From Gammaproteobacteria bacterium (GTDB lineage: Bacteria > Pseudomonadota > Gammaproteobacteria > Eutrophobiales > Eutrophobiaceae), in the NCBI GenBank assembly GCA_965116495.1, contig OZ220696.1, positions 256,001 through 320,000 on the forward strand: a stretch of DNA of 64,000 bases, given 5' to 3'. Positions 1-64,000 of the stretch are shown here, one piece after another (positions within the stretch are counted from its first letter, which is position 1; every line of letters begins with the position of its first letter). A program made the position numbers and the translations under genes. Under the pieces are notes generated by a model that saw nothing but the letters and a program-made list of their open reading frames with translations, was not told where the DNA came from and did no database searches.

Positions 1-530
1 CTCCAATCAACCAAGTCTTCAACTTTCAGTTTCTTTTTAGGCCAGCGAGGCATCCAGGCGGGAGGTTCTGCAGGAAAGCCGACGCCGATGCACAGGCTGG
101 GGTCCAACTCGTCCGGCAGATCCAGCAACACCCGCAGGGCTTCCGTGCTGAATGAAGTCATGGGGCCGGCGACCAGTCCGGTTGCATGCGCGGCCAGGAG
201 CATATTCTGCGAATAGTGTCCGACGTCGTAATAGACCTCTTCATAGCTCTTTACCAGGCAGTCATGGCCGGCCAGCGTCCAGTCGATGCAAATGAAGATC
301 AGTGCAGACGGTAACCCGGCAACCATTCCCGGGAAAAAGAGCTTGATTTTTTTAATCAGGTCCTTATCCGTTATACAGACAAAACGGTGAACGCGCATAT
401 TGCCGCCTGTCGGCGCCCAGCGCCCCGCTTCCAGAATAGTCCATAACATCTCATCGGGTACGGCCTTGTCCTGGTCGTAGTATTTGGCGACCCGTCTGGT
501 ACGGATCGCTTCCAGTGTGTCAAGCGTCAT
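1..530 (-). CDS. Nitroreductase family protein (3' end runs off the window)
   Basis: Not in the ORF track; translated by hand from ATG at 530: MTLDTLEAIRTRRVAKYYD...LEAGRWAPTGGN...DVGHYSQNMLLAAHATGL, the typical nitroreductase RR / APxxxN / QN-LLAA motifs. Start overlaps the end of the upstream ORF. Confidence 0.85.
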   Translation of the reverse strand, partial: MTLDTLEAIRTRRVAKYYDQDKAVPDEMLWTILEAGRWAPTGGNMRVHRFVCITDKDLIKKIKLFFPGMVAGLPSALIFICIDWTLAGHDCLVKSYEEVYYDVGHYSQNMLLAAHATGLVAGPMTSFSTEALRVLLDLPDELDPSLCIGVGFPAEPPAWMPRWPKKKLKVEDLVDW

Positions 531-858
531 TGTTGCTCTCCCCGAAGTCTCTCTCCTTTACGATTTGGGCCAGTTCAGTGATTTTTTCGCTCAAATATTG
601 TTTGAAAGCATCGAGGTCGCCGCCCTGCGTCCGGGCAGATTCGACCGGCATCCGTTTATTCAGGTCATCAAGGAATTGCGCCAGGTCTCCGGCGGATCTT
701 GGCGCCCACATGCCGGCCATCCGATCAGCGACGCTGACCATGCGCAGTACCGCATAATCCGGCGGTTCCTTGAGCAGGCCCTGGGCACTGGTCAGGATGT
801 AAGCGATTAATTCTATCGCTTCGTCTTCATTCAATGTGATGTTGTCGTCGTTATTCAT
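520..858 (-). CDS. Small helical hypothetical protein (resembles DUF6092)
   Basis: 112 aa, AGAGG SD upstream, coupled to the nitroreductase. ELIAYILTSAQGLLKEPPDYAVLR recalls DUF6092 (from memory, unverified). Confidence 0.6.
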   Translation of the reverse strand: MNNDDNITLNEDEAIELIAYILTSAQGLLKEPPDYAVLRMVSVADRMAGMWAPRSAGDLAQFLDDLNKRMPVESARTQGGDLDAFKQYLSEKITELAQIVKERDFGESNNDA

Positions 859-866
859 ATTCCTCT

Positions 867-2063
867 TTACTGTTGTGCCAGGTCTTTGCGGTCTACATAG
901 GTAAATACGCCGGCGCCGGTGATGAAAACCAATGCAGTGATAGTGAGCATGGCAGTAACACCCCAGAATTCCAGGGCAAAACCGTTGATGACAGGGCCGA
1001 TTACAGAGCCGAGAGCTTCACTCGCGGGGATCAATGCAACGAAACGGCCAACCTTATCAACTTCGGCTATCAGCGCCATAATCAGACAAAAACCGGCGTT
1101 TATCCAGAATTGGAATGAGCAGACGAGAACCAGATAGATCATATCCGATAAAGAAAGCCCATCCAGTAAAAGCAAGGTTAATACAATACATAGAATCGTA
1201 ATGCCATAGCCGTAATACATGGGAATACGTCTGCGAAACCAGGCAGCCAACGGTGCGCCTATTGCGCCAAACAGAGTACCAATCGCTAAAGCATAACCAG
1301 TTGCCGCGGGCGAGAGATCGGCATAATGGGCAATCCTTTCAAAAAATGTCCATGCCCCACCGAATCCCAGTGTGAACGTTACCATCACCAGGTGAGCCAG
1401 CAAAGGTTGGGAGATAAGGCCTTTGCCTGTCTCAACGCTCCCCAATTTGTTTTCGGTAATTCTTACGGGCGATTTTTTGTCTGAATTATTGCCGACGGGA
1501 ATGATTGGGATTAAAAATAATGATAATAGTGTCGTTCCGCACATCAGGTAAACCACGCCGGCAAAACCGGCAGATCCGCTTGCCCAGGGGAACAGTGCCA
1601 ATAATACGGCCGCGCTGCTCACGGAACAGATGATCATAGTGCTGAAGCCTTTCTCCGGCCTGGAACCGTCACCGAGTATGGTGATGGAGGGCGAAGCGAA
1701 TAAGCCGCTGCTTAAACCGTTCAGCAAATTTAACCAGATCAGTGCCGGGTAATTCTCCGTCATGCCCATCAGGGCAAATGTGAGGCCCATCAGTACAATT
1801 CCGACCGAGCAGGTAACCCGCCAGTTTACTTCCCTGATCCAGAGGTAGGCGCTGGCCCCCGAGAGTCCGAATCCGGCAAAGAATACGCTGGCAAAAATTC
1901 CCAGCCGTGATTCCGGCCATTGGAATGATTCGGCGGCGGCGCCGACTATTCCCGGCGTGACTGCCCCCGGCATAACGGCAAATGAAAACAGGAGGGCGGC
2001 AGCGAGGATAACCGGAAAACGATCCACATCAGGGTTTGCCGCCCCTGTGGTGATTGCAGTCAT
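867..2063 (-). CDS. MFS transporter
   Basis: 398 aa, about 12 hydrophobic segments, WTFFERIA motif shared with the other MFS proteins here. Confidence 0.85.
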   Translation of the reverse strand: MTAITTGAANPDVDRFPVILAAALLFSFAVMPGAVTPGIVGAAAESFQWPESRLGIFASVFFAGFGLSGASAYLWIREVNWRVTCSVGIVLMGLTFALMGMTENYPALIWLNLLNGLSSGLFASPSITILGDGSRPEKGFSTMIICSVSSAAVLLALFPWASGSAGFAGVVYLMCGTTLLSLFLIPIIPVGNNSDKKSPVRITENKLGSVETGKGLISQPLLAHLVMVTFTLGFGGAWTFFERIAHYADLSPAATGYALAIGTLFGAIGAPLAAWFRRRIPMYYGYGITILCIVLTLLLLDGLSLSDMIYLVLVCSFQFWINAGFCLIMALIAEVDKVGRFVALIPASEALGSVIGPVINGFALEFWGVTAMLTITALVFITGAGVFTYVDRKDLAQQ

Positions 2064-2779
2064 GATATGCGCCGTGAAATACCTAGCGGTTCAGGGTAAC
2101 TGACCCGGCTTGGCGATAAATCCAAATCTACAAGGGCTTCCGCAAGTTTTACGGCCGCCGAAGGACCGTCAACGACAGGGACCGGGCAGTCTTTTTCGTG
2201 GAGCCGTTCCTGTAATCGTTGTGCCAGGTGCGACGTTAATGTGCATGCAGGTATTATTACATGAGCACGATCCTCGACAATTGCAGCTATCGCAGTTTGT
2301 TCGAGAACGTCCAGTGTTGTTGCATCACTGGAGCGGATACCTTCAAGACCACAGGACAGGTAGCGAATTGAAGCAAGCATTGGTGCCAATTGGTGATGCG
2401 CCACCAGCCGTTCCATCAGCGTTATTTGCTGTAAGGGGTATAAAATTGAAAATTTGTAACCTAATGTGGCCGCCAGGTTCATGGCGGCATGCCCCGGCCC
2501 GATTACCGGTATATCTACCAGGCGCCGGCCTTCTTCCACGCCCGGGTCTTCCATACAGTCAATGATGACGGCATCCGCCATGTCCTGCTCTGCTTCCATA
2601 ATTTGTTGCAGGATTTCCGGTAACATAAAACTGTCACTGGGATCAGCCTCCGGCGGTACCCGCTTATCCAGCAGGCGCGTACTGACCTGCGTGCCGGGTC
2701 TTGCCCAGCGTGCGTAAAGGGCCTGCCTGTCGGCCAGCAAGTCAGGGTTTGAGGTGGGCAGGACGACGCCGATCTTCAC
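2060..2779 (-). CDS. Asp/Glu/hydantoin racemase family protein (paralogue 1)
   Basis: IIDCMEDPG and IPACT catalytic Cys pair, PVIG, PVVDG. Confidence 0.85.
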   Translation of the reverse strand: MKIGVVLPTSNPDLLADRQALYARWARPGTQVSTRLLDKRVPPEADPSDSFMLPEILQQIMEAEQDMADAVIIDCMEDPGVEEGRRLVDIPVIGPGHAAMNLAATLGYKFSILYPLQQITLMERLVAHHQLAPMLASIRYLSCGLEGIRSSDATTLDVLEQTAIAAIVEDRAHVIIPACTLTSHLAQRLQERLHEKDCPVPVVDGPSAAVKLAEALVDLDLSPSRVSYPEPLGISRRIS

Positions 2780-2788
2780 AGGTCAATC

Positions 2789-3514
2789 TCATGGGTGAAT
2801 TATTTTTTTCCGGGGCGGGTCGGGGTAAGTCAGTTTGCTGTGACACAGGCGCAGGTCAACCAGGCTCTCAGCCAGTTTCACCGAGGCCGCCACCGGGTCG
2901 ATGACCGGCACGTTAAAACCTTCTGCCGCCAGGTTTGATTTTATCTCCCCGACTATACCGCTCAGGCCTGTGCAATCAAATGTGATGGCTTCGGCGCGAT
3001 CTTCCGTCAATGCCAGCAAGGCTGCCTCTGTCATGGCACGGATGGATTTTTCCCGATCCTGGAATAATTCAAGCACCGGCATATTCATTACCCTTACGGA
3101 TGCAACCCGGTCCAGCACCCCATAAACACGGAACATGCGGTCCAGGTCAGGGATGTCCCGTTCCAGAATGGCCACCACGGAAAATTTTTGTGCCAGCGCA
3201 GTGGCAAGAGAGAAGGCGGCCTGGGCGACGCCAATCACCGGAATCGATGCAAGTTCCCTGGCTGCATCCAGACCTGGGTCGGATGCGCAGTTGATAATTA
3301 CCGCATCCATCCCGTCCGCCTGGGCTTTTTCCACCTGGCGCAAGGTGTCCGGCAGGGCCAGTGCTTCGTCGTATTCACTTTCTATAGATGCGGGGCCGCG
3401 TTCGATAATGACGTGGGAAAGTTTAGTATCAGGCCGGGCAACAGAGCCAAACTCACGCTCGCTTTCAGCGAGGACTTCCCTGGTGATGACCGGAGTGATG
3501 ATACGGATTTTCAT
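2789..3514 (-). CDS. Asp/Glu/hydantoin racemase family protein (paralogue 2)
   Basis: GPASIES, INCASDPG, FDCTGL, PVIDP. Confidence 0.9.
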   Translation of the reverse strand: MKIRIITPVITREVLAESEREFGSVARPDTKLSHVIIERGPASIESEYDEALALPDTLRQVEKAQADGMDAVIINCASDPGLDAARELASIPVIGVAQAAFSLATALAQKFSVVAILERDIPDLDRMFRVYGVLDRVASVRVMNMPVLELFQDREKSIRAMTEAALLALTEDRAEAITFDCTGLSGIVGEIKSNLAAEGFNVPVIDPVAASVKLAESLVDLRLCHSKLTYPDPPRKKIIHP

Positions 3515-3529
3515 GATTCAAGAGAGTGA

Positions 3530-4573
3530 TTATTTCCGTAACAGGGGCATCACTTCCTCGGCAAACAGGCGCATGCCGCCCAGCCAGCGGCCCGCCCATC
3601 CGGAAAAACCACCGGTATCCACGTCAACATCATCACAGGCCACGAAGGAACACATCATTTCATTAAACCCCTTATCGAAAACTGCTGTCTGTAATTTTTC
3701 CGCTATGGTATCAGGACGTCCGAATACCATCAGGTCGGGGTCGGCCCCTTCAGGTACGATTGCCTGTGTCGCGGTCTGGGGTTCCGTATCGATGGGAAAA
3801 CTGGTAATTTCGTGAACATTCTTTCTCGCCTTTGCCTCGTTCTCATCGTTGCGAAATACAATGTAGGCTGAACGCAAGGCAGTATAGTCTTCCTCACTAC
3901 GGCCTGCTGCCTGCCACTCTTCCTGAAACGCGTTCACTACAGTGCGCACTGTTTCTTCATGACCCCACATCATTGCCAGGGCATCACCCTGTTGCGCGGC
4001 AATTCTCGGCATTAATCTTTTACTGGTATTACAGGCAATATAAATCGGCGGGTTTGGTTTCTGTATGGGTTTGGGACTTAATATGGCATCTCTCAACTGG
4101 AAATGCTCGCCGGCGTAATTGGCAAGTTCCTCAGTCCACATGCACTTCATCACTTCGATGGTTTCTATCAGTATCTGCCGTCTCTCCTGAATAGTGTCGG
4201 GGAAGCGCTGTCCGATCATCTCATACTGGTGCCAGTCGTCCCCGGCGCCCAGTCCGACGCTGACACGGCCATTGGAAATAACGTCGATCGACGCAATGGT
4301 CTTTGACAGCAAGGGGGCGAATCGTCTTACTGCCGGGGTGGCCATGGATCCTAAGCGGATGGTTGTCGTGCTTGCTGCAATGGCTGATAGAAAACTCCAG
4401 GTGTCAAAAATCTCGATGTCTCTCGGGATGGGTGCATGGCCGGTAATGTTGTCCTGGGTCCAGATGGCTTCAAAGCCGAGTTGTTCCGCTTCCCGGGCAA
4501 CGGCCTGGTAGAAGGGAAAAGTAAAACCGCTGCCGTAACCCATGAACAGGCTGAATGTTCGCTTGTTATTCAT
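3530..4573 (-). CDS. LLM-class flavin-dependent oxidoreductase
   Basis: AEQLGFEAIWTQD, TTTIRLG, ISNGRVSVGLGAG, PKPIQKPNPPI, LFAEEVMP. Confidence 0.9.
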   Translation of the reverse strand: MNNKRTFSLFMGYGSGFTFPFYQAVAREAEQLGFEAIWTQDNITGHAPIPRDIEIFDTWSFLSAIAASTTTIRLGSMATPAVRRFAPLLSKTIASIDVISNGRVSVGLGAGDDWHQYEMIGQRFPDTIQERRQILIETIEVMKCMWTEELANYAGEHFQLRDAILSPKPIQKPNPPIYIACNTSKRLMPRIAAQQGDALAMMWGHEETVRTVVNAFQEEWQAAGRSEEDYTALRSAYIVFRNDENEAKARKNVHEITSFPIDTEPQTATQAIVPEGADPDLMVFGRPDTIAEKLQTAVFDKGFNEMMCSFVACDDVDVDTGGFSGWAGRWLGGMRLFAEEVMPLLRK

Positions 4574-4639
4574 CCGGTTTACCCAGAGACCTGCCCGATC
4601 ATTTTAATCACCACACGCAAAAATGGGGAACCTGCGTCC

Positions 4640-4664
4640 GGGGACAGATTTGAAATCTGTCCCC
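4640..4664. repeat. REP-like palindrome GGGGACAGATTT-G-AAATCTGTCCCC
   Basis: Perfect 12-bp inverted arms in the intergenic gap of a co-directional run. Confidence 0.8.
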
Positions 4665-4693
4665 TATGGCAACATAAACGCGGCCATGGCAGC

Positions 4694-5776
4694 TCATACA
4701 TCACAGAATATCCTGCCGTTTTCTGCAAATACATCATCGTCAAGCAGGATCTTTGGCTGCAGGACTGTCCAGTCCCAGTGAACGGATGATTTACTCAATG
4801 CCATATCCAATTCCATATCTCCAATGTTGCTGAGCATACTCAGGTCACCCATGCCGCAGGTGATGGAACTGTAGACTCGTTCCCATTCCTGGCTCTGGGT
4901 GAGTAGGGCATTGGGGTTATTGCCGATATTGAAATGCACCGGGCCGTTATAAGCGCCGTCATCGCCTAAGTCTTCCAGCCATTGTTCCAGGCGTGAGGCA
5001 AGCACAGGGTCACCGCCTATATTAACCAGGCGGCCTTTCTCAAAGGTAAGACGGACAGGAGTATCCGGTTTTTCGTGATAGTCAGGGTGGTACAACAGGG
5101 TTCCGTCTACATTAATGGTTCCGTTGCCAAGTCCCATGGGCACCAGTACTCCAGGCTGGGCGGGAGGCAAAAATGCCCATGGCGCTTTCCATTCTTTCTT
5201 GTCGGGGTCCCACAGAAACCCGTCTCCCGCGGCGCCGTCAAGGTCAGCTATATCCAGGGTAAACTCATCTTGTCCGGTGGATACGGTACAGAACTTTGCT
5301 TCGGTAAAGCGTTCGGCAATCCGGTCCGCGTGCCGCCTGATCGCGTGAATATCGGTATGCAGCATGGTGCGGATCAAAACATCATCCATAAACGGCCCAC
5401 CAATGCCGTCACCCGGACAGAGGATGCGTGCCCCATTATTAATGGCATCGATGATGAATGTTGCATAGCCTACTGCCATATCGATAATCAGGTCGGCTTC
5501 CAGAGCCGCCGCGGCCAGCATGGACGGCCAATGTGAGCCGGGTTGGTAGGTCGCACCGCCTCTCGGAATACGGCATTCAACCCGGATGGCCTCTGCTCCC
5601 ATTGTCTGCGCCAGCCCGTGAAACGTTGCAACGACATAATCAGGCGTGCGGGCATCGCTGATAATCAATACCTTGTGCTCCGGTTGCAGGTTACAGACGT
5701 CCCTGTATATCAGGTTTACAACTTCAATAAAATCCGGTTTGAGCCTGGATGAGTTGTCAGGTGTAATGGCTGCCAT
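4694..5776 (-). CDS. M29-fold (NicX / thermophilic aminopeptidase-like) metalloenzyme, paralogue A
   Basis: Likely start MAAITPD (ATG at 5776 with GGAGG SD), not 5890. Motifs GTINVDG, GPVHFNIG, VHWDW. Confidence 0.75.
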   Translation of the reverse strand: MAAITPDNSSRLKPDFIEVVNLIYRDVCNLQPEHKVLIISDARTPDYVVATFHGLAQTMGAEAIRVECRIPRGGATYQPGSHWPSMLAAAALEADLIIDMAVGYATFIIDAINNGARILCPGDGIGGPFMDDVLIRTMLHTDIHAIRRHADRIAERFTEAKFCTVSTGQDEFTLDIADLDGAAGDGFLWDPDKKEWKAPWAFLPPAQPGVLVPMGLGNGTINVDGTLLYHPDYHEKPDTPVRLTFEKGRLVNIGGDPVLASRLEQWLEDLGDDGAYNGPVHFNIGNNPNALLTQSQEWERVYSSITCGMGDLSMLSNIGDMELDMALSKSSVHWDWTVLQPKILLDDDVFAENGRIFCDV

Positions 5777-5796
5777 GGTATTTAAACCCTCCGTTA

Positions 5797-6579
5797 TCAG
5801 TTTATGGTAATACGGTTGCCGACGGGTGGTTCGTCCTGAAACAGTCCGAATTCCTCTATACTCTCTTCGGGTGGCGGAGCACAGCTCCATTTTCGGCTCG
5901 GCTTCCAGCCGAACCTGTTTTTGATGTCTGCCAGGTGCTCTGCCGTTTTATAAGCCGCATAAACACTATCAACGACCGGTACATCCAGTTGCTCCTGTAG
6001 CTGCCGGTAAAAACCGAATTCAAGGGTACAACCGAGAATAATGCCTTCCGCAAAGTCATGTTTAATCGCTTCACCTGCATGCTGCAACATGGCTTGTTCC
6101 GTGAGTTGTTTATTGTGCAGGAAGTCGGTCGTAGTCAGGCCCATCGCCCGTATGGATGCCAGTTGTCTGCCGTAACCGTAATGATGAATATTGTCATGCA
6201 TCTGGTTCACTTCTTTCTGACTGCCGACAATGACGGAAAACCGGTTACACAGGTTGGCCATGATTTGAATACTGGCCTGGCAAGGTCCTACTACGACCAT
6301 TTCCCCGGATATTTCCCGTGCGTCGGCAAGGATGGGATCGTAAAAACAACCCAGTACTGCTGCATCATAATGGTTGTTTGCCGCATGGCGTACCAGGCGG
6401 ATGATATCGGTATAAAACAGCGCTTCATAGGCGCGGTATTCCAGGTCAACGGGGGAAGGCGATGTATTAAGTGATACCACATCCACTTCAGCCTCTGCTG
6501 ATTTAATATCCCTTATCAGAGCTGCGATTGCCTCATCGGCATAAGGCCGCCCCAAAGGATTAACCCAGATGATTTTCAT
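5797..6579 (-). CDS. Asp/Glu/hydantoin racemase family protein (paralogue 3)
   Basis: WVNP, LGCFYDP, ILGCTLEFG, PVVD. Confidence 0.9.
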   Translation of the reverse strand: MKIIWVNPLGRPYADEAIAALIRDIKSAEAEVDVVSLNTSPSPVDLEYRAYEALFYTDIIRLVRHAANNHYDAAVLGCFYDPILADAREISGEMVVVGPCQASIQIMANLCNRFSVIVGSQKEVNQMHDNIHHYGYGRQLASIRAMGLTTTDFLHNKQLTEQAMLQHAGEAIKHDFAEGIILGCTLEFGFYRQLQEQLDVPVVDSVYAAYKTAEHLADIKNRFGWKPSRKWSCAPPPEESIEEFGLFQDEPPVGNRITIN

Positions 6580-6768
6580 ATCGGTTTATTGGCGGAGTGG
6601 ACAAGGATACGGGAACAAGCATAACTGATGCTTTAACTGTAATCTATCAGATTGTTGAAAAGTAAAATTCGTGATTTTCACATGTACACGGAAAATGGGT
6701 TCACTTAAGGTATTCTGAAGGTAATCCAGAACAAAAATAACGGGTTTATTCCTGATACTATAGACAGC

Positions 6769-7854
6769 ATGGCTGAAACAACAGATGTCAGTACCGGATT
6801 AAAACCGGAATTTGTCGCGGTGGTCGATAAAATCTACCGTGATTTATGTAACCTGCAACCTGGAACCAGGGTATTGATCATCGCTGATTCCCGTACGCCT
6901 GAACATGTTGTTTCACTGTTTATGGGCATGGGCATGGCAATGGGCGCCGAGGTATCGGTATCGCGGAACAAGATGCCGCCACCGCCGTCATTGCAACCGG
7001 GATATGTGTGGAATCCCATGGTAGTAGCGGCCGCGCGTGAAGCGGACCTGATCGTCGACCTGGCTGTAGGCTATGCAGAGTTCATGGCGGAAGCGGTTGA
7101 GCGGGGCGCCCGGATTATTTCGCCGGGTGACGGTACCGGTGGGCATCATCTTGAAGATACCCTGATCCGGACCATGTTGAACGTGGACATACACGCCCTG
7201 CGTAAGGAAGCCCAGGAAATTGCTGAAATGTTTACTCAGGCAAACAGTTTGCGGATGACTTCGGAGGAGGGTACGGATTTCGAGTTGGATATTCAGGGAC
7301 TGGAAGGAATTTCATCAGATGAGTTCCTTTGGGACCCAGACCTGAAAAAATGGACGGGCACCTGGGCGTCGTTGCCGCCGGCAGCGCCGGGTATTGTTAT
7401 CCCCAAGGGCAGGGGCAACGGCGTGCTGGCCGTTGACGGTTTCCTGCTCTATGAACCGGCTTATGATCATGAAACGCCGAATTCGCCGATACTGCTGACT
7501 TTTGAACAGGGCAGGATCATGGATATCCAGGGGGCAGCCTTATTCCGGGATCGACTCAAGAACTGGCTGGATGCGCAACCGGACGACTCGCCGCGTTACG
7601 GACCTGTACACCTGAACCTGGGTACAAACTCAAGGGCTATGCTGACGCAACACCAGGAATTTGAAAAACTGCGCGGCACCGTTTGTTGCGGGATCGGTGA
7701 CAGCAGCCTGCTCACGCGTATGTGGCATGGTTCCGACCTTGAACCCGTCGTATCCCATATCCACTGGGACATATTGCTTATGCGACCCACGGTTATGCTG
7801 GATGAGCAGACTATCTGTGAAAAAGGCGTTATTCCTGCCGATTTAATAGTCTGA
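6769..7854 (+). CDS. M29-fold (NicX-like) metalloenzyme, paralogue B
   Basis: Clear paralogue of 4694-5776 (IYRDLCNLQP, ADLIVDLAVGYA, DEFLWDPD). Motifs GPVHLNLG, HWDI. Confidence 0.75.
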   Translation: MAETTDVSTGLKPEFVAVVDKIYRDLCNLQPGTRVLIIADSRTPEHVVSLFMGMGMAMGAEVSVSRNKMPPPPSLQPGYVWNPMVVAAAREADLIVDLAVGYAEFMAEAVERGARIISPGDGTGGHHLEDTLIRTMLNVDIHALRKEAQEIAEMFTQANSLRMTSEEGTDFELDIQGLEGISSDEFLWDPDLKKWTGTWASLPPAAPGIVIPKGRGNGVLAVDGFLLYEPAYDHETPNSPILLTFEQGRIMDIQGAALFRDRLKNWLDAQPDDSPRYGPVHLNLGTNSRAMLTQHQEFEKLRGTVCCGIGDSSLLTRMWHGSDLEPVVSHIHWDILLMRPTVMLDEQTICEKGVIPADLIV

Positions 7855-9057
7855 CTGGTTTCCTGCCTGGGCAGGAAAAGGTTGAGCACGTTCTTTATTG
7901 ATAGTTGAAAACACCAGAATAAGGATGGCGCTGATGATGAAACCAATAATCGTCATGAGGATGGATGAATCGAATTTACCATCCTCCAGGAAAAGTGAAA
8001 CCAGTGCCGGTCCGGAAGAAAAACCTAGCCACATGATCAGGTTCCCCCATAATACGCCGCGGCCTGACGGCGTCATTCGGCCCAGCAGGATAAAGTAATA
8101 CGGCGTGAGAAAGGTGATGGAGAAGTTGAACATCGCCGTGGCACAAAAAAAGACGGTTAATGATGCCGAGTGAAACAGGAAGAATGTACTTATCGTTATC
8201 AAAACCGTACCGGCCAGGATCGGCTTAATCTCGCCCAAACGGCCGCCGATCGCTGCCGCACAAAATACCCCTGCCAAAGCCACTAGTTGGCTAGCGCCCA
8301 CTACCGGGCCTACGGTTTTGGCGGCGTGGCCGTAAGAAACGCCAAGCCGTTCAAAGTAGGCCCAGATACCGGCATTGGCAGCGTAGTTTATGAACAATGC
8401 CAGCAAGAGAACACCAAGACCGAGCCATGGAACCTGGTTATCGGTTAGAGGTTTACTGTTTTCTTCACCTACAGGTAATGGGTGAGGGTCTTCCGGGTAA
8501 TACAACAGCAGGAAGGGTACGGCAGCAATACAGATCAGGATAATCGTGTAATAGGCGCCGGAGACGCCGTAATACGGGTAAATCAGGGGTAGAAAGGACA
8601 ACCCCAGGGCGCTCATGAAATAAGGTGAGCCGTATAGTATGGCGGTGGTTCGTTCCACGTCCCGGACCCTGGTGACGGCTATAGCCGCGGTACACCAGGT
8701 AATGCCGGCGACAAAACCGGATATGAAGCGGCAGGCGGAAAATATTGCCAGGCTGCCAAAAGCAAAGATGGTCATGAGGTTACACAGAACGAGTATGCAT
8801 AAACAGAACAGTGCAATCCGTTTAAGATTTAATCCCGGGCGGTGCAGGTACAAAGTGGATGCTACAGTGCCCAGTGATGTTGCCCAGAATTCCAGTGATG
8901 CCAGCCTGCCCGCGGTTTCCAGGGAGAATTCCAGGTAGTCGACCAGGGCGCCGATAATTGAAGGAGCGAATGGCGTAAACGCATTGCCGGCAGTACCGAC
9001 CATGAGGATACTGAAGGCGACTATAAGCCTGTGCTTAAGGTCAGTACTGTCTCTCAT
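7843..9057 (-). CDS. MFS transporter
   Basis: 404 aa hydrophobic, RFISG, IWAYFERLG. Confidence 0.85.
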   Translation of the reverse strand: MRDSTDLKHRLIVAFSILMVGTAGNAFTPFAPSIIGALVDYLEFSLETAGRLASLEFWATSLGTVASTLYLHRPGLNLKRIALFCLCILVLCNLMTIFAFGSLAIFSACRFISGFVAGITWCTAAIAVTRVRDVERTTAILYGSPYFMSALGLSFLPLIYPYYGVSGAYYTIILICIAAVPFLLLYYPEDPHPLPVGEENSKPLTDNQVPWLGLGVLLLALFINYAANAGIWAYFERLGVSYGHAAKTVGPVVGASQLVALAGVFCAAAIGGRLGEIKPILAGTVLITISTFFLFHSASLTVFFCATAMFNFSITFLTPYYFILLGRMTPSGRGVLWGNLIMWLGFSSGPALVSLFLEDGKFDSSILMTIIGFIISAILILVFSTINKERAQPFPAQAGNQSDY

Positions 9058-9096
9058 CGGTCCGGTTCATATCCATAATGCATAAAGGAACGGAAG

Positions 9097-10206
9097 TCAT
9101 TCCGTCCTTACGCTTTCCAGTCTTTGTTCTACAGGTATGTACTCCACGTCAATGCCAAAGCACCCTGGACCGATAACTTTCAGGGCCTGTTCGGTACGCA
9201 GGATTTCCGGAGCAAGAATACCCATAATGGTGACGCGTTGTCCGTAACGCAGCGTTTCCTGGGTGATTGGCTGCACCGTGTCATTGTCCAGCATACAGAT
9301 CAGGTCGGGCACCGTGGCCAGCATATGGGTTCCCAGTCTCGCGGTCAGGAATTCATTCTGAATGTCCATGGTCATTGTCTCTCCATCATCACCGAACTCC
9401 TGCAGGGTGACAATTCCGACGTCATAGCCGCCTTTTACCTGGCGATCAACATCGATTACCTTGCCCTCAAACAAGACATTCGCTTTACCGTAATGGGCGG
9501 CCTGCAAAATTGCATCCAGTTCCTGCCTGAAATTTCTCATGTTGCCATGGTTTTCCCGCAGACAACGACCCAGGCGTAAACTCAGGCTGATCGTATCCGG
9601 GACAGAGACCTGTTTTACCGTACTACCGTCTATAATGTGTTCCGCGCTGTAACAGGTTCCTCCTCCACCCAGGATGGTGAACTGCCGGATCAGTTTTTCA
9701 GCCGTTGCCGCGTCAGTCATGTTCATGATGGCACTGTTGCCTTCATTACCCACCAGTGTAAGAGGTGTCGCGGAGACGCCGTAGATACTGAATGTCTCCA
9801 TTTGCATTTCGGGAAAGGCGCGACCCATGCCATCCGCATCCAGTACCGGTATCTTCAGTTGCGAAGCAGTCATTACCGGGATCAGTGAATTAAAACCGCC
9901 TGCTTCAAATGCGATCAATGCATCTGCTTTGCGGCCGACGTATTCCTCGAGCAAACGTAGCGCGGCTATCACTTCCGTTCCATTTGATACCTTTTCATTC
10001 ATGATGGAAGGGGCGCCGACCCCTCCCACGGCGATGACCATCGCATTATCGCTTATTGCATGGAGTGGAATTAAATCCACATCCCCGTGTTCACGTAATA
10101 CCCGTTCCGTCACCATGCGGCCGACCATGACATCACCTCCACCCCCACAGGCGAGAAAGGCGCCGCCCAGTGCAATATCAGCAACGTCATTCCAGGTGAT
10201 TTTCAT
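9097..10206 (-). CDS. DUF917 family protein (thiohydantoin desulfurase-like)
   Basis: GGAFLACGGGG, FEAGGFNS, DADGMGRAFPE, QNE, VPDLI, LRYGQRV. Confidence 0.9.
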   Translation of the reverse strand: MKITWNDVADIALGGAFLACGGGGDVMVGRMVTERVLREHGDVDLIPLHAISDNAMVIAVGGVGAPSIMNEKVSNGTEVIAALRLLEEYVGRKADALIAFEAGGFNSLIPVMTASQLKIPVLDADGMGRAFPEMQMETFSIYGVSATPLTLVGNEGNSAIMNMTDAATAEKLIRQFTILGGGGTCYSAEHIIDGSTVKQVSVPDTISLSLRLGRCLRENHGNMRNFRQELDAILQAAHYGKANVLFEGKVIDVDRQVKGGYDVGIVTLQEFGDDGETMTMDIQNEFLTARLGTHMLATVPDLICMLDNDTVQPITQETLRYGQRVTIMGILAPEILRTEQALKVIGPGCFGIDVEYIPVEQRLESVRTE

Positions 10207-11744
10207 ATTTTCATCTCGCCCACGGCCTTTACCCGTAACCTGACAATGGGATCTTCGAGATAGCTGATGGGTATTTCATCCACTTCAGTGATCTCAATGG
10301 TTGCTTCCTCCGCGCCGGCCGCTATTGTCCGTTCAATAGCTTGTCTGCGAACTTCATCGTGGGCTGAACTGCGTCCCTGGTCACCCCGGGAATATACTAT
10401 CTCGGCTTCAGCGCCAATTTTGCCTATGGCGGCGCCGACCGCGTTGGCTACATCTGCATACTCAGGCCGGACCACTTCCGTTATTCCGGGAAGATCGTCA
10501 GGGATAAGAAAACTGCCGCCCCCCACGGCGATCAACGGGAGAGGATCCGGGCTGGTCTTCATCCGGTCAACTACGCTCGTATACATCTCGAACATGGTAG
10601 CCATGGCCGTATCTATCACGGTTGTGTCAATGTCTGTCAACAGGTCTGCCCGGCCAATGCCGATTTGTCCGGCGGCGCAGGCAATATCCGTGGCAGTCAG
10701 TATCTCACCGGCAAAGCATTTCGCTTTTTTTGTCAACTCGTGGCCTACAGACAACGGCCCCAGTTTGTTCCCCTGTTGTTCGACGCGACTCCCCCCGCCC
10801 AGGCCGATAGCCAGGACATCCGGCATGCGAAAATTGGTCAATACACCGCCTATTTCCACCTCGATACCGGAGCGGCGGGGGAAGCCGTTCATCAGCATGC
10901 CTACATCACTGGTAGTTCCCCCTACGTCTATGACCATGGCATCTGCAAGTCCGGTAAGGTGTGCAGCACCTCGCATGGAATTGGTCGGACCGGAAGAAAT
11001 CGTGAGTACCGGATAGCGCGTGGCAAAGTCCGCTTCCATCAAGGTGCCGTCGTTCTGGCTGATAAACAGTTTTGCAGACAGCCCCAGTTCACCGAAAGCT
11101 GAGCGAAATGCCTGTATGGTGCTTGCTGCCAGCGGCATCAATGCCGCGTTGAGCAAGGTGGCATTTTCTCTTTGATAAATACCTATGCCACCCAGTTCAC
11201 TGGAAAGGGAAACGTAATGCGTCAACTGTCTTTTTGTGGCCTGTTGCCCTATCCAGAGTTCGGTTTCCGGGTTGACGGACGAGAACATGCCGCATACGGA
11301 CAATGAATCCGGTCCGGTCCGGACTATTTCTTCACAGGCCGTGTTGAATGCGTCCTCATCGAAAGTGGTAATTGGCTTACCGTCGAATTCATGACCGCCA
11401 TTTATCATGGCGGCGTGTCCCTTGACTGCCTCTTCCAGGTCGGGCGGCCAATCATAAAACGGAGGCAGGGCCGAGGTTGACTGCGCGCCTACCCGCAGCG
11501 CTGCCACCCTGGCCAGGCCGCGGCGTTGTACAACGGCATTGGTAAATTGCGTTGTGCCAATCATGACGGCTGCAATAGAAGAACCCGGTACCCGGGCATC
11601 AGAAAGAACTGTCTTTGCAGCCGCGACAATACCACTTGCTATATCAGTGCTGGTCGATGCTTTAAATGTAGCGATAATATCCTTGCCATCCATGATAACC
11701 GCGTCGGTATGGGTGCTGCCGACGTCAATTCCTATTCGCCGCAT
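10203..11744 (-). CDS. Hydantoinase/oxoprolinase family protein (HyuA-like)
   Basis: True start likely MRRIGIDVGSTHTD (11744); the track's upstream extension reads into a MITE. Motifs SGPTNSMRGA, DVGGTTSD, GLGGGS, ANAVGAA. Confidence 0.9.
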   Translation of the reverse strand: MRRIGIDVGSTHTDAVIMDGKDIIATFKASTSTDIASGIVAAAKTVLSDARVPGSSIAAVMIGTTQFTNAVVQRRGLARVAALRVGAQSTSALPPFYDWPPDLEEAVKGHAAMINGGHEFDGKPITTFDEDAFNTACEEIVRTGPDSLSVCGMFSSVNPETELWIGQQATKRQLTHYVSLSSELGGIGIYQRENATLLNAALMPLAASTIQAFRSAFGELGLSAKLFISQNDGTLMEADFATRYPVLTISSGPTNSMRGAAHLTGLADAMVIDVGGTTSDVGMLMNGFPRRSGIEVEIGGVLTNFRMPDVLAIGLGGGSRVEQQGNKLGPLSVGHELTKKAKCFAGEILTATDIACAAGQIGIGRADLLTDIDTTVIDTAMATMFEMYTSVVDRMKTSPDPLPLIAVGGGSFLIPDDLPGITEVVRPEYADVANAVGAAIGKIGAEAEIVYSRGDQGRSSAHDEVRRQAIERTIAAGAEEATIEITEVDEIPISYLEDPIVRLRVKAVGEMKI

Positions 11745-11756
11745 CGGATAATGGTA

Positions 11757-12013
11757 CTCTTTCAACTTAATATTGACATGTTCAGCGGGTCGGGAAGCGG
11801 TTGAGCGCCAGGCACGCCGCGCAGGTAATGGCGCGCCCTTGCCAAGCGGCGTAACGCCGCGGGCGACCGCTTCCCGGCCCGCCCGCAGGGAGCCACACAG
11901 CGGCGCCAATACGGCGTTGCAGCCCTTGACAAGGGCGCGCCATTCTCTGCGGGCTGCGCCTTGTCTTGACGCCGCTGTGTGGCTCTGAACATGTCAATAT
12001 TAAGTTGAAAGAG
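11757..12013. mobile_element. MITE-like non-autonomous element with 29-bp perfect terminal inverted repeats
   Basis: CTCTTTCAACTTAATATTGACATGTTCAG (11757-11785) and its exact reverse complement (11985-12013). Interior has a further imperfect inverted pair and no transposase. Confidence 0.85.
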
Positions 12014-12042
12014 CACTAGTCCTGTCAAGCAATGGTCGCCGG

Positions 12043-13269
12043 TTAGTTCGGGCGTTTGTAGAACTTGCCCGATTTCATGATGTGGGTAATCGTGGCATCC
12101 GGTTGTTGCAGGATCGAAATGTTGCGCAACGGATTACCGTCCACGATTAATATATCAGCCAAGGCGCCGGGTTTAATACAACCCAGCCTGGCATCCATAT
12201 TCAGCAGTTCAGCATTGATTTTCGTCGCAGACCGTAATATTTCAAACGGTGACAGTACCTCGGCGCGAATCTCAAATTCACGGGACTGCATATCATGTAA
12301 AGGGCCGAACAAGTCTGTCCCAAACCCGGTACTGGTTCCTGCTTCTTTTAAATTTTCCAGGCTTTTAAGCCCCGCCTGGTGAACCACCGAGACTTTTTTC
12401 GAACTGTATTCAGGCAAGCCTATTTCTTTCCCGCGGTCTATCATCGCCTGGTAGGTTACCAGGGTAGGATTAACGAAGGCGTTGGATCGTGTGGCAAGTA
12501 ACGCTGTTTCCAATTCAATGAAATTGGCGTGTTCTATGGAACGAACACCGCATTCCAGCGACCTGCGGATTGCTTCATCGCTGTATGCGTGAGCGAGGAC
12601 GTAAGTTCCACGGTGTTCAGCTTCTTCAACGGCAGCGCGTATTTCATCTTCTGAATATTGCAGGCCCAGGAGAGGGTCGCTTGGGGAGGTAACCCCGCCG
12701 GAAGCCATGATTTTAATTGCATGGGCGCCTTTGCGTAATTCCTCCCGAGCCGCTTTTCTTACCGCCGACACACCATCGGCTACAATGGTCATGCCGGCCC
12801 CGCTACATGAGCAGGCAACAGCATTATTGCCCGGCTCCCTGAAGTCGCCGTGCCCGCCGGTTTGGCTGAGACCGCGACCGCAATGAAACAACCTTGGGCC
12901 GATAATCAAATCTTCCTCCACCGCTCTTGACAGCCCGCTATCGGCGCCGGCGGCATCACGGATGGAAGTAAAACCCCGAAACAACATTTCCCGCATCAGT
13001 CTCGCAGCTTTCAACGCTACCCATGACGGCGGCAGTTCCTGAAGCCGGGCAGGGGAGACGTCGTGGTCGGTTACGTGGACGTGGGCGTCGATCAATCCCG
13101 GCATAAGCGTCTTGCCTTTTACATCGACTATTTCTGCCGAAGCAGACCGGAGCGGCCGATCCGACACCTCACGGATGTCCGTTCCTTCAACAAGGACATG
13201 ATAACCCTGCTTGACTTCGTCCACTTCTCCGTCAAACAGGTTTGCGTTGGTAAACAGTGTTGGGACCAT
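12043..13269 (-). CDS. Metal-dependent amidohydrolase (Xaa-Pro dipeptidase / ochratoxinase-like subgroup)
   Basis: PGLIDAHVH, TGGHGD, IKIMASGG, LAHA, SIEHA, FGTD. Confidence 0.9.
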   Translation of the reverse strand: MVPTLFTNANLFDGEVDEVKQGYHVLVEGTDIREVSDRPLRSASAEIVDVKGKTLMPGLIDAHVHVTDHDVSPARLQELPPSWVALKAARLMREMLFRGFTSIRDAAGADSGLSRAVEEDLIIGPRLFHCGRGLSQTGGHGDFREPGNNAVACSCSGAGMTIVADGVSAVRKAAREELRKGAHAIKIMASGGVTSPSDPLLGLQYSEDEIRAAVEEAEHRGTYVLAHAYSDEAIRRSLECGVRSIEHANFIELETALLATRSNAFVNPTLVTYQAMIDRGKEIGLPEYSSKKVSVVHQAGLKSLENLKEAGTSTGFGTDLFGPLHDMQSREFEIRAEVLSPFEILRSATKINAELLNMDARLGCIKPGALADILIVDGNPLRNISILQQPDATITHIMKSGKFYKRPN

Positions 13270-13368
13270 TTGTTATTTACATCCGGATGCAATAATATAA
13301 TTATACAACGATTGGCCAGTATCTTATTTATCCTTTTGTCCATCAAGGTAGTTAGGGGGGATTAAACA

Positions 13369-15762
13369 ATGAAAACGTTCATTCGCAAACCGCTTGTTAT
13401 TGCTGTAGGTCTTGCAATACAGTCGATTTCTGTCCAGGCGCAGGAGGAAGCTTCGGGTGCGGTTCTGGAAGAGATACTCGTCACCGCCAATCGCCGGTCA
13501 GAATCAGCACTGGATGTTCCCTATAACGTCACTGCATTATCCGCCGACCAGCTTGAAGCAGCGGGCGTCAGTGACATTTCCGGGATGCTTCGCATGGTGC
13601 CGGGTCTCAGTTCATTCGATGAAGGACCACGGGTGTCGGGTAATCGGAACAATTTTAATATTCGCGGATTAAATGCCAACAACCTCGGCAATGAGGACGA
13701 TAACCCCCGTATCGGTCAGGCAACGGTTTCAACCTACGTGGGCGAGACGCCGGTATTTTTTCCATTAAAACTCGTTGATCTCGATCGAGTAGAGGTATTA
13801 CGAGGACCGCAGGGCACACTCTATGGCTCAGGTTCGGTTGGTGGCACGGTCAGATTTATTCCTAATAAACCGGAGTTTGACGGGTTCACGCTGGATGTGA
13901 ATGCAGAAGCTTCCCTGACCAAGAAATCCGACGATGTCGGCTACGAGGGAAATTTCACCGTCAACGTACCGCTCAGCGAAGCATTCGCAGTGCGGGCTAC
14001 CGCCGGTTATGAAGAGATTCCCGGTTTCATCGATGCGCTCGGCCTGGTACAGCAGACGGGTACGCCGGAAGATCCTGGAGCAGTGGTGCTGGCTGACCCC
14101 GGAGATATTCTCGGCAGCCTGCCTGCATATGGTCCCGAAAAGGAAGACGTCAACGATGCAGAAGTTACTTTTGCCCGTGTCAGTCTGCGTTTCCTTCCCA
14201 GCGATCGGTTGGATGTGAATGTGAATTACCATTATCAACAGACCAAAGTAGGCAGTCGCTACGAAGATAACCCGGAATATGGAACCGGTGAAGAGTACGT
14301 TATGTACAAGGCATTTACCGACCCGCATGATGCATCCATACAACTGGGTAATATTGATATGGAGTTCGACCTCGGATTTGCCAGGTTGACGTCGGCGTCT
14401 GCGTATTCCGAGATTAATATAGACAGCGTTTCTGAATCATCCGGATTTCTGAGAACCAATATTCCGCAGTATTACTTCGGTCTGCCCCGTATTATTTCGC
14501 CGATTATCCGCGGTCAAAACTCGCAGACATTTACCCAGGAAATCCGCTTGGTATCAGAGGCTGGAGGAAGGTTTGAATGGGTAGCAGGCGGGTTTTACCT
14601 GGAGAACGACCTGGATTTCGACTTGTTTCAACCCCTGTTTGGCGTAAATGATTACGCCAATGCGTATTTTGGTTTGAATCCCCCTTTGAATTTTACCGAC
14701 ACATTGGCAACGGGTGGCACCGAACAGGAATTCAGGGATATGGCCGTGTTTGGCGAATTGACCGTGAATATCACCGATCGCTGGCAGGTCACCGGTGGAA
14801 TCCGTATCTTCGATCAGGAACTGGATGGAACTTCGGGCATCCCGCTGCCGTTTGCATCCCGGACATTTGAATTTTTCTATTACGGTAGTGCAACGGATGA
14901 TTTTCTGCTCGGTGGTATCAACCCGACGGAAAACGAGGTGTCGGATGAAATATTCAAGGTGAATACCTCTTACGAAGTGACTGATGACATGTTGGCCTTT
15001 TTTACCTGGTCCCAGGGCTTTCGGGCTGGCGGCGCCAACCAGTTGCCAGAGATAGATCCGTTTGGTAACGACTATTCCGATATTCTCCGGTTTCAATCAG
15101 ATGATGCGGAGAACTACGAAATCGGAATCAAGGGTACCTGGAACGCGCAGGTCAATTACACGGCCACGGCATTCTGGGTGGACTGGACGAATTTTCAATC
15201 AACCCTGTTTTCACCATTCGGCATCGCCTTTGTGGACAACATAGGCGGCGCTCGGTCCCGCGGCCTGGAACTGGAATTGAATGGCTACCTGACCGACCAA
15301 CTTGGATTCGGGCTCAGCTATACCTATATAGATGCAGAGACCACCGATCCGTTCGAGCAGCAGTCAGGCAATCCTGCGACCACGGTTCCGGATGGTACGA
15401 CATTGCCGGGTTCATCGGAGAGCACGTTTTTCGGCCATCTCCAGTACGAATATCCCCTGGCGACATCAAAACTCGTCTTTTATACGGATTTGGCTTACCG
15501 CAGTGACACCAACAGCGCCTTTATCGATCAACCGTTGCTTGCATCTGAAAATTTTGTACCGCTGGATGGTTTCGCGGTCTGGAATCTTTCCGTTACCTGG
15601 GCCAGGGATAATTACAGTATTACCGCATTCGGGGAAAATGTTTCAAACACCCGTGCAACCTCGGTTGTGTCATCACCGGATTCCTTTGGTGAGCAGGATC
15701 AGGGATATGGAGTGATCAAACCCCAGACCTTCGGATTACGCTTCAAATGGTCTTATCAGTGA
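13369..15762 (+). CDS. TonB-dependent receptor
   Basis: Signal peptide, LEEILVTA TonB-box region, RVEVLRGPQGTLYG plug motif, aromatic C-terminal strand. Confidence 0.95.
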   Translation: MKTFIRKPLVIAVGLAIQSISVQAQEEASGAVLEEILVTANRRSESALDVPYNVTALSADQLEAAGVSDISGMLRMVPGLSSFDEGPRVSGNRNNFNIRGLNANNLGNEDDNPRIGQATVSTYVGETPVFFPLKLVDLDRVEVLRGPQGTLYGSGSVGGTVRFIPNKPEFDGFTLDVNAEASLTKKSDDVGYEGNFTVNVPLSEAFAVRATAGYEEIPGFIDALGLVQQTGTPEDPGAVVLADPGDILGSLPAYGPEKEDVNDAEVTFARVSLRFLPSDRLDVNVNYHYQQTKVGSRYEDNPEYGTGEEYVMYKAFTDPHDASIQLGNIDMEFDLGFARLTSASAYSEINIDSVSESSGFLRTNIPQYYFGLPRIISPIIRGQNSQTFTQEIRLVSEAGGRFEWVAGGFYLENDLDFDLFQPLFGVNDYANAYFGLNPPLNFTDTLATGGTEQEFRDMAVFGELTVNITDRWQVTGGIRIFDQELDGTSGIPLPFASRTFEFFYYGSATDDFLLGGINPTENEVSDEIFKVNTSYEVTDDMLAFFTWSQGFRAGGANQLPEIDPFGNDYSDILRFQSDDAENYEIGIKGTWNAQVNYTATAFWVDWTNFQSTLFSPFGIAFVDNIGGARSRGLELELNGYLTDQLGFGLSYTYIDAETTDPFEQQSGNPATTVPDGTTLPGSSESTFFGHLQYEYPLATSKLVFYTDLAYRSDTNSAFIDQPLLASENFVPLDGFAVWNLSVTWARDNYSITAFGENVSNTRATSVVSSPDSFGEQDQGYGVIKPQTFGLRFKWSYQ

Positions 15763-15811
15763 TGAGGGTTATATATCTCTGAACAAAAAACAACCAATCC
15801 GCGTTTGCGCA

Positions 15812-16483
15812 ATGATTGCCATACGCGCCGGATTGGAGTCATGGGGCGCGGTAACCCGGGAGCTTGTTGATGAAATTATAGCTCCCGATGTTGAAGTAAC
15901 CATTCGGGATCTGCCTGACGCCCCTGTCACTTCTATCATGAGCGCCTGTGATCATGACCTTGTCGCGCCGTATAATGTCCAGGCTGCAATTCAGGCAGAA
16001 CAGGAGGGTTTCGATGCCATTACCACGGGTTGTTTGCTTGACCCCGGCATTGAAGCCATGAAAGAAGCCGTGGACAGGCTCGTTGTCGTGGGGGATTGTG
16101 AAGCCGTAATGCATCTGGGCTCTCTGTTGGGACGCCGAATCTGCGTTTTACTTCCGAACAAAACAACCTCCGGTTTGATTACATTCAACGTATTTGAAGA
16201 TCTGGTGCGTAAATACGGATTCCAGGACAAGCTGGCCTCCATACGCGCTGTTCAATCCACCAGCCTGGATTTTGCAGCCGAACGGGACGACCTGCCGGGG
16301 AAAATGCTGGAACAGGCGCGACTTGCAATCAGGGAAGACAGGGCGGACGTGATCGTAGGTTACGGCAGTTTGACGGTTATTAATCATTTGCGTGCGCACC
16401 TCGCCGTGCCCGTCCTCGAATCAATACAATGTACATTATCCCTGGCGACTGAACTGGTTCGACATCGCGATTGGCAGGAATAA
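15812..16483 (+). CDS. Asp/Glu/hydantoin racemase family protein (paralogue 4, second Cys apparently absent)
   Basis: TGCLLDPG present; ADVIVGYGSL where the paralogues have xCT. Confidence 0.8.
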   Translation: MIAIRAGLESWGAVTRELVDEIIAPDVEVTIRDLPDAPVTSIMSACDHDLVAPYNVQAAIQAEQEGFDAITTGCLLDPGIEAMKEAVDRLVVVGDCEAVMHLGSLLGRRICVLLPNKTTSGLITFNVFEDLVRKYGFQDKLASIRAVQSTSLDFAAERDDLPGKMLEQARLAIREDRADVIVGYGSLTVINHLRAHLAVPVLESIQCTLSLATELVRHRDWQE

Positions 16484-18078
16484 TGGACAGCAGTGCCCGC
16501 GACTTGAATAACCAACTGGAGGCCGCATCGACGTTGATGCAACAGGGAAATCTACCTGCAGCAGAAGCAACAATCGCAAAACTCAAGACAACCCACGACT
16601 CCATTTCTGCCGTATGGGCATTGGCAAGTGAGATATCCTTACGCCAGGGCAAGACAGGTCATGCCTGGACGGAAATAAACCGTGCGGTGGGCCTTGACGC
16701 ACATAATGCCAGGCGGCACGTGCAGCGGGCGCGATGCGCTATTCTTGCCGGGTTTGTTTCAGAGGCGAAGCAGTCTGTTGAAGCCGCTACAATATCCGGG
16801 GTGACGGAAGTTGATGATCAGTTGATGCTGGCCTCTGTCCTGGTGCGTTGCGATGACCATGAGAGCGCACTTGCCTGGTACAAAAAAGCTGAGGTAATAC
16901 AGCCTGACCGAAATGAACTGCAACGCGGCATGGCTTCGGTTTACCGTTTTCTCGGCGATATACAAAAGGCTGAACAGGCTTGTGACAAGGCCCTGGCAAG
17001 CGAACCGCACGACTACGAAATGCTCAACCTTCGTTCGTCTTTGCGAAAGCACACAAAAGACAGTAATCATATACGGGAACTGAAAGAACTCCTGGGGATG
17101 GGAATCAGGAACTGGCGCGGGGCGGTACAGGTTGCCTATGCCGTATCCAAGGAACTTGAGGACATTGAAGAATACAATGAAGCATTTGAATACCTGGAAA
17201 AAGGTGCATCTTTAAGGCGCAGGAATCTGAAATATGACCTGAAAGATGACATTAAAATCTTTAATGCCATAATCAATGCTTTCACCGGAGAAGCCCTGCA
17301 GGCTGCTGCCGAACACGGTTACGCATCGGATGCGCCTGTCTTTATACTTGGTCTGCCGCGGACGGGATCAACGCTTGTCGAGCGTATTATTTCATCACAC
17401 AGCATGGTGATTTCAGCAGGTGAACTCAATGATTTTGCCCTGGAACTGTTGAAATTGACCGGTGCCGGCAACAAAGGCGGGCAACCTGCGCGATTGGATT
17501 TACCAAAGGCTTCACTAGAGGTCGATATGCACAGCCTTGGTCAAAATTATGTAAATGCTGTTAGGCCGCTGATCAAGGATACTCCCCGGTTTATTGATAA
17601 ACTCCCCCTGAACAGTCTTTATGTCGGGTTAATCTATCTCGCGTTGCCGCATGCCAAGGTGGTACATGTTAATCGCCATCCGGTGGATACCTGTTTTGCC
17701 ATATACAAATACCTGTTTAAAAATGCTTATCCGTTTTCGTACAATCTGGATGAACTGGGAGATTATTTTATCGGACATCACAGGTTGATGGAACACTGGC
17801 GGAAGATACTGCCGGACGGGTGGATGTATGACATCCTGTATGAAGATATCATCTCTAATCAGAAAGAGGCGACAGAGAACCTTCTTCATTATCTTGATTT
17901 GGAATGGGAAGACTCCTGTCTTGAATTTTATCTTAACGAGCAGGCATCCACGACGGGCAGTGCAAGCCAGGTACGAGAGCCATTGTACAAGTCGTCGGTG
18001 GGCAAATGGAGTTACTATGAAAAGCAGTTGCTGCCACTGGTTGATAAACTGAAAAACGCCGGTATCAACATCGATTGA
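16483..18078 (+). CDS. TPR-containing sulfotransferase
   Basis: Start likely ATG 16483 (TAATG coupling). N-terminal TPR-like helices; FILGLPRTGSTL PAPS loop, DKLPLN, RHPVD, SASQVR. Confidence 0.9.
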   Translation: MDSSARDLNNQLEAASTLMQQGNLPAAEATIAKLKTTHDSISAVWALASEISLRQGKTGHAWTEINRAVGLDAHNARRHVQRARCAILAGFVSEAKQSVEAATISGVTEVDDQLMLASVLVRCDDHESALAWYKKAEVIQPDRNELQRGMASVYRFLGDIQKAEQACDKALASEPHDYEMLNLRSSLRKHTKDSNHIRELKELLGMGIRNWRGAVQVAYAVSKELEDIEEYNEAFEYLEKGASLRRRNLKYDLKDDIKIFNAIINAFTGEALQAAAEHGYASDAPVFILGLPRTGSTLVERIISSHSMVISAGELNDFALELLKLTGAGNKGGQPARLDLPKASLEVDMHSLGQNYVNAVRPLIKDTPRFIDKLPLNSLYVGLIYLALPHAKVVHVNRHPVDTCFAIYKYLFKNAYPFSYNLDELGDYFIGHHRLMEHWRKILPDGWMYDILYEDIISNQKEATENLLHYLDLEWEDSCLEFYLNEQASTTGSASQVREPLYKSSVGKWSYYEKQLLPLVDKLKNAGINID

Positions 18079-18104
18079 TCAAAGCCTGAACGGGGAGAAC
18101 GCCT

Positions 18105-19094
18105 ATGCTTTACCGGATTCCAAAATGCCTCCTGTTTGTTACATCTATGGGTCTTTTTGGTCTTTATACCTGCCCTGTAATCTCAGGACCGGTCCGCGAC
18201 ATGGATATGACCTGGGTGGAAAAGTATGTCACATACACTCAGGACCATCACGGACAGTTGAATGCTACCGATTTTCATTTTCTGGCGGAGGTCATTTATG
18301 CGAAAAGATCAACGATCAAAAATGTAGACTCTTTCCTGTACGTTAAAGGGAGCGATACGCCTCTGGCAAGCTACACTGAAAAAGATCCGTACGCATTCAC
18401 AAACGGCCTGTTCTACACAAGAAAATCAAAGTCCTATGATGATCTGACGTCGCTTGAGGCTGCACATCCTGCCTCCACCCGGTATGTATGGGAAATACAT
18501 GGGCCCGGGGGGAATATTCAACTCGATCCGATACGGATTGGCGGACCGGAATTACGTACCCAAATCCCGGACATGAGTCCGATTTACCTGTCCCAGTCCG
18601 GTCAGCCGGTGACCGACTTTAATAATATAGATCCTGATATGTCACTGGGTATCGGTTGGGACCCGTTTACCATTGGCGCTCCCCTGGAAGGAACCAACTG
18701 GGATGACCTGGTATTTGTGCTGGTCAGTGACTGTCATGGCAAGGTCATATATACCAGCGGCGCACCGGAGGATGAGGACGGGTTTGCCGACTTCAGTGCA
18801 ACGTCAACGGAAATGCCGCCAGCGTTACTGGAACCCGGGATGGGCTACGTAGTGTTCATCTCCCAGGTCAATTATGTGGATGCGAATGTCAGTCATGGCA
18901 TTGAACAATTGGCGGCGAATTCATTCGCGGTGGAACTGGAGGTCAGGACTGCAGGCCAAATAGACCCGGCCCGAACCTGTCCGGAACCGGCGTACAAGGC
19001 CGCTTACCTGTGGTCCGGGAGAACACCTGCCGGGACCGGGATGGTCCCGTGGCCGGCCTTTCTGGACCCGTCGAATACAACACCAGAGGATTAA
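18105..19094 (+). CDS. Hypothetical, probably exported protein
   Basis: 329 aa, GGAG SD, hydrophobic N-terminus; no family recognised. Confidence 0.65.
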   Translation: MLYRIPKCLLFVTSMGLFGLYTCPVISGPVRDMDMTWVEKYVTYTQDHHGQLNATDFHFLAEVIYAKRSTIKNVDSFLYVKGSDTPLASYTEKDPYAFTNGLFYTRKSKSYDDLTSLEAAHPASTRYVWEIHGPGGNIQLDPIRIGGPELRTQIPDMSPIYLSQSGQPVTDFNNIDPDMSLGIGWDPFTIGAPLEGTNWDDLVFVLVSDCHGKVIYTSGAPEDEDGFADFSATSTEMPPALLEPGMGYVVFISQVNYVDANVSHGIEQLAANSFAVELEVRTAGQIDPARTCPEPAYKAAYLWSGRTPAGTGMVPWPAFLDPSNTTPED

Positions 19095-19097
19095 ACT

Positions 19098-19820
19098 TTG
19101 GCTGAGGCGATAAGACATAACATTAATTGTGCTGATTTATTTCCGGTTCCCCTGGTCATTGATAATTTTGGAGAGAGCGCCAGGGAGTTAAACCGGAGAT
19201 TAATGGACGATATTCATATCGAGATGAAACAGGAAGCCGCTTCTGCCTCAAGGAGTTTTGTTTCAGCGTGGCAATCGGAATCCGGGCTCGAAAAGAAGTA
19301 TGCTTCTTTTCTGGAACTGCAAAACCACATTGAGGCAACTGCCGCGACCTACCTGGCTCATATCAAATTCGCTGAAACCATTTCCGTTAAATGTGCCGGT
19401 TTATGGGCGAACTGTATGTCAGGTGGAGGGGGACATTCGATGTATCACATTCATGGTTCCGGCGCGGTCATCGCGACAGGTGTCTATTATCCGGCATCGC
19501 TGATGAAGGATGGGGAAAGCAAGGAAGAAGACCTGGATGATTTCAACCCGCAAACCATCTTCAGGGAAACCGGAGTAGGCGGGGAACTAATCATATATGA
19601 TCCCAGTTATATAATTAAAAGACAGGTAATCAAACCATCGGGATCACACTACTACGAAGCGATTAAAGAGATATCTCCCAGGGAATCCCTGTTAATCCTG
19701 TTCCCTCAATACCTTCCGCATTCCGTCGAGCCGTTGCTTGATGATCAATTCAAACGCTACAGTATTTCCTTTACCATTGAAAAGGTCCGGGGTGAACAGT
19801 TAAAGTTGAGACGGGTTTAG
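19098..19820 (+). CDS. Putative 2OG-Fe(II) oxygenase (TIGR02466-like)
   Basis: LFPVP, WAN, HxH (YHIH), GVYY, FPQYLPHSV, RYSISF. Confidence 0.75.
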   Translation: MAEAIRHNINCADLFPVPLVIDNFGESARELNRRLMDDIHIEMKQEAASASRSFVSAWQSESGLEKKYASFLELQNHIEATAATYLAHIKFAETISVKCAGLWANCMSGGGGHSMYHIHGSGAVIATGVYYPASLMKDGESKEEDLDDFNPQTIFRETGVGGELIIYDPSYIIKRQVIKPSGSHYYEAIKEISPRESLLILFPQYLPHSVEPLLDDQFKRYSISFTIEKVRGEQLKLRRV

Positions 19821-19855
19821 TCAAAACTTGCATTTTTTTTATGCCGTGATACAGG

Positions 19856-19861
19856 TATAAT
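19856..19861 (+). promoter_or_regulatory. Putative -10 box (TATAAT) 8 nt before the nuoA start
   Basis: Perfect TATAAT, no SD before the ATG at 19870; no properly spaced -35. Confidence 0.45.
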
Positions 19862-19869
19862 CTCCGTTC

Positions 19870-20226
19870 ATGCTGGAAAATTATCTACCAATACTGATCT
19901 TCCTGATCGTCGGGCTGGGGTTCGGCGGGATATTGTTTGTCCTCGGTTATTTTCTCGGGCCGAACAGCCCCGACGAAGCGAAACAGTCACCTTACGAATG
20001 CGGGTTTGATGCCTTCGAAGACGCCAGAATTCAATTCGACGTACGCTATTACCTCATTGCCATCCTGTTTATAATCTTTGACTTGGAAATTGCCTTTTTC
20101 TTTCCCTGGGCGGTCGCCCTGCGGGAGATAGGCATGGTCGGTTTCTGGGCCATGATGCTGTTCCTTGCAGTCCTCGTGGTCGGCTTCATCTACGAGTGGC
20201 GTAAGGGCGCCCTGGAATGGGAGTAA
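19870..20226 (+). CDS. nuoA: NADH-quinone oxidoreductase subunit A
   Basis: [32 protein letters not shown]. Confidence 0.97.
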
Positions 20227-20230
20227 CAGA

Positions 20231-20716
20231 ATGAATTCCGAAGAACAGATTCACCACCAGGGTATCGTTACTACCACGGTGGATAACCTGGTGAACTGGG
20301 CGCGTACCGGTTCCTTGTGGCCGATGACGTTCGGCCTGGCCTGTTGTGCAGTGGAAATGATGCATGCGGGCGCCTCGCGTTACGACCTGGACCGGTTCGG
20401 TGTCATATTTCGCCCGAGCCCCAGGCAATCAGACGTCATGATCGTTGCGGGAACACTGGTTAACAAGATGGCGCCTGCGTTGCGCAGGGTTTATGACCAG
20501 ATGCCGGATCCCAAGTGGGTGATCTCGATGGGGTCCTGTGCCAACGGCGGTGGCTATTACCATTATTCCTATTCCGTTGTACGCGGCTGCGACCGCATTG
20601 TCCCGGTGGATATCTATGTACCGGGTTGCCCACCCACTGCAGAAGCCCTGTTGTTCGGCGTATTGCAATTACAGAAAAAGATCAAGCGTACCGGCACCAA
20701 TACGATCAGAAGATAG
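20231..20716 (+). CDS. nuoB: NADH-quinone oxidoreductase subunit B
   Basis: [25 protein letters not shown]; start at ATG 20231. Confidence 0.97.
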
Positions 20717-20743
20717 GACAGCTTGATTTTACGTTAAACGGCT

Positions 20744-21418
20744 ATGGATACGCTTATCAACGACCTGCGCGAGCGTCTGGGCGCCAGAATCATCAATGAC
20801 AAGCTCGAAACGGGTCAGGTAACCATTGAGGTCAACGCCGCTGACCTGACTGATGTATGTCTTATCCTGCGGGACGATGAGGCCCTGGTATTCAACCAGT
20901 TATCCGATTTGTGCGGGGTCGATTACCTGTCCTACGGCAAGGCGGACTGGGAAACCCAGGATACGACCCGTACCGGTTTCAGCCGCGGGGTCAGCCAGGG
21001 TGTTTATATCGATACCCAGGATATCGACGACCGTTTTGCGGTGGTCTACCACCTGTTGTCGTTAAAACATAACCGGCGCCTCAGGCTGCGCAGTTTTATC
21101 TCCGGCCAACCGGCCAGGATTGCTTCGGTAACCCCCATCTGGGCCGGCGCCGACTGGTTCGAACGGGAAGCCTTTGACCTGTTCGGCATCATGTTCGACG
21201 GACATCCCGACCTGAGACGCATACTGACCGACTATGGGTTCAGGGGGCACCCGTTCCGCAAGGATTTTCCGCTGGAGGGCAACGTGGAGGTTCGTTATGA
21301 CCCGGAGCAGGGGCGGGTCGTGTACCAGCCTGTGACGATCAAGAACCGCGTGCTGGTCCCCAAGACGATACGCCACGATAACCGCTACGCTGGACCGGGA
21401 GAAAACCATGGCGATTGA
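20744..21418 (+). CDS. nuoC: NADH-quinone oxidoreductase subunit C
   Basis: [29 protein letters not shown]. Confidence 0.97.
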
Positions 21419-21438
21419 CCTGGTTAACAATGATATTT

Positions 21439-21481
21439 GGGGTCAGAGCAAAAACTCCCCTGGAGTTTTTGCTCTGACCCC
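21439..21481. repeat. GGGGTCAGAG...CTCTGACCCC palindromic element, copy 1
   Basis: Perfect 20-bp stem with 3-nt loop between nuoC and nuoD. Confidence 0.9.
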
Positions 21482-21495
21482 TGGAAGTTTTAAAA

Positions 21496-22749
21496 ATGCC
21501 TGAAATCAGGAACATGACGATGAACTTCGGCCCGCAGCACCCGGCGGCTCACGGGGTGTTGCGCCTGGTGTTGGAGATGGACGGGGAGGTGATCGAGCGA
21601 GCCGACCCGCATATCGGGTTACTGCATCGCGCGACCGAAAAACTGGCCGAGAGCAAGCCTTATAACCAGAGTATCGGTTACATGGACCGCCTCGATTACG
21701 TGTCCATGATGTGCAATGAACATGCTTACGTGCTGGCCATTGAAAAATTGCTGGGTGTGACGCCACCCATACGGGCCCGTTATATCCGGGTAATGTTCGA
21801 TGAGATCACCCGTGTGCTTAATCACCTGATGTGGCTGGGTGCCCACGGTCTGGACATCGGCGCCATGAGCATATTCCTGTATTGCTTCCGGGAACGGGAA
21901 GACCTGATGGATTGTTACGAAGCGGTGTCAGGCACGAGAATGCATGCAACCTATTACCGGCCGGGTGGTGTGTACCGAGACCTGCCGGCGGAAATGCCGC
22001 GCTACCAGGTGACGGTGAACCGTTCAAAGGCAGAGGTAAATAAATTAAACGAGACGCGCCAGGGTTCCCTGCTCGATTTTATCGCGACGTTTACCGAACG
22101 TTTTCCGGATCGCATTGACGAATATGAAACCCTGTTGACCGACAACCGGATCTGGAAGCAGCGCACGGTAGGAATAGGCGTGGTCTCAGCAGAGAGGGCG
22201 ATACAGCTCGGCTTTACCGGCCCCATGTTGCGCGGCTCGGGCGTAGAGTGGGACCTGCGCAGAAAACAGCCTTACGAAGTTTATAACCAACTGGATTTTG
22301 CCATTCCCGTCGGCGCCAATGGAGATTGTTATGATCGTTACCTGGTGCGCGTTGAGGAGATGCGCCAGTCAAATGCAATCATCAGGCAATGTGTGGACTG
22401 GCTGCGGAGTAATCCCGGGCCGGTGATCATCGATGACCATAAACTGGTCCCACCCAGGAGGGAAACGATGAAAGATGACATGGAGTCGTTAATTCACCAT
22501 TTCAAGCTGTTTACCGAAGGTTACTGCGTGCCGGAAGGAGAGGTTTATGCAGCCGTGGAACACCCGAAAGGTGAGTTTGGGATATACCTGGTGTCGGACG
22601 GAGCCAACAAGCCGTATCGGTTGAAGATACGGCCTCCGGGTTTCGTCCACCTGGCGTCCCTGAATGAAATGGTGCAGGGACACATGCTGGCAGACGTGGT
22701 CGCAGTGATTGGGACGCAGGATGTCGTGTTCGGCGAAATCGATCGTTGA
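21496..22749 (+). CDS. nuoD: NADH-quinone oxidoreductase subunit D
   Basis: [29 protein letters not shown]. Confidence 0.98.
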
Positions 22750-22767
22750 CCGGCCACCGGGTATGTA

Positions 22768-23268
22768 ATGAGGATGACCACGACCAAACAAAAATTACCT
22801 CTGCGCGTCAGGAAAGAAATTGATCGCTGGACCGCCATATTCCCGGCGGATCAGAAGCAGTCCGCCGTGCTCGCGGCATTACGCGAGGCGCAGCATGAGA
22901 ACGGGGGGTACCTGACCAGGGAGCTGATGGACGCGGTCGCCGATTACCTGCAGATGCCGCGCATCGCGGTGTATGAGGCGGCCAGCTTTTATTCCATGCT
23001 GGAAACCGAACCGTGCGGCCGTCACAGCGTGTCCGTATGCACCAATATCTCCTGCATGTTGCGTGGAGCGGATGATATCGTTGCTCATATTGAAGGCAAG
23101 CTGGGGGTTAAAGTCGGTGGGACCACCGGTGACAATCGCATTTACCTGAAACAGGAAGAGGAGTGTCTGGCCGCCTGTTGCGGGGCGCCCATGATGATGG
23201 TCGATCATAAATACTATGAAAACCTGACTCCCGATATCGTGGATGAAGTGCTGGACGGGCTGGACTGA
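22768..23268 (+). CDS. nuoE: NADH-quinone oxidoreductase subunit E
   Basis: [10 protein letters not shown] and ECLAAC 2Fe-2S motifs. Confidence 0.96.
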
Positions 23269-24557
23269 TGGACAGGAACGCAATCAACTCGGTTTGTTAC
23301 GCCACCCTCGGGTTTGACCAGCCCTGGACCCTGGAGAATTACTACCGGGTAGACGGTTACAAGGCCTGGAAGAAAATTCTTGATGAAAAAATTCCGCCCC
23401 GCGAGGTAACGGAAGAGATCAAGGGCTCGGGATTGCGCGGTCGCGGTGGTGCAGGGTTCCCCACGGGGTTGAAATGGAGTTTCATGAATCCCGATGCGCC
23501 CAACCCGAAATATGTCGTCTGCAATTCCGACGAGAGCGAACCGGGCACCTGCAAGGACCGGGATATCCTGCGCTTCAATCCCCACTCCCTGGTTGAAGGC
23601 CTTGCCATTGCCTGCTATGCCATGGGCGCATCAGTGGCTTATAATTATATCCGCGGCGAGTTCATGCAAGAACCGTACGAACGCTTTGAGAATGCCTTGA
23701 AGGAAGCCTACGACGCGGGTTTTCTGGGGAAGGATATCTGTGGTTCGGGAATAGACATCGATATTTATTCGGTGCTGGGCGCCGGCGCCTATATATGCGG
23801 GGAAGAGACGGCCCTGCTGGAATCCCTGGAAGGGAAACCCGGCAAGCCCAGGTTCAAACCGCCGTTTCCTGCGCAATACGGTTTATACGGTAAGCCCACA
23901 ACGCTCAACAACACGGAAAGCTTCTGTTCCGCGCCGACAATCATGTTGAAGGGCGCACGCTGGTTTGCCGATGTGGGAGTGGAGAACAGCGGCGGCACCA
24001 AGTGTTTTTCCGTGAGCGGCCACGTGGCAAAACCGGGCAATTTTGAGGTGCCCCTGGGTCTGCCGTTTCGCGAGTTGCTGGACATGGCCGGCGGTATGTG
24101 GCATGGGAGGAAATTGAAAGCGGTGATTCCCGGCGGTTCATCGGTGCCGGTGGTGCCGGGAGAGATCATGCTGGAAGCCAATATGGATTATGATTCCCTG
24201 CGCGCGGCGGGTTCATCCATCGGTTCCGGCGCGGTGGTGGTCATGGACGAGACCACCTGCATGGTCAGGATGCTGCAGCGTATCTCCAGGTTTTATTTTG
24301 CCGAATCATGCGGCCAGTGCACCCCGTGCCGCGAGGGAACCGGCTGGCTGTACCGTATGCTGTCCCGCATTATCGACGGCCGGGGCCGGATGGCAGACCT
24401 GGACAAGCTGGTTGACGTGGCCAACAAGATAGAAGGGCGGACTATCTGCGCCCTGGGTGATGCCGCGGCATGGCCGGTACAGAGTTTCATGAAACATTAC
24501 CGGCACGAATTCGAATACATGATAGAAAACCAGGGCCGCTCAATTATTAATGTCTGA
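23268..24557 (+). CDS. nuoF: NADH-quinone oxidoreductase subunit F
   Basis: [32 protein letters not shown]. Confidence 0.98.
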
Positions 24558-26919
24558 TAATTCCATAACACTTGAGATTGACGGCCGGGAAGTCGAGGCC
24601 CGGCCCGGCCAGATGCTGATCGAGGTGACTGATCGGATCGGGAACTACGTGCCGCGCTTCTGTTACCACGACAAGCTGACCGTCGCGGCAAACTGCAGGA
24701 TGTGCCTGGTGGAAGTGGAAAAGGCGCCCAAGCCTTTACCGGCTTGCGCCACACCGGTTATGAACGGCATGAAAGTTCATACAAAATCGGAACTGGCGCT
24801 GGAAGCGCAGAAATCAGTCATGGAATTTCTACTGATTAACCATCCCCTGGATTGCCCTATCTGCGACCAGGGTGGGGAGTGTGAATTGCAGGACCTGGCA
24901 ATGGGTTACGGCAGGGACGTATCCCGTTACCAGGAAAAGAAACGGGTCGTGAAGGACAAGAACATAGGTCCCCTGGTACAGACGGACATGACCCGGTGTA
25001 TCCACTGTACCCGCTGCGTACGTTTCGGCGAGGAGATCGCAGGTTTGCGCGAACTGGGCGCAACCGGGCGCAGTGAGTTCATGGAGATCGGCACCTACAT
25101 CGAAAAGAGTATGGATTCCGAATTGTCCGGCAACGTGATTGACCTGTGTCCGGTCGGCGCACTCACTTCCAAACCGTTCCGGTATACCGCACGCACCTGG
25201 GAGATGACCCAGCACAGCGGAATCGGGGTGCACGATGCGGTGGGTTCAAACCTTCACTTTCATGTAAAGGATGATCGGATAAAACGGGTTGTGCCCGCAG
25301 ACAATGAAGACATCAACGAGGTCTGGCTGTCGGACCGCGATCGATTCAGTTATGAAGGGCTGAATAGTGCCGGGCGTCTTACGGCTCCCATGGTCAGGGA
25401 TGAACATGGCTGGCGGGAAGTCGATTGGAATACGGCGCTCAACCATGTAAAGGGCAAGCTGCGTAGCGTGACTGAGCAGCATGGCGCAGATCAGGTCGGT
25501 GCATTGGTCTCTCCTTCGGCCACTTCCGAGGAACTTTACCTGACGCAGAAATTCATGCGGAAACTGGGGTCCGGCAATATCGATCATCGATTGCGGCAAA
25601 CGGATTTCAGTGACCAGTCAGTGGCCCCGGCGTACCCGGGATTGGGGATGTCCCTGGCCGACGTTGAGCGGCTTGAAGCGGTCCTGATAGTCGGTGGCTT
25701 TCCGCGCAAGGATCAGCCAATCTTCAATCACCGTTTGCGTAAAGCCGTCATGGCCGGCGCAGAAGTGATGGTGATCAACCCGGTAGACTTCAGTTTCAAT
25801 TATGAGATTGCCCATAAATGTATTGAATCACCCGCCAAACTCGTGCAGGAACTGGCCGCCGTACTGAAGGTTGCCGCCGGTAAGACGGACAAGGACAGCG
25901 CACACGCCCGCTTGCTGGAGGCACTACGGCCGAAGACCGTGCATAGAAACATTGCGAGGACGCTTTTGAATGCAGACAGGGCGGCGGTCTTCATCGGCAG
26001 CCTGGGCGTTTCCCACCCGCAGTTGTCCCTGTTGCGTTACCTGTCAGGATCATTGGCGCAACGGATTTCGGGCACTTTCGGTTACCTGGAGAACGGGGCG
26101 AACAGTGCCGGGGCCTGGCTGACCGGGGCCATACCCCACAGGTTACCGGGTATGAACAATGCCACTGCCGGCGGCCTGGATGCCGGCGCCATGCTGACTG
26201 AACAACTGGCGGCCTACCTGTTGCTGGACGTGGAACCGGAGTTCGATTTTTTTGACGGAAACCTGGCTCGGGATGCGCTGCTCAAGGCTGCCTGTGTGGT
26301 TGCCGTAACAGGGTATAAAACAACGGCAGAGTATGCCGACGTGTTGCTGCCGATGGCAATGTATGCGGAAAATGCAGGTTCATACCTGAACATGGAGGGC
26401 CGGGGCCAATGTTTCAATAGGGTGGTATCGCCACCCGGGGGTGCCCGCCCGGCCTGGAAAATAGTCTGTTCCCTGGCAGGCAACCTGGGTCTTGACGGCT
26501 TCAGTTATAAGGGGTTCGAGGAAGTCCGGACAGAAGCGGCTGAAAAGATGGGGAATATACAACCGGATAATATGGATGCATGGACCACGCCTGAAGCAAT
26601 CCCGGCAAGTAGCGGGGACCTGCAGCGTATCGGTTATGTGCCCATGAATTCCGTTGATGCGCTGGTGCGCCATGCCCCGGCATTACAACAGACCGTGGAC
26701 GTAGCAGACGGGGTTGCTCATATCAACAGGAAGACGGCGCGCAGGTTGGGTGTGGCAGGAGAGGAGAATATCATGGTATCCAGCCAGGACAACGTTGTGC
26801 AGCTTCCCCTGCAGATCGATGACACCGTGGCGGATGACTGTGTGATGATACACGGTGGACACGCCGGCAGCGGCAGTCTGGGGCCGTTATCAGGCCCGGT
26901 TTCGGTTTCCAGGGTTTAA
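24550..26919 (+). CDS. nuoG: NADH-quinone oxidoreductase subunit G
   Basis: [36 protein letters not shown]. Confidence 0.98.
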
Positions 26920-26936
26920 TACGGGTTTCTGTCGCA

Positions 26937-28055
26937 ATGCTCGAATACCTGTTCAACATCATCAGCGATAATATCCTGGCGCCTGTGGTTGCCTGGCTTG
27001 TCCCGGACAATTATGCGGATTATTCGCTGTACACCCTGGAAGTACTGGTGAAAATCCTCGCCATAGTGATTCCCTTGCTCGTCGTTGTCGCTTACATGAC
27101 CTACGCGGAACGCAGGATCATCGGTTACATACAATGCAGGCTGGGACCGAACAGGGTCGGGTTTTTCGGTTTCCGTTTCTGGGGGCTGGGCCAGCCCATC
27201 GCCGATGCGGTCAAGCTTCTGTTCAAGGAAATTATTATTCCAACGGGGGCAAACAAACGCCTGTTCGTGATGGCGCCCATACTGGCCATTGCGCCGTCCC
27301 TTGCCGCCTGGGCCGTGATACCGTTTGCCGACACCCTGGTGCTGGCGGATATTAATGCAGGGTTGTTATACATCCTGGCCCTGACGTCATTAGCCGTATA
27401 CGGCATCATCATTGCAGGCTGGGCGTCAAATTCCAAGTACGCGTTCCTGGGCGCCATGCGCTCCGCCGCACAGATCGTTTCCTACGAGATTGCCATGGGC
27501 TTTGCGCTGGTATGTGTACTGATTGCCGCCGGCAGTTTAAACCTGGGTCAGATTACCGCGGCACAAAGCGGCAGTATCCTGCATTGGTACTGGTTGCCGC
27601 TGTTGCCGATTTTCCTGGTCTATTTTATATCCGGCGTGGCCGAGACCAACAGGGCGCCGTTTGACGTGGCCGAGGGTGAATCCGAACTTGTGGCCGGTTT
27701 CCACGTTGAATATGGCGGAATGGCATTTTCTATTTTCTTTATGGCGGAATATGCCAATATGGTGCTTATTGCCGTATTGACTGCCGTGCTGTTCTGTGGC
27801 GGGTGGCTGTCTCCCTTCCAGGGTTTGGCGCTGCTCGAAGGCATACCTTATATCACTGAACCGAATATAATGTGGCTGTTGTTAAAAACTTCGGTGTTTT
27901 TGTTCATGTTCCTGTGGTTCAGGGCAACATTCCCCCGTTACCGCTACGACCAGATTATGCGTCTTGGCTGGAAAGTATTCCTGCCCATCACCATTATCTG
28001 GATTGTGGTTATCTCCGGCATGGTCGTTGCAGAGGCGCCGCCGTGGTTTGACTGA
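26937..28055 (+). CDS. nuoH: NADH-quinone oxidoreductase subunit H
   Basis: [31 protein letters not shown]. Confidence 0.97.
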
Positions 28056-28069
28056 TAAAGAAGATATTT

Positions 28070-28140
28070 GGGGTCAGAGTAAAACGCTTAAAAGAATATA
28101 GGATAAGTGAGATAAATTTGCAGAGTTTTACTCTGACCCC
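28070..28140. repeat. GGGGTCAGAG...CTCTGACCCC palindromic element, copy 2
   Basis: 16-bp perfect arms (28070-28085 / 28125-28140) around an AT-rich spacer, between nuoH and nuoI. Confidence 0.9.
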
Positions 28141-28152
28141 TGAATTGGCAAA

Positions 28153-28641
28153 TTGATGAAAATTAAAGATTATTTCCGGAGTTTCCTGTTGTGGGAACTG
28201 TTGAAAGGCCTGCGTTTGACGGGGCGTTACTTGTTCAGGCGCAAGATCACTGTGCAATATCCGGAGGAGAAGACCCCCCAGTCGCCTCGCTTCAGGGGCC
28301 TCCATGCGTTGCGCCGATATCCCAATGGTGAAGAGCGTTGTATCGCCTGCAAGTTATGTGAGGCGGTCTGTCCCGCGGTGGCCATCACCATCGAGTCAGA
28401 GCAACGGGATGACGGCACCCGCAGGACGACCCGTTACGATATCGATTTGGCAAAATGCATTTTTTGCGGGTTCTGTGAAGAATCATGTCCGGTCGACTCC
28501 ATTGTTGAGACGCGCATTTACGAATACCACGGCGAACAGCGCTCCGACCTGCTGATGACAAAGCAAAGGTTACTGGAAGTCGGAGACATAGCTGAAGAGC
28601 AGATTGCCCGGGACCGCGCCGCAGAAGCGTTGTATCGGTGA
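28153..28641 (+). CDS. nuoI: NADH-quinone oxidoreductase subunit I
   Basis: [12 protein letters not shown] and [12 protein letters not shown]. Confidence 0.98.
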
Positions 28642-28647
28642 CCCATT

Positions 28648-28884
28648 AGCTACAGAGGACACAGAGTTGATTGGTTTTAAGAAGCAACAATAGTTCACCA
28701 TTCCCGCGCAAGCGGGACTCCGGTATGCAAACATTCCTTATAAGGAGCTTTGTTGTCTACCGGATTCTGGTCCCTGCCTTCGCAGGGATAAACATTTGCA
28801 GGAATGACGAGCGGAGGGACTGTTCATTCTGTGATCTCTGTGTCCCCCTGCTTAAGGCATACAGGGGCATGCTCTGTGGCAAAT
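28648..28884. repeat. Nested palindromic repeat cluster between nuoI and nuoJ
   Basis: Outer ACAGAGGACACAGAG ... CTCTGTGTCC/CTCTGTGGC arms enclose ATTCCCGCGCAAGCGGGACTCC and TCCCTGCCTTCGCAGGGA hairpins. Confidence 0.7.
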
Positions 28885-28896
28885 AATTAAACTCTT

Positions 28897-29502
28897 ATGT
28901 TGGAACAATCCATATTTTATGTTTTTGCGGTCCTGCTGGTGATGTCGGCCTGCATGGTTATTTCCGTGCGCAACCCGGTTCATGCAGCACTTTTTCTGAT
29001 CCTGTCGTTTTTTTGCAGCGCGGCCATCTGGTTGCTATTGGAAGCAGAATTCCTGGCTATTGCGCTGGTGCTGGTCTACGTGGGCGCGGTGATGGTGTTA
29101 TTCCTGTTTGTGGTGATGATGCTGGATATTAACATCTCAACACTGCGGGAAGGATTTTCCCGGTTTTTACCCGTCGGCTTAGCAGTTGCCGTACTGATGC
29201 TGATTGCCATGGGATTGATTGTAGGCGCCGGCCATATTTTGCCTGGTTCAGGGTCAACAGGCGATCAGCTTGCAATCGGCATCGATAATACCCGGTTGCT
29301 CGGCAAGGCACTGTTTACCGAATATATTTACCCTTTCGAGATTGCCGGCGCCATCCTGTTGACCGCGATTATCGCAGCGATCAGTCTGACCATGCGTAAA
29401 CCGCGGGCGCAACGCACGCCCAAAGCCGGGAAACAGGTCAATGTCAAACCAGAGACGCGCGTGCGCCTGGTCGACATGGAGTCGGAGAAGGAAGATGATT
29501 GA
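28897..29502 (+). CDS. nuoJ: NADH-quinone oxidoreductase subunit J
   Basis: [30 protein letters not shown]. Confidence 0.97.
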
Positions 29503-29800
29503 ACTGGCCGAAGTCCTGACATTAGCCGCGTTACTGTTCTGCATCAGTGTGGCGGGCGTTTTTATCAACAGGAAGAACGTCATTATTTTATTGATGTGCA
29601 TCGAATTGATGCTGCTGTCCGTGAATTTGAACTTCATCGCGTTTTCCCATTTCCTCGGTGATATTCACGGCCAGGTTTTTGTCTTCTTCATCCTGACTGT
29701 TGCCGCGGCTGAAGCTGCGATCGGTCTTGCGATCCTGGTGGTTCTGTTTCGCAATCGAAATACCATAAACGTTGTAGACCTGGATAGTCTTAAGGGATAG
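29495..29800 (+). CDS. nuoK: NADH-quinone oxidoreductase subunit K
   Basis: Start MIELAEV (ATG 29495); [18 protein letters not shown]. Confidence 0.97.
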
Positions 29801-29805
29801 CACTG

Positions 29806-31776
29806 GTGGATAATATGGAACATATCTATCTTGCGATCGTGCTGGCGCCACTAGCCGGAGCGATAATCGCCGGCCTGGCAGGTCACCTTATCGGCAGGAG
29901 TGGTGCACACTGGGTGACCATAATCGGAGTCGGTATTTCCACGGTGTTATCCCTGGTTGCTTACAAACACCTCATGTTTGACGGTGGTGAGGTCTATAAC
30001 GCCGGGATATATACCTGGCTGACGCTCGGCGAACTGGAATTCACGGTGGGATTCCTGGTGGACCAGTTATCCGTGACCATGATGGTGGTAGTGACTTTCG
30101 TTTCCTGGATGATTCATATTTATACCATCGGCTATATGCACGACGACCCGGGATACCAGCGATTTTTCAGTTACATCTCGCTGTTTACCTTCGCCATGCT
30201 GGTGCTGGTGATGTCGAACAATTTCGTCCAGTTGTTTTTCGGCTGGGAAGCGGTCGGGTTGGTGTCCTACCTGTTGATCGGTTTCTGGTTTAAACGTGAA
30301 TCAGCCATTTTTGCCGGCCTGAAAGCATTTATCGTCAACCGGGTGGGCGATTTCGGCTTCCTGACCGGTATTGCTGCGGTCCTGATGTATTTCAATTCTC
30401 TGGATTATGTGCAGGTATTCGACCAGGCCGGGGCGCACGTGGAGTCGACAATTTCCCTTATCCCCGGGCTTGAATGGTCCGCACTGACCTTTATCTGTAT
30501 CTGCCTGTTTATCGGCGCAATGGGAAAATCCGCACAGGTTCCCCTGCATGTCTGGCTGCCTGATTCCATGGAGGGTCCAACGCCTATTTCTGCGTTAATT
30601 CACGCAGCCACGATGGTGACGGCGGGCATTTTCATGGTGGCGCGTATGTCGCCCCTGTATGAGTTGTCCGAGGTCGCCCTCAGCCTGATCTTGCTGGTTG
30701 GCGCGCTGACGGCTTTTTTCATGGGCCTGCTGGGACTGGTCCAGCATGACATCAAACGGGTGGTTGCCTATTCAACCCTATCCCAATTAGGGTATATGAC
30801 CGTGGCGCTGGGCGCGTCCGCCTACTCTGTCGCGATCTTTCACCTGGTGACGCACGCTTTTTTCAAGGCCTTGCTGTTCCTGGCCGCAGGATCCGTGATC
30901 ATTGCGCTGCACCATGAGCAGGACATGCGCAAGATGGGGGGGCTGTACCGTTATATGCCGGTAACATGGTTTACCGCGCTGGTTGGTTCTCTTGCACTGG
31001 TCGGTTTCCCGCCGACGTCCGGGTTTTTCTCGAAGGATGCCATTATCGAGGCGGTCCATTACTCACAACTCCCGGGCGCCGGTATCGCCTACGCGGCCGT
31101 GTTGTCCGGCGTTTTCATTACGGCGCTGTATACATTCCGGTTATTTTTTCTGACCTTCCATGGCGAGGAACGGATGGACCGGCATACCTGGGAACATCTG
31201 AAAGAATCGTCGGGAGTCGTTACCGTACCACTGTTCATCCTCGCAATACCTTCTCTTGTCATCGGCGCTTTCCTGGTCGGGCCCATGGTGCTGGGTGATT
31301 ATTATGTGGACGCGATCCGCGTGTCCGCGGAGCATGCCGGCGGCCTGCAGGAAATAGCTGCACATTATTCCGGCGCGTTAGATTTTGTGGTGAATTCGTA
31401 CAAGCATGCCCCCGTCTGGCTGGCCTTGTCAGGGATATTTGTTGCCTGGTTGTGTTATATCAGGTTCCCGCATTGGCCGGGTAAGATTGCCGGCCTGTTT
31501 GCCGTACCATACCGGCTGCTTGTCAGAAAATATTATTTTGATGAAGTCTACCAGGCTGTTTTTGCCGATGGCGCCCGTAATGCCGGCAATTCGCTCTGGC
31601 AATGGGGCGACGTACGTATAATCGACGACTTCCTGGTTAACGGAACAGCCCGGATGGTACGCCGGTTTTCGGCTTTAATAAGAAGGCTGCAAACCGGTTA
31701 TCTGTACCACTATGCCTTCGCCATGATTATCGGCCTGTTATTACTGCTGGCTGTGTTCGTCCACCAGTTAGTCTAA
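29806..31776 (+). CDS. nuoL: NADH-quinone oxidoreductase subunit L
   Basis: GWEAVG, GKSAQVPLHVWLPDSMEGPTP, HAFFKALLF. Confidence 0.98.
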   Translation: MDNMEHIYLAIVLAPLAGAIIAGLAGHLIGRSGAHWVTIIGVGISTVLSLVAYKHLMFDGGEVYNAGIYTWLTLGELEFTVGFLVDQLSVTMMVVVTFVSWMIHIYTIGYMHDDPGYQRFFSYISLFTFAMLVLVMSNNFVQLFFGWEAVGLVSYLLIGFWFKRESAIFAGLKAFIVNRVGDFGFLTGIAAVLMYFNSLDYVQVFDQAGAHVESTISLIPGLEWSALTFICICLFIGAMGKSAQVPLHVWLPDSMEGPTPISALIHAATMVTAGIFMVARMSPLYELSEVALSLILLVGALTAFFMGLLGLVQHDIKRVVAYSTLSQLGYMTVALGASAYSVAIFHLVTHAFFKALLFLAAGSVIIALHHEQDMRKMGGLYRYMPVTWFTALVGSLALVGFPPTSGFFSKDAIIEAVHYSQLPGAGIAYAAVLSGVFITALYTFRLFFLTFHGEERMDRHTWEHLKESSGVVTVPLFILAIPSLVIGAFLVGPMVLGDYYVDAIRVSAEHAGGLQEIAAHYSGALDFVVNSYKHAPVWLALSGIFVAWLCYIRFPHWPGKIAGLFAVPYRLLVRKYYFDEVYQAVFADGARNAGNSLWQWGDVRIIDDFLVNGTARMVRRFSALIRRLQTGYLYHYAFAMIIGLLLLLAVFVHQLV

Positions 31777-32164
31777 GTCCGGATATTGCGCCAGTCCGCT
31801 TGGAGGAAGACTATAATTTTCTTACAATCAAGTAGTTACATGACAAATTCTAACTTTTATGCCGTTCTAAACTGCGCTGGATGCGCCCTCGCTTGTCTTT
31901 TTGGCGCTGACGGGCACGTGCTCATTGCGCCCATCCCTGGACGCAACCCTTCGGGCGGCTATCGCCGTGCAAATCGGCTGTCCTGCCGATTTGTCCCTCA
32001 ACCAGACAAATCTGCCCGGAGCAGATTTGGACGTCCAAAGGACGCCCGCAGGGGGCGCCCCACGGATGGGGCGCATCAATCCCAGCTATGGTCTCGGTCG
32101 CAGGCGCCCGTCAGCGCCAAAAATCCTGCGCGATCATCGCATCCACTGGCGCAATATCCGGGCT
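31776..32164. mobile_element. About 390-bp composite MITE-like element between nuoL and nuoM
   Basis: Terminal arms AG(T/C)CCGGATATTGCGCCAGT (31776-31795 / 32145-32164, 1 mismatch in 20); inner TTTGGCGCTGACGGGC / GCCCGTCAGCGCCAAA pair; core hairpins; no transposase. Confidence 0.8.
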
Positions 32165-32171
32165 AGCCCTC

Positions 32172-33689
32172 ATGTTCCAGGTCCTGCCGCTGTTGAGTTT
32201 ATTGGTTTGGGTGCCCATACTGGGTGGCCTGTTTATCCTGTTCGCCGGAGACCGGCAGCGGGAATCGGTCAAATTATTTTCATTGCTCGTGTCCCTGTTC
32301 GCCTTTGCGCTGTCGGCCCTGTTATACATACGCTTCGACACCTCAGCTGTCCTGATGCAGTTTGTTGAATACACCGAGTGGATAGACACGTTCAATATCA
32401 ATTACCACCTGGGTGTCGACGGCATCAGCGTGCCCCTGATCCTGTTGACGACGTTTACTACGGTCCTGGTCATCATCGCCGGCTGGGTGGTCATAGACAC
32501 CCGGTTGTCCCAATACATGGCGTCGTTTCTTATCCTCGAAGGGTTGATGAACGGGGTGTTTGTATCCCTGGATGCAATCCTGTTTTATTTTTTCTGGGAA
32601 GCCATGCTGATACCCATGTTTTTGATCATCGGCGTGTGGGGCGGACCGAGGCGCGTCTATGCCACGATAAAGTTTTTTCTGTACACCTTCCTGGGTTCGG
32701 TTTTCATGCTGGTAGCCTTGCTGTACCTGTATTCGAAAATGGGAAGTTTCTATATCTTTGACCTGTACAAGCTGCCGTTGTCTCTCGCTGCACAGAAATG
32801 GATATTTATCGCGTTCCTGCTCGCTTTTGCCGTGAAGATACCCATGTGGCCGGTGCATACCTGGTTGCCGGACGCACATGTAGAGGCGCCCACAGGCGGT
32901 TCCGTGATCCTGGCCGCGATAATGTTGAAGATGGGAGGATACGGGTTCATCCGTTTCAGTCTGCCCATTGTTCCGGATGCCGCTGCGGCGCTGGCGAACT
33001 TCATGATCGTCCTGTCATTGATTGCGATTGTCTATATCGGCTTTGTCGCACTGGCACAGAAAGACATGAAAAAACTGATTGCCTATTCGTCCGTTTCCCA
33101 CATGGGGTTTGTCACGCTGGGTTTATTCATCGTATTTTCCATCATGGATCAGGCCGGGCCAAACACCGATGCGGTAATGGGATTGGCAGGCGCAATGATG
33201 CAGATGGTCTCACACGGCCTTATCTCAGCCGCCCTGTTCCTGTGCGTAGGTGTCATGTATGACCGGGTGCACAGCCGGCAGATTTCCGATTACGGCGGTG
33301 TGGCGAATACCATGCCGGTGTTTGCATCGTTCATGATGTTGTTTGCCATGGCCAATGCCGGTTTGCCCGGCACCTCCGGGTTTGTCGGCGAATTCCTGGT
33401 CATCCTGAGCAGCTTCCGCGCCAATGCCTGGATTGCCGTTCTGGCTGCATCCGTATTGATCCTGGGTGCCGCCTACACGTTATGGATGTATAAACGCGTG
33501 ATTTTCGGCGACGTGGCCAATGAGAGCGTGGCCGGGTTGCAGGATGTTTCCAGGCGTGAGACCCTGCTCCTGCTCCTGTTGGCCGTCGCGGTGCTGTTGC
33601 TGGGCCTGTGGCCGGCGCCGTTGTTTGAACTCATGGATGCCACGCTCAACCACCTGGTGGAACATATCTCGCAATCCAAGCTCATATAA
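32172..33689 (+). CDS. nuoM: NADH-quinone oxidoreductase subunit M
   Basis: True start likely MFQVLPLL (32172); GVDGIS, HTWLPDAHVEAP, YSSVSHMG. Confidence 0.97.
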   Translation: MFQVLPLLSLLVWVPILGGLFILFAGDRQRESVKLFSLLVSLFAFALSALLYIRFDTSAVLMQFVEYTEWIDTFNINYHLGVDGISVPLILLTTFTTVLVIIAGWVVIDTRLSQYMASFLILEGLMNGVFVSLDAILFYFFWEAMLIPMFLIIGVWGGPRRVYATIKFFLYTFLGSVFMLVALLYLYSKMGSFYIFDLYKLPLSLAAQKWIFIAFLLAFAVKIPMWPVHTWLPDAHVEAPTGGSVILAAIMLKMGGYGFIRFSLPIVPDAAAALANFMIVLSLIAIVYIGFVALAQKDMKKLIAYSSVSHMGFVTLGLFIVFSIMDQAGPNTDAVMGLAGAMMQMVSHGLISAALFLCVGVMYDRVHSRQISDYGGVANTMPVFASFMMLFAMANAGLPGTSGFVGEFLVILSSFRANAWIAVLAASVLILGAAYTLWMYKRVIFGDVANESVAGLQDVSRRETLLLLLLAVAVLLLGLWPAPLFELMDATLNHLVEHISQSKLI

Positions 33690-35140
33690 TGATGCCGATC
33701 ACAACTGAAATCATCTTTGTTATACCGGAACTTGCGCTGCTGGTCCTTGCGTGCTCGGTCCTGGTGTGTGATGTGTTTTCAACAAACCCGAACAAACTGA
33801 CGACCTACTGGCTGGCCCAGATATCCCTGCTGGCGGTGATATTTCTCGTGATTTACCTGGGCCCGGACGCGCGCGTTTCAGTATTTCACCATCACTTCAT
33901 CCTCGATCCGTTGAGCGTCGTACTCAAAGTGACTATCCTTGCCGCTTCCTTCGTAGTGTTTCTGTATTCATACCATTACTTCAGGGAGCGCGGGCAGTTA
34001 CAGGGCGAATATTTCATACTGGGTCTGTTTGCCGTGCTGGGGATGCTGGTCCTGGTCTCGGCGTACAGCATGTTGACCGTTTACCTCGGCCTGGAACTGA
34101 TGTCGCTGTCCTTATACGCCATGGTGGCCATGCATAAGGAATCAGGAACTGCCTCTGAAGCCGCCGTGAAATATTTTGTCTTGGGGGCCCTGGCGTCAGG
34201 TCTGCTGTTATACGGCATTTCGATTTTATACGGTATCTCGGGTACGCTGGTGTTGCCGGAAGTTGCAGATTATATCGGCTCACATGCTGATAACAGGATT
34301 GCCGGAATCTTCGGGCTGGTCTTTGTCGTTGTCGGTATCGCTTTCAAGCTGGGTGCGGTGCCTTTCCATTCCTGGTTGCCGGACGTGTATGAAGGTTCAC
34401 CGACGGCAGTTACCCTGTTCCTGGCCAGCGCGCCGAAAGTAGCCGCATTCGCAATGGCGATACGCCTGCTGATAGACGGTCTGCAGCCCCTGCACGTTGA
34501 CTGGCAGGGCATGTTGATCATCCTGTCGCTGCTGTCAATGGCAGTCGGGAATATCATCGCTATCTCCCAGACCAATATAAAACGCATGCTGGCATATTCC
34601 GCCATCGCCCACGCCGGATTCCTGATCCTGGGTATTTTACCGGGCCTGCAGCCAGGCCTGGGCATGACTTATGCAGGCGCATTGTTCTATGTAATTGCCT
34701 ACGTCATAATGAGCATGGGCGCGTTTGGTTTCATCATATTATCAGGCCGCGCGGGGCATGAGTCCGACCGGCTGGACGATTTCAAGGGTCTTGCCGTGTC
34801 CAGTCCCTGGTTTGCTTTCATCATGTTGTTGTTCATGTTCTCCCTGGCCGGCGTTCCCCCGTTCCTGGGGTTCTGGGCCAAATGGTTCGTAATCAAGGAA
34901 GTCATCGCAATCGGTCATATCTGGCTTGCGGTCCTGGCGGTGGTCTTTTCAGTGGTCGGCGCTTACTATTATCTACGTATAGTTAAACTGATGTATTTTG
35001 ATCAGCCGGAAACCATGCCGGAGATGGCTGCGAGCAGGCAAATGAGAACGGTGGTAAGCCTTAACGGCCTTGCTTTGCTGGTTCTGGGTTTTGCCCCGGG
35101 AGACCTCATACGGATCTGCACAACGGTACTGGTATTTTAA
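33689..35140 (+). CDS. nuoN: NADH-quinone oxidoreductase subunit N
   Basis: EAAVKYFVLG, FKLGAVPFH, KRMLAYS, LAGVPP. Confidence 0.97.
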   Translation: MMPITTEIIFVIPELALLVLACSVLVCDVFSTNPNKLTTYWLAQISLLAVIFLVIYLGPDARVSVFHHHFILDPLSVVLKVTILAASFVVFLYSYHYFRERGQLQGEYFILGLFAVLGMLVLVSAYSMLTVYLGLELMSLSLYAMVAMHKESGTASEAAVKYFVLGALASGLLLYGISILYGISGTLVLPEVADYIGSHADNRIAGIFGLVFVVVGIAFKLGAVPFHSWLPDVYEGSPTAVTLFLASAPKVAAFAMAIRLLIDGLQPLHVDWQGMLIILSLLSMAVGNIIAISQTNIKRMLAYSAIAHAGFLILGILPGLQPGLGMTYAGALFYVIAYVIMSMGAFGFIILSGRAGHESDRLDDFKGLAVSSPWFAFIMLLFMFSLAGVPPFLGFWAKWFVIKEVIAIGHIWLAVLAVVFSVVGAYYYLRIVKLMYFDQPETMPEMAASRQMRTVVSLNGLALLVLGFAPGDLIRICTTVLVF

Positions 35141-35155
35141 CTCCCGTTCCAGCCG

Positions 35156-35449
35156 ATGTCCGCGGGTAATCTTATCTGGTTGCTGATTATCGTTACTGTT
35201 ATCCTGGCTAACGTTCCCTGGTTTTTTGGGCGTTTTCTGCTGTTCATGAGACCGGAAAAAAAAACGGTCTGGATGTGTCTGCTTGAGTGGTTGATACTCT
35301 ATTTTCTTGCGGGATTCCTGGCTTTAGGGGTTGAGAAAAAAATGCAGGGAGAAACCCATGCCCAGGATTGGGAGTTCTACGCGGTTACGTTCTTTTTATT
35401 CATGGTCTTTGCCTTCCCCGGCTTTATCTACAGATCTTTCAGGAATTAA
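35156..35449 (+). CDS. DUF2818-like small membrane protein
   Basis: ANVPW, QDWEFYAVT, FAFPGF; position directly after nuoN is typical of this family. Confidence 0.8.
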   Translation: MSAGNLIWLLIIVTVILANVPWFFGRFLLFMRPEKKTVWMCLLEWLILYFLAGFLALGVEKKMQGETHAQDWEFYAVTFFLFMVFAFPGFIYRSFRN

Positions 35450-35679
35450 GAATTAAGAATTACGAATTACGAATGAATGTGCCGCCTGTGGCGGCTGTCT
35501 ACCTATGAGTCGTAGATTATTCGTAAGCCGGACCGAGACACATAGTGATATAACACCCCCAATTCCCAATTCCTAATTCCTAATTCCCAATTCCCAATTC
35601 CCAATTCCCAATTCCCAATTCCTAATTCGTAATTCCTAATTCCTAATTCGTAATTCCCAATTCGTAATTCCCAATTCCC
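35443..35679. repeat. Inverted pair of 7-nt tandem arrays, locus 1
   Basis: 4 x GAATTA(A/C) at 35443-35470, a ~90-bp spacer with a GCCGC/GCGGC hairpin, then 17 x AATTC(CC/CT/GT) at 35561-35679. Confidence 0.95.
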
Positions 35680-36503
35680 ACTGCAACCTGCTGCCCCATA
35701 GCCACCCATTCGGCGCCCGCGCACCAGTTAAAATTATTCGGTTCAGTAAGTACGATCACGGTCGAACCCATATTGAACCGGCCTATTTCATCTCCCTGTT
35801 TGAAGACAGTTCCCGGTTCGTAATTCCATACCCCGTGCCCTCGCCCGGCAGCCGGGGTGACCTGCCCGTGCCACACCGTTTCCATGGAACCTACGAATAT
35901 CGCGCCGATGAATATCACTGAAAACATGCAGGTTGCTGAACTGAAGGTAGTGACAACGCGCTCGTTACGGGCAAACAGGTTGTCGATTCTGCTGGTCGTT
36001 GCCGGGTTGACTGAAAACAAACGGCCGGGGATGTATGACATACTCACCAGTTCTCCATCGGCCGGGATATGTATTCGATGATAATCCCGCGGGGAGAGAT
36101 ACAGCGTGATGAAGTTGCCGTTCCGATAGCGTCCGATATATTCATCGGCGCCATCGAGCAGGTCCTCAAGTGAGTAATGTTTACCTTTGGCCTGGAATAT
36201 ACGGTTATCGTCAATCGTTCCCAGCGCGCTGATGCTTGCGTCAACGGGAGAGACCAGCCCGTCCCTTACCGGGGTTATGGGCCGGACTGCGGGTTTCAGG
36301 CTGCGCGTGAAAAAATCATTGAAGGTTTCGAATTCGTGTGCGGACGACTTCTCTGCCAGGCTCATGTCGACGTTATAGATATGGATGAATAGTCGTATCA
36401 GGGTATTTTTCCAGGGACGCCAGGAACAACGGGTTGCCTTGTACATCAACCTGGAGAGCAGGTGGTGCAGAATATTTGGGGTCAGAGTAAAAATACTCGG
36501 CAT
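35643..36503 (-). CDS. psd: Phosphatidylserine decarboxylase
   Basis: [35 protein letters not shown] self-cleavage motif; likely start ATG 36503. Confidence 0.95.
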
Positions 36504-36552
36504 AAAATCAGTGCCCCTTTTCAAAATGACTATTTATACTCTGATCCCAAAT
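36474..36552. repeat. GGGGTCAGAG...CTCTGA(T)CCC palindromic element, copy 3, overlapping the psd 5' end
   Basis: ATTTGGGGTCAGAGTA ... TACTCTGATCCCAAAT, 16-bp arms with 1 mismatch. Confidence 0.85.
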
Positions 36553-36594
36553 TTCTTAGGTCAGTTTCCACATGTCCGGACTGGGAAACGGTGG

Positions 36595-37224
36595 CTAACT
36601 CTCAATGAAATGACGGATCCGGTTAAACCTGTCAGTGATGCTGCGGTTGTCGTGAGGAGTGGAAAATATCGCCACCAGCCGGCCCCGGGGATCAATCAAA
36701 AATAATGACGAGCCGTGGTCCACGAGGTAGTTTTCCTGCCTGTCCGTTTTATCCGGAAAATAGGGGAGGCCAATCTGGCCCGTCAGACTTGCGATCTGTT
36801 CGACCGAACCCCCGAGGCCGATAAATTCCGGATTGAAAGAGGTGACGTATTTATCCAGGCGCGCCGGTGTATCCCGTTCCGGGTCAACCGAAATGAATAC
36901 GGTTTGTACGTGCTGTGCCTGCGCCAGTTGCTCGTGCACCTTGTCCATGGCTGCCAGCGTGACCGGACATATATCGGGGCAGTGCGTGAAACCGAAGAAC
37001 AGGAACGACCATTTTCCGTGCAGATCAGCCAGAGTGAAGGGTTTGCTGTCATGATCAACGGCTGTAAACGGTTTCAGGGCCTTCGGGTCCGGCCAGAGCA
37101 GCCCTGGTACTTCGGGTACCGCTTCCTGCCGCTGGTGCAGTGTGGCAAGTACACCGAGAACGGCTGCGAGCACAACAATACCCGACACCATGAGCCCCAT
37201 ATTAAGTGTCTGCCTGCTCACCAT
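36595..37224 (-). CDS. SCO1/SenC family copper chaperone
   Basis: FGFTHCPDICP, SVDPERD, VDH; N-terminal membrane anchor; start likely 37224. Confidence 0.92.
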   Translation of the reverse strand: MVSRQTLNMGLMVSGIVVLAAVLGVLATLHQRQEAVPEVPGLLWPDPKALKPFTAVDHDSKPFTLADLHGKWSFLFFGFTHCPDICPVTLAAMDKVHEQLAQAQHVQTVFISVDPERDTPARLDKYVTSFNPEFIGLGGSVEQIASLTGQIGLPYFPDKTDRQENYLVDHGSSLFLIDPRGRLVAIFSTPHDNRSITDRFNRIRHFIES

Positions 37225-37231
37225 GGACTGG

Positions 37232-38698
37232 TTATGTTGTAAATGCCGAGGCGTTGATGATGAAATGTGCTGCAACGCTGACTATATAACCCAGCAGGAT
37301 TGCCCAGGACCACTTGAAATGGGCAAAAAACGTGTACACCCCTCTGACCTGACCCATTACCGCAACACCGGCTGCTGAACCGATGGACAGCATGGACCCG
37401 CCAATACCTGCAGTCAGCGTGACCAGCAACCATTGGCCGTGATCCATGTCCGGGCGCATTTCCAGTACCGCGAACATTACCGGGATGTTATCTACCAGGG
37501 CAGATGCGAAACCGACAAAAATGTTAGCGTAGCTCGGCCCCAGGCCTTCGTAGAAAAATTCGGAAACAAGTGTCATATACCCGAGGGCGCCAAGCCCGGC
37601 TACACACAATATAATCCCGTAAAAGAACATGAGTGTGTCCCATTCGACGCGTTGGAGATTGCGGTAGATGTCATAAGATTTGCCTCCATCGCTCAACTCT
37701 CCCCCGACAGAAAGCCTGTTTTCTCCCAGGGCCATATCATCGATCGATTTGTAACGCAGTTCACTTCGTCTTTGCAGGTGATAACCGAATAATTTAAGCA
37801 GGCCGAGGCCTGTCATCATGCCTATTACCGGCGGCAGGTGCAGGAAGTTATGAAAAGATACGGCCATGGTAATGGTCAACAGGAATAAACCCATCACAAT
37901 CCAGGCGCCATACCTGAGTGATGCCTCCTCCGTAATAGCTGCAGGCCGTTCACTACTGACCGCAAAACTCATGATGCCAGCCGTCACCAGCCAGCCGGCC
38001 AGCGACGGGAAGAACAGCACAAAGAATTCCTGGAACTGGACAAGGCCTTGTTGCCAGACCATCAGGGTAGTGATATCACCGAAGGGGCTGAACGCACCGC
38101 CGGCGTTGGCGGCAACGACAATATTGATACAACCGATTGCGACAAAGCGTTTGTTACCGGCGCCGATCGTAGCAATCACCGCAGCCATCAACAGCGCTGT
38201 GGTCAGGTTGTCGATAATTGGCGACAGGACAAATGAAATCAATCCGGTGATCCAGAATAGTTGGCGGTAGGAAAATTCCTGGGCAATCAGCCAGGCGCGC
38301 AGCACGCCGAACACTCCCCGTTCATCCATGGTGTTGATATAGGTCATGGCTGCGAGCAGGAATAAAAACAATTCGACAAATTCAAGCAGGCTGTGACTTA
38401 ACACGGCTTCGATCATGTCTGCATGACCGTGCTGCGTATAGGCTATGGCCACCAGAACCCAGATTATGCCGGCCGCGACAATAGTCGGTTTTGATTTTCG
38501 TAAGTGAATACTTTCTTCGCTGACGATGAGGGAATAGGTAATGACAAATATCACCAATGCAGAGATGCCTGCCCAATGGCCGGTGAAGTCCAACGCTGCC
38601 ACCGGCTCCGTGGCAATAGCTGCGATACCCGTGGCCGGCGCAAGCAGCAACACCATGCCGGCCAACATACCTGAAATACATAAAGAAAATACGCGCAT
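37232..38698 (-). CDS. nhaD: Na+/H+ antiporter NhaD
   Basis: LRKSKP, AMTYIN, DNLTTAL, ANAGGAFSPFGDITT, DNIP, SIGSAAGV. Confidence 0.9.
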   Translation of the reverse strand: MRVFSLCISGMLAGMVLLLAPATGIAAIATEPVAALDFTGHWAGISALVIFVITYSLIVSEESIHLRKSKPTIVAAGIIWVLVAIAYTQHGHADMIEAVLSHSLLEFVELFLFLLAAMTYINTMDERGVFGVLRAWLIAQEFSYRQLFWITGLISFVLSPIIDNLTTALLMAAVIATIGAGNKRFVAIGCINIVVAANAGGAFSPFGDITTLMVWQQGLVQFQEFFVLFFPSLAGWLVTAGIMSFAVSSERPAAITEEASLRYGAWIVMGLFLLTITMAVSFHNFLHLPPVIGMMTGLGLLKLFGYHLQRRSELRYKSIDDMALGENRLSVGGELSDGGKSYDIYRNLQRVEWDTLMFFYGIILCVAGLGALGYMTLVSEFFYEGLGPSYANIFVGFASALVDNIPVMFAVLEMRPDMDHGQWLLVTLTAGIGGSMLSIGSAAGVAVMGQVRGVYTFFAHFKWSWAILLGYIVSVAAHFIINASAFTT

Positions 38699-38883
38699 AA
38701 ATGTAACCTTGTCACATAACTCTGGTTAACTGGCTAATACACAAATGAGAAGAATGGTATCATAGAGAGATTAGTAGCGTTGATAATACGAAATCAGGGA
38801 CTATAATTCTTTTTTTCACATTTCAGCTTGCTTTAACGACATTCCTATAGTGGGGTAATTTTATAATAAAACAGGGAGTTATA

Positions 38884-40308
38884 TTGATAACAAAAATAGT
38901 TGCCGGCATCTGTTCAATTGGATTATTCCCTGAATTGACCATTGCCGAGTCCATTCACGCGCAGGTCTCGATAGTTGATGAACCATTGGTGTTCAACGAG
39001 GCGATGCTGGTGTCGGCAATCGTACTGGCCGTAACCTTCATAGGCATCTTCACAGAGATGGTACATGGCCTGGAACGCATGAAGGTGGCCGCCGGCGGCG
39101 CAGTGCTCATGGTTATCGTCGGGCAGGTTTATGGATTTTACACTCCGGAATTGGCAATCGAGGCAGTTGACTGGAACGTAGTCTTCCTGTTGGGCGCCAT
39201 GATGACGGTTGTTGCGATGATGATCCCCACCGGCGGCTTCGACATGCTGGCTTACAAGATTGCCAATTTCAGTAAAGGCCGGTTATATCTGTTACTGGTC
39301 TTGATTGGCACTTGCGTCACGGTCTTATCGTTGCTTCTGGATAATGTCACGACGGTGGTCATATTCGGCCCGCTAATTATCCTGATAGCCCGGGCGCAAA
39401 AGATTTCGCCGATTCCCTACCTGCTGGCGGCTGCCCTGTTATCCAACACGGGCGGTGTCGCCACCCTGGTTGGCGACCCCCCGAATCTGATGATAGGTTC
39501 CGCGGCACATATCTCATTTAACGATTTTGCCATCCATATGGTTCCACCAGTCCTGATTTCCTTGATTGGGGTATTGATCCTGTTGAAATTCCTGTTCAGG
39601 CAGGAACTGGCTGAGACGCCGGCAGACGTATCCGATTATTCGATGGAGCTAAAAAATCCGAAGGTATGGAACGCTTCCCTCTTGATTTTGGGAGCCATGG
39701 TGGTTCTGTTCATGCTGCACCATAGATTTCATTGGCAACCCTGGTTCGTTGCAGGAATAGGCATGGTGGCGCTGATGTACGTATCCCGTAGAATCACCAT
39801 GGATCAAGCGTTCGAACACGTGGAAATCACCTTGCTGGTATTCTTTATTTCCCTGTTCATGTTGGTGGGAGGCGTGGAGCACAGCCAGTTCCTCTTGTTC
39901 ATCGGACAGTTTATCATGCCTTTCGTCCAAGAGGACCTGATGATGGCGACCATTGTTCTGATGTGGGTGGGCGCCATCCTGTCCGCGGCCATCGATAATA
40001 TTCCTTTCACTGCTGCGATGATCCCTATAATTCTCAGTATGGACACTGCGGGGATTAACGTGACACCGCTGTGGTGGGGGCTGGCCATAGGCGTAGGGAT
40101 GGGCGGCAACGGCACTCATATCGGTTCAACGGCCAACGTGTTCATCGTAACGATCTCGGAGCGGTTGGCGAGAAACGAAAACGATCCCAGCTTGCGCATC
40201 ACGCCCGGACTCTGGTTCAGGAAGGGTTTGCCGGTCATGCTGCTGACCCTGGTGTTGTCGACGATCTTCTTTATCATCTTCTGGGACTTCCTGTCACGCC
40301 CCTTGTAG
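38884..40308 (+). CDS. ArsB/NhaD/SLC13-type ion-transporter superfamily permease
   Basis: LDNVTTV, SNTGGVATLVGDPPN, IDNIPF, GGNGTHIGSTAN; exact start uncertain. Confidence 0.85.
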   Translation: MITKIVAGICSIGLFPELTIAESIHAQVSIVDEPLVFNEAMLVSAIVLAVTFIGIFTEMVHGLERMKVAAGGAVLMVIVGQVYGFYTPELAIEAVDWNVVFLLGAMMTVVAMMIPTGGFDMLAYKIANFSKGRLYLLLVLIGTCVTVLSLLLDNVTTVVIFGPLIILIARAQKISPIPYLLAAALLSNTGGVATLVGDPPNLMIGSAAHISFNDFAIHMVPPVLISLIGVLILLKFLFRQELAETPADVSDYSMELKNPKVWNASLLILGAMVVLFMLHHRFHWQPWFVAGIGMVALMYVSRRITMDQAFEHVEITLLVFFISLFMLVGGVEHSQFLLFIGQFIMPFVQEDLMMATIVLMWVGAILSAAIDNIPFTAAMIPIILSMDTAGINVTPLWWGLAIGVGMGGNGTHIGSTANVFIVTISERLARNENDPSLRITPGLWFRKGLPVMLLTLVLSTIFFIIFWDFLSRPL

Positions 40309-40344
40309 GGGCTAAGTGATAAGAACCAGGGGCCAGGAAGTGAA

Positions 40345-40431
40345 CCACTCCCGCAACAGCGGGAGTCCAGTGGGCAATATTTCTTATAATGAGTTTTGTT
40401 ATCTGTTGGATTCCCGTTTGCGCGGGAATGG
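40345..40431. repeat. TCCCGC-N-GCGGGA paired palindrome (dRS3/RPE-like) between convergent genes
   Basis: ACTCCCGCAACAGCGGGAGTCC ... GGATTCCCGTTTGCGCGGGAAT; similar to the hairpin at about 28700. Confidence 0.75.
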
Positions 40432-40435
40432 TTTA

Positions 40436-40666
40436 CTACTCATCAAACCAGCGATCCAGTTCATCGGTTTTCAGTTCTTCAATAGTGTAGGTGTTGAACG
40501 ACTTATAGACTTTCCAGTTGTATATTTTTGCCTCGATATCCAGCGTCTCCATGGCGTCTGCCTGCTCCAGCCGGACCCGGTATTTCCTGATTTGACCGTC
40601 GGCATAGTCATTACATTGCCTGACGAAATCACTGATGATTTTTTTCTTTTCCGTAACACTGACCAT
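40436..40666 (-). CDS. Small hypothetical protein
   Basis: MVSVTEKKK...WFDE with an AGGAG SD before ATG 40666. Confidence 0.6.
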   Translation of the reverse strand: MVSVTEKKKIISDFVRQCNDYADGQIRKYRVRLEQADAMETLDIEAKIYNWKVYKSFNTYTIEELKTDELDRWFDE

Positions 40667-40810
40667 AATATTCTCCTGGCTGGTAGTTGAAAGGACTTGC
40701 ACTGCACGCCAGTCTTTTCCATATGCACAGATTTAATGTATATTACCGGGTTAAGCAGATTTAACCGTATAATTATCTTACATAATCATATTATAACTTT
40801 GGGGATTGCT

Positions 40811-42055
40811 ATGGCTGATTATGTCACACATACCTTACCTGATGTCAGGTTGACCGATCACCTTCGTGAGATACTGGCCCAGCTTGACGAATCCAATGTT
40901 GAATTGAAGGACTGCATTAGCATGCCGCCGGCGGTATATACGTCCGAAGAGTGGTTCGATTTCGAGAAGCGGGCTGTCTGGGACAGGGAATGGATCTGCG
41001 TGGGGCACGTGGGTACGATACCACAGGCGGGCGATTACGTGTCCGTTACGATCAACGAAGACCCTCTCCTGGTACAGCGGCGGGATGACGGCGGCGTGCG
41101 GGTCATGTCTGCAGTGTGCCAGCACCGCGGTCACCTGTTGGGAGAGGAAAAAGGCAATACCCGGGTTTTTACCTGCCCTTTCCATGGCTGGTCCTACGAT
41201 GAAACGGGCAAGCTGGTCAGCGCCCCGGAAATGGACACTCATGCCAGCCTGGGTGAATTGCAGCAAAAATATTGCCTGCCGACATTGCGTACCGAGGTGT
41301 GGAACGGTTTTATCTTTATCAACATGGATGGTAACGCAAAACCCCTCGCCCCGCGCCTGAAACGGCTCGGCAAGGAGATTGAGAACCATCACCTCGCCGA
41401 GATGGGCGGTGTGCCTACGGTTGACTGGGGACCCAGTCCGTGGAACTGGAAATTCATGCACGAGAATGCCATTGAACCCCATCACACCTGGTACCTGCAC
41501 AAAGGGCCGCACGATTTTGCCCCTTCCAAGCTGGCTACTTTTGCAGAATGGGACGATTTCGATGACGGCGCCATATATCACCCGACCGGGTTCCTGGAAC
41601 TGGATGGTAATTTTACCTCTGCTTTCAGTTGCCTGTTTCCCGTGATCGAGGGCTTGAGCGAAAATGAACGCAAGCGGGTAATGTTCGCCTGTATCCTGCC
41701 CAACCTGTTCTTCGGTTGTGTGCCGGACGGTTGTTTTTATTACTGTATCCTGCCACAGGGCGCCAATGCCATGACCATCCGGGTCGGTTTTGTCTATCCT
41801 AAATCTACTCTGCGCATGGATAACTTCGATATCATTTTCAAGGCCGTTGTCATGGGTCTGGAAACCCTGAATGACCAGGATACCGGCGCCAACACCAATG
41901 TTCACAAGGGCCTGCGGTCACGTTTTGCGCCGCGTGGACGCTATGCCCCGAAAGAGGCGACCCTGCCGCAATTCAACCGCTGGTTGATAACCCGCTACAA
42001 GGCTTACGCGGCAGAGCTTGAAGGACGTAAGCAGACAGCTAAGCGGGTTGCTTGA
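40811..42055 (+). CDS. Rieske non-heme iron oxygenase, alpha subunit
   Basis: CQHRG...CPFHGW Rieske motif; ENAIEPHHTWYLH and DQD mononuclear-Fe ligands; start likely MADYV (40811). Confidence 0.93.
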   Translation: MADYVTHTLPDVRLTDHLREILAQLDESNVELKDCISMPPAVYTSEEWFDFEKRAVWDREWICVGHVGTIPQAGDYVSVTINEDPLLVQRRDDGGVRVMSAVCQHRGHLLGEEKGNTRVFTCPFHGWSYDETGKLVSAPEMDTHASLGELQQKYCLPTLRTEVWNGFIFINMDGNAKPLAPRLKRLGKEIENHHLAEMGGVPTVDWGPSPWNWKFMHENAIEPHHTWYLHKGPHDFAPSKLATFAEWDDFDDGAIYHPTGFLELDGNFTSAFSCLFPVIEGLSENERKRVMFACILPNLFFGCVPDGCFYYCILPQGANAMTIRVGFVYPKSTLRMDNFDIIFKAVVMGLETLNDQDTGANTNVHKGLRSRFAPRGRYAPKEATLPQFNRWLITRYKAYAAELEGRKQTAKRVA

Positions 42056-42058
42056 GGG

Positions 42059-42261
42059 GAATTAAGAATTACGAATTACGAATTAGGAATTAGGAATTAG
42101 GAATTAGTGCATCCTGGCAATTAGCAATCCATATTGTAAATTTTGCCAGAACTGAAATCCTTACACGTCGCCACATGCGTCTCATTCAATTCCTAATTCC
42201 TAATTCCTAATTCCTAATTCGTAATTCCTAATTCGTAATTCCTAATTCGTAATTCGTAATT
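42059..42261. repeat. Inverted pair of 7-nt tandem arrays, locus 2
   Basis: 7 x GAATTA(A/C/G) at 42059-42107, an 80-bp spacer, then 10 x AATTC(CT/GT) at 42188-42257. Confidence 0.95.
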
Positions 42262-42269
42262 ATATCGAT

Positions 42270-43022
42270 ATGAGTAATGAACTTGCCGAAATAAAGGGAC
42301 TGCTGGAAAAGCTGGATGCCAAGTTGACCCACCTCGAAGACGTGGAGGCGATACAGCGCCTGATAGTAACGTACGCCAGGGGTTGTGATCGCGGCAATGA
42401 CCCTGACGTCATCGGCCCCTGTTTCGCAGAAGACGGTACCTGGGAATGCAAGGGTTTCGGCAAATACCATGGCCGGGATAAACTGGCAAGGGGACTGCAC
42501 GGGATTGCCGGCGAGAAAATCTGGTGGTCGTTACACTACATGATCTCCCCGCTTATCGACATCGCTCCTGACGGTCTCAGCGCCACGGTATTCTGGTACC
42601 TGTGGGAATCGGCAACCGTACCCAACCCCCACACCAATGAGGCGGAATCCCACTGGATAGGCGGCACCTACGACTGTCAGTGCGTCAAGCGGGACGGACG
42701 CTGGCTGTTCCAGTCCATGGAATTGAAGCTGAATATGGTGAGTCCGTACGACGACGGTTGGGTAAAAGCCAAATTCCTCGATGGCAGCCGTAATTCACCC
42801 TACCTGATGAACCTGGACGAGGGTGAGTATTACTGGTGCGCCTGCGGCCGCTCGCAAAATCAGCCGTTCTGCGACGGTTCCCACAAGGAAACGAGACGCG
42901 TGCCGCTGCAATTCAAACTGGACGGCTTCCAGCATGTTGCCCTGTGCGGTTGCAAGTACTCGAAAACCAAGCCCTGGTGTGACGGTTCACATTTAAAACT
43001 CAACCTGGACCAGGGTTCCTGA
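42270..43022 (+). CDS. NTF2/SnoaL-like domain fused to two CDGSH [2Fe-2S] motifs
   Basis: N-terminal LEDVEAIQRL..YARGCD..FAEDGTW..H..GTY..KRDGRW; C-terminal WCACGRSQNQPFCDGSH and LCGCKYSKTKPWCDGSH. Confidence 0.88.
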   Translation: MSNELAEIKGLLEKLDAKLTHLEDVEAIQRLIVTYARGCDRGNDPDVIGPCFAEDGTWECKGFGKYHGRDKLARGLHGIAGEKIWWSLHYMISPLIDIAPDGLSATVFWYLWESATVPNPHTNEAESHWIGGTYDCQCVKRDGRWLFQSMELKLNMVSPYDDGWVKAKFLDGSRNSPYLMNLDEGEYYWCACGRSQNQPFCDGSHKETRRVPLQFKLDGFQHVALCGCKYSKTKPWCDGSHLKLNLDQGS

Positions 43023-43024
43023 CC

Positions 43025-44677
43025 ATGCTTTCCAGAAGAATATTCCTTAAATCATCCGTCGCGGCTGCAGGCGCGCCCCTGGCTGCCCATGCAGGGATGG
43101 TGGCAGGAGATGAACTGCAGGGGACCCCCCAGCCGGAGATTTTAACACCTGCCGAGTACAACCAGGCTGTTGAGGAATTGCGTCAGGTCGTCGGTGCTGA
43201 GTGGGTGGTTACCGATGAACAGCAGGAACTGAGAACGTATCGGGATGTCTATTCGACGCTACCTGACGAGGCTAATATGCCGTCTGCAGCGGTTGCGCCC
43301 AGGACCGTTGAGGAGATCCAGGCCATCCTGGGCATTGCCCGCAATTATAAGATTCCCCTTTGGACCGTTTCCACCGGCAAGAATTATGCCTACGGCGGTC
43401 CGGCGCCGCGCAAGCCCGGTTTTTTTGTCCTCGATTTAAACCGCATGAAGCGTATCATCGAGGTCAACGAGGAACACGGCTATGCCGTGGTTGAACCGGG
43501 GGTCAGCTATTTTGAGTTGTATAATTACCTGCAACAACGCGGCAGCAAATTATGGATAGACCCTGCGGCCCCGGGTTGGGGCAGCGTACTCGGCAACCTG
43601 TCGGAGCACGGAGCCGGTTACACACCCTATGGCGACCACCTGTTGATGAACTGCGGTATGCAGGTGGTGCTCGCCGACGGTACCGTCGTTGATACCGGCA
43701 TGGGGGCCTTGTCCGGCTCCACTACGTCCAGCCTGTACAAATATGGTTGCGGACCCTGGGTGGAAGGCATGTTCACCCAGTCAAATTTCGGCATCATAAC
43801 CAAAGTGGGTATCTGGTTGATGCCCGAGCCGCCGGGATACCGGCCATACCTGGTGACATTCCCGCGCGAAGAAGATCTTTACCGGATTACCGAGGTTGTC
43901 GGTCCCTTGCGTCTTAATATGTTGATACCCAATGCGGCAACGACCGTAGGACTGATCTGGGAAGCTGCCCCCAGGGCAACCAGGAAGCAGTATTACCGCG
44001 GTAAGGGTCCCATGCCCATGCGCCATCGCCAAAAAATGGCGGAGGACCTGGACATCGGCATGTGGAATTTTTACGGCGCGCTGTATGGACCTGAACCGAT
44101 TATGGATAACAACTGGAAAGTCCTGGAAGAGGCCTTTCGCAGCATCCCCGGCGCTAAATTTTACTTTGAAGGGGACAGGCCGAATGATCCGGCCTGGCGC
44201 TACCGGGTCAAGCTTATGCGCGGCGAACCGAACATGACCGAATTCAGCTTAATGAATTGGGTGGGCAGTGGTGCGCATATCGATTTCTCGCCGCGCTCAC
44301 CGGTAACCGGCGAGGATTCCATGAAACAGTTCACACTGATTAGGGACCGGGCGAATGAGTACGGGTTCGATTATATCGGTGAGTTCCTGGTGGGATGGCG
44401 TGAACTCCTGAACATCTTTCAACTGGTTTTTGATCGCCTGGATGACGATGAGCGGCGCCGCGCCCATGAGTGTTTCGGCCTGCTGGTCAATGATTTTGCC
44501 GAACAGGGTTATGGTGAGTACCGTACCCATCTCAATTTCATGGACGAGATTGCCGCCACCTATAACTGGAACGAAGGGGCGCTATGGAAATTACACCACA
44601 GAATCAAGCAGGCGCTCGATCCGGATGGTATTTTGTCACCGGGTAAAAGCGGCATTTGGCCATCTCAGGTAAGTTAA
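43025..44677 (+). CDS. VAO / p-cresol methylhydroxylase family flavoprotein with Tat signal
   Basis: SRRIFLK twin-arginine motif; STGKNYAYGG, VEPGVSY, GYTPYGDH, GAHIDFSP, GEYRTH, DPDGILSPGK. Confidence 0.92.
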   Translation: MLSRRIFLKSSVAAAGAPLAAHAGMVAGDELQGTPQPEILTPAEYNQAVEELRQVVGAEWVVTDEQQELRTYRDVYSTLPDEANMPSAAVAPRTVEEIQAILGIARNYKIPLWTVSTGKNYAYGGPAPRKPGFFVLDLNRMKRIIEVNEEHGYAVVEPGVSYFELYNYLQQRGSKLWIDPAAPGWGSVLGNLSEHGAGYTPYGDHLLMNCGMQVVLADGTVVDTGMGALSGSTTSSLYKYGCGPWVEGMFTQSNFGIITKVGIWLMPEPPGYRPYLVTFPREEDLYRITEVVGPLRLNMLIPNAATTVGLIWEAAPRATRKQYYRGKGPMPMRHRQKMAEDLDIGMWNFYGALYGPEPIMDNNWKVLEEAFRSIPGAKFYFEGDRPNDPAWRYRVKLMRGEPNMTEFSLMNWVGSGAHIDFSPRSPVTGEDSMKQFTLIRDRANEYGFDYIGEFLVGWRELLNIFQLVFDRLDDDERRRAHECFGLLVNDFAEQGYGEYRTHLNFMDEIAATYNWNEGALWKLHHRIKQALDPDGILSPGKSGIWPSQVS

Positions 44678-44680
44678 ACA

Positions 44681-45070
44681 GTGCTCCCTGTGTCCTCCGT
44701 GGCAAAAATATCCGTGGCAATATTGTTGTTATTGCTGGCGGGCTGTGGCGGTGATGAAGCCCCCGGGACAGGTGAGGCGGCAGTCGGGCAGGCCACCATG
44801 GCGATAGACCAGTATGATGGCAAAGGCTTGTTCGAGTTATATTGTATCGCCTGTCATGGCGCGGGACCCGGCCACCCGGGTACCATGCGCCTGCAGGAAA
44901 GGCTGAGTGAAGATCAGGCGCCCCTGCTCAGCCGGGATAACCTGGAGCCCGAGTATGTAAAGCTGGTGGTACGGGAAGGCTTCAAGCTGATGCCGCCGTT
45001 TCGCCCCAGTGAAATCACCGATAAGCAGTTGGACCTGTTGACGGGCTATATTACGGGGGAAGAAAACTGA
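44681..45070 (+). CDS. Monoheme cytochrome c, lipoprotein (PchC-like partner)
   Basis: LLAGC lipobox, CIACH, VREGFKLMPPFRPSEI. Confidence 0.88.
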   Translation: MLPVSSVAKISVAILLLLLAGCGGDEAPGTGEAAVGQATMAIDQYDGKGLFELYCIACHGAGPGHPGTMRLQERLSEDQAPLLSRDNLEPEYVKLVVREGFKLMPPFRPSEITDKQLDLLTGYITGEEN

Positions 45071-46554
45071 TGGATATGGAGACCGTCACATTATCACCTG
45101 AGGCCCGGGCCGTAGCGAAACGGGTCCGCAATCTACGTGATTACCTTGAATTACTGGCTGAGCACGGTCAGTGTATTACCTGGCCGGAAGCAGTCATGCC
45201 AGAGCCTGATATCCGTAAGGTTGTCGTTGCGTCCGGGCGCGATGCAATGGCGGGGCCGGCCATCCTGTTTGACAAGATCCGCGGTTACCCCGGAAAAAGA
45301 CTGGTAGTAGGCGTGCATGGCAGTTTTTCCAATATTGCCCTGCTGTTGGGCAAGACGAAAGGGACCAGTATCAAGGAATTGTTCTACGAACTTATAGGTC
45401 GTTGGGGCTCCGACAGGCCGCTGATCAACAGGGTGGAACCGGAAGATGCACCGGTGCACGAGAACAGGCTTGAAGCTGATATCAACCTGTATGACCTGCT
45501 GCCGTTGTATCGTATCAATTCCCTGGATGGCGGTTTTTATATCGCCAAGGCCAATATTGTCAGCCGCGATCCCCGTGACCCCGATAATTTTGCCAAACAG
45601 AACGTGGGAATATACCGCATCCAGGTACAGGGTCCTGACCGATTTACCTTGTTGTCTGTCCCGTCCCATGACATGGCGCAACAGATCCGCATGGCGGAAC
45701 AGGATGATGTCCCGTTGAAGATCGCCGTGATGATCGGCAACCACCCGGCCATGGCCATGTTTGCAGCCACTCCGGTGAATTACGACGAATCGGAATTTGC
45801 CTACGCCTCGCAGATGATGGGCAGCCCCATTGACCTGACCCGGTCCGGCAATGGCCTGGATATCCTCGCCGGCTCGGAAATGGTCATAGAAGCGCAATTA
45901 TTGAATAACCGGCGCTGCCTGGAAGGGCCGTTCGGAGAATTTCCGGGTAGTTACAGTGGTATTGGCCGAGTCCCCCTGTTCCAGGTGACTGCCGTATCCC
46001 ACCGTACCGAGCCCATCTTTGAAAGTATTTATATCGGCAAGGGCTGGACCGAGCACGACACCTTGATCGGGCTGAATACCTCTGCGCCCATTTACTCCCA
46101 ATTAAAGGAAAACTTTCCTGAAGTCGTTGCGGTGAACGCCTTGTACCAGCACGGTTTGACCGCGATCATTTCGGTGAAGAACCGGTTTGCCGGTTTCGCC
46201 AAATCAGTTGCCATGCGCGCCCTCGGGACACCCCACGGCCTGTTGTACCTGAAAAACCTTATCATGGTGGACGACGACGTGGATCCCTTTGATCTCAACC
46301 AGGTGATGTGGGCTCTGTCCACGCGCACCCGCGCCGGTGATATTATCGTCATACCCAACATGCCAATGGTGCACATTGACCCGTCTGCGGAAATTCCGGG
46401 CAAGGGACATCATCTTATCATTGACGCAACCAGCTTCATGCCGCCTGATCCCATCGGCGCTGACGCAAAAATCGTAGCGCCGCCCAGGGGTCCCGAAATA
46501 GATGACCTGGCAAAGTATATTCATCGTTTGCAAAGAGAGGCGGAAAACCGATGA
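45070..46554 (+). CDS. UbiD-family non-oxidative hydroxyarylic acid decarboxylase subunit C (VdcC/BsdC-like)
   Basis: DGGFY, QNVGIYRIQV, EGPFGEFPGSY, VDDDVDPF, WALSTR; followed by a D subunit. Confidence 0.92.
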   Translation: MDMETVTLSPEARAVAKRVRNLRDYLELLAEHGQCITWPEAVMPEPDIRKVVVASGRDAMAGPAILFDKIRGYPGKRLVVGVHGSFSNIALLLGKTKGTSIKELFYELIGRWGSDRPLINRVEPEDAPVHENRLEADINLYDLLPLYRINSLDGGFYIAKANIVSRDPRDPDNFAKQNVGIYRIQVQGPDRFTLLSVPSHDMAQQIRMAEQDDVPLKIAVMIGNHPAMAMFAATPVNYDESEFAYASQMMGSPIDLTRSGNGLDILAGSEMVIEAQLLNNRRCLEGPFGEFPGSYSGIGRVPLFQVTAVSHRTEPIFESIYIGKGWTEHDTLIGLNTSAPIYSQLKENFPEVVAVNALYQHGLTAIISVKNRFAGFAKSVAMRALGTPHGLLYLKNLIMVDDDVDPFDLNQVMWALSTRTRAGDIIVIPNMPMVHIDPSAEIPGKGHHLIIDATSFMPPDPIGADAKIVAPPRGPEIDDLAKYIHRLQREAENR

Positions 46555-46793
46555 ACTGCCCCCGCTGCCGCTCAACCAAAGAACACCTGCGGGTCGAATA
46601 CCAGGGCAGGGAAGGGGATGCCGTGCTCTGGACCGTGTATCACTGTAACCGTTGTTCGTTCACCTGGCGCGACAGCGAGCCGGCCGAATCGATAAATTAT
46701 ACAAAGCGGGAAGCCTGGTTCAGGGCCGATCCGGACCACCCGGAAAAATACAAACACAATATTCCCCCGGCAAGCCCGGACACAGGGGAATGA
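46551..46793 (+). CDS. Hydroxyarylic acid decarboxylase subunit D (VdcD/BsdD-like)
   Basis: CPRC...WTVYHCNRCSFTWRDSEP zinc-ribbon pattern; ATGA overlap with subunit C. Confidence 0.9.
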   Translation: MNCPRCRSTKEHLRVEYQGREGDAVLWTVYHCNRCSFTWRDSEPAESINYTKREAWFRADPDHPEKYKHNIPPASPDTGE

Positions 46794-46882
46794 TAATGTA
46801 TAGCGCACTTTTTTATTGCCCGGCATGGCGTAGAAAGAGGCGGTGGTGAGGAGACGACCCGTTGACTCCAGGATAAGCTTGT

Positions 46883-48316
46883 ATGTCAAAAATATTGATC
46901 AATAAACTGAGAAAAGAACTGGGCAGGGACGCTGTTTTGTCCGGCGCCGTTGCCGGTGATCGTTACTCACGCATCGGCAAATCACCGGTCGGTGTGGCGC
47001 TGCCGGAAGATATTGAACAGCTGCGGGCTGTATTGTCAGTTGCTGATGAAAGCAATATCTCGCTATGGGTCCTGCCCAACACGGCAGCTAACGGAGGCGT
47101 GGTTGGTCCTGCAACGGATAAGGATATCCTGGTAATCGATCAGTCCCGTATGAACAAAATCGTGGAGGTGAACGTCAAGGGAGCTTACGCACTGGTGGAA
47201 CCGGGCGTGAGTTATATGCAGTTAAATAACTACCTGCAGGAAAACAGGACCGGCCTGTGGGTGGATTGCGACAGGAACGGCTTGAACTCGGTTGCCGGCA
47301 GCATCAGCGCCCGGGAGTTCGGCTGTACCGCCTACGGCGACCACACAATGATGCAATGCGGTATGGAGCTCATTCTGGCTGACGGCGAACTGGTGAGACT
47401 GGGTATGGGCGCCATGCCGAAGAGCAACACCTGGCAGCTGGCAAAATATGCCTACGGCCCCTACCTGGATGGCCTGTTTACGCAATCCAACCTGGGCATC
47501 GTGACCAAAATGGGCGTATGGCTGATGCCGGCGCCGCCTGCATACCAGCCCTTCGCTGTGACCTTGAAGAGCGACGGTGACCTGGCCCAGGCGCTGGAGA
47601 TATTGCGTTCATTCAAGGTTAACGTAATCATTCCGAACACGGTGGTCATCAGTAATCCGGAACTGGATGCGAGTCCTTACGCGTCACGGGATGATTATAC
47701 CGACGGCAAAACGGTCGATACGGAACGGCTGGCAGCGGATTATGGTCTGGGCCAGTGGACCCTGTATGGGGCCTTGTATAACACCCCTCCCAACATCGAT
47801 GTATTATGGCCCATGGTACGCAGCGCATTCGCCGGCATTCAGGACGCTGTAGTGTTCGACCTGAACAACCAGGCGGACAACCCGGTATTTGCCGGCAGGG
47901 AGAACATGATGCGCGGCCGGCCCTCGCTGGAATTCAGTAACCTGAACAACTGGTCCGGCCAGTCTCACCTGTACGCCGGGTTTGTCTCCCCCATTGACGG
48001 CCGGCAGGTATTGAAGATGAATAAACTGGCCAGCGACACGGTGCGCAGCAGCGGATTTGATTACCTGACGGAGTACGCGGTCGGCTGGCGCTCCGTCATC
48101 CAGCGGGTTTATCTGACGTATCAAAGTGAAGCCGAACCCAGGGCGGTCGCGTGTCTTGAAACATTGATAGACTCGATGGCACAACGGGGTTTCGGCGTGA
48201 GCCATATCAGCACCGGGTACCTGGACCGGGCCCTGGCCGGCTATGATAACGCCGGCATGTCCGAATTGCGCGGCAGGCTCAAACAGGCGCTGGATCCCGG
48301 CAACCTGTTTGCCTGA
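46883..48316 (+). CDS. Second VAO/PCMH-family flavoprotein, no signal peptide, divergent active site
   Basis: VEPGVSY, YGDH, YGPYLDGLFTQSNLGIVTKMG, LKQALDP; lacks the NYxYGG and YR motifs. Confidence 0.85.
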   Translation: MSKILINKLRKELGRDAVLSGAVAGDRYSRIGKSPVGVALPEDIEQLRAVLSVADESNISLWVLPNTAANGGVVGPATDKDILVIDQSRMNKIVEVNVKGAYALVEPGVSYMQLNNYLQENRTGLWVDCDRNGLNSVAGSISAREFGCTAYGDHTMMQCGMELILADGELVRLGMGAMPKSNTWQLAKYAYGPYLDGLFTQSNLGIVTKMGVWLMPAPPAYQPFAVTLKSDGDLAQALEILRSFKVNVIIPNTVVISNPELDASPYASRDDYTDGKTVDTERLAADYGLGQWTLYGALYNTPPNIDVLWPMVRSAFAGIQDAVVFDLNNQADNPVFAGRENMMRGRPSLEFSNLNNWSGQSHLYAGFVSPIDGRQVLKMNKLASDTVRSSGFDYLTEYAVGWRSVIQRVYLTYQSEAEPRAVACLETLIDSMAQRGFGVSHISTGYLDRALAGYDNAGMSELRGRLKQALDPGNLFA

Positions 48317-48335
48317 TCAACAGTTGTCGCGGTTG

Positions 48336-49010
48336 TCACTCTCCCGGGACTCCATAACCCGGGGCTGATGACGGGTTGTTTGCGCGTGATATGTAATCAG
48401 CCATTTGCGGGGCATATCTATCCCATAATTCCCTGAGTTCGGCCAAAGGATTATGGTCTGTCCAGTCAATACGTAGATCTACCAGGGGCCAGCTGTTGCC
48501 ACCGACAACCAGCAAACCGGCGGAGTGTATCGGTCCTGCTTCGCCGCCTGCTTTCAAACCCCCATCCATTGCATCGAGCAAACGGTCAGCCAGCAAAGTT
48601 TTGCCCGAGTCAAGAAATTCGTCAATCATCACCGTTGTGACATTACCGGCGCTTAATAAATTACCTGCGGCTATACAGTTTTTACCCCGTGAGATATTAT
48701 TAATTCCGAGCGATTTGCTGCCGTTGAACCCGCTTGTACTGCCCTGGTTATCTACGGCAATCACCTGTCTGTAATCTGCATTAACTTCATTACTCATCAC
48801 TTCCAGCATAGCCGCTTTGACGTCCTTTCCTTGTTCCATTTGATCCAGGATTGCAGGCCCTAAAGAGGGTAGAGTGATATTTTGGGTAGATACTGCCCCC
48901 ACTCCGGATCTCGCCCATGGACATCTGCTCGCAACGCATATACTGGAAGACGAAATCGCAATGCCATATTGTTCAGTTTGATGACACTTTGCAACGATTG
49001 AGAAAGTCAT
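48336..49010 (-). CDS. DUF1028 family protein (Ntn-hydrolase-like)
   Basis: MTFSIVA start, GVGAVSTQN, AAGNLL, AGGEAGP, DLRID. Confidence 0.9.
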   Translation of the reverse strand: MTFSIVAKCHQTEQYGIAISSSSICVASRCPWARSGVGAVSTQNITLPSLGPAILDQMEQGKDVKAAMLEVMSNEVNADYRQVIAVDNQGSTSGFNGSKSLGINNISRGKNCIAAGNLLSAGNVTTVMIDEFLDSGKTLLADRLLDAMDGGLKAGGEAGPIHSAGLLVVGGNSWPLVDLRIDWTDHNPLAELRELWDRYAPQMADYISRANNPSSAPGYGVPGE

Positions 49011-49025
49011 GATTAGGGATTATAT

Positions 49026-49460
49026 TTATTCAGGAATGACCGCTGTTACTTCTATTTCCATCAGCCATTCTGGTTTGGCCAGGCCCTGTACAATCAATCC
49101 CGTAGAAACGGGATAAACACCCTTCAGCCACCTGCCCAGTACACGGTAAACCGGCTCGCGATAAGATCGATCGGTGATATAGACTTGCATCCTGCAAATA
49201 TGCGCCAGCTCACTGCCTGCCTCGCGCAATAGTTGATCGACATTCTTCATTGCTTGATCTGCCTGTGCTGCCGGGTCACCGGCGCCAACGAGATTTCCCT
49301 TCAGGTCAGTTCCAACCTGGCCACGCAGGAAGATGATGTTGCCGGCTATCACGGCCTGACAAAGATCATTATCCAGGTTTTGCTCAGGATAGGTCTCTTT
49401 GGTGTTGAACTTGCGAAATCGTTTATGGATCGGCATGAAGGGTAAATCCATTATTGTCAT
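49026..49460 (-). CDS. RidA/YjgF family protein
   Basis: FLRGQVG, QADQAMKN, PVSTGL, EIEVTAV. Confidence 0.9.
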   Translation of the reverse strand: MTIMDLPFMPIHKRFRKFNTKETYPEQNLDNDLCQAVIAGNIIFLRGQVGTDLKGNLVGAGDPAAQADQAMKNVDQLLREAGSELAHICRMQVYITDRSYREPVYRVLGRWLKGVYPVSTGLIVQGLAKPEWLMEIEVTAVIPE

Positions 49461-50956
49461 ACAGCTTTCAGTTTTACTTTATTTTGAAAATCCTCTTTAC
49501 CCGCTGATTTTGAATCAATTCTGTCGGAAAGTCTTGCCGCTTTTTTGACAATATTCAGGGGTTCATCCCAATCGAAGTTACGATATACCGCCGCCAGGTG
49601 TGCAAAAGGAGGTGATTGTGCGAATAATTGAAAGGTAAGCCGATGGCTGGCATAGTCGGAGTTTAATAAATCACGGGCAAAAGCGAGCAATCTGCGACGG
49701 TCTTCCGAGACCCAGTTATCATTTATGCTGTAGTACTTGTCTAACCAGACTCCGCTGTCACTGTCGGTAAATGCGGCCGCATCCGGGGTGATACAGACCT
49801 GACCGCCGCAGAGCTCTCTTGTGAGGTGCATCATTTCATGTAATTGGGAGCAGGCCAGTACCCGACCTGTGTACAGAAGGGATTGATTAGGCATCAACAA
49901 ACCGCCCGGACTTTTCTGCGCCGTTGCGATTGCTGCGGTCAGGTGGGCATTAATACCTTCCCGGTAAACAGCCAGTGCAGAGAGTTTTTCCTGGACAGCC
50001 GGCTGTTTTTCCAGACCCGTCTGTCTGACATTGTACAGGGCTGCGCCAATCATCATGTCGGCCATTTTCAAATTCCGCTGTACGAAAGCGAATGCGCTGT
50101 ACCTGTGCAGGGTTGCTCGAATAAACGTTGCTGCCCTGGTATGGCGATAAAACAGCACGTTTTCCCACGGGATCAATACATCATCGAAAACAACAAGCGC
50201 GTCTATTTCATCAAACCTGTTTGACAGGGGGTAATCTTCAAGAGGCGCACGACCTGTAAAACCTGTCCGGCATATCATTTTAATGCCCTTTGACCCCAGG
50301 TTACAGATGAAGCCAACCGCATATTCTGATAGAGCCGCATTACCCCAATTTGCGATAGTAGGCTTGGTAAAGGCTTGATTGGCATAAGCTGCCGCAGTTT
50401 CATATTTGGCCCCCCTTACTACTATCCCTGCATCAGTTTCCCTGACAACATGGAGCAGCATGTCAGGGTCCTGTTCCTGCGGGGGTTTGGAACGATCTCC
50501 CTTGGGGTCGGTATTGGCGGACACATGAAAAGGATCAGTTTTTGTGATTCGATTAACATGCCGTTTAATGTTGTCTGCAAAGCGCGGGTCGACTTCGTTA
50601 AGAATATCCTGTCCATCGTATAAGGACCACACTTCTCCAACGGTTTCATCACCAACCCTGGTAACTACACCACCGATATCATTTAACACGGTATCCGTTG
50701 CCTTGCGTTTGTCATGCCAGTCCTGTTGTGTATGGGGCAGCTTGAGTGAGATCGCGTTCGTCTCCCCCTTATCATCGATGTAAGTCATAATCTGACGCGT
50801 GCTTTCATCATGCGCCATGTCATAAATACGCGCCCTGATATCGACTATCGGTTTAAATGCGGGATGGGAAGGAACATCCTTGATTTTTTCTCCATCCATG
50901 TAAACTTCACGCCCATCACGAATGGACTCGATATATTCCTTGCCAGTACGAATCAT
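49457..50956 (-). CDS. 4-hydroxyphenylacetate 3-hydroxylase (HpaB) family monooxygenase, oxygenase component
   Basis: RTGKEYIESIRDGREVY, DPKGDRS, GIVVRGAK, PLSNRFDEID, IPWENV. Confidence 0.88.
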   Translation of the reverse strand: MIRTGKEYIESIRDGREVYMDGEKIKDVPSHPAFKPIVDIRARIYDMAHDESTRQIMTYIDDKGETNAISLKLPHTQQDWHDKRKATDTVLNDIGGVVTRVGDETVGEVWSLYDGQDILNEVDPRFADNIKRHVNRITKTDPFHVSANTDPKGDRSKPPQEQDPDMLLHVVRETDAGIVVRGAKYETAAAYANQAFTKPTIANWGNAALSEYAVGFICNLGSKGIKMICRTGFTGRAPLEDYPLSNRFDEIDALVVFDDVLIPWENVLFYRHTRAATFIRATLHRYSAFAFVQRNLKMADMMIGAALYNVRQTGLEKQPAVQEKLSALAVYREGINAHLTAAIATAQKSPGGLLMPNQSLLYTGRVLACSQLHEMMHLTRELCGGQVCITPDAAAFTDSDSGVWLDKYYSINDNWVSEDRRRLLAFARDLLNSDYASHRLTFQLFAQSPPFAHLAAVYRNFDWDEPLNIVKKAARLSDRIDSKSAGKEDFQNKVKLKAV

Positions 50957-51051
50957 TTACATAACTCCGTTAAAGACAGCATCACTTAGGTATTAGAGAG
51001 ATTTCTAAGCGCGGGATAGAGAGTCTAAAGGCAGGAGAGAATAAAACCAAT

Positions 51052-51081
51052 TATAAAAAATGTATGTCAAAGATAAAAAAT
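51052..51081. promoter_or_regulatory. Putative LysR-type operator upstream of the hpaB-like operon
   Basis: T-N11-A / ATA-N7-TAT at 51052-51065; ATAAAAAAT repeated 20 nt apart; LysR gene nearby. Confidence 0.45.
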
Positions 51082-51114
51082 AGTTTAAATATCACCTTCA
51101 TAATTATCCTTGAG

Positions 51115-52269
51115 CTACGGATGTGTCATACGGGAAATTAAATTTCCCATGAATTTTTCACCACGCAATATTTGCTCGAAGGTAATGAATTCATCCGGTT
51201 TATGTGCCTGGGCGATACTGCCCGGACCGCAAATCACGGTGGGAATATTGATACTATGAAACAGTCCGCCTTCGGTCCCAAAATCGATTTTAGCCGTATC
51301 AGATCGGGAAACAAGTGATTTTACGAAGGAGACTGCTTCACTGTCAGGATGAGTGAAGAGGCCGGGATAGGAGGTTTTTTCAATGATTGTGATATCCGTA
51401 TTCTTATGGGTTCTTCGCATCAATGGTTTAAGAACGCTATTTGCAAAATTCTTGATTTTATCCAGATAAGCCTGTGGGTCATCGTCCGGAAGATTTCTAA
51501 TCTCAAATTCAAACTCACAATTATCCGGAACAATATTCAGTAGACGCCCGCCTGAAATCGGGCCGGTATTGAGGGTCGTGTATGCAATATCATAATCCGG
51601 GTCAAACGGGCCTTTATCAGCGATCTCCTTCTGTAGAGACCGGATAAAGACGATTAATTCAGCGGCGTACTCCACCGCGTTAATCCCTTCGATTACGGCG
51701 AGCGCGGAATGGCACTCCTGTCCATCCACACAAACATGAAACGCAACTTTCCCCTTGTGACCATTGATTACCTGCATCCCGGTCGGCTCACCCACAATAC
51801 ACAATCCTGGTAAAACCAAAAAATCCTTCAGTTTGTCAATCAGACTCCTTACCCCCAAACAACCTACTTCTTCATCATATGAAAAGGACAGGTGTAAGGG
51901 CAGCTTTAAATCCAGTTTTGTCATATCCGGAATAAATGACAACACAATCGCGATGAAGCTCTTCATATCCACACAACCTCTTCCAAAAAGACGGTTGTCA
52001 TTTTCCTGTACTCTGAAAGGTTCGGTCGACCAGTCCTGCCCGTCAACCGGAACCACGTCGGTATGCCCCGAGAGCAGGATGCCGGATTGGTTCGGGTTTC
52101 CTATCGTGGCAAAGAGGTTGGCCTTCGTTTTGTCGGCATTGTAGATTAATTCGCTGGTAACCCCATATTCATCCAGGTAATTTTCTATAAACCGGATTAA
52201 CTCCAAGTTGGAAAGCCTGCTTGTTGTGTTAAAGGAAACCAGTTCCTCAATTAATTTCCTGCTTCGCAT
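51115..52269 (-). CDS. argE: M20 peptidase, acetylornithine deacetylase (ArgE)-like
   Basis: SGHTDVVP, GRGCVDMK, YDEEVGC, GTEGG, QAHKPDE; context suggests a catabolic paralogue. Confidence 0.85.
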   Translation of the reverse strand: MRSRKLIEELVSFNTTSRLSNLELIRFIENYLDEYGVTSELIYNADKTKANLFATIGNPNQSGILLSGHTDVVPVDGQDWSTEPFRVQENDNRLFGRGCVDMKSFIAIVLSFIPDMTKLDLKLPLHLSFSYDEEVGCLGVRSLIDKLKDFLVLPGLCIVGEPTGMQVINGHKGKVAFHVCVDGQECHSALAVIEGINAVEYAAELIVFIRSLQKEIADKGPFDPDYDIAYTTLNTGPISGGRLLNIVPDNCEFEFEIRNLPDDDPQAYLDKIKNFANSVLKPLMRRTHKNTDITIIEKTSYPGLFTHPDSEAVSFVKSLVSRSDTAKIDFGTEGGLFHSINIPTVICGPGSIAQAHKPDEFITFEQILRGEKFMGNLISRMTHP

Positions 52270-52330
52270 GGCGCGAATTATAGCTTATCTGGGGTGCTGA
52301 ACTGTGTAGCGGCAGTGTGGAGCGACCAAA

Positions 52331-53248
52331 TCAGGAGGCCAGGTCAGTTACATCGTTTGACTGACAAAACTCCAGAAATCTTTTTGCTACGGCAGTAGCT
52401 TGCAACCCATCAAGGTGTGCGGCGCAGACTATGCTGGGTTTCAGTTTTTCAGAGATAGGTCGCCTTACAATGGGATGATGTTCATAGGTGATGTCCGATG
52501 GAGGTCGGGTAACCAGAATGGAAACACCGAGATTCCAACCCACCAATCCACGCAATACTTCCAGCGAGGGTGCTTTGTATACAATATTCGGTTTCAGGTT
52601 GTATTCCTCAAACAGACCTAAGAAGTACTGGCGAGCCGATGAAAAATCCAGAAGCACAAACGCTTCATCCACAAGGTCATACAAAGACACGCATTCTTTG
52701 CCGGCGAGTGGGTGATCTTCTGAAAGCACGGCATAGGGCTGACCTTCCAGGATTGGAAGTACTGCTATGTCATGGGGAACACTGATGTCATACAACAGGG
52801 CGAGTTCAATCTCACCGGTTCTTAATTGTTCAATTATCCGGTCCTGATCGCCTTCTGATAAGGTGAACTCTACTTTTGGGTATTTTTCCTGAAAGCGTTT
52901 AATCAGGGTCGGCATGAATACAGGGGACAGAGGCGCGTAACTGCCGATGCTGAGTTCTCCGGACAACTCCTCACTGAGGGCCATCGCCGTGTGCTGGAAC
53001 GCTTCAGCATGCCTGACCAGGTTTCTTGCTTCTGCGAGAACTTTTTTCCCGGCTGGGGTAAGCGTAATTCCATGAGCATGGTGGCGATTTATCAAATCAA
53101 CGCCGAATTGGGTTTCCAACTTGGTAATTGCGGAAGCAATAGCCGGCTGTGCAATATGCACGTGTCTCGCAGCCTTGGTCAGACTCTCGTGTTCGGCAGT
53201 AGCGATAAAATAAGTAAGTTGCCTTAGTGTGTATTTCAGCCTCGCCAT
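52331..53248 (-). CDS. LysR-family transcriptional regulator
   Basis: TLRQLTYF..SLTKAA..IAQPAIASAI HTH, LTPAG. Confidence 0.95.
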   Translation of the reverse strand: MARLKYTLRQLTYFIATAEHESLTKAARHVHIAQPAIASAITKLETQFGVDLINRHHAHGITLTPAGKKVLAEARNLVRHAEAFQHTAMALSEELSGELSIGSYAPLSPVFMPTLIKRFQEKYPKVEFTLSEGDQDRIIEQLRTGEIELALLYDISVPHDIAVLPILEGQPYAVLSEDHPLAGKECVSLYDLVDEAFVLLDFSSARQYFLGLFEEYNLKPNIVYKAPSLEVLRGLVGWNLGVSILVTRPPSDITYEHHPIVRRPISEKLKPSIVCAAHLDGLQATAVAKRFLEFCQSNDVTDLAS

Positions 53249-53394
53249 GCTTCATCCTGTATTTGAGCCTTATGCATATCAGCATATATGAAATCGGCGT
53301 CCGGCACCATGTGATAAGTAGAGAAGGTGTCTTACTTGGTTTTTTTCAGAGATGGGGCTATGCTGGTAAAAAATACAACGCGGAGGGGTTGATA

Positions 53395-54684
53395 ATGAAC
53401 AGTTCACCTGATTTTAACGGCAAGCTCAATCTACTGGATGGCATCGATGGTTCTGCGCTCAGGTTAAGCGCCGACGATCCCCAATTTGCCGAATTCCCCA
53501 TCTCTGAATATACACGCCGTTACGCCCGTGCAATCCGCTTAATGGAAGAGTTTGACTTTGATGCGCTGCTGCTCACCCATGAACTTAATGTCCGCTATTT
53601 CTCCGGTTATCTCTCCATCTTGTGGGAATCCCGTTTCCGTTCGCTGGTCCTTATTTTGCCCCGGAACCCGAAGACAGGCCCTACGCTCCTCGTGCCCGGT
53701 CAGGAGGCCGGCAATGCTTTCGGTACTTCCTGGATACCAGATCGGGTTATCTATCCCGATCAGGAAAACATCGTGCCGTATGTCATCGAAGCGGTGCACG
53801 ATAAGGGACTCCAGACCGGACGCCTCGGGATGGAACTGGGATTTGGCCAGCGAGTGGGAATGACGCAGGAAGATATCGGGCGCCTCTATGAAGGACTTCC
53901 CGAGGCGGACATCAAGAGTGCAACGGAATTGATACAGACAGTGCGCATGATCAAATCTTCCCAGGAGATTGAACGGGTACGCAAGGCCTGTGATATTTCG
54001 CAGCGCGCCGTGGCAGAGGGATTCTCGTCACTTCATGAAGGTATGACGGAAAAAGAACTGGGTGCGGTTCTTGGCGCGGCCATGTTTCGGGAGGGCGCCG
54101 AGTTAAGCTCTCGTCCGAGCATGATGAATGTCTCCAGTTTTCCCGGCCGCCCCAAAATGGTCAATGCCCTGGCCAGCGACCATGCATTATGCCGGGGTGA
54201 CGTGGTGATGATCGACGGGGGCGCTGTCTATGGCGGATATGCGACCGACTTTATCAGGCAGGCATTTCTCGGCCCCCCGACCGATGACCAGCGCCGCTGG
54301 TTTGACGTGGCAATTGAGGCCAACAACGCCTGTATTGGCGCGGTGAAGCCGGGGGTAAGCTGCGCGGATGTTTACGAGGCCGGGATCGGCGTCTTCGAAC
54401 GTCATGGGCTGGTCGATTACAACTGCATAAACATTGTCGGTCATGCGGTCGGTATGGAAGTGCATGAACTACCGTGGCTGGGCGAGCGCGGTGTTGTTTA
54501 CAGTTCAAACACGCGCCTCGAACCTGGCATGGTATTTTGTGTTGAACCGGTCATAGCCGGAATGGATGGGCCTGAGTGGCTCGCGGGTGTTTTCATGGTG
54601 GAAGATAAACTGCTCGTCACGGAGAATGGTTGTGAGGTTCTGACCAACTCGTTATCCAAGGAGTTGTGGATTCAGGAACTCTGA
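53395..54684 (+). CDS. M24 (Xaa-Pro peptidase / creatinase / ectoine hydrolase fold) hydrolase
   Basis: Start likely MNSSPDF (GGAGG SD); RMIKS, DGG..YATD, GHAVG..HE, VEP, VED. Confidence 0.88.
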   Translation: MNSSPDFNGKLNLLDGIDGSALRLSADDPQFAEFPISEYTRRYARAIRLMEEFDFDALLLTHELNVRYFSGYLSILWESRFRSLVLILPRNPKTGPTLLVPGQEAGNAFGTSWIPDRVIYPDQENIVPYVIEAVHDKGLQTGRLGMELGFGQRVGMTQEDIGRLYEGLPEADIKSATELIQTVRMIKSSQEIERVRKACDISQRAVAEGFSSLHEGMTEKELGAVLGAAMFREGAELSSRPSMMNVSSFPGRPKMVNALASDHALCRGDVVMIDGGAVYGGYATDFIRQAFLGPPTDDQRRWFDVAIEANNACIGAVKPGVSCADVYEAGIGVFERHGLVDYNCINIVGHAVGMEVHELPWLGERGVVYSSNTRLEPGMVFCVEPVIAGMDGPEWLAGVFMVEDKLLVTENGCEVLTNSLSKELWIQEL

Positions 54685-54693
54685 CAGCACATC

Positions 54694-55977
54694 ATGGCCA
54701 CTTTTAAGGAGTTGGTAGAGGATTACTCGCGCCACCAGGTCCCTGAACACAAAACGGTGGGTGGTATCCACATCGGCATTATTATCATTGGTGTCGGTAT
54801 CACGATAACCGCTTTCATACTGGGAAGCCAGATGGGTCTGAGGCTTGGCTTCTGGGATAGTCTCCATGCGTTCTACCTCGGCGGATTTCTGCTTGCAGTT
54901 GTTGCGGGATTTACCGGCATCGTCGGCGCCTCGACCAGACTATCCACAGCGATGATTATCAGGACGACCTTCGGTGTATCCGGGGCGAAGTTTGTCAATT
55001 CGGTCCTGATGCTGGTCATGATGGGTTGGTGCATGGTTCTCGCAGCTTTTTTCGGGGATGCGATGCACGCCGGACTCGAGACCAACTGGGGTGTCATATC
55101 ACTACCGAGAGAATTTTATATCGCGCTCGGTTCGGCCGTGATGGCGTTGATCACTGTCTTTGGATTCAAGGCGCTGGACAAGCAGTCGCTGGTCATGGTG
55201 CCAATCATGCTGGGATTCCTGTTTACTATCCTGTATCTGGCTCTGCGCCGAATGAGCCTGTCCGACATCACCAGCCTGGAAACAGCAACCGGCCCCGCTA
55301 TGGGATTGGGGGCCGCAACGTCGATAGTGGTCGGTTCATTTATCGTAGGCGCAACCATTTTTCCCGATATTTGTCGTTATGTTCGGAATCGCCCGCAGGC
55401 AGTTACCGGCTCATTTATTGCCTTTTTACTGGGTTATCCGGTTATCCTGATTTTATCCGCAGTTCCGAGCATTGCGACGGGCGAAACGGATTTGATGATT
55501 GTCGTGACCATGCTTGGGTTCAGTGTGCTCGGTTTCATTTTCCTGGTATTTGCATCACTGACAACCGGTACTTTTCAACTGTACAGCGCGTCACTGGCGT
55601 TTGCGGCCCTGGTTAAAACCGACAAATGGAAACTCGTCATTGTGATTGCCGTTATCACTACGGTTGTCGCCATATTTTTCTCAATTGACTATTTTCTGGA
55701 TTGGTTGACGTTTCTCAGCATACTAATTCCTCCGATCAGCGGAATTTACGTCACGCATCACCTGCTTACGAACCGCAGGACTGCCGGCCGGCATGCCGCT
55801 CCGGATATCTCCTTTCCTGCGTTTGGCGCTTGGATAGCCGGAACCATAGTAGCTTTCATTGCCCATAACGGCTCGTTGCAATTCACGTCGATAGCCGCTA
55901 TCGACGCAATTCTTGTCGCATCGTTCTGCTATTATTTGCTTCAGACGCTGGCAGGGAAAAATACGAACGAGACATGA
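54694..55977 (+). CDS. Cytosine/purine permease (NCS1, CodB-like)
   Basis: EDYSRHQVP, FGVSG, PDICRY, IPPISGI; about 12 TM segments. Confidence 0.85.
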   Translation: MATFKELVEDYSRHQVPEHKTVGGIHIGIIIIGVGITITAFILGSQMGLRLGFWDSLHAFYLGGFLLAVVAGFTGIVGASTRLSTAMIIRTTFGVSGAKFVNSVLMLVMMGWCMVLAAFFGDAMHAGLETNWGVISLPREFYIALGSAVMALITVFGFKALDKQSLVMVPIMLGFLFTILYLALRRMSLSDITSLETATGPAMGLGAATSIVVGSFIVGATIFPDICRYVRNRPQAVTGSFIAFLLGYPVILILSAVPSIATGETDLMIVVTMLGFSVLGFIFLVFASLTTGTFQLYSASLAFAALVKTDKWKLVIVIAVITTVVAIFFSIDYFLDWLTFLSILIPPISGIYVTHHLLTNRRTAGRHAAPDISFPAFGAWIAGTIVAFIAHNGSLQFTSIAAIDAILVASFCYYLLQTLAGKNTNET

Positions 55978-56124
55978 AGTCCATAACTGAATGATTGTGA
56001 AAATAAAAATAATGTATTTAAGTTGTAACTATTATTATTGAAGTGGAGTTGTCTTATTGCACTGAGTATCTGGTAAATTGACCCTCTTGAGGATTGTTAC
56101 TACGCAATGTAATCGGGGGTAGAA

Positions 56125-58434
56125 ATGAAAAATATTGATTTTCTGGCAAAGTGGGTTGCCATACAATTATTCCGACGCTTTTCCGGCAACTTCGTACGTG
56201 CCCTGTCAATTGCGGCAGCAGGGCTGATTATCGCAACTCCATCGTATGCCCAGGGCGGTGCCTCTTTACTTGAGGAAATTATCGTAACAGCCAGAAAACG
56301 GGACGAGTCGGTGCAGAATGTCCCTATTACTATTACGGCGTGGTCCGCCGAGCAAATGGAGGCGGTTGGAATTTCTCATGCCGGCGACATTCCGTTCTAT
56401 ACACCCAATTTCACGTGGAATTCGGAATACGGGAAAACCACGCCGCAGATTTACCTGCGCGGTGTGGGAACAAATAATTTTTCTCCCATTAATACCGGTC
56501 CGGTCGCAGTATACCAGGATAATATCTATCACGGTCCAAACGTGGTTCAGGCCTTTGCAGCGTATGATCTTGATCGCGTGGAAGTGCTCAAAGGTCCGCA
56601 GGGAACCTTGTACGGTCGAAATTCTACGGCAGGGTTGGTGAATTTTATCTCCAGGAAACCTGAGATCGGCGCCGAAGCAAACGGCTACCTGAGGGCGGAG
56701 GTAGGCGAATACGAAACAACCAATTTCCAGGGGGCGGTAGGCATCCCCATTTCCGATACCGTAGCGGGACGCGCGTCTTTTGCGTTCAACAGGAACACCG
56801 GATTATGGGACAATTCGAACCCGGATTCCGGACAGGACAATGCAGGTCGATTCGACGATATCTCGGGTCGTGTTCAATTACTGATACAACCGAATGATCG
56901 CCTGTCCATACTCCTCAACGGACACTTTACTTATGCCGATCCGGATACCGAACCCTTCAAAAACATCGGTGTCGCATGTCCGCCAGGCGTCACGCCCGGC
57001 CTGACCTCTGCCGGTTCCAATTGCCCGGATTTCACGGGTTTTACCGATACGGGAGATTTTCACGAGACATTCACGACAAAGGACAAGGAGGAACTGGATG
57101 CAATCGGCGGGATTATAGATATCACGTACAATACCGGCGCATTTACTCTGACATCCATAACGGGGTTCGATTTTGTTGAACATATCCGTTTTGATGATGT
57201 GGACGGTGCGCCGACCATCAGCCTGGATGACAGCTTCGACGATGATTTCGATTACTGGAGCCAGGAAGTGCGGCTTTCGGGAGAGCATGAAAGGGTTAGC
57301 TGGCACGTCGGGGGATACTACTATTTTGAACAGAACAAGGGATATGTCACCGCCAACTTCCAGGATGTGCTCATCGCTTTGGGCGCACCGCCCGGAGGTG
57401 TCCTGTATGACCGTGCGATCGAAACAGAGAGCTACGCGGTATTCGGACAAGCGGATTACAAGGTGACGGACCAGCTTCGTATCAGTGCAGGCGTACGCTG
57501 GACGTACGAGGAAAAAACGGTTGAAAAATATGACTTTTATTTTTTTGATGATTCCAATCTGAGGGGACATATCAAGAGCGTCGACGCCATCCCGAATCCG
57601 GCGCCTGGAAACTGGCTGGTAGATCCGGTACTGGATTACGACGAACCTACCTGGCGCATTTCAGTGGACTATGCGTTTACTGAAGACCTGCTCGGTTATG
57701 CGAGTTATTCCCGCGGCATAAAGGGAAGCGAAGTAAACGGGGGCCCGGGGACGCCCAGCGACACCAACCCGATCAATCCTGAAAAACTTGATGCCTGGGA
57801 GGTCGGTATCAAGAGTGATTGGGCAGACGGACGGTTGCGCTTGAATGCGGCAGGCTTCTACTATGAATACGAGGACCAGCAGGTAAGTACTTTCATCGTC
57901 GATCCAAGCGCGGCCGGCGGGGTTCGCGCCGTACTGGATAATGCAGCAAAATCTGAAATTTACGGTGCAGAGGCCGAAATGACTTGGCGTCCTACGGATT
58001 CTTTTACCCTGTATGGCGCAGTGGGATGGACAGATGCTGAATTTGATGAATACGTATCTGCAACCGTATTGGGCGACCTGACCGGTAATCGGCCGGGATT
58101 CGTGCCGGAGTTCGAAGCAACCCTGCTGGCGAGGTATGATTTTACCCTGGGGAACGGAGGCATGTTTACTATACAGGGAGACCTGGTCCACAGGGGTGAT
58201 ATGTTTTTCCAACCTACCAACGATCCTGTGTTGGCCGAAGACGATTTTACGCTCTTTAACTTTCTTGCCAGGTACTCGTCTCCCAACGATGTGTACTCGA
58301 TCGGCCTGCGGGTGAAAAACGCGACGGACAAAAACTATCTTACCTCGGGTTTCGATGTCAGCGGTCTCGGCTTTTATGCACTCAAGGCCGGTTATCCCCG
58401 TGTAATTACCGGAGAATTTCAGTTCAATTTCTAA
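56125..58434 (+). CDS. TonB-dependent receptor
   Basis: LEEIIVTARKR, RVEVLKGPQGTLYGRN, terminal Phe. Confidence 0.95.
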   Translation: MKNIDFLAKWVAIQLFRRFSGNFVRALSIAAAGLIIATPSYAQGGASLLEEIIVTARKRDESVQNVPITITAWSAEQMEAVGISHAGDIPFYTPNFTWNSEYGKTTPQIYLRGVGTNNFSPINTGPVAVYQDNIYHGPNVVQAFAAYDLDRVEVLKGPQGTLYGRNSTAGLVNFISRKPEIGAEANGYLRAEVGEYETTNFQGAVGIPISDTVAGRASFAFNRNTGLWDNSNPDSGQDNAGRFDDISGRVQLLIQPNDRLSILLNGHFTYADPDTEPFKNIGVACPPGVTPGLTSAGSNCPDFTGFTDTGDFHETFTTKDKEELDAIGGIIDITYNTGAFTLTSITGFDFVEHIRFDDVDGAPTISLDDSFDDDFDYWSQEVRLSGEHERVSWHVGGYYYFEQNKGYVTANFQDVLIALGAPPGGVLYDRAIETESYAVFGQADYKVTDQLRISAGVRWTYEEKTVEKYDFYFFDDSNLRGHIKSVDAIPNPAPGNWLVDPVLDYDEPTWRISVDYAFTEDLLGYASYSRGIKGSEVNGGPGTPSDTNPINPEKLDAWEVGIKSDWADGRLRLNAAGFYYEYEDQQVSTFIVDPSAAGGVRAVLDNAAKSEIYGAEAEMTWRPTDSFTLYGAVGWTDAEFDEYVSATVLGDLTGNRPGFVPEFEATLLARYDFTLGNGGMFTIQGDLVHRGDMFFQPTNDPVLAEDDFTLFNFLARYSSPNDVYSIGLRVKNATDKNYLTSGFDVSGLGFYALKAGYPRVITGEFQFNF

Positions 58435-58532
58435 AGGGCCGGGTAACAGTAATCGAGGATTTTTCCGCTACCGGCATCGGCAGCATGAAATAGCTTGTTG
58501 CCCGGAGATGCAATCCGCGCCAAAGATTCCCC

Positions 58533-59717
58533 TTGCCGGTAAAACAGCATAACCACCTTGAGGTTAAAACCATCACCAGTGGTTGGCTGGTAACGGTTGC
58601 AGCGCTCATTGCCGGCACAGTAACAACACTCCCTAGTTACGGACTTCCATTCATCGTCGGCAGCCTTGCTGACGAATTCATATTAACGGGCAGCCAGGCA
58701 GGATGGGTTGGTACGGCGGTCATGGGAGGATTTGGAGCAGGCACACTGTTCACCATGTATTGGCAAAGCCGCTGGAAATGGCGTACTACCTGCCTGTTTC
58801 ATGTCTTGATTGCAGTCAGCTTCTATTTACTGATGCACATAGCTGACAGTATAGAAATCGCGTTACTGTTCCAGTTCGCCGGGGCAGCAGGACTGGGGGG
58901 TATATATGCCCTGGTATTGACTATTTTTTCCCGACACGACAATCCCGACCGCATGCTTGGAATGTTCATGTTCATACAGATCATCTTCACTTCGGGTTAC
59001 ATTCTGGCCTTATCGACCTTGATTTCGCGCTACGGTTCGTACGGGATATTCGGCAGTTTTGCCGCGATTTCATTACTCATTATCCCATGTTTATACTGGT
59101 TCCCAGCGGGAGACATTACTGACAACATAGACCGTAACCATGTGACACGTCCTAAATTACGGCTTGGGCTCGCGTCGATTTTCGCACTCGCATCCTTGCT
59201 TTTCTTTGGCTTGAATACGGCCGGTGTTGCTTCATTTATTGAGCGAATGGGCAAACATGCCGGTTTAAGCCTGGATCAAATCTCAGCCTATATTGCACTA
59301 GCCAACCTGGTAAGCATACTTGGCCCGGCCCTGGCAATCTGGTGGGGTGATCGATTTAATCGTCTGGTGCCGTTGTTCCTTGCCGTTGTTTGTAATGTCG
59401 TCGGTATGGGACTGCTGTGGAACGGCGGCGGTATATGGTTATATCCAATTGGTGCATCGTTGTTTTTCATTTCCTGGATGTTGGGTCTTCCATACATCTA
59501 TGCATCCATAGCTGCTCTTGATGCAACAAAGACGATAATGCCTATTGCGGCAGTTGTTCTGGTATTTGGCAGTACCCTCGCACCGACTGTTGCCGGATCA
59601 TTCGTTACTGAGAACACACTGAATGGCGTGAATCTGTACGCCATCGTCTGCATTCTGGTCTGTTATGCGATAATCATTCCTGCGCTGTTAACCATGAAGC
59701 CTGCCCGTTCACCCTGA
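58533..59717 (+). CDS. MFS transporter
   Basis: 394 aa hydrophobic, NPDR, SFIERMG; start codon uncertain. Confidence 0.8.
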   Translation: MPVKQHNHLEVKTITSGWLVTVAALIAGTVTTLPSYGLPFIVGSLADEFILTGSQAGWVGTAVMGGFGAGTLFTMYWQSRWKWRTTCLFHVLIAVSFYLLMHIADSIEIALLFQFAGAAGLGGIYALVLTIFSRHDNPDRMLGMFMFIQIIFTSGYILALSTLISRYGSYGIFGSFAAISLLIIPCLYWFPAGDITDNIDRNHVTRPKLRLGLASIFALASLLFFGLNTAGVASFIERMGKHAGLSLDQISAYIALANLVSILGPALAIWWGDRFNRLVPLFLAVVCNVVGMGLLWNGGGIWLYPIGASLFFISWMLGLPYIYASIAALDATKTIMPIAAVVLVFGSTLAPTVAGSFVTENTLNGVNLYAIVCILVCYAIIIPALLTMKPARSP

Positions 59718-59787
59718 TTTATTATGTTAATTCGAAGGTCATTCACCGAAATGTGTACTATCTTTCCATACAAGTGCGAGCAACGGA

Positions 59788-60357
59788 TCAGTTTTTCACG
59801 CCCTCCCAGCGCTTCACGATACCGGGTTCGATATCAAACAGGTCCAGCACGCGGCCGATACTGGCGTTGATAATGTCGTCAAGGCTCTGGGGACGGTTGT
59901 AAAACGCCGGTATGGGCGGGGCGATGATCGCTCCCAGTACCGAAGCTTCGTAGAATAACTTGCAGTGTCCCGTGTGCAACGGGGTCTCACGGGGCATGAT
60001 CACCAGGCGCCGGCGTTCCTTGAGGATCACGTCCGCGGCCCGTACCAGCAGGTTTTCTGCGTAAGAGTTTGTTATTGCCGACAGCGTCCGCATGGAACAG
60101 GGAGCGACAATCATACCGTCAGTCTTGAAAGAACCGCTGGAAATACTGGCAGCAACATCCTTTATGTTGTATGTCACGCCGGCCAATGCCTCTATGTCGG
60201 TGACGTCATGGTCCGTTTCAATACCGATATTGAGCTTGGCCGCGTTGGTCATGACCAGGTGGGTTTCAATATCCGAAATGTCTGCCAGCACTTGAACCAG
60301 CCGGATACCGTAAGGCAGGCCGCTGGCCCCGGACATGCCGATAATAATTCGTTTCAT
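59788..60357 (-). CDS. ubiX: Flavin prenyltransferase
   Basis: GMSGASG, SSGS, APCSM, RAADVILKERR, RETP, PAFY. Confidence 0.95.
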   Translation of the reverse strand: MKRIIIGMSGASGLPYGIRLVQVLADISDIETHLVMTNAAKLNIGIETDHDVTDIEALAGVTYNIKDVAASISSGSFKTDGMIVAPCSMRTLSAITNSYAENLLVRAADVILKERRRLVIMPRETPLHTGHCKLFYEASVLGAIIAPPIPAFYNRPQSLDDIINASIGRVLDLFDIEPGIVKRWEGVKN

Positions 60358-60531
60358 AGAGAATTATGTTCCCTTTTTCAGAAGGAATTTAGAGTATTCA
60401 CAAAAACCGGATAAAATCAAATGCAAAATTTTCGAACTTTTTCAACTTTTATACTATACTCCGATGATACTGATATTTTTTCAGGTATATCCCGAAATTT
60501 GTATTAACTAGCCCGAAGGGGGAGGTCTACC

Positions 60532-62667
60532 ATGGCTGCACAATTGAAAGAAACCTATTACGGCGGTTGCCCGCATGATTGTCCCGATACCTGTTCCATG
60601 GTATTCGAAGTCGAGGATGGCAAACTCACCGGTGTTCACGGCAACCCGGAACATCCCATGACGCGCGGGGGCTTGTGTGTAAAGCTCGATGATTATGAAA
60701 AACGTCACTACCATCCCGATCGCGTTCTCCACCCCTTGCGCCGGACCGGCCCGAAGGGCAGTAAACAATTCGAACGCATCTCCTGGGATGAGGCGCTCAA
60801 CGAAGTGATCAGCCGCTGGAAAGACATCATCGACGAGTATGGCACCCAGGCTATCGCCCCGTACAGTTACCTCGGGCACCAGGGACTGATACATGGTTTG
60901 AACGGCGGTGATGCCTTTTTCAACAGGCTGGGCGCCACGGTTTGTGAGCGCACCTTCTGCGGTGAGGGGTCGGCAACGGCCTGGGTATTGACCAACGGTC
61001 CCACCAGCGGCGTTGACCCGGAAAGTTTCGCTCACTCCAAGTACATCATCCTCTGGGGTTGCAACAGCGTCAGCACCAACCTGCACGCCTGGCATTTTGT
61101 CAAGGACGCCAAAGACAGAGGGGCAAAACTGATAGTGATTGACCCCTACCGTTCACGCACCGCCAGACAGGCCGACTGGCACGTGACCATACGTCCCGGC
61201 ACCGACGGCGCCCTGGCCATGGCGATGATGAATGTCATCATTGAAGAGAACCTGGTTGACCAGGACTACGTGGACAACTACACCGTCGGTTACAAGGAAC
61301 TGGCGGAGCGGGCCAGCACGCGTACGCCTGAGTGGGCTGCTGAAATCACCGGTATCCCTGCCGATGATATCCGCACCCTGGCGCGTGAATACGCCGCCAA
61401 CAACCCGGCCGCCATACGCATCGGCGTTGCCGTGGAGAGAAACTGGGGCGGCGGTCAGGCAATACGCGCCATCAGTTGCCTGCCGTCCCTGACCGGCGCC
61501 TGGCGCGAAGTGGGAGGCGGTATTTACCAGATGACGTTCTGGGAACATCCCTACAAACTGGACGTGATATCGCAACCTGAGCTTATCCCGGAAGGCACGC
61601 GGGTCATCAACAACCTGCAGATCGGCCGGGCGCTGACCGGCGAGATGGAACTGGACCCGCCCATCATGTCCCTGATGTGCTGGAACTCCAACCCGGTAAC
61701 CCAAGCGCCTGAAGGCGACAAGATCATCAAGGGACTGGAACGTGAGGACCTGTTCATGGTGTCGGCCGAGCATTTTATCTCCGATACCGCGGCCTATGCG
61801 GATATCGTCCTGCCTGCAGCCATGGGGGCGGAAATGGAGGATATCATCCTGTCCTGGGGGCACAACTACCTGACCTACAACACCAAGTGTGCCGAATTGC
61901 CCGGCGAGGTGTTATCCAACAACGAGATATTCAACCGCTTGGCCGCGCGCATGGGCTTTGAGGAAGACCGCTTCAAGTGGTCCGACAGCGAGTGCCTGGA
62001 GCATTTCGTTGACTGGGATTCACCGGCCTGTGAGGGTCTCAGCGTGGATTACCTGCGTGATAATGGTTTTGCACGCATCAAGATTGGCGAACCGCATGAG
62101 CGGGCTCCGCACAAGGAGGGTAATTTCCCGACGCCATCAGGCAAGTGCGAGTTTTTCTCGGAAGCTGCAAGCAACGGCAATTTTGTCATAGCGCCGTTCC
62201 GGCAGATGTACGAGGACATGCAACCCGGCAACAGCGAACCGCTGGATAACCTGCCGGATTATGTGCCGTCAAAGGAAGCGCCGGAGACCAACCCGGAACT
62301 GGCGGCGAAATATCCGCTGAATATCATCGCTCCCAAGAGCCACGGTTTCCTCAACTCCTGTTATGCGAATATGGAAAACAAGATCAAGCGGCAAGGTGAT
62401 CAGTTCGTGATGATCAGCGAAGCGGATGCCGAGGCACGGGGTATCAGTGAAGGAGATCAGGTGCGCGTCTTCAATGACCGGGGCGCCTTCGAAGTTGTGG
62501 CCAAGGTTACTGAGGACGTCGGATCGGGTCTGGTTGTATCATCCCTGGGCTACTGGCGGCAGTTGAACAAGGGTACCGCCAACGTCGTATCGTCCGCGGA
62601 TTTTTCCGACATGGGGCATGCCCCGAGGGTGTTCGACAGCCTGGTACAGGTCGAGCTTGCAAGTTAA
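60532..62667 (+). CDS. Cytoplasmic molybdopterin (DMSO reductase superfamily) oxidoreductase
   Basis: CPHDCPDTC..LC 4Fe-4S, ISWDEAL, TFC, RPGTDGALA, ADIVLPA; no Tat signal. Confidence 0.9.
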   Translation: MAAQLKETYYGGCPHDCPDTCSMVFEVEDGKLTGVHGNPEHPMTRGGLCVKLDDYEKRHYHPDRVLHPLRRTGPKGSKQFERISWDEALNEVISRWKDIIDEYGTQAIAPYSYLGHQGLIHGLNGGDAFFNRLGATVCERTFCGEGSATAWVLTNGPTSGVDPESFAHSKYIILWGCNSVSTNLHAWHFVKDAKDRGAKLIVIDPYRSRTARQADWHVTIRPGTDGALAMAMMNVIIEENLVDQDYVDNYTVGYKELAERASTRTPEWAAEITGIPADDIRTLAREYAANNPAAIRIGVAVERNWGGGQAIRAISCLPSLTGAWREVGGGIYQMTFWEHPYKLDVISQPELIPEGTRVINNLQIGRALTGEMELDPPIMSLMCWNSNPVTQAPEGDKIIKGLEREDLFMVSAEHFISDTAAYADIVLPAAMGAEMEDIILSWGHNYLTYNTKCAELPGEVLSNNEIFNRLAARMGFEEDRFKWSDSECLEHFVDWDSPACEGLSVDYLRDNGFARIKIGEPHERAPHKEGNFPTPSGKCEFFSEAASNGNFVIAPFRQMYEDMQPGNSEPLDNLPDYVPSKEAPETNPELAAKYPLNIIAPKSHGFLNSCYANMENKIKRQGDQFVMISEADAEARGISEGDQVRVFNDRGAFEVVAKVTEDVGSGLVVSSLGYWRQLNKGTANVVSSADFSDMGHAPRVFDSLVQVELAS

Positions 62668-62690
62668 TTTGAAGTAATATAGTCAGAATG

Positions 62691-62732
62691 GGGGCGGTAG
62701 TGATTAAACATAATCACTCCGTCCCTTTTTTT
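62691..62732 (+). terminator. Rho-independent terminator
   Basis: GGGCGGTAGTGATTA / TAATCACTCCGTCCC stem followed by a T7 run. Confidence 0.8.
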
Positions 62733-62858
62733 ATGCCTCTATCCATCACAGGGACGTGTTTCAGTGACTCCTGTGCAGGTCTTCCAATAGTCGGCATACG
62801 TGTATTACCCCTGTACGGGTTACCGTAAAGACACATGGCAGGGCTCCCGGTCGTTCCT

Positions 62859-64000
62859 TCAGGAATTTTCTCCTATCAGTTTCTTTATCGGTTTTGTAAA
62901 AAGCAACAAAAGCAGGCCGGCAAAAACGGTGATTGAAATGATCTGCAAATACAGGTTGGGCATATCGTGCAGCGACTCGGGGTCAAATCGACCCGCCACC
63001 AGCCCGGCAATAATATTGCCGAGCGCACTGCCGAGAAACCAGATACCCATCATTTGACTGACAAAGCGTTTAGGCGCCAGTTTGCTGATAGAACTCAAGC
63101 CTACCGGGCTCAGACATAGCTCGCCGGTAGTGTGTAACAGGTAGGTAAAGAACAGCCAGGTAGGCAAAACTGAGTCTCCACTGACCACTAACTTTGATGC
63201 CGCAAACATGACCAGAAAACCGATGCCAAGCTGGATCAGTCCAAGACCGAATTTTGCCGGGATCGACGGGTCCAGGTTACGCCGGCCGAGGTGCACCCAG
63301 AGCGCCGCAAAAAACGGCGCAAATATCAGGATAAACATCGGGTTCAGGCTCTGGAACCAGCCGGCGGGAATTTCAAAGCCGAATATCATCCGGTCCGTGT
63401 AGCGTTGCGCAAACAGGTTGAGAGAAGACCCGGCCTGTTCAAATCCCGACCAGAATACGGCCTCGGCAATAACCAGAATGATGATGACGGCGACACACTT
63501 CTTTTCAGTCAAACTGAGTTCACCAAACGCGTACACGGCCACAAAGTACAACGCAGCTATGCCGGCAATGATAAATGTGGACACTTTGGCGAGCGACAAG
63601 GCATCAACCGTGATGGCGCCGGCCAGGCCCATGATTGTGGTAAATGCCACCAATCCAACACCGATCCCCACCAACAGCCAACCGTATTTTGGCGGTGATT
63701 TGCTTCTCCCGTCCGGACGCTGGTAATCGGGAAAACGTGCGGCATCACCCAGGTGATGACGGGTAAGACGGAACTGGATCAAACCGACCAGCATACCGAC
63801 ACCGGCCGCGGCAAACCCGTAGTGCCAGCCAAATCGATCACTTTCGCCCAATGTGCTGCAAATGAGCGGTCCGATCATGGCGCCCAGGTTTATTCCCATA
63901 TAGAAGATCGTATAACCGGCATCCCGGGCGGAACCGCCATCGGTATACAGTTCACCTACTATGGCACTGATGTTTGGTTTCAGCAGTCCGGTGCCCAGAA
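62859..64000 (-). CDS. POT/PTR-family peptide:H+ symporter (5' part outside the window)
   Basis: GTGLLKPNIS and FTIFYMGINLG in the last 110 nt; FEQAGSSL, FQSLNP, GELCLSPVG. Confidence 0.92.
   Translation of the reverse strand, partial: LGTGLLKPNISAIVGELYTDGGSARDAGYTIFYMGINLGAMIGPLICSTLGESDRFGWHYGFAAAGVGMLVGLIQFRLTRHHLGDAARFPDYQRPDGRSKSPPKYGWLLVGIGVGLVAFTTIMGLAGAITVDALSLAKVSTFIIAGIAALYFVAVYAFGELSLTEKKCVAVIIILVIAEAVFWSGFEQAGSSLNLFAQRYTDRMIFGFEIPAGWFQSLNPMFILIFAPFFAALWVHLGRRNLDPSIPAKFGLGLIQLGIGFLVMFAASKLVVSGDSVLPTWLFFTYLLHTTGELCLSPVGLSSISKLAPKRFVSQMMGIWFLGSALGNIIAGLVAGRFDPESLHDMPNLYLQIISITVFAGLLLLLFTKPIKKLIGENS

Follow-up and report, generated by a model that had tools for sequence, protein, structure and literature searches.

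The first part of a 64,000-nucleotide stretch of gammaproteobacterial DNA (the window) carries a genuine 18-gene cassette of uptake proteins and enzymes, whose order is shuffled among distant bacteria. The cassette likely imports and degrades small cyclic amides, of which cyclic dipeptides are the most plausible candidates. For the specific reading that it serves the uptake and catabolism of 2,5-diketopiperazines, probably including proline-containing ones, to amino acids, we would give a probability of roughly 0.45.

The genes named by the first-pass annotation, among them four racemases, two M29-fold proteins, a DUF917 protein with a hydantoinase/oxoprolinase, an amidohydrolase, an LLM protein, two MFS transporters, and a TonB receptor, were all found as intact ORFs, each where it had been placed. 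Its boundary at 16483 has to be moved, since the cassette extends over 1-19820. The three further co-conserved genes encode a TPR and sulfotransferase-family protein (16483..18078, + strand), a 329-aa protein without known family (18105..19094, +), present in two copies at some loci, and a putative 2OG-Fe(II) oxygenase (PF13759; 19098..19820, +), the last gene ahead of the nuo operon; all three travel with the cassette in relatives or metagenome loci. A gene and family scan bears out that no regulator lies within the window. A LysR gene is found between the amidohydrolase and TonB receptor genes in three of six same-genus cassettes and is also present in five of seven long metagenome loci. The cassette holds four of the seven racemase-family genes of the genome, two of its three NicX-like genes, and its single copy of DUF6092. 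DUF6092 was found in none of 38 genomes outside the genus and in none of 120 relatives of genome G061, and the NicX-like clade in none of 399 other class-level genomes. Such rare families nevertheless recur jointly in distant loci. Taken together, these counts put the clustering of the genes above chance. Other families are common, with genome-wide hits to 19 hydantoinase-A, 17 amidohydrolase, and 15 LLM genes. A MITE-like palindromic insertion of ~270 bp (11748..12027, unstranded) between the amidohydrolase and hydantoinase genes is a passenger outside the pathway; it is one of 15 full-length copies in the genome, has a folding z of -15, and is missing from relatives and from a contig of run X18.

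The supposed nitroreductase stands as a gene but not in its identity. Together with an overlapping DUF6092 gene that had been overlooked, it forms, judging from sequence, a pair like the cyclodipeptide oxidase (CDO) AlbA/AlbB. Subunit A (1..530, −; 179 aa, AlbA-like nitroreductase fold, with the final 10 bases preceding the window start) and subunit B (520..858, −; 112 aa, DUF6092/PF19585, AlbB-like) are encoded by genes overlapping by 11 nt. Subunit B scores 53 bits against PF19585 (cut-off 28.7), and the best PDB matches of subunit A are 9exv_A (E 6e-19) and 8uc3_A (E 2e-17); NdasCDO (9exv) and AlbAB (8uc3) are the top structural-sequence matches of both subunits. Residues R24, N55, and S139 of AlbA are retained as R12, N44, and S126, whereas R28, S54, and the covalent-FMN C115 are replaced by Lys16, Gly43, and Asp102. 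In subunit B, the E-P-x-x-Y-x-x-x-R motif and a Met are kept: E31, P32, Y35, R39, and M70 correspond to AlbB E33, P34, Y37, R41, and M78 and are invariant in 23/23 aligned sequences, and Pro occupies the position of AlbB G79. The loss of the covalent Cys and of the candidate catalytic Ser of AlbA suggests that the chemistry may differ. The pair also differs from AlbAB and NdasCDO in having B upstream of A and no synthase: with B. subtilis as the positive control, no cyclodipeptide synthase (CDPS) was found in the genome itself (0/1) or in five other genomes carrying cassette parts (0/5). With these residue replacements and no CDPS found, the pair does not qualify as a biosynthetic, CDPS-linked CDO.

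Non-CDPS 'CDO-like' clusters rich in hydantoin racemases and DUF917 have been described by Andreas & Giessen (Nat Commun 2024, PMC11055893), who found that 88% of CDO clusters have no synthase, left their function unexplained, and preferred hydantoin/allantoin-like substrates for the class. The present cassette belongs with them in its overlapping A/B genes, in missing both the covalent-FMN Cys and CDPS, and in its hydantoin racemase, DUF917, peptidase, and transporter neighbours. An orthologue pair (A0A3C0BYQ7/A0A3C0C0X2, Gammaproteobacteria bacterium), close by eye to the cassette pair, is among the 274 in the published table. In contrast to those clusters, the cassette has no AroM, ABC, or OPT genes and adds two NicX-fold enzymes, an F420-type LLM, a TonB receptor, MFS importers, a one-cysteine racemase, the TPR-sulfotransferase, and the 2OG oxygenase. 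The words 'NicX' and 'luciferase' are absent from the main text of that paper, as are 'luciferase', 'aminopeptidase', 'TonB', and 'racemase' from its supplements, one file excepted.

The four racemase-family proteins (PF01177) are 27-33% identical to one another. Rac1 (2060..2779, −), Rac2 (2789..3514, −), and Rac3 (5797..6579, −) are hydantoin-racemase-like and have two catalytic-position cysteines (C75 and C179, C76 and C181, and C78 and C184, respectively), which are present in all of their aligned orthologues. Rac4 (15812..16483, +) has the racemase fold with a single catalytic-position cysteine, C74; Tyr184 stands at the second position, where Cys is absent in 9/9 aligned orthologues. Each protein falls into its own well-supported group, and three of the four have orthologues at distant loci; Rac3 is found within the genus only and is absent from two of six genus cassettes. 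By their sequence groupings, the racemases are old, separate subfamilies rather than a recent expansion, and the 'heavy paralogue expansion' proposed earlier does not hold, the NicX-like pair also being an old split. The best PDB match of Rac2 is 3qvj (E 5e-34), annotated as a putative hydantoin racemase, followed by the allantoin racemase 5lfd, and the racemases are far nearer to hydantoin/allantoin racemases (E 5e-34) than to the epimerase OpaE (E 7e-8).

The DUF917 (S-Me-THD-like) protein (9097..10206, −) and the hydantoinase-A/oxoprolinase-like subunit (513 aa; 10203..11744, −) are encoded by genes overlapping by 4 nt. Of 20 long homologues, 15 carry both as a single fusion protein with the order preserved, supporting the idea that they constitute one functional unit. 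Members of the hydantoinase-A/oxoprolinase family have an ATP-binding role. A two-subunit hydantoinase/oxoprolinase was rejected because no hydantoinase-B gene (PF02538) lies within the cassette and DUF917 takes the B position. The sole named DUF917 activities are those of thiohydantoin desulfurases in ergothioneine catabolism (NF058529 and NF058532). The present protein shares their family, but it scores 136 and 114 bits against equivalog cut-offs of 450 and 440 and has a hydantoinase-A partner, and the only urocanase-family gene and the only aromatic-lyase-family gene of the genome lie within an ordinary hut operon; the earlier ergothioneine lead was rejected on these grounds. The amidohydrolase (12043..13269, −) has its metal-site motifs, and its top full-length PDB matches are the prolidases Sgx9260b (3mkv, E 2e-123) and Sgx9260c (3feq/3n2c, E 7e-118), which hydrolyse Xaa-Pro dipeptides and N-acyl-prolines according to a review. 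It scores 242 bits against the Xaa-Pro model NF051886 (cut-off 500) versus 27-33 bits against hydantoinase-type models, all below cut-off.

These matches bear on a competing explanation that we regard as unlikely but a serious contender, in which the cassette degrades five-membered cyclic ureides such as 5-substituted hydantoins, thiohydantoins, or allantoin- or creatinine-like alkaloid cores. The C5 centre would be the target of the racemases, and DUF917, alone or together with hydantoinase-A, would desulfurate or open the ring; the CDO-like pair and the LLM protein would work on ylidene double bonds, and the amidohydrolase would strip N-carbamoyl or N-acyl groups. The nearest matches of the racemases and of DUF917 favour this scheme, as does the substrate class proposed in PMC11055893; one metagenome carrying cassette DNA is labelled sponge metagenome, and the reference list of that paper cites sponge hydantoin alkaloids. 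However, no allantoinase, carbamoylase, or D-hydantoinase above cut-off occurs in the cassette, the amidohydrolase is prolidase-like rather than hydantoinase-like, and an ergothioneine route would find no second urocanase or lyase in the genome.

The two NicX/M29-fold metalloenzymes, a (360 aa; 4694..5776, −; relatives bear PF26233) and b (361 aa; 6769..7854, +; conserved H281, E297, E299, H332, and D334), are 48% identical to each other, whereas their respective orthologues are 69-86% identical, indicating that the split predates the divergence of the carrying lineages. The clade has at least 120 relatives at 54-96% identity, named from Woeseia, Sphingomonas, Halieaceae, and Betaproteobacteria. 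A predicted model (pLDDT 93.6) matches the 2,5-dihydroxypyridine dioxygenase NicX (7cn3; PF26233) in Foldseek with E 2e-21. The fold (TM 0.69-0.73) and the His/His/Asp metal ligands are shared with NicX, but identity is ~19%. In columns mapped by hand via the A1 profile, three of the four iron ligands are retained (equivalents of H265, H318, and D320), the fourth, Ser302, is Gly in 120/122 aligned sequences, a conserved Glu stands at NicX Arg293, and the substrate triad is missing (His105 is Tyr in 122/122, Glu177 is Ser/Gly, and His189 is Ser/Phe). NicX proper was rejected on these residues. The two-metal site of M29 aminopeptidases is Glu/Glu/Glu/His/His/Asp. The cassette proteins share the fold of PepS, AmpS, AmpT, and CgnB/CgnE (TM 0.46-0.65) and retain a single Glu, His, and Asp from the motif region. 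Since the initial Glu of the motif and a His are missing and a further Glu is replaced by His, the two-metal site is not intact. With this incomplete site in the profile alignment to PepS and no match to PF02073, an M29 aminopeptidase was likewise rejected. By sequence, the pair is of NicX fold with a distinct His/Glu/His/Asp site.

The earlier analogy with nicotinate catabolism fares poorly as regards pathway membership, and a nicotinate/trigonelline-like route for N-heteroaromatics is improbable. In such a route, the LLM protein would hydroxylate or open the ring and the NicX-like pair would use Fe(II) and O2 to split a dihydroxy-azine; deformylation would fall to the amidohydrolase, and isomerisation of a maleamate-like product to a racemase-fold protein. 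NicX is indeed the nearest solved structure and three iron ligands are kept, and a candidate Rieske-type gene, by motif reading, lies beside the cassette of genome G004. Against this, the substrate residues and Ser ligand are lost, and no nic-type deformylase or maleate isomerase was identified in the cassette; the four racemases gave no match to the maleate isomerase/AMDase family PF17645 in a Pfam scan, as did a genome search in which the control also matched nowhere. The LLM protein (3530..4573, −) appears closer to F420-type reductases than to FMN monooxygenases; its best models are F420-dependent types, below cut-off (151 bits versus 231 for TIGR03560). The genome has CofD-family, CofE, and fused CofH-type F420 genes, the latter two above cut-off, and a second LLM in locus L041 passes TIGR03620. 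Furthermore, the flavoprotein is a CDO A subunit rather than a free flavin reductase, and the passages of the homarine paper do not mention racemase, hydantoin, amidohydrolase, or luciferase.

The genes proved to be co-conserved in other genomes, and the proposal of an uptake-and-degradation cassette for cyclic amides or N-heterocycles was upheld, no characterised pathway matching it. Orthologues recur jointly, with identities of ~45-85%, both in another family and in metagenome contigs whose GC content spans 39-70%. In 14/14 metagenome loci, an orthologue of MFS transporter 1 (867..2063, −) adjoins the CDO pair. The amidohydrolase, MFS transporter 2 (7843..9057, −), and NicX-like b form one run in 4/7 long metagenome loci, and the amidohydrolase adjoins NicX-like b in L007. 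Hydantoinase-A occurs in 0/14 loci, a distant DUF917 (27-28%) without partner in 3/14, and G004 has retained the larger part of the cassette but no CDO pair; these gaps imply that neither proposed step is constant. It is also conceivable, at small odds, that two or three independent modules for different compounds (CDO-MFS1-Rac1-NicXa, amidohydrolase-MFS2-NicXb, and hydantoinase-A/DUF917) merely share a receptor region. The modules lie at three places up to ~250 kb apart in G061, G062 and G063 have a single module, reduced to NicX-like b and MFS genes, and the genome is rich in hydantoinase-A, amidohydrolase, and LLM families. However, L043 and L045 (39-41% GC) carry the same orthologues interleaved in another order, and in G004 the set stays together at a different chromosomal site. 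Tailoring and export of a secondary metabolite made from a ring built elsewhere, by dehydrogenation, epimerisation, hydroxylation, and sulfation, is very improbable: tailoring is a known role of CDOs, NozR, 2OG oxygenases, and sulfotransferases, but no CDPS was found in six genomes, a family scan found no synthetase gene in the cassette, and an inward direction is indicated by the TonB receptor together with two hydrolase systems.

In the cyclic-dipeptide reading, the TonB-dependent receptor (13369..15762, +, divergent from the amidohydrolase gene) and both MFS proteins would import the substrates, under LysR control in relatives. The two-cysteine racemases would even out D and L configurations, and the CDO-like A/B flavoprotein and F420-type LLM would shuttle rings between saturated and dehydro states, funnelling varied substrates into a form that can be cleaved. 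Ring opening would fall to the hydantoinase-A/DUF917 pair, which by family analogy would hydrolyse a lactam at the expense of ATP, to the NicX-fold metalloenzymes, or to both; the prolidase-like amidohydrolase would then split the Xaa-Pro or N-acyl-amino acid so formed. This reading is supported by the CDO pair, whose closest solved relatives act on cyclic dipeptides, in the absence of CDPS; by the Xaa-Pro prolidase matches; by the hydantoinase-A/DUF917 fusion; and by a second, unrelated CDO locus in G008 with similar partners (a racemase, the same amidohydrolase family at 49%, hydantoinase A/B, and a TonB receptor). There is also precedent in NozR, a two-cysteine Asp/Glu-racemase homologue proven to be a diketopiperazine D/L isomerase, and in stereoselective bacterial diketopiperazine degradation, whose enzymes were left unidentified in a 2013 paper. 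The receptor and importer-type layout suggest the catabolic direction. Arguing against the cyclic-dipeptide reading are the racemase and DUF917 affinities, the residue losses in subunit A, the preference of the CDO authors, the loci without hydantoinase-A or without the CDO pair, the failure of two recombinant D-hydantoinases (a different family) to cleave any of nine diketopiperazines, and the sulfotransferase, 2OG oxygenase, and 329-aa protein, which have no place in the scheme.

A bolder version, a long shot in our estimation, is a complete, unreported oxidative destruction of cyclic dipeptides. The synthase-less CDO filament would take off two hydrogens, the one-cysteine Rac4 would relocate the double bond to within the ring, yielding a hydroxypyrazinone, an aza-analogue of the NicX substrate 5-hydroxy-2-pyridone, the NicX-fold pair would cleave it at a 2-His/Glu/Asp iron site, and the prolidase-like enzyme would free the pieces.

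The gene mix is partly in print, and the label 'undescribed' therefore falls for the combination of CDO, hydantoin racemase, and DUF917, a class reported in 2024 (PMC11055893); the literature searched gave no report of the NicX-fold pair, prolidase-like amidohydrolase, F420-type LLM, one-cysteine racemase, and TonB receptor. If the substrate is an ordinary hydantoin, the cassette would simply join the many orphan catabolic clusters of this genome. Cyclic dipeptides are abundant and stable, and genes for their microbial breakdown were unnamed in the 2013 paper. The cassette provides a compact, conserved candidate that makes diketopiperazine-breakdown genes and the function of synthase-less CDOs testable. 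It brings together a specific receptor, a LysR sensor that occurs in relatives, a widespread NicX-like clade with a distinct metal site, and enzymes whose closest characterised counterparts use cyclic dipeptides or Xaa-Pro as substrates. The oxidative route, if true, would in one step assign the first function both to non-CDPS CDOs and to the wide NicX-like clade.

The cassette of 18 genes (window 1-19820) lies in a 4.34-Mb single-contig genome, 99.5% complete, whose close relatives are Gammaproteobacteria MAGs by title; one data set with related DNA bears the label sponge metagenome. It is flanked by a type I restriction island, recognized by reading translations, and by the nuo operon, and its GC content is 0.52, compared to 0.55 for the genome. 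All genes listed in the first-pass annotation are present and intact. Strand and spacing divide them into a leftward unit on the minus strand (the hydantoin-racemase-family gene Rac3, the NicX/M29-fold gene NicX-a, an LLM-family oxidoreductase, Rac2, Rac1, MFS1, and the cyclodipeptide-oxidase-like pair CDO-B and CDO-A), a second minus-strand unit (amidohydrolase, hydantoinase-A, DUF917, and MFS2) on which NicX-b converges, and a rightward plus-strand unit that runs to 19820 (TonB receptor, Rac4, TPR-sulfotransferase, a 329-aa protein, and a 2OG oxygenase). A promoter scan gave 20 matches against 19.8 expected by chance. Short contigs of low depth came from two RNA runs in 19/30 and 21/30 bins, and they do not count as evidence of transcription.

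Several local features accompany this layout. The region directly upstream (L002, G000:C1:236001-256000) encodes, as read from translations, type I restriction-modification, Sir2-like, HerA-like, and DUF1016-like proteins and an IS630-like transposase, and gene content at this site varies among relatives. A MITE-like element of ~270 bp at 11748-12027, a GC-rich palindrome with long terminal inverted repeats, has 15 full-length genome copies at 89-100% identity and high depth in both RNA and DNA runs; the element is absent from this site in relatives, and its opposite strand makes the hydantoinase ORF look longer at the N-terminus than it is (false start at 11909). The 329-aa protein (18105-19094) travels with the cassette and has two genome paralogues (G000:C1:495682-496518 and about 521100); Atlas gave no family for it, and its Atlas neighbours are unnamed clusters. 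Scavenging families are abundant in the genome, with 97 TonB-receptor, 19 hydantoinase-A, 17 amidohydrolase, and 15 LLM matches. Elsewhere, G000:C1:1189000-1204000 groups two LLM genes, two MFS genes, a TonB receptor (35% identical to that of the window), and two TPR-sulfotransferases, which suggests a recurring uptake module.

The gene first listed as a nitroreductase is indeed present, but it is a CDO-like subunit A whose partner had been missed. Its top two PDB matches are NdasCDO-A and AlbA, and the overlapping ORF at 520-858 (112 aa) belongs to DUF6092/PF19585 and matches the AlbB chains in 8uc3 and 9exv. CDO-B and its aligned relatives (23/23) retain the interface residues that the CDO paper names. 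In CDO-A, the AlbA residues Cys115, Ser54, and Arg28 are replaced by Asp, Gly, and Lys, respectively. According to PMC11055893 and its preprint, 88% of 274 CDO clusters are without a cyclodipeptide synthase (CDPS); such clusters lack the Cys115 equivalent, are rich in hydantoin racemases, DUF917, AroM, transporters, and peptidases, and have no assigned function. A close orthologue of the cassette pair appears in a table of that paper. No CDPS was found in this genome or five others, and neither CDO subunit had a match in the plasmid collection. A second, distant CDO-like locus (L029, G008:C184, 1602-12625, and L016, G007:C694), with a CDO-A 27% identical to that of the window, also holds a racemase, amidohydrolase, hydantoinase A/B, TonB receptor, GntR, and MFS.

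For the NicX-like pair, a profile built from 107 sequences matched NicX at E 1e-56; its matches to M29 aminopeptidases are weaker, at 1e-10 to 1e-12. A single-sequence PDB search with NicX-b gave no match; its alignment-based model (pLDDT 93.6; a single-sequence fold at pLDDT 42 was set aside) matches NicX best, with TM 0.69-0.73 at 19% identity. All 122 clade sequences have H281 and E297; 121 have E299, and 120 have H332 and D334. Hand mapping of the residues from the NicX structure paper onto the clade, by way of the profile, shows three iron ligands retained, Ser302 replaced by Gly, Arg293 replaced by Glu, and His105, Glu177, and His189 absent. The clade therefore consists neither of true NicX enzymes nor of aminopeptidases with an intact site, and its members may be oxygenases or hydrolases. 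One NicX-b orthologue (L008 10001-11107) carries Gly at the conserved Asp334 ligand and may be inactive or reflect a sequence error. The plasmid collection held three distant NicX-like matches, of which the one examined adjoins an amino-acid permease and proC and gives no clue to function. The homarine pathway was also considered and rejected as the function of the cassette.

The four racemases had been read as a paralogue expansion. With only 27-33% mutual identity, they fall instead into four separate, well-supported old groups in a tree of 41 different sequences, in which joins between groups carry long-branch warnings, and the Rac1, Rac2, and Rac4 groups take in distant loci. Both cysteines are kept in Rac1-3, and the second is absent from Rac4 in 9/9 sequences, so that Rac4 is likely not a plain racemase. 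A genome search with PF17645 gave no match; its control matched nowhere either.

Hydantoinase-A enzymes carry out ATP-dependent lactam activation. The cassette encodes no B subunit, and 15/20 long homologues of its hydantoinase-A are fusions with DUF917 in the same order, found in bacteria, fungi, algae, and scallops; those from the last three sources (P0305, P0308, and P0312) are uncharacterised in listings. No characterised hydantoinase-A/DUF917 enzyme was found in the literature searched, mostly outside subscription journals. A second locus (L056, G000:C1:1329860-1338495) combines hydantoinase-A, DUF917, a TonB receptor, a racemase, and a large regulator-like gene; CDO and NicX-like genes are absent from it. 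The suggested ergothioneine route was rejected, because DUF917 scores far below the desulfurase cut-offs, for which names were taken from Pfam/NCBIfam labels, and no additional lyase or urocanase is present in the genome. The initial interpretation is supported in part: the cassette is real and conserved, but neither the paralogue expansion nor this route holds. The LLM protein resembles F420-type subfamilies, scoring below cut-off. F420 biosynthesis genes (CofE, fused CofH-type, and CofD-family, the last not diagnostic alone since 11/14 controls also match) occur at G000:C1:3757603-3759416 and 4223372-4225609, and this gammaproteobacterium carries 15 or more LLM genes.

The cassette genes are co-conserved, recurring together in the genus, in G061, and in metagenome loci. 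CDO-B occurs in 7/23 genus genomes, including the source, and in 0/38 others, and the NicX-like pair in 8/23. Five of six other mapped members keep the gene order beside nuo, though Rac3 and Rac4 are missing from one; the five include G008, whose contig stops before nuo could be seen. The cassette is fragmented in G007 and stands at a different site in G004, without CDO, Rac3, and Rac4. In G061, recorded as Ca. Azophilus (Azotimanducaceae), one block holds the receptor, Rac4, sulfotransferase, 329-aa protein, NicX-a, LLM, MFS1, and CDO at 57-82% identity, with the amidohydrolase, NicX-b, and 2OG ~40 kb away and hydantoinase-A/DUF917 pairs elsewhere; its relatives have CDO-B in 0/120. Two Acidobacteriota genomes have only NicX-b (74%) with MFS genes. 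A metagenome scan seeded with CDO-B gave 14 loci (GC 39-70%), many of them short and all selected by CDO-B presence. All 14 have CDO-A and MFS1, 8 have a racemase, 7 a NicX-like gene, 3 DUF917, and none hydantoinase-A. The seven exceeding 7 kb, which hold a NicX-like gene (6/7), amidohydrolase (5/7), and LysR (5/7), look closely related and are not seven independent events.

Other genes accompany the cassette in relatives. Those for a membrane protein of the CBU_0592 family and a small EthD-like protein (L004 16278-16556; L043 2138-2419 and 14084-14407) were not found in the source genome. A complete histidine utilisation (hut) operon interrupts the cassette between CDO-A and LysR/EthD-like genes in L041 (10940-18306) and L042; it was dropped as a substrate clue because its hutU, hutH, and imidazolonepropionase-like genes match the ordinary hut operon of the source genome (49-72%) and occur in only 2/14, near-identical loci.

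Across its full length, the amidohydrolase aligns with 3mkv and 3feq/3n2c, proteins described in a review as prolidases cleaving Xaa-Pro and N-acyl-prolines. The nearest characterised relatives of CDO and the prolidase-like amidohydrolase work on cyclic dipeptides or on the linear products made from them, and the cassette has a receptor and importers but no synthase. On this basis the leading reading, to which we give a probability of about 0.45, is that it would import, normalise, open, and cleave cyclic dipeptides. The TonB receptor and MFS transporters would import them, stereo/redox normalisation would follow, and ring opening would precede dipeptide cleavage. A third cassette family includes NozR, a proven diketopiperazine isomerase. 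Against this reading stand the altered CDO active site, the known chemistry of DUF917, racemases nearer to hydantoin/allantoin enzymes, and the absence of modules from some copies. Handling of hydantoin-like rings is a less probable alternative. N-heteroaromatic ring cleavage is improbable, a set of unrelated modules is just as improbable, and biosynthetic tailoring is very improbable.

The cluster had been called undescribed. It falls in a published class of unsolved function, and a similar cluster may already appear in a supplementary CDO-neighbourhood figure of PMC11055893; no paper describing this gene set was found in the literature searched, mostly without subscription journals (including PMC11760959, PMC10156859, PMC7910607, PMC3852281, PMC11511702, PMC5636949, and PMC13236597). 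Within that class it is a distinct conserved variant, marked by its two NicX-like genes, a prolidase-like amidohydrolase, an LLM of F420 type, a racemase-fold protein with one cysteine, and uptake through a TonB receptor. With the NicX-like clade in 0/399 other class-level genomes, the cassette is rare and patchy, and this occurrence suggests horizontal spread.

Follow-up and report, generated by a model that had tools for sequence, protein, structure and literature searches.

The closest described relative of the locus analysed here is a cluster on plasmid pNL1 of Novosphingobium aromaticivorans, which carries nadBCD (PMC10807440) and has the gene order ubiX-X-pchF-aldh-vdcC-vdcD-pchF'-cytC (SARO_RS17170-17205). 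NadCD is a characterised protocatechuate decarboxylase that converts protocatechuate to catechol with prFMN in vitro, and in the parts of that paper available to us it is the only portion of the cluster that was assayed (PMC10807440). The nadC primer matches vdcC of the pNL1 cluster; pNL1 gene tags were not among the 2,325 listed rows of the LigR expression supplement. The sequence under study (the window) is 64,000 nucleotides of a Gammaproteobacteria bacterium (GCA_965116495.1, contig OZ220696.1, positions 256,001 to 320,000). It contains a core orthologous to that of pNL1 (identities: pchF 59%, PchF1 being compared with SARO_RS17180, vdcC 69%, vdcD 42%, ubiX 49%, degenerate second pchF 39%, cytochrome c 40%), preceded by genes for a Rieske oxygenase and a SnoaL-CDGSH fusion. 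In the initial annotation no described operon was known with this combination; for the Rieske/SnoaL-CDGSH pair a literature search found no description either, but the statement fails for the other five genes, which match pNL1 and include the counterpart of the characterised NadCD. The reading preferred here, at a rough probability of 0.55, is that the cluster strips the para side chain of a phenol and that the Rieske pair supplies this route with a bulkier p-hydroxyphenyl compound.

All seven genes are real, lie on the + strand and, as first described, are co-directional, with several abutting or overlapping. They encode a Rieske oxygenase alpha subunit (40811..42055; Pfam PF00355 and PF00848), a fusion of a SnoaL_4/NTF2 domain with two CDGSH [2Fe-2S] motifs (42270..43022), PchF1, an active-type VAO/PCMH flavoprotein with its own twin-arginine leader (43025..44677), a PchC-like c-type cytochrome with a lipoprotein-type leader (44681..45070; lipobox-like LAGC, CIACH), VdcC, a predicted prFMN-dependent hydroxyarylic acid decarboxylase and NadC orthologue (45070..46554), the zinc-ribbon activator VdcD (46551..46793; C3, C6, C32 and C35) and PchF2, a second PchF-like protein predicted to be a non-catalytic partner (46883..48316). 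The intergenic gaps are, in order, 214, 2, 3, -1, -4 and 89 nt. An inverted repeat of (GAATTAG)n arrays (42066..42255), outside the system and not assigned to a strand, fills much of the 214-nt gap between the Rieske and fusion genes; because 5 of 15 congeners have a junction of 14-28 nt, the repeat is taken to be a recent insertion and no natural break. The hairpin (z -10.4) was also considered as a system-specific terminator or RNA and was ruled out, since the repeat occurs genome-wide (16 such pairs). Of 16 congeners, 15 retain the gene order and one lacks the first two genes (presence was settled by tblastn), and dN/dS values of 0.05-0.18 for all seven genes (14 congeners) indicate purifying selection. 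The arrangement is therefore more than chance, and the co-conservation check proposed at the outset came out in its favour, as the cluster is not unique to one genome. The flavin prenyltransferase gene ubiX/vdcB (59788..60357, - strand) is displaced from pchF2 by an 11-kb block; of the 16 congeners, 13 have it within the 20 kb examined, and there it is often convergent with pchF2. A promoter and terminator scan gave fewer sites than in shuffled sequence. In four metatranscriptomes from one study, contigs from a related strain (~95% alike) touched all seven genes among the contigs listed and bridged pchF1/cytC and vdcC/vdcD; such contigs neither prove one transcript nor rule out DNA, and their shares of 0.05-0.11 were obtained without a silent control stretch.

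The seven genes fall into two modules, conserved as a fusion: the Rieske/SnoaL-CDGSH pair and a pchF1-cytC-vdcC-vdcD-pchF2 core, each of which also occurs alone. The earlier picture of one operon stood as regards the conserved arrangement, and had missed this two-module make-up. Outside the genus, 26 of 37 fusion loci had neither vdcC nor pchF in their neighbourhood (for loci spanning at least 17 kb, 14 of 20; some loci scored as solo are short contigs), and among 85 loci at least 12 had the core but no Rieske pair. Plasmids pNL1 and pBN2 and one congener likewise carry the core without the pair; Novosphingobium isolates carry the pair, and N. aromaticivorans the core. None of the plasmids searched had the full SnoaL-CDGSH fusion or a close Rieske gene (best 39%). 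Core-linked fusions split into two clades that differ in gene order (monophyly rejected, AU p=0.0001), and the link recurs in Binatota in another order and in separate clades. On these trees the modules look to have been joined more than once; the non-monophyly could equally reflect repeated loss. Two independent modules might share a transcription unit merely through aromatic-gene clustering, with the Rieske pair acting on an unrelated, for example N-methyl or heteroatom, substrate in the manner of CntA or GbcA. The occurrence of each module alone in most loci agrees with this; the 2-nt abutment of the fusion gene to pchF1, a junction retained in 15 of the 16 congeners, and the recurrence in Binatota speak against it, and it is regarded as unlikely. 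The loci with one module alone and a paralogous Rieske/fusion pair in the same genome, away from pchF and vdc, count against the preferred reading of a shared route.

The Rieske alpha subunit has the cluster ligands C103/H105/C122/H125 and, at the bridging and iron positions, E222, H225, H230 and D357, all invariant in a 40-row alignment. Its best relatives among solved structures reach only E~1e-30. GbcA and carnitine monooxygenase are among its best NCBIfam and near-best PDB matches (105 bits to the GbcA family model, below the cut-off of 670; no CntA family model match was seen), and E222 at the bridging position is presumably a CntA-type trait; both points favour an unrelated substrate. 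So does the richness of the genome in Rieske genes: it contains 59 Rieske domains, so a Rieske gene close to any given catabolic cluster is nothing unusual, which weakens the preferred reading. In 50 of 53 loci (34 of 37 of those outside the genus) the fusion has a Rieske gene immediately upstream. At the locus no Ring_hydroxyl_B beta subunit was found, in contrast to alpha3beta3 oxygenases; the partner matches SnoaL_4 only and retains a catalytic dyad. An O-demethylation step, suggested in the initial annotation, found no support: the Rieske protein has Ring_hydroxyl_A and no VanA_C (PF19112) match, and the genome has VanA-type genes at other loci. The missing VanA_C domain also argues against action of the pair on the ring just before or after decarboxylation (hydroxylation or O-dealkylation, the SnoaL domain rearomatising a dihydrodiol) to end in a catechol. 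This would spare an extra membrane crossing and would fit the dehydratases among SnoaL_4 relatives and the acceptance of protocatechuate by NadCD; however, Binatota versions of the cluster also include an extradiol dioxygenase and an HpaB-type hydroxylase, the latter already lying beside the same Rieske pair, and such ring chemistry is considered very unlikely.

The fusion protein was predicted with a pLDDT of 93; its best folds were LdpA, LinA and BaiE, with 3TBN for the CDGSH part. Residues Y35, D40, H89 and Y134 of the SnoaL_4/NTF2 domain align with Y35/D40/H97/Y147 of LdpA, so that the His-Asp dyad and Tyr oxyanion hole are kept; the essential Glu143 of LdpA (motif II) is not conserved and is Ile130 here. 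Retention of the LdpA phenolate-binding tyrosines argues against an unrelated substrate for the pair. The two tandem 3Cys-1His motifs that mark type 6 CDGSH proteins are present (C190/C192/C201/H205 and C226/C228/C237/H241, predicted [2Fe-2S] sites), and cluster binding is predicted. The orphan oxygenases of the genome share a few reductases, which makes the CDGSH part unnecessary as a carrier and is a further point against the preferred reading. Complex prediction for the Rieske and fusion proteins, run without controls, gave a score of 0.00, which speaks neither for nor against a complex. In the CDGSH surveys, the words SnoaL and NTF2 are absent from the available text of PMC5859297 and SnoaL from PMC3174974, and a literature search found no description of a SnoaL-tandem-CDGSH fusion directly behind a Rieske oxygenase.

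PchF1 carries A182-P183 at flavin N5, the flavin-linking H418, and Y123, Y499 and R500, which we take to match the triad in VAO numbering; with P183, H418, the triad and a cognate cytochrome, it is predicted to be a 4-phenol-oxidising VAO/PCMH dehydrogenase. In other core loci a Tat-signal protein, X, precedes pchF: all 24 of these had a separate Tat gene with no leader detected on PchF, whereas all 16 genus loci had a leader on PchF and no X. The absence of X and the leader on PchF in the genus represent one evolutionary event. The X profile, built from 15 of the loci that it detects, gave 0 matches in this genome, and a single-protein X query gave none in 26 genomes, even where X-like genes exist. 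No description of X was found in a literature search that did not reach the original pNL1 paper (Romine 1999).

The initial annotation had overlooked the absence of catalytic residues from PchF2. It is without the loop that carries Y123, the residues Y499/R500 and the PGKxGIW tail, and thus lacks the marks of 4-phenol-oxidising enzymes (Tyr/Tyr/Arg triad, tail), its sequence reading ANGGVV, GFGVSH and, at the C-terminus, GNLFA; it has no export leader, a full VAO fold (predicted structure TM 0.89 to 8S7W) and a dN/dS of 0.14, indicating purifying selection. In a quick tree, where long branches may draw dead copies together, the PchF2-type copies (21 rows) group as a single clade with SH-aLRT 99. 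On pNL1 the sole cytochrome gene follows the dead pchF copy. In Geobacter metallireducens PcmI/PcmJ, one flavoprotein subunit is non-catalytic. In a rival reading PchF2 is no structural partner but has diverged into an enzyme or sensor with chemistry of its own, and the CDGSH motifs serve Fe-S delivery or repair and no electron relay. In its favour, the whole fold is kept and sister copies (L121, L181) retain a Tyr108-type loop, each with its own cytochrome gene, and NEET domains are described as cluster donors in the available text of PMC5859297. Against this stand the lack of a leader and the triad loss, a residue that varies at the place of the flavin-linking His and C-terminal truncation shared by the PchF2 types of Gammaproteobacteria, Binatota, pNL1 and pBN2, and the rival is judged quite improbable. 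No description of the PchF2 clade was found in a literature search that did not reach Romine 1999 or Johannes 2008 (PcmIJ).

VdcC and VdcD score above their family cut-offs (NF041204, 657.6 bits against 650; NF041205, 59.9 against 30), the catalytic R183, E285 and E290 (Arg/Glu/Glu) and the four Cys of VdcD are present, and ubiX is in the genome. By analogy with the orthologue NadCD, for which activity was demonstrated (VdcC is 69% identical to NadC), VdcCD is predicted to be a prFMN-dependent hydroxybenzoate decarboxylase. The earlier link between periplasmic quinone-methide oxidation and prFMN decarboxylation is supported; for a lignin-derived substrate no specific evidence was found. In the preferred route, Tat-exported PchF1 would, as VAD and PCMH do, abstract a hydride at the benzylic carbon; addition of water to the quinone methide would follow, and electrons would pass to the membrane-anchored cytochrome c. 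PchF2, with neither leader nor catalytic triad, probably pairs with PchF1 for both transport and function, as the alpha-prime half of the dimer. Of 9 related loci scanned, 7 have an aldehyde dehydrogenase within the core or next to it, as do pNL1 and pBN2; because it is missing here, 4-hydroxybenzaldehyde would be oxidised by an enzyme encoded elsewhere. No close orthologue was found in this genome (best 35-38%), which counts against the route. In the cytoplasm, VdcCD with UbiX-made prFMN would then convert the hydroxybenzoate to CO2 and a phenol or catechol for ring cleavage. The side entry is the most tentative part: the Rieske enzyme might hydroxylate the side chain, the SnoaL domain might hold the phenolate with Y35/Y134 while H89-D40 eliminates or cleaves through a quinone methide, and electrons from a shared reductase might be relayed by the two CDGSH motifs. 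It is doubtful that the fusion is both a downstream quinone-methide lyase and a NEET-type carrier of a new Rieske architecture, coupled to a heterodimeric flavocytochrome that has a dedicated pseudo-enzyme as one subunit and is exported by a Tat carrier whose signal moved onto the flavoprotein in the genus.

For NadCD the cluster provides a probable native setting, in which the enzyme completes a route of side-chain removal and is not a stand-alone protocatechuate shunt. The cluster also gives leads, open to experiment, on the roles of several unexplained helper proteins and allows three questions to be tested in culturable hosts: the role of the second pchF, the small Tat protein beside pchF as export carrier for a leaderless flavoprotein, and electron transfer from bacterial CDGSH domains to an oxygenase. 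A paired decarboxylase and dehydrogenase would be of use in prospecting for phenol-funnelling enzymes.

Compared with known systems, PchF1 shares the N5 Pro and flavin-linking His with VAD of Marinicaulis flavus (8S7N-8S7W; PMC7617285), but has Ala182 in place of Asp150, the Asp that marks the VAD clade, so its substrate range may differ. With PCMH (PchFC) it has the cognate cytochrome c in common; PCMH proper has the Tyr-linked FAD motif NWRGGGGSMWF, whereas PchF1 has NWVGSGAHIDF, of His type. Unlike VAD and PCMH, PchF1 has a Tat leader and a dead paralogue in the same cluster. The available text on PcmI/PcmJ/PcmG of Geobacter metallireducens describes two PchF paralogues and one cytochrome, as here, but there the FAD is linked through Tyr and a bc-type complex lies in the membrane. 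VdcCD of Sedimentibacter hydroxybenzoicus (7AE4; PMC8379154) has the ERE triad, zinc-ribbon D subunit and UbiX dependence in common; here the enzyme lies inside an oxidative funnel and its pocket differs, as may the preferred acid. LdpA, LinA and BaiE (NTF2/SnoaL_4 lyases; PMC9942872) share fold, His-Asp dyad and Tyr pair with the fusion, which adds the C-terminal tandem CDGSH and a genetic tie to a Rieske oxygenase and is without the Glu143 of LdpA. Type 5/6 CDGSH proteins (3TBN, MiNT; PMC3174974, PMC5859297) share the tandem 3Cys-1His motifs (48% identity to 3TBN) and differ by the NTF2 fusion found here. Relative to the pNL1 cluster, the locus has neither the Tat protein X nor an aldehyde dehydrogenase, PchF1 bears its own Tat leader, the Rieske/SnoaL-CDGSH pair is added and ubiX is displaced by 11 kb.

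The seven open reading frames proposed in the initial annotation (window 40811–48316, forward strand; in order Rieske alpha, SnoaL-CDGSH fusion, pchF1, cytochrome c, vdcC, vdcD and pchF2) were all found as described, and Pfam/NCBIfam-type matches gave the families it had named. Intergenic distances were 214, 2, 3, −1, −4 and 89 nt; a strong hairpin lies inside the 214-nt Rieske/fusion junction, its repeat occurs as 16 inverted pairs genome-wide, and the junction measured merely 14–28 nt in 5/15 congeners (same-genus genomes). Other inverted-repeat elements were seen at the equivalent place in congeners, and the (GAATTAG)n element of this genome is present at window 42066–42255 and 35622–35656. 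PchF-like matches were obtained in 19/22 congeners, and 16 of these 19 loci were fetched; co-conservation, which had been suggested as a check, was borne out, with all seven genes in the same order in 15 loci and the Rieske and fusion genes absent from the other one. Median dN/dS against 14 congeners was 0.05–0.06 for Rieske, fusion, PchF1 and VdcC, and 0.13, 0.14 and 0.18 for VdcD, PchF2 and the cytochrome, respectively. In an even class-wide sample a PchF-like match at E<1e-80 was found in only 6/400 genomes (this genome counted, one genome unscored), so the system is patchy. An 88-aa ORF without Pfam family (window 40436–40702, reverse strand), divergent from the Rieske gene, was found in 15/16 congeners (60% cut).

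The genes from pchF1 to pchF2 (the core) most likely act through oxidation and decarboxylation to take off a para side chain (probability about 0.75). The closest relative of PchF1 was the vanillyl-alcohol dehydrogenase (VAD) of M. flavus, with which it shares the flavin-linking His and the N5 proline that marks dehydrogenases (PMC7617285), whereas VAD Asp150 is Ala in PchF1; eugenol, vanillyl alcohol and 4-hydroxybenzyl alcohol are reported substrates of VAD, and p-cresol is not oxidized (PMC7617285). VdcC and VdcD both scored above the NCBIfam cut-offs, VdcD being described as a required allosteric subunit (PMC8379154). At least 12/85 loci examined, some of them near-duplicates, had the core but no Rieske pair. 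An aldehyde dehydrogenase accompanied the core in 7 of 9 loci scanned, and no close orthologue of it was found in this genome. A molybdopterin oxidoreductase (window 60532–62667) divergent from ubiX (59788–60357) is no more than a candidate for the missing aldehyde oxidation step; it is close to ubiX or the core in 12/16 congeners and also in the non-genus locus L063. In 13/16 congeners ubiX was inside the fetched region. Here a block (window 48336–59717; DUF1028, Rid, HpaB-like monooxygenase, ArgE, LysR, M24 peptidase, permease, TonB receptor and MFS) is inserted between pchF2 and ubiX; it occupied the equivalent site in only 2/16 congeners, as did HpaB. Elsewhere in this genome, a second vdcD and vdcC (47% and 69%) were located just downstream of the window (locus L002, 6839–12947), on either side of hydantoinase/acetone-carboxylase-like A and B genes and with a LigB dioxygenase and a formamidase nearby, and a third vdcC (70%; locus L003, 5844–9542), without adjoining vdcD, is convergent with two VanA-type Rieske genes.

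PchF2 was modelled with a full VAO fold (pLDDT 81, TM 0.89). It has neither the Y123 loop nor the C-terminal motif, and the Y499-R500 pair is missing as well; the same losses were seen in counterparts from other Gammaproteobacteria, Binatota and the plasmids pNL1 and pBN2. In a quick tree of 70 proteins, drawn from the window and 45 selected loci, PchF2-type copies formed a single clade of 21 (SH-aLRT 99, subject to long-branch effects), whose subgroups broadly paralleled those of the active neighbour copies. The dN/dS of PchF2 indicates maintenance rather than decay, and the simplest reading is that it would be a non-catalytic alpha-prime subunit; the Geobacter PCMH, reported to have two paralogues, offers a precedent. 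A homologue was also noted in cultured Maricurvus nonylphenolicus.

Outside this genus pchF is preceded by the gene for a 185–210 aa twin-arginine protein without Pfam family (X). Of the 40 loci that have both vdcC and an active pchF, 23 had X and no detected leader on PchF, and 13 had the leader on PchF and no X; by eye, the remaining 4 comprised three genus loci in which the leader is read from a GTG start, and a single locus with an upstream Tat ORF. A profile search of this genome for X gave zero matches. The leader of PchF in this genome (MLSRRIF) resembles those that X carries in the nearest loci outside the genus (MLSRRVF and MLSRRTF), and we infer that a deletion placed the signal of X on PchF. 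Such a transfer, a single evolutionary event, suggests that X is a putative export carrier.

For the SnoaL-CDGSH fusion, 103 near full-length 90% clusters were obtained among 120 listed matches, and 53 loci in species-representative genomes; by record titles these were from Gammaproteobacteria, Alphaproteobacteria, Binatia and 'delta' proteobacteria, plus one bin each of Planctomycetota and Actinobacteria. In 50/53 loci a Rieske alpha gene was directly upstream (same subfamily in 47/53), the exceptions being L060, where the contig ends, L065 and L078. In L059 (8112–9985), L063 (8065–9968) and L072 (8436–9982) a different Rieske (~25%) and two small genes, one EthD-like, directly precede the fusion, this Rieske replacing or supplementing the usual partner. 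The structure model of the fusion (pLDDT 93) was closest to LdpA, LinA and BaiE; LdpA Tyr35, Asp40, His97 and Tyr147 are retained and Glu143 is not (PMC9942872), and the equivalent residues were invariant or almost so across 97 sequences, which argues for a predicted catalytic lyase and against a structural beta subunit. The portions consulted of two CDGSH surveys make no mention of the fusion, and literature searches found no paper describing such a protein. Structure, family-model and plasmid comparisons found no close solved or named relative of the Rieske protein. No reductase or ferredoxin gene is in the cluster, which is normal here, since the 59 Rieske-domain matches of this 4.3-Mb genome stand against few reductases (2 Reductase_C and 5 NAD_binding_1 matches); with 9 UbiD-like genes in addition, its oxygenase and aromatic repertoire is extreme. 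That the CDGSH domain might relay electrons to the Rieske oxygenase is a tentative proposal, with the odds somewhat against it.

Among 37 fusion loci outside the genus, vdcC was found in 9, pchF in 9 and neither in 26. All parts were together in the same order with X in L059, L062 and L063, and with divergent vdcDC, an HpaB-type hydroxylase and an extradiol dioxygenase in L070, L073 and L075. Core-linked fusions fell into two separate clades, a single grouping being rejected (p-AU 0.0001; 40 rows, three genus representatives, labels from synteny, run after the quick tree was seen), so that either repeated joining or repeated loss has occurred. The separate clades favour, short of proof, a shared metabolism of both modules, and we lean towards the Rieske pair serving the same route as the core, as a side entry or ring step. 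The paralogous Rieske/SnoaL-CDGSH pair of this genome stands apart from the core; it is in reversed order (SnoaL-CDGSH 57%, Rieske 40%; locus L001, 9783–14379), accompanied by a TonB receptor, Rid and a 2OG-Fe oxygenase, and a second fusion copy was found in 12/22 congeners. A lignin origin of the substrates and an O-demethylation step, both raised in the initial annotation, were unsupported.

Plasmid VdcC matches (69–70%) were in 7/19 cases on records also carrying a 59–64% PchF; of these seven, pNL1 (Novosphingobium aromaticivorans) and pBN2 were inspected gene by gene. The pNL1 genes were reportedly named pchFa and pchFb (Romine 1999). The published nadC primer matches pNL1 vdcC exactly, and NadCD is therefore this gene pair. 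NadCD is reported to be a prFMN-dependent protocatechuate decarboxylase slower than AroY, and deletion of Saro_3873-8 in a ligAB mutant to cause protocatechuate accumulation (PMC10807440); NadCD does not serve the wild type as a main protocatechuate route (PMC12710314), which fits another native substrate. Predicted p-cresol genes have been reported on pNL1 (PMC3946609). The view that no such operon had been described does not hold for the core, which is partly known as the pNL1 cluster with NadCD.

Follow-up and report, generated by a model that had tools for sequence, protein, structure and literature searches.

The window, that is the whole stretch of 64,000 nucleotides that was analysed, carries a Rieske oxygenase gene followed by a gene that joins an NTF2-fold domain to two CDGSH motifs, and then flavoprotein, cytochrome and decarboxylase genes:

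40811..42055, + strand: Rieske oxygenase alpha subunit, 414 aa, CntA/Stc2-like, complete (Pfam Rieske and Ring_hydroxyl_A)
42058..42261, unstranded: REP/MITE-like element between the genes, in which a unique core of 80 nt is flanked on both sides by arrays of a 7-nt repeat, inverted to each other
42270..43022, + strand: fusion gene, product P0001 of 250 aa, NTF2 (SnoaL_4) domain followed by tandem CDGSH motifs (open reading frame, Pfam and AlphaFold2 model)
42270..42779, + strand: within the fusion, a long helix at the N-terminus (residues 3-40) followed by an NTF2 barrel of the LdpA/LinA/BaiE type, with pocket residues Y35, D40, H89, E113 and Y134
42837..42884, + strand: CDGSH motif 1 (C190, C192, C201, H205; type-6 Gln, Q198), degenerate in some sphingomonad homologues
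42945..42992, + strand: CDGSH motif 2 (C226, C228, C237, H241; type-6 Lys, K229), near invariant
43025..44677, + strand: flavoprotein of the VAO/p-cresol-methylhydroxylase family, N-terminus twin-arginine-like by eye, starting 2 nt past the fusion stop
44681..45070, + strand: cytochrome c (Pfam), probably the PCMH-type partner
45070..46554, + strand: VdcC-type UbiD hydroxyarylic-acid decarboxylase (NCBIfam NF041204, above cut-off)
46551..46793, + strand: Cys-rich ORF of 80 aa in which Pfam finds only a zinc ribbon and which we take to be VdcD-like
46883..48316, + strand: second VAO-family flavoprotein (Pfam), 36% identical to the first

About 25 paired repeat arrays like that at 42058-42261 occur in the window's genome (G000), and in contigs its arms also flank other cores; this element is not part of the fusion/alpha system.

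As the first-pass annotation of this DNA had claimed, the fusion ORF is uninterrupted (42270-43022, + strand, no internal stop) and both CDGSH motifs are intact, with C190/C192/C201/H205 and C226/C228/C237/H241 complete. Pfam recognises SnoaL_4 at residues 21-150 of P0001 (E 8.8e-23) and two zf-CDGSH stretches (E 1.4e-20). The AlphaFold2 model, built on an alignment of 99 sequences, has high confidence along its whole length (pLDDT 94.3, pTM 0.88) and shows a helix at residues 3-40, an NTF2 barrel until about residue 165 and then the CDGSH module. Both Pfam domains are found in 103 of the 120 homologues listed (the best 120 of 239), with 86-100% query coverage and 48-96% identity, and the spacing at the domain junction is 26-27 residues in all 99 aligned fusion members. 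Furthermore, contigs of runs X2 and X5 (studies P1 and P2) span 42234/42226-43400 with no differing letter and no gap, although the study behind X2 may include the window's own source. The same annotation had asked whether the fusion resulted from a lost stop codon or an assembly error. Since there are about 100 full-length homologues, since the junction length is constant in the aligned members, since the fusion occurs at 53 genome loci in several phyla and since the contigs of two studies are identical, such an origin is practically inconceivable.

Cultured hosts of the fusion include Novosphingobium sp. Rr 2-17, Leaf2, AP12, BL-52-GroH and N. profundi. One homologue (L051:8001-8770) is frameshifted near residue 60 in its assembly, and a very similar copy at L033 is intact. 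Another member, EIZ78796.1, was deposited under the name 'glutamate synthase' and appears as a label in the supplement of a 2018 CISD survey (PMC5859297; here and below, papers are cited for the available parts of their text). This name is a mis-annotation, corrected by the present architecture. A search of 400 further genomes of the phylum gave no member of the family (E<=1e-30). RNA runs contained only 6-14% of the sequence words, two of them (X15 and X16) giving short, divergent pieces, and a promoter scan stayed at chance level.

The C-terminal part of P0001 is a type-6 tandem CDGSH domain, with two C-x-C-x8-C-x3-H motifs about 20 residues apart. Its best PDB match is MmCISD from Magnetospirillum (3TBN, E 3.8e-19); human CISD3/MiNT (6AVJ), which has the same tandem 3Cys-1His motifs, comes third. 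All eight cluster ligands are present in 92 of the 99 fusion members and motif 2 is retained in 98. The residues specific to types 5 and 6, Gln33 and Lys64 of MmCISD (PMC3174974), are also found in the fusion (Q198 in 92/99, K/R229 in 95/99). By homology to 3TBN, P0001 would bind two [2Fe-2S] clusters. Unlike type-6 CISDs, the fusion carries its CDGSH pair behind an NTF2 domain; in type-5 CISDs, CDGSH is fused to a glutamate-synthase domain (PMC3174974). The NTF2 fusion is not named in the available text and supplements, figures excepted, of two CISD surveys (PMC3174974, PMC5859297). The window's genome also contains two stand-alone tandem-CDGSH genes (L057:4577-4822, - strand; L058:4587-4847, + strand), each by oxygenase genes. 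One lies directly upstream of an acyl-CoA-dehydrogenase-fold gene, likely a flavin monooxygenase, and near a small Rieske-domain gene, and the other is convergent with a homotrimeric ring-hydroxylase alpha gene.

The SnoaL_4 profile matches all 99 fusion members, and the fold is the cone-shaped NTF2 fold. Sequence and fold searches with P0001 return LdpA, LinA and BaiE, LdpA being the top match of the NTF2 part both by sequence (E 2.5e-10) and with Foldseek. Fold comparison (VIA) gave Z 19.5 for LinA (rmsd 1.6, 142 aligned) and Z 17.8 for LdpA (rmsd 2.2, 169 aligned). As in LdpA (8ABT/8ABU/8ABV; PMC9942872), LinA (3A76) and BaiE (4L8P), the long N-terminal helix, the dyad and the tyrosines are kept. 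LdpA uses a His-Asp acid-base dyad and a tyrosine oxyanion hole (PMC9942872), and Y35/D40/H89/Y134 of P0001 correspond, in a HMMER alignment, to Tyr35/Asp40/His97/Tyr147 of NaLdpA. These residues are conserved in 99/99/98/99 of the 99 fusions and in 62/68/68/64 of 68 wider relatives (mean column identity 31%), D40 and H89 being invariant in the latter and both tyrosines exceeding 90%; within the genome loci, which were found by NTF2-pocket patterns, motif conservation is not independent. The conserved dyad and tyrosines fit a lyase-type pocket in P0001. However, P0001 differs from LdpA by an identity of only about 25%, by its two C-terminal CDGSH motifs and by a gene tied to Rieske oxygenases. 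Moreover, the Motif II acid of LdpA, Glu143, is replaced by Ile130 (Ile or Val in 99/99), so the reaction is not that of LdpA; a different Glu, E113, is kept in 97/99 fusions. The true beta subunits of the window's genome keep the pocket Asp (9/9) and His (9/10), so that the dyad alone is no proof of catalysis and only the tyrosines discriminate.

Relatives of about 160 aa without CDGSH motifs are numerous (1305 matches at E<=0.001). None of 588 candidates of 439-2000 aa proved to be a longer protein with this NTF2 domain, such as a Rosetta-stone fusion to an alpha subunit, which is weak evidence, and Pfam found no Rieske domain in 11 mostly longer NTF2 relatives, which have NTF2 repeats, esterase or NMT1 instead. 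Three of the long proteins (P0127, P0163 and P0217) carry three tandem NTF2 domains per chain of 650-1019 aa, some with esterase or NMT1, and are possibly single-chain versions of a trimer.

The alpha gene lies upstream of the fusion on the same strand, across a 214-nt gap that the repeat element occupies. The fusion had been described as standing directly after a partnerless Rieske oxygenase; this holds for the gene order and for the local lack of partners, but the situation is not special. The window's genome has 59 Rieske-domain matches vs 11 beta subunits, 2 Reductase_C and 6 FAD_binding_6 matches, and a partnerless state is therefore ordinary in it. This genome shows a strong expansion of Rieske oxygenases, about 51 of the 59 matches lying in alpha-sized frames, with few reductases. 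By alignment, the alpha has Rieske ligands C103/H105/C122/H125, a bridging Glu (E222) and iron ligands H225/H230/D357; the Rieske and iron ligands are invariant and the bridging position is a Glu. By profile and by model it is closest to the alpha3 enzymes CntA and Stc2, with a modest margin over alpha3beta3 dioxygenases and about 20% identity. It thus resembles the Group V alpha3 oxygenases CntA and Stc2 (PMC7948474) in best match and bridging Glu. In that group, position 203 of CntA is Y/F in Va and Asn in Vb (PMC7948474). The alpha differs from CntA in that its residue aligned with CntA Y203 is Ile221 and in that no CntB-like reductase lies near it, and from the quaternary-amine chemistry of CntA/Stc2 in that its neighbours suggest phenols and N-heterocycles.

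The link to Rieske oxygenases proposed in the first-pass annotation is strongly supported. An alpha gene lies directly upstream of the fusion in 50 of 53 genome loci, and in 35 of 38 once the 15 loci with a fusion at least 85% identical to P0001 are dropped. These 53 loci belong to Pseudomonadota, Binatota, Myxococcota and to records labelled Planctomycetota and Actinomycetota; the exceptions are L016 and L021, with no alpha within the sampled DNA, and L034, with an alpha 3.7 kb away. Within the genus, 20 of 22 genomes have either both genes or neither (an adjacent pair in 16, neither gene in 4), the other 2 being fragmented and ambiguous. Hence, the possibility that homologues never co-occur with Rieske oxygenases is contradicted by their neighbourhoods. 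As only about 5.5% of the window's genome lies within 2.5 kb of an alpha gene, chance does not explain this linkage. The fusion adjoins three alpha subtypes that are 25-42% identical to the window's alpha, three loci reaching only 25-27%. A second fusion paralog lies in tandem, upstream of the third alpha subtype, in the window's genome, and is divergent from different alpha paralogs in G001 and G003. In a control of 8 loci in 4 genomes, CDGSH-less relatives have a Rieske gene within 5 kb in 2/8 loci and otherwise lie among unrelated genes; two CDGSH-less relatives in the window's genome lie near alphas.

The reverse linkage is looser. It was assessed in 59 metagenome loci of the same alpha clade, 8 of which are short of downstream DNA, and some of which repeat genome loci or one another. 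In the 51 assessable loci, the fusion is directly behind the alpha in 32 (5 cut by a contig end), 1.9 kb on in 2, and absent from the sampled flank in 17. For instance, L097, L098 and L100 keep the ferredoxin-alpha-regulator order and have no fusion gene. Six genus genomes also hold a 53-54% identical alpha without a listed adjoining fusion (two of the six checked). Since alpha loci exist without it, the fusion is not obligatory: it nearly always has an adjoining alpha, the alpha is often without the fusion, and the fusion is thus an accessory and not an obligatory subunit. The alpha and NTF2 distances, taken with a quick tree, correlate (r 0.93), and 12 splits of 27/21 are shared, with 5 conflicting; both indicate joint inheritance only, which gene linkage alone would give.

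Nine reductase queries matched in none of 87 fusion loci, vs 3 of 25 fusion-less loci. All alphas of the window's genome have few reductase genes beside them, so that finding none near the fusion says little. A Rieske ferredoxin is encoded divergently upstream in a mainly alphaproteobacterial clade. In total, 25 fusion loci (3 cut) carry such a ferredoxin, which means that the CDGSH module is not a simple ferredoxin replacement. The Rieske clusters of oxygenases are usually lower in potential than mitoNEET, at about -50 to -150 mV. With a midpoint of about 0 to -30 mV for mitoNEET (PMC9490426, PMC9737848), electron transfer could be uphill, which is a serious obstacle to a relay. Among complete fusions, motif 1 is lost in 7 of the 22 that have a Rieske ferredoxin gene next to them and in 1 of the 59 that do not, that one locus having a cut upstream flank. 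This decay fits a two-cluster wire whose entry relaxes beside a ferredoxin; since the losses are confined to a single sphingomonad clade and 17% of type 5/6 CISDs have one degenerate motif in any case (PMC3174974), the pattern is weak.

In the window, two flavoproteins and one cytochrome c flank the VdcC/VdcD-like pair (43025-48316). The UbiX-type flavoprotein of relatives (e.g. L020:14150) is not seen in this cluster, and the genome contains two further VdcC-like genes (69-71%). The flavoprotein cluster recurs in 25 of the loci that were clustered, most of which are closely related. In Binatota, the loci also have an HpaB-family hydroxylase and an extradiol dioxygenase. TauD, PfkB, amidase, isochorismatase and urease genes occur in sphingomonad loci, and other fusion loci carry molybdo-hydroxylases, hydantoinases or an intradiol dioxygenase. 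These neighbourhoods point to phenols as substrates in some lineages and to N-containing rings in others, and the substrate of the oxygenase and fusion probably differs between lineages. A role in riboflavin/lumichrome catabolism, prompted by urease, amidase, xanthine-dehydrogenase and ribokinase neighbours, was considered and dropped. The enzyme described for that pathway is a canonical alpha/beta dioxygenase with ferredoxin and reductase, SnoaL/NTF2 going unmentioned in the available text (PMC12746152).

Starting from the domain architecture, the conservation of cluster ligands and LdpA-type pocket residues, and the gene linkage, we infer every mechanistic step of a reading that we favour, though tentatively and at somewhat less than even confidence. 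The fusion may be an optional accessory of a CntA/Stc2-type alpha, whose CDGSH pair relays electrons and whose NTF2 pocket acts on the product. Electrons would come from a reductase or from reduced flavin encoded elsewhere, and the CDGSH pair would pass them to the Rieske cluster of the oxygenase. If the fusion is a trimer like LdpA, a three-to-three match with an alpha3 oxygenase would be possible. In the NTF2 pocket, the oxygenase product would undergo an elimination: through the His-Asp dyad and the two tyrosines, a hydroxylated intermediate may lose water, formaldehyde or some other leaving group, yielding a phenol in the loci that also carry VAO/VdcC/catechol-dioxygenase genes. This accessory reading is supported because the fusion stays beside a Rieske alpha though the alpha subtype changes, because its CDGSH-less relatives are mostly not Rieske-linked and because no reductase was matched in the 87 fusion loci. 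It is also supported by mitoNEET, which relays electrons from FMNH2 to acceptors (PMC9490426), and by the two stand-alone CDGSH genes of the window's genome, which both adjoin oxygenase genes. The alpha swaps at 25-40% identity fit poorly with a product-specific lyase. As in the alpha3beta3 naphthalene and biphenyl dioxygenases, an alpha gene is followed here by an NTF2-fold gene and a small [2Fe-2S] module is present; unlike in these enzymes, the NTF2 domain belongs to the lyase branch, the clusters are of the 3Cys-1His kind and no reductase gene is seen in the fusion loci. A bolder version, which we regard as speculative and rather doubtful, is a re-invention of the alpha3beta3-plus-ferredoxin design: a trimeric NTF2 lyase would cap a beta-less alpha3, place three NEET-type two-cluster wires at its Rieske centres and receive an unstable product straight into the lyase site.

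The first-pass annotation had offered two options, a 'beta subunit' carrying its own electron carrier and a redox-gated dehydratase. Under the former, the fusion would be a structural subunit in an alpha3beta3 enzyme, bringing its own ferredoxin and having a vestigial pocket. The shared NTF2 fold, the alpha-then-NTF2 gene order and the Asp/His positions common to betas agree with it, as do the correlated alpha/NTF2 distances, though gene linkage alone would give these. However, the Ring_hydroxyl_B profile (PF00866), which finds the 11 true beta subunits of the window's genome, matches none of the 99 fusion members at E<=1. The fusion family profile scores at most 2.5 bits against these 11 beta ORFs and hhalign gives a probability of 8% (2 of the 11 ORFs being short at the chosen start). 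A 20-25-residue insertion after the first strand, present in 9/9 full beta rows, is absent from 8 fusion/SnoaL rows. No beta subunit is named among the listed matches of two fold searches, which LinA and LdpA lead, but one may stand among the unlisted matches. The alpha's own best matches are alpha3 enzymes, by a small margin, the alpha often occurs without the fusion and the tyrosines of the pocket do not vary. The wording 'built-in subunit' has against it the looser linkage seen from the alpha side, the comparison with true beta subunits and the ferredoxin pattern. We therefore find the beta label unsupported and consider a structural beta role improbable. The dehydratase option fares better in that a lyase fits the conserved pocket. 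In one form, which is possible but on balance unlikely, a free pathway lyase (dehydratase, deformylase or decarboxylase) would act after the oxygenase, and the CDGSH pair would be a redox, oxygen or iron gating sensor or an acquired appendage, with no relay. Such a role would suit the conserved LdpA-type pocket, the numerous CDGSH-less relatives of about 160 aa that lie in unrelated contexts as if autonomous, and the alphas that can be without the fusion or can have their own ferredoxin, but it leaves unexplained why the fused form is tied to three alpha subtypes and why motif 2 is retained in 98/99 members.

The CDGSH module could also deliver or repair the [2Fe-2S] cluster of the alpha as a NEET-type donor, the NTF2 domain being a lyase or a docking scaffold. 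Oxidised mitoNEET does hand its cluster to apo-proteins (PMC9737848), and a generic maturation role would fit the partner swaps, the coexistence with ferredoxin, the optional presence of the fusion and the survival of one-cluster variants. However, about 50 other alpha-sized Rieske genes of the genome have no such neighbour, and cluster donation gives no reason for a fusion to a conserved catalytic pocket. We judge it to have little likelihood.

We found no published description of an NTF2-CDGSH fusion, nor of CDGSH paired with SnoaL or with a Rieske oxygenase, nor of a Rieske protein with nuclear transport factor 2 and p-cresol methylhydroxylase, in a literature search with most subscription papers outside its scope. 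Papers on Rieske oxygenase and SnoaL operons, judged by title and the start of the abstract, include none on this system. A review of Rieske oxygenases calls beta subunits non-catalytic and does not mention CDGSH in its available text (PMC12445004), and the available parts of the CISD literature assign no partner to bacterial tandem CDGSH homologues. Whether tandem CDGSH proteins of the CISD3/MiNT type transfer electrons or clusters is still debated. In the fusion the CDGSH pair is joined to a domain of the enzyme type, and the gene is linked to that of an obvious candidate for the acceptor, so that two soluble proteins are concerned. Its cultured hosts and natural one-cluster variants make the question of the CDGSH role directly testable. 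If the accessory reading is true, it would give bacterial CDGSH clusters a concrete job, a first defined role as redox partner, and would add a new type of component to Rieske oxygenase systems, whose redox partners are known to be hard to find.

Several fusion loci also encode small proteins with no Pfam match. One of 76-125 aa recurs beside the second alpha subtype, where an EthD-family gene is often present too (L028:6436-6783, L055:10814-11152, L015:6220, L019:6179 and L041:4516). Others, of 186-201 aa and with twin-arginine-like N-termini, are encoded between the genes for the fusion and the VAO flavoprotein in loci of Binatota and of some Gammaproteobacteria (L027:7004-7609 and L015:8752-9312). 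Downstream of the second flavoprotein gene, the window carries on its reverse strand (48336-53248) a cluster of LysR, M20 peptidase, HpaB-family hydroxylase, RidA and DUF1028 genes, which only L004 and L017 share.
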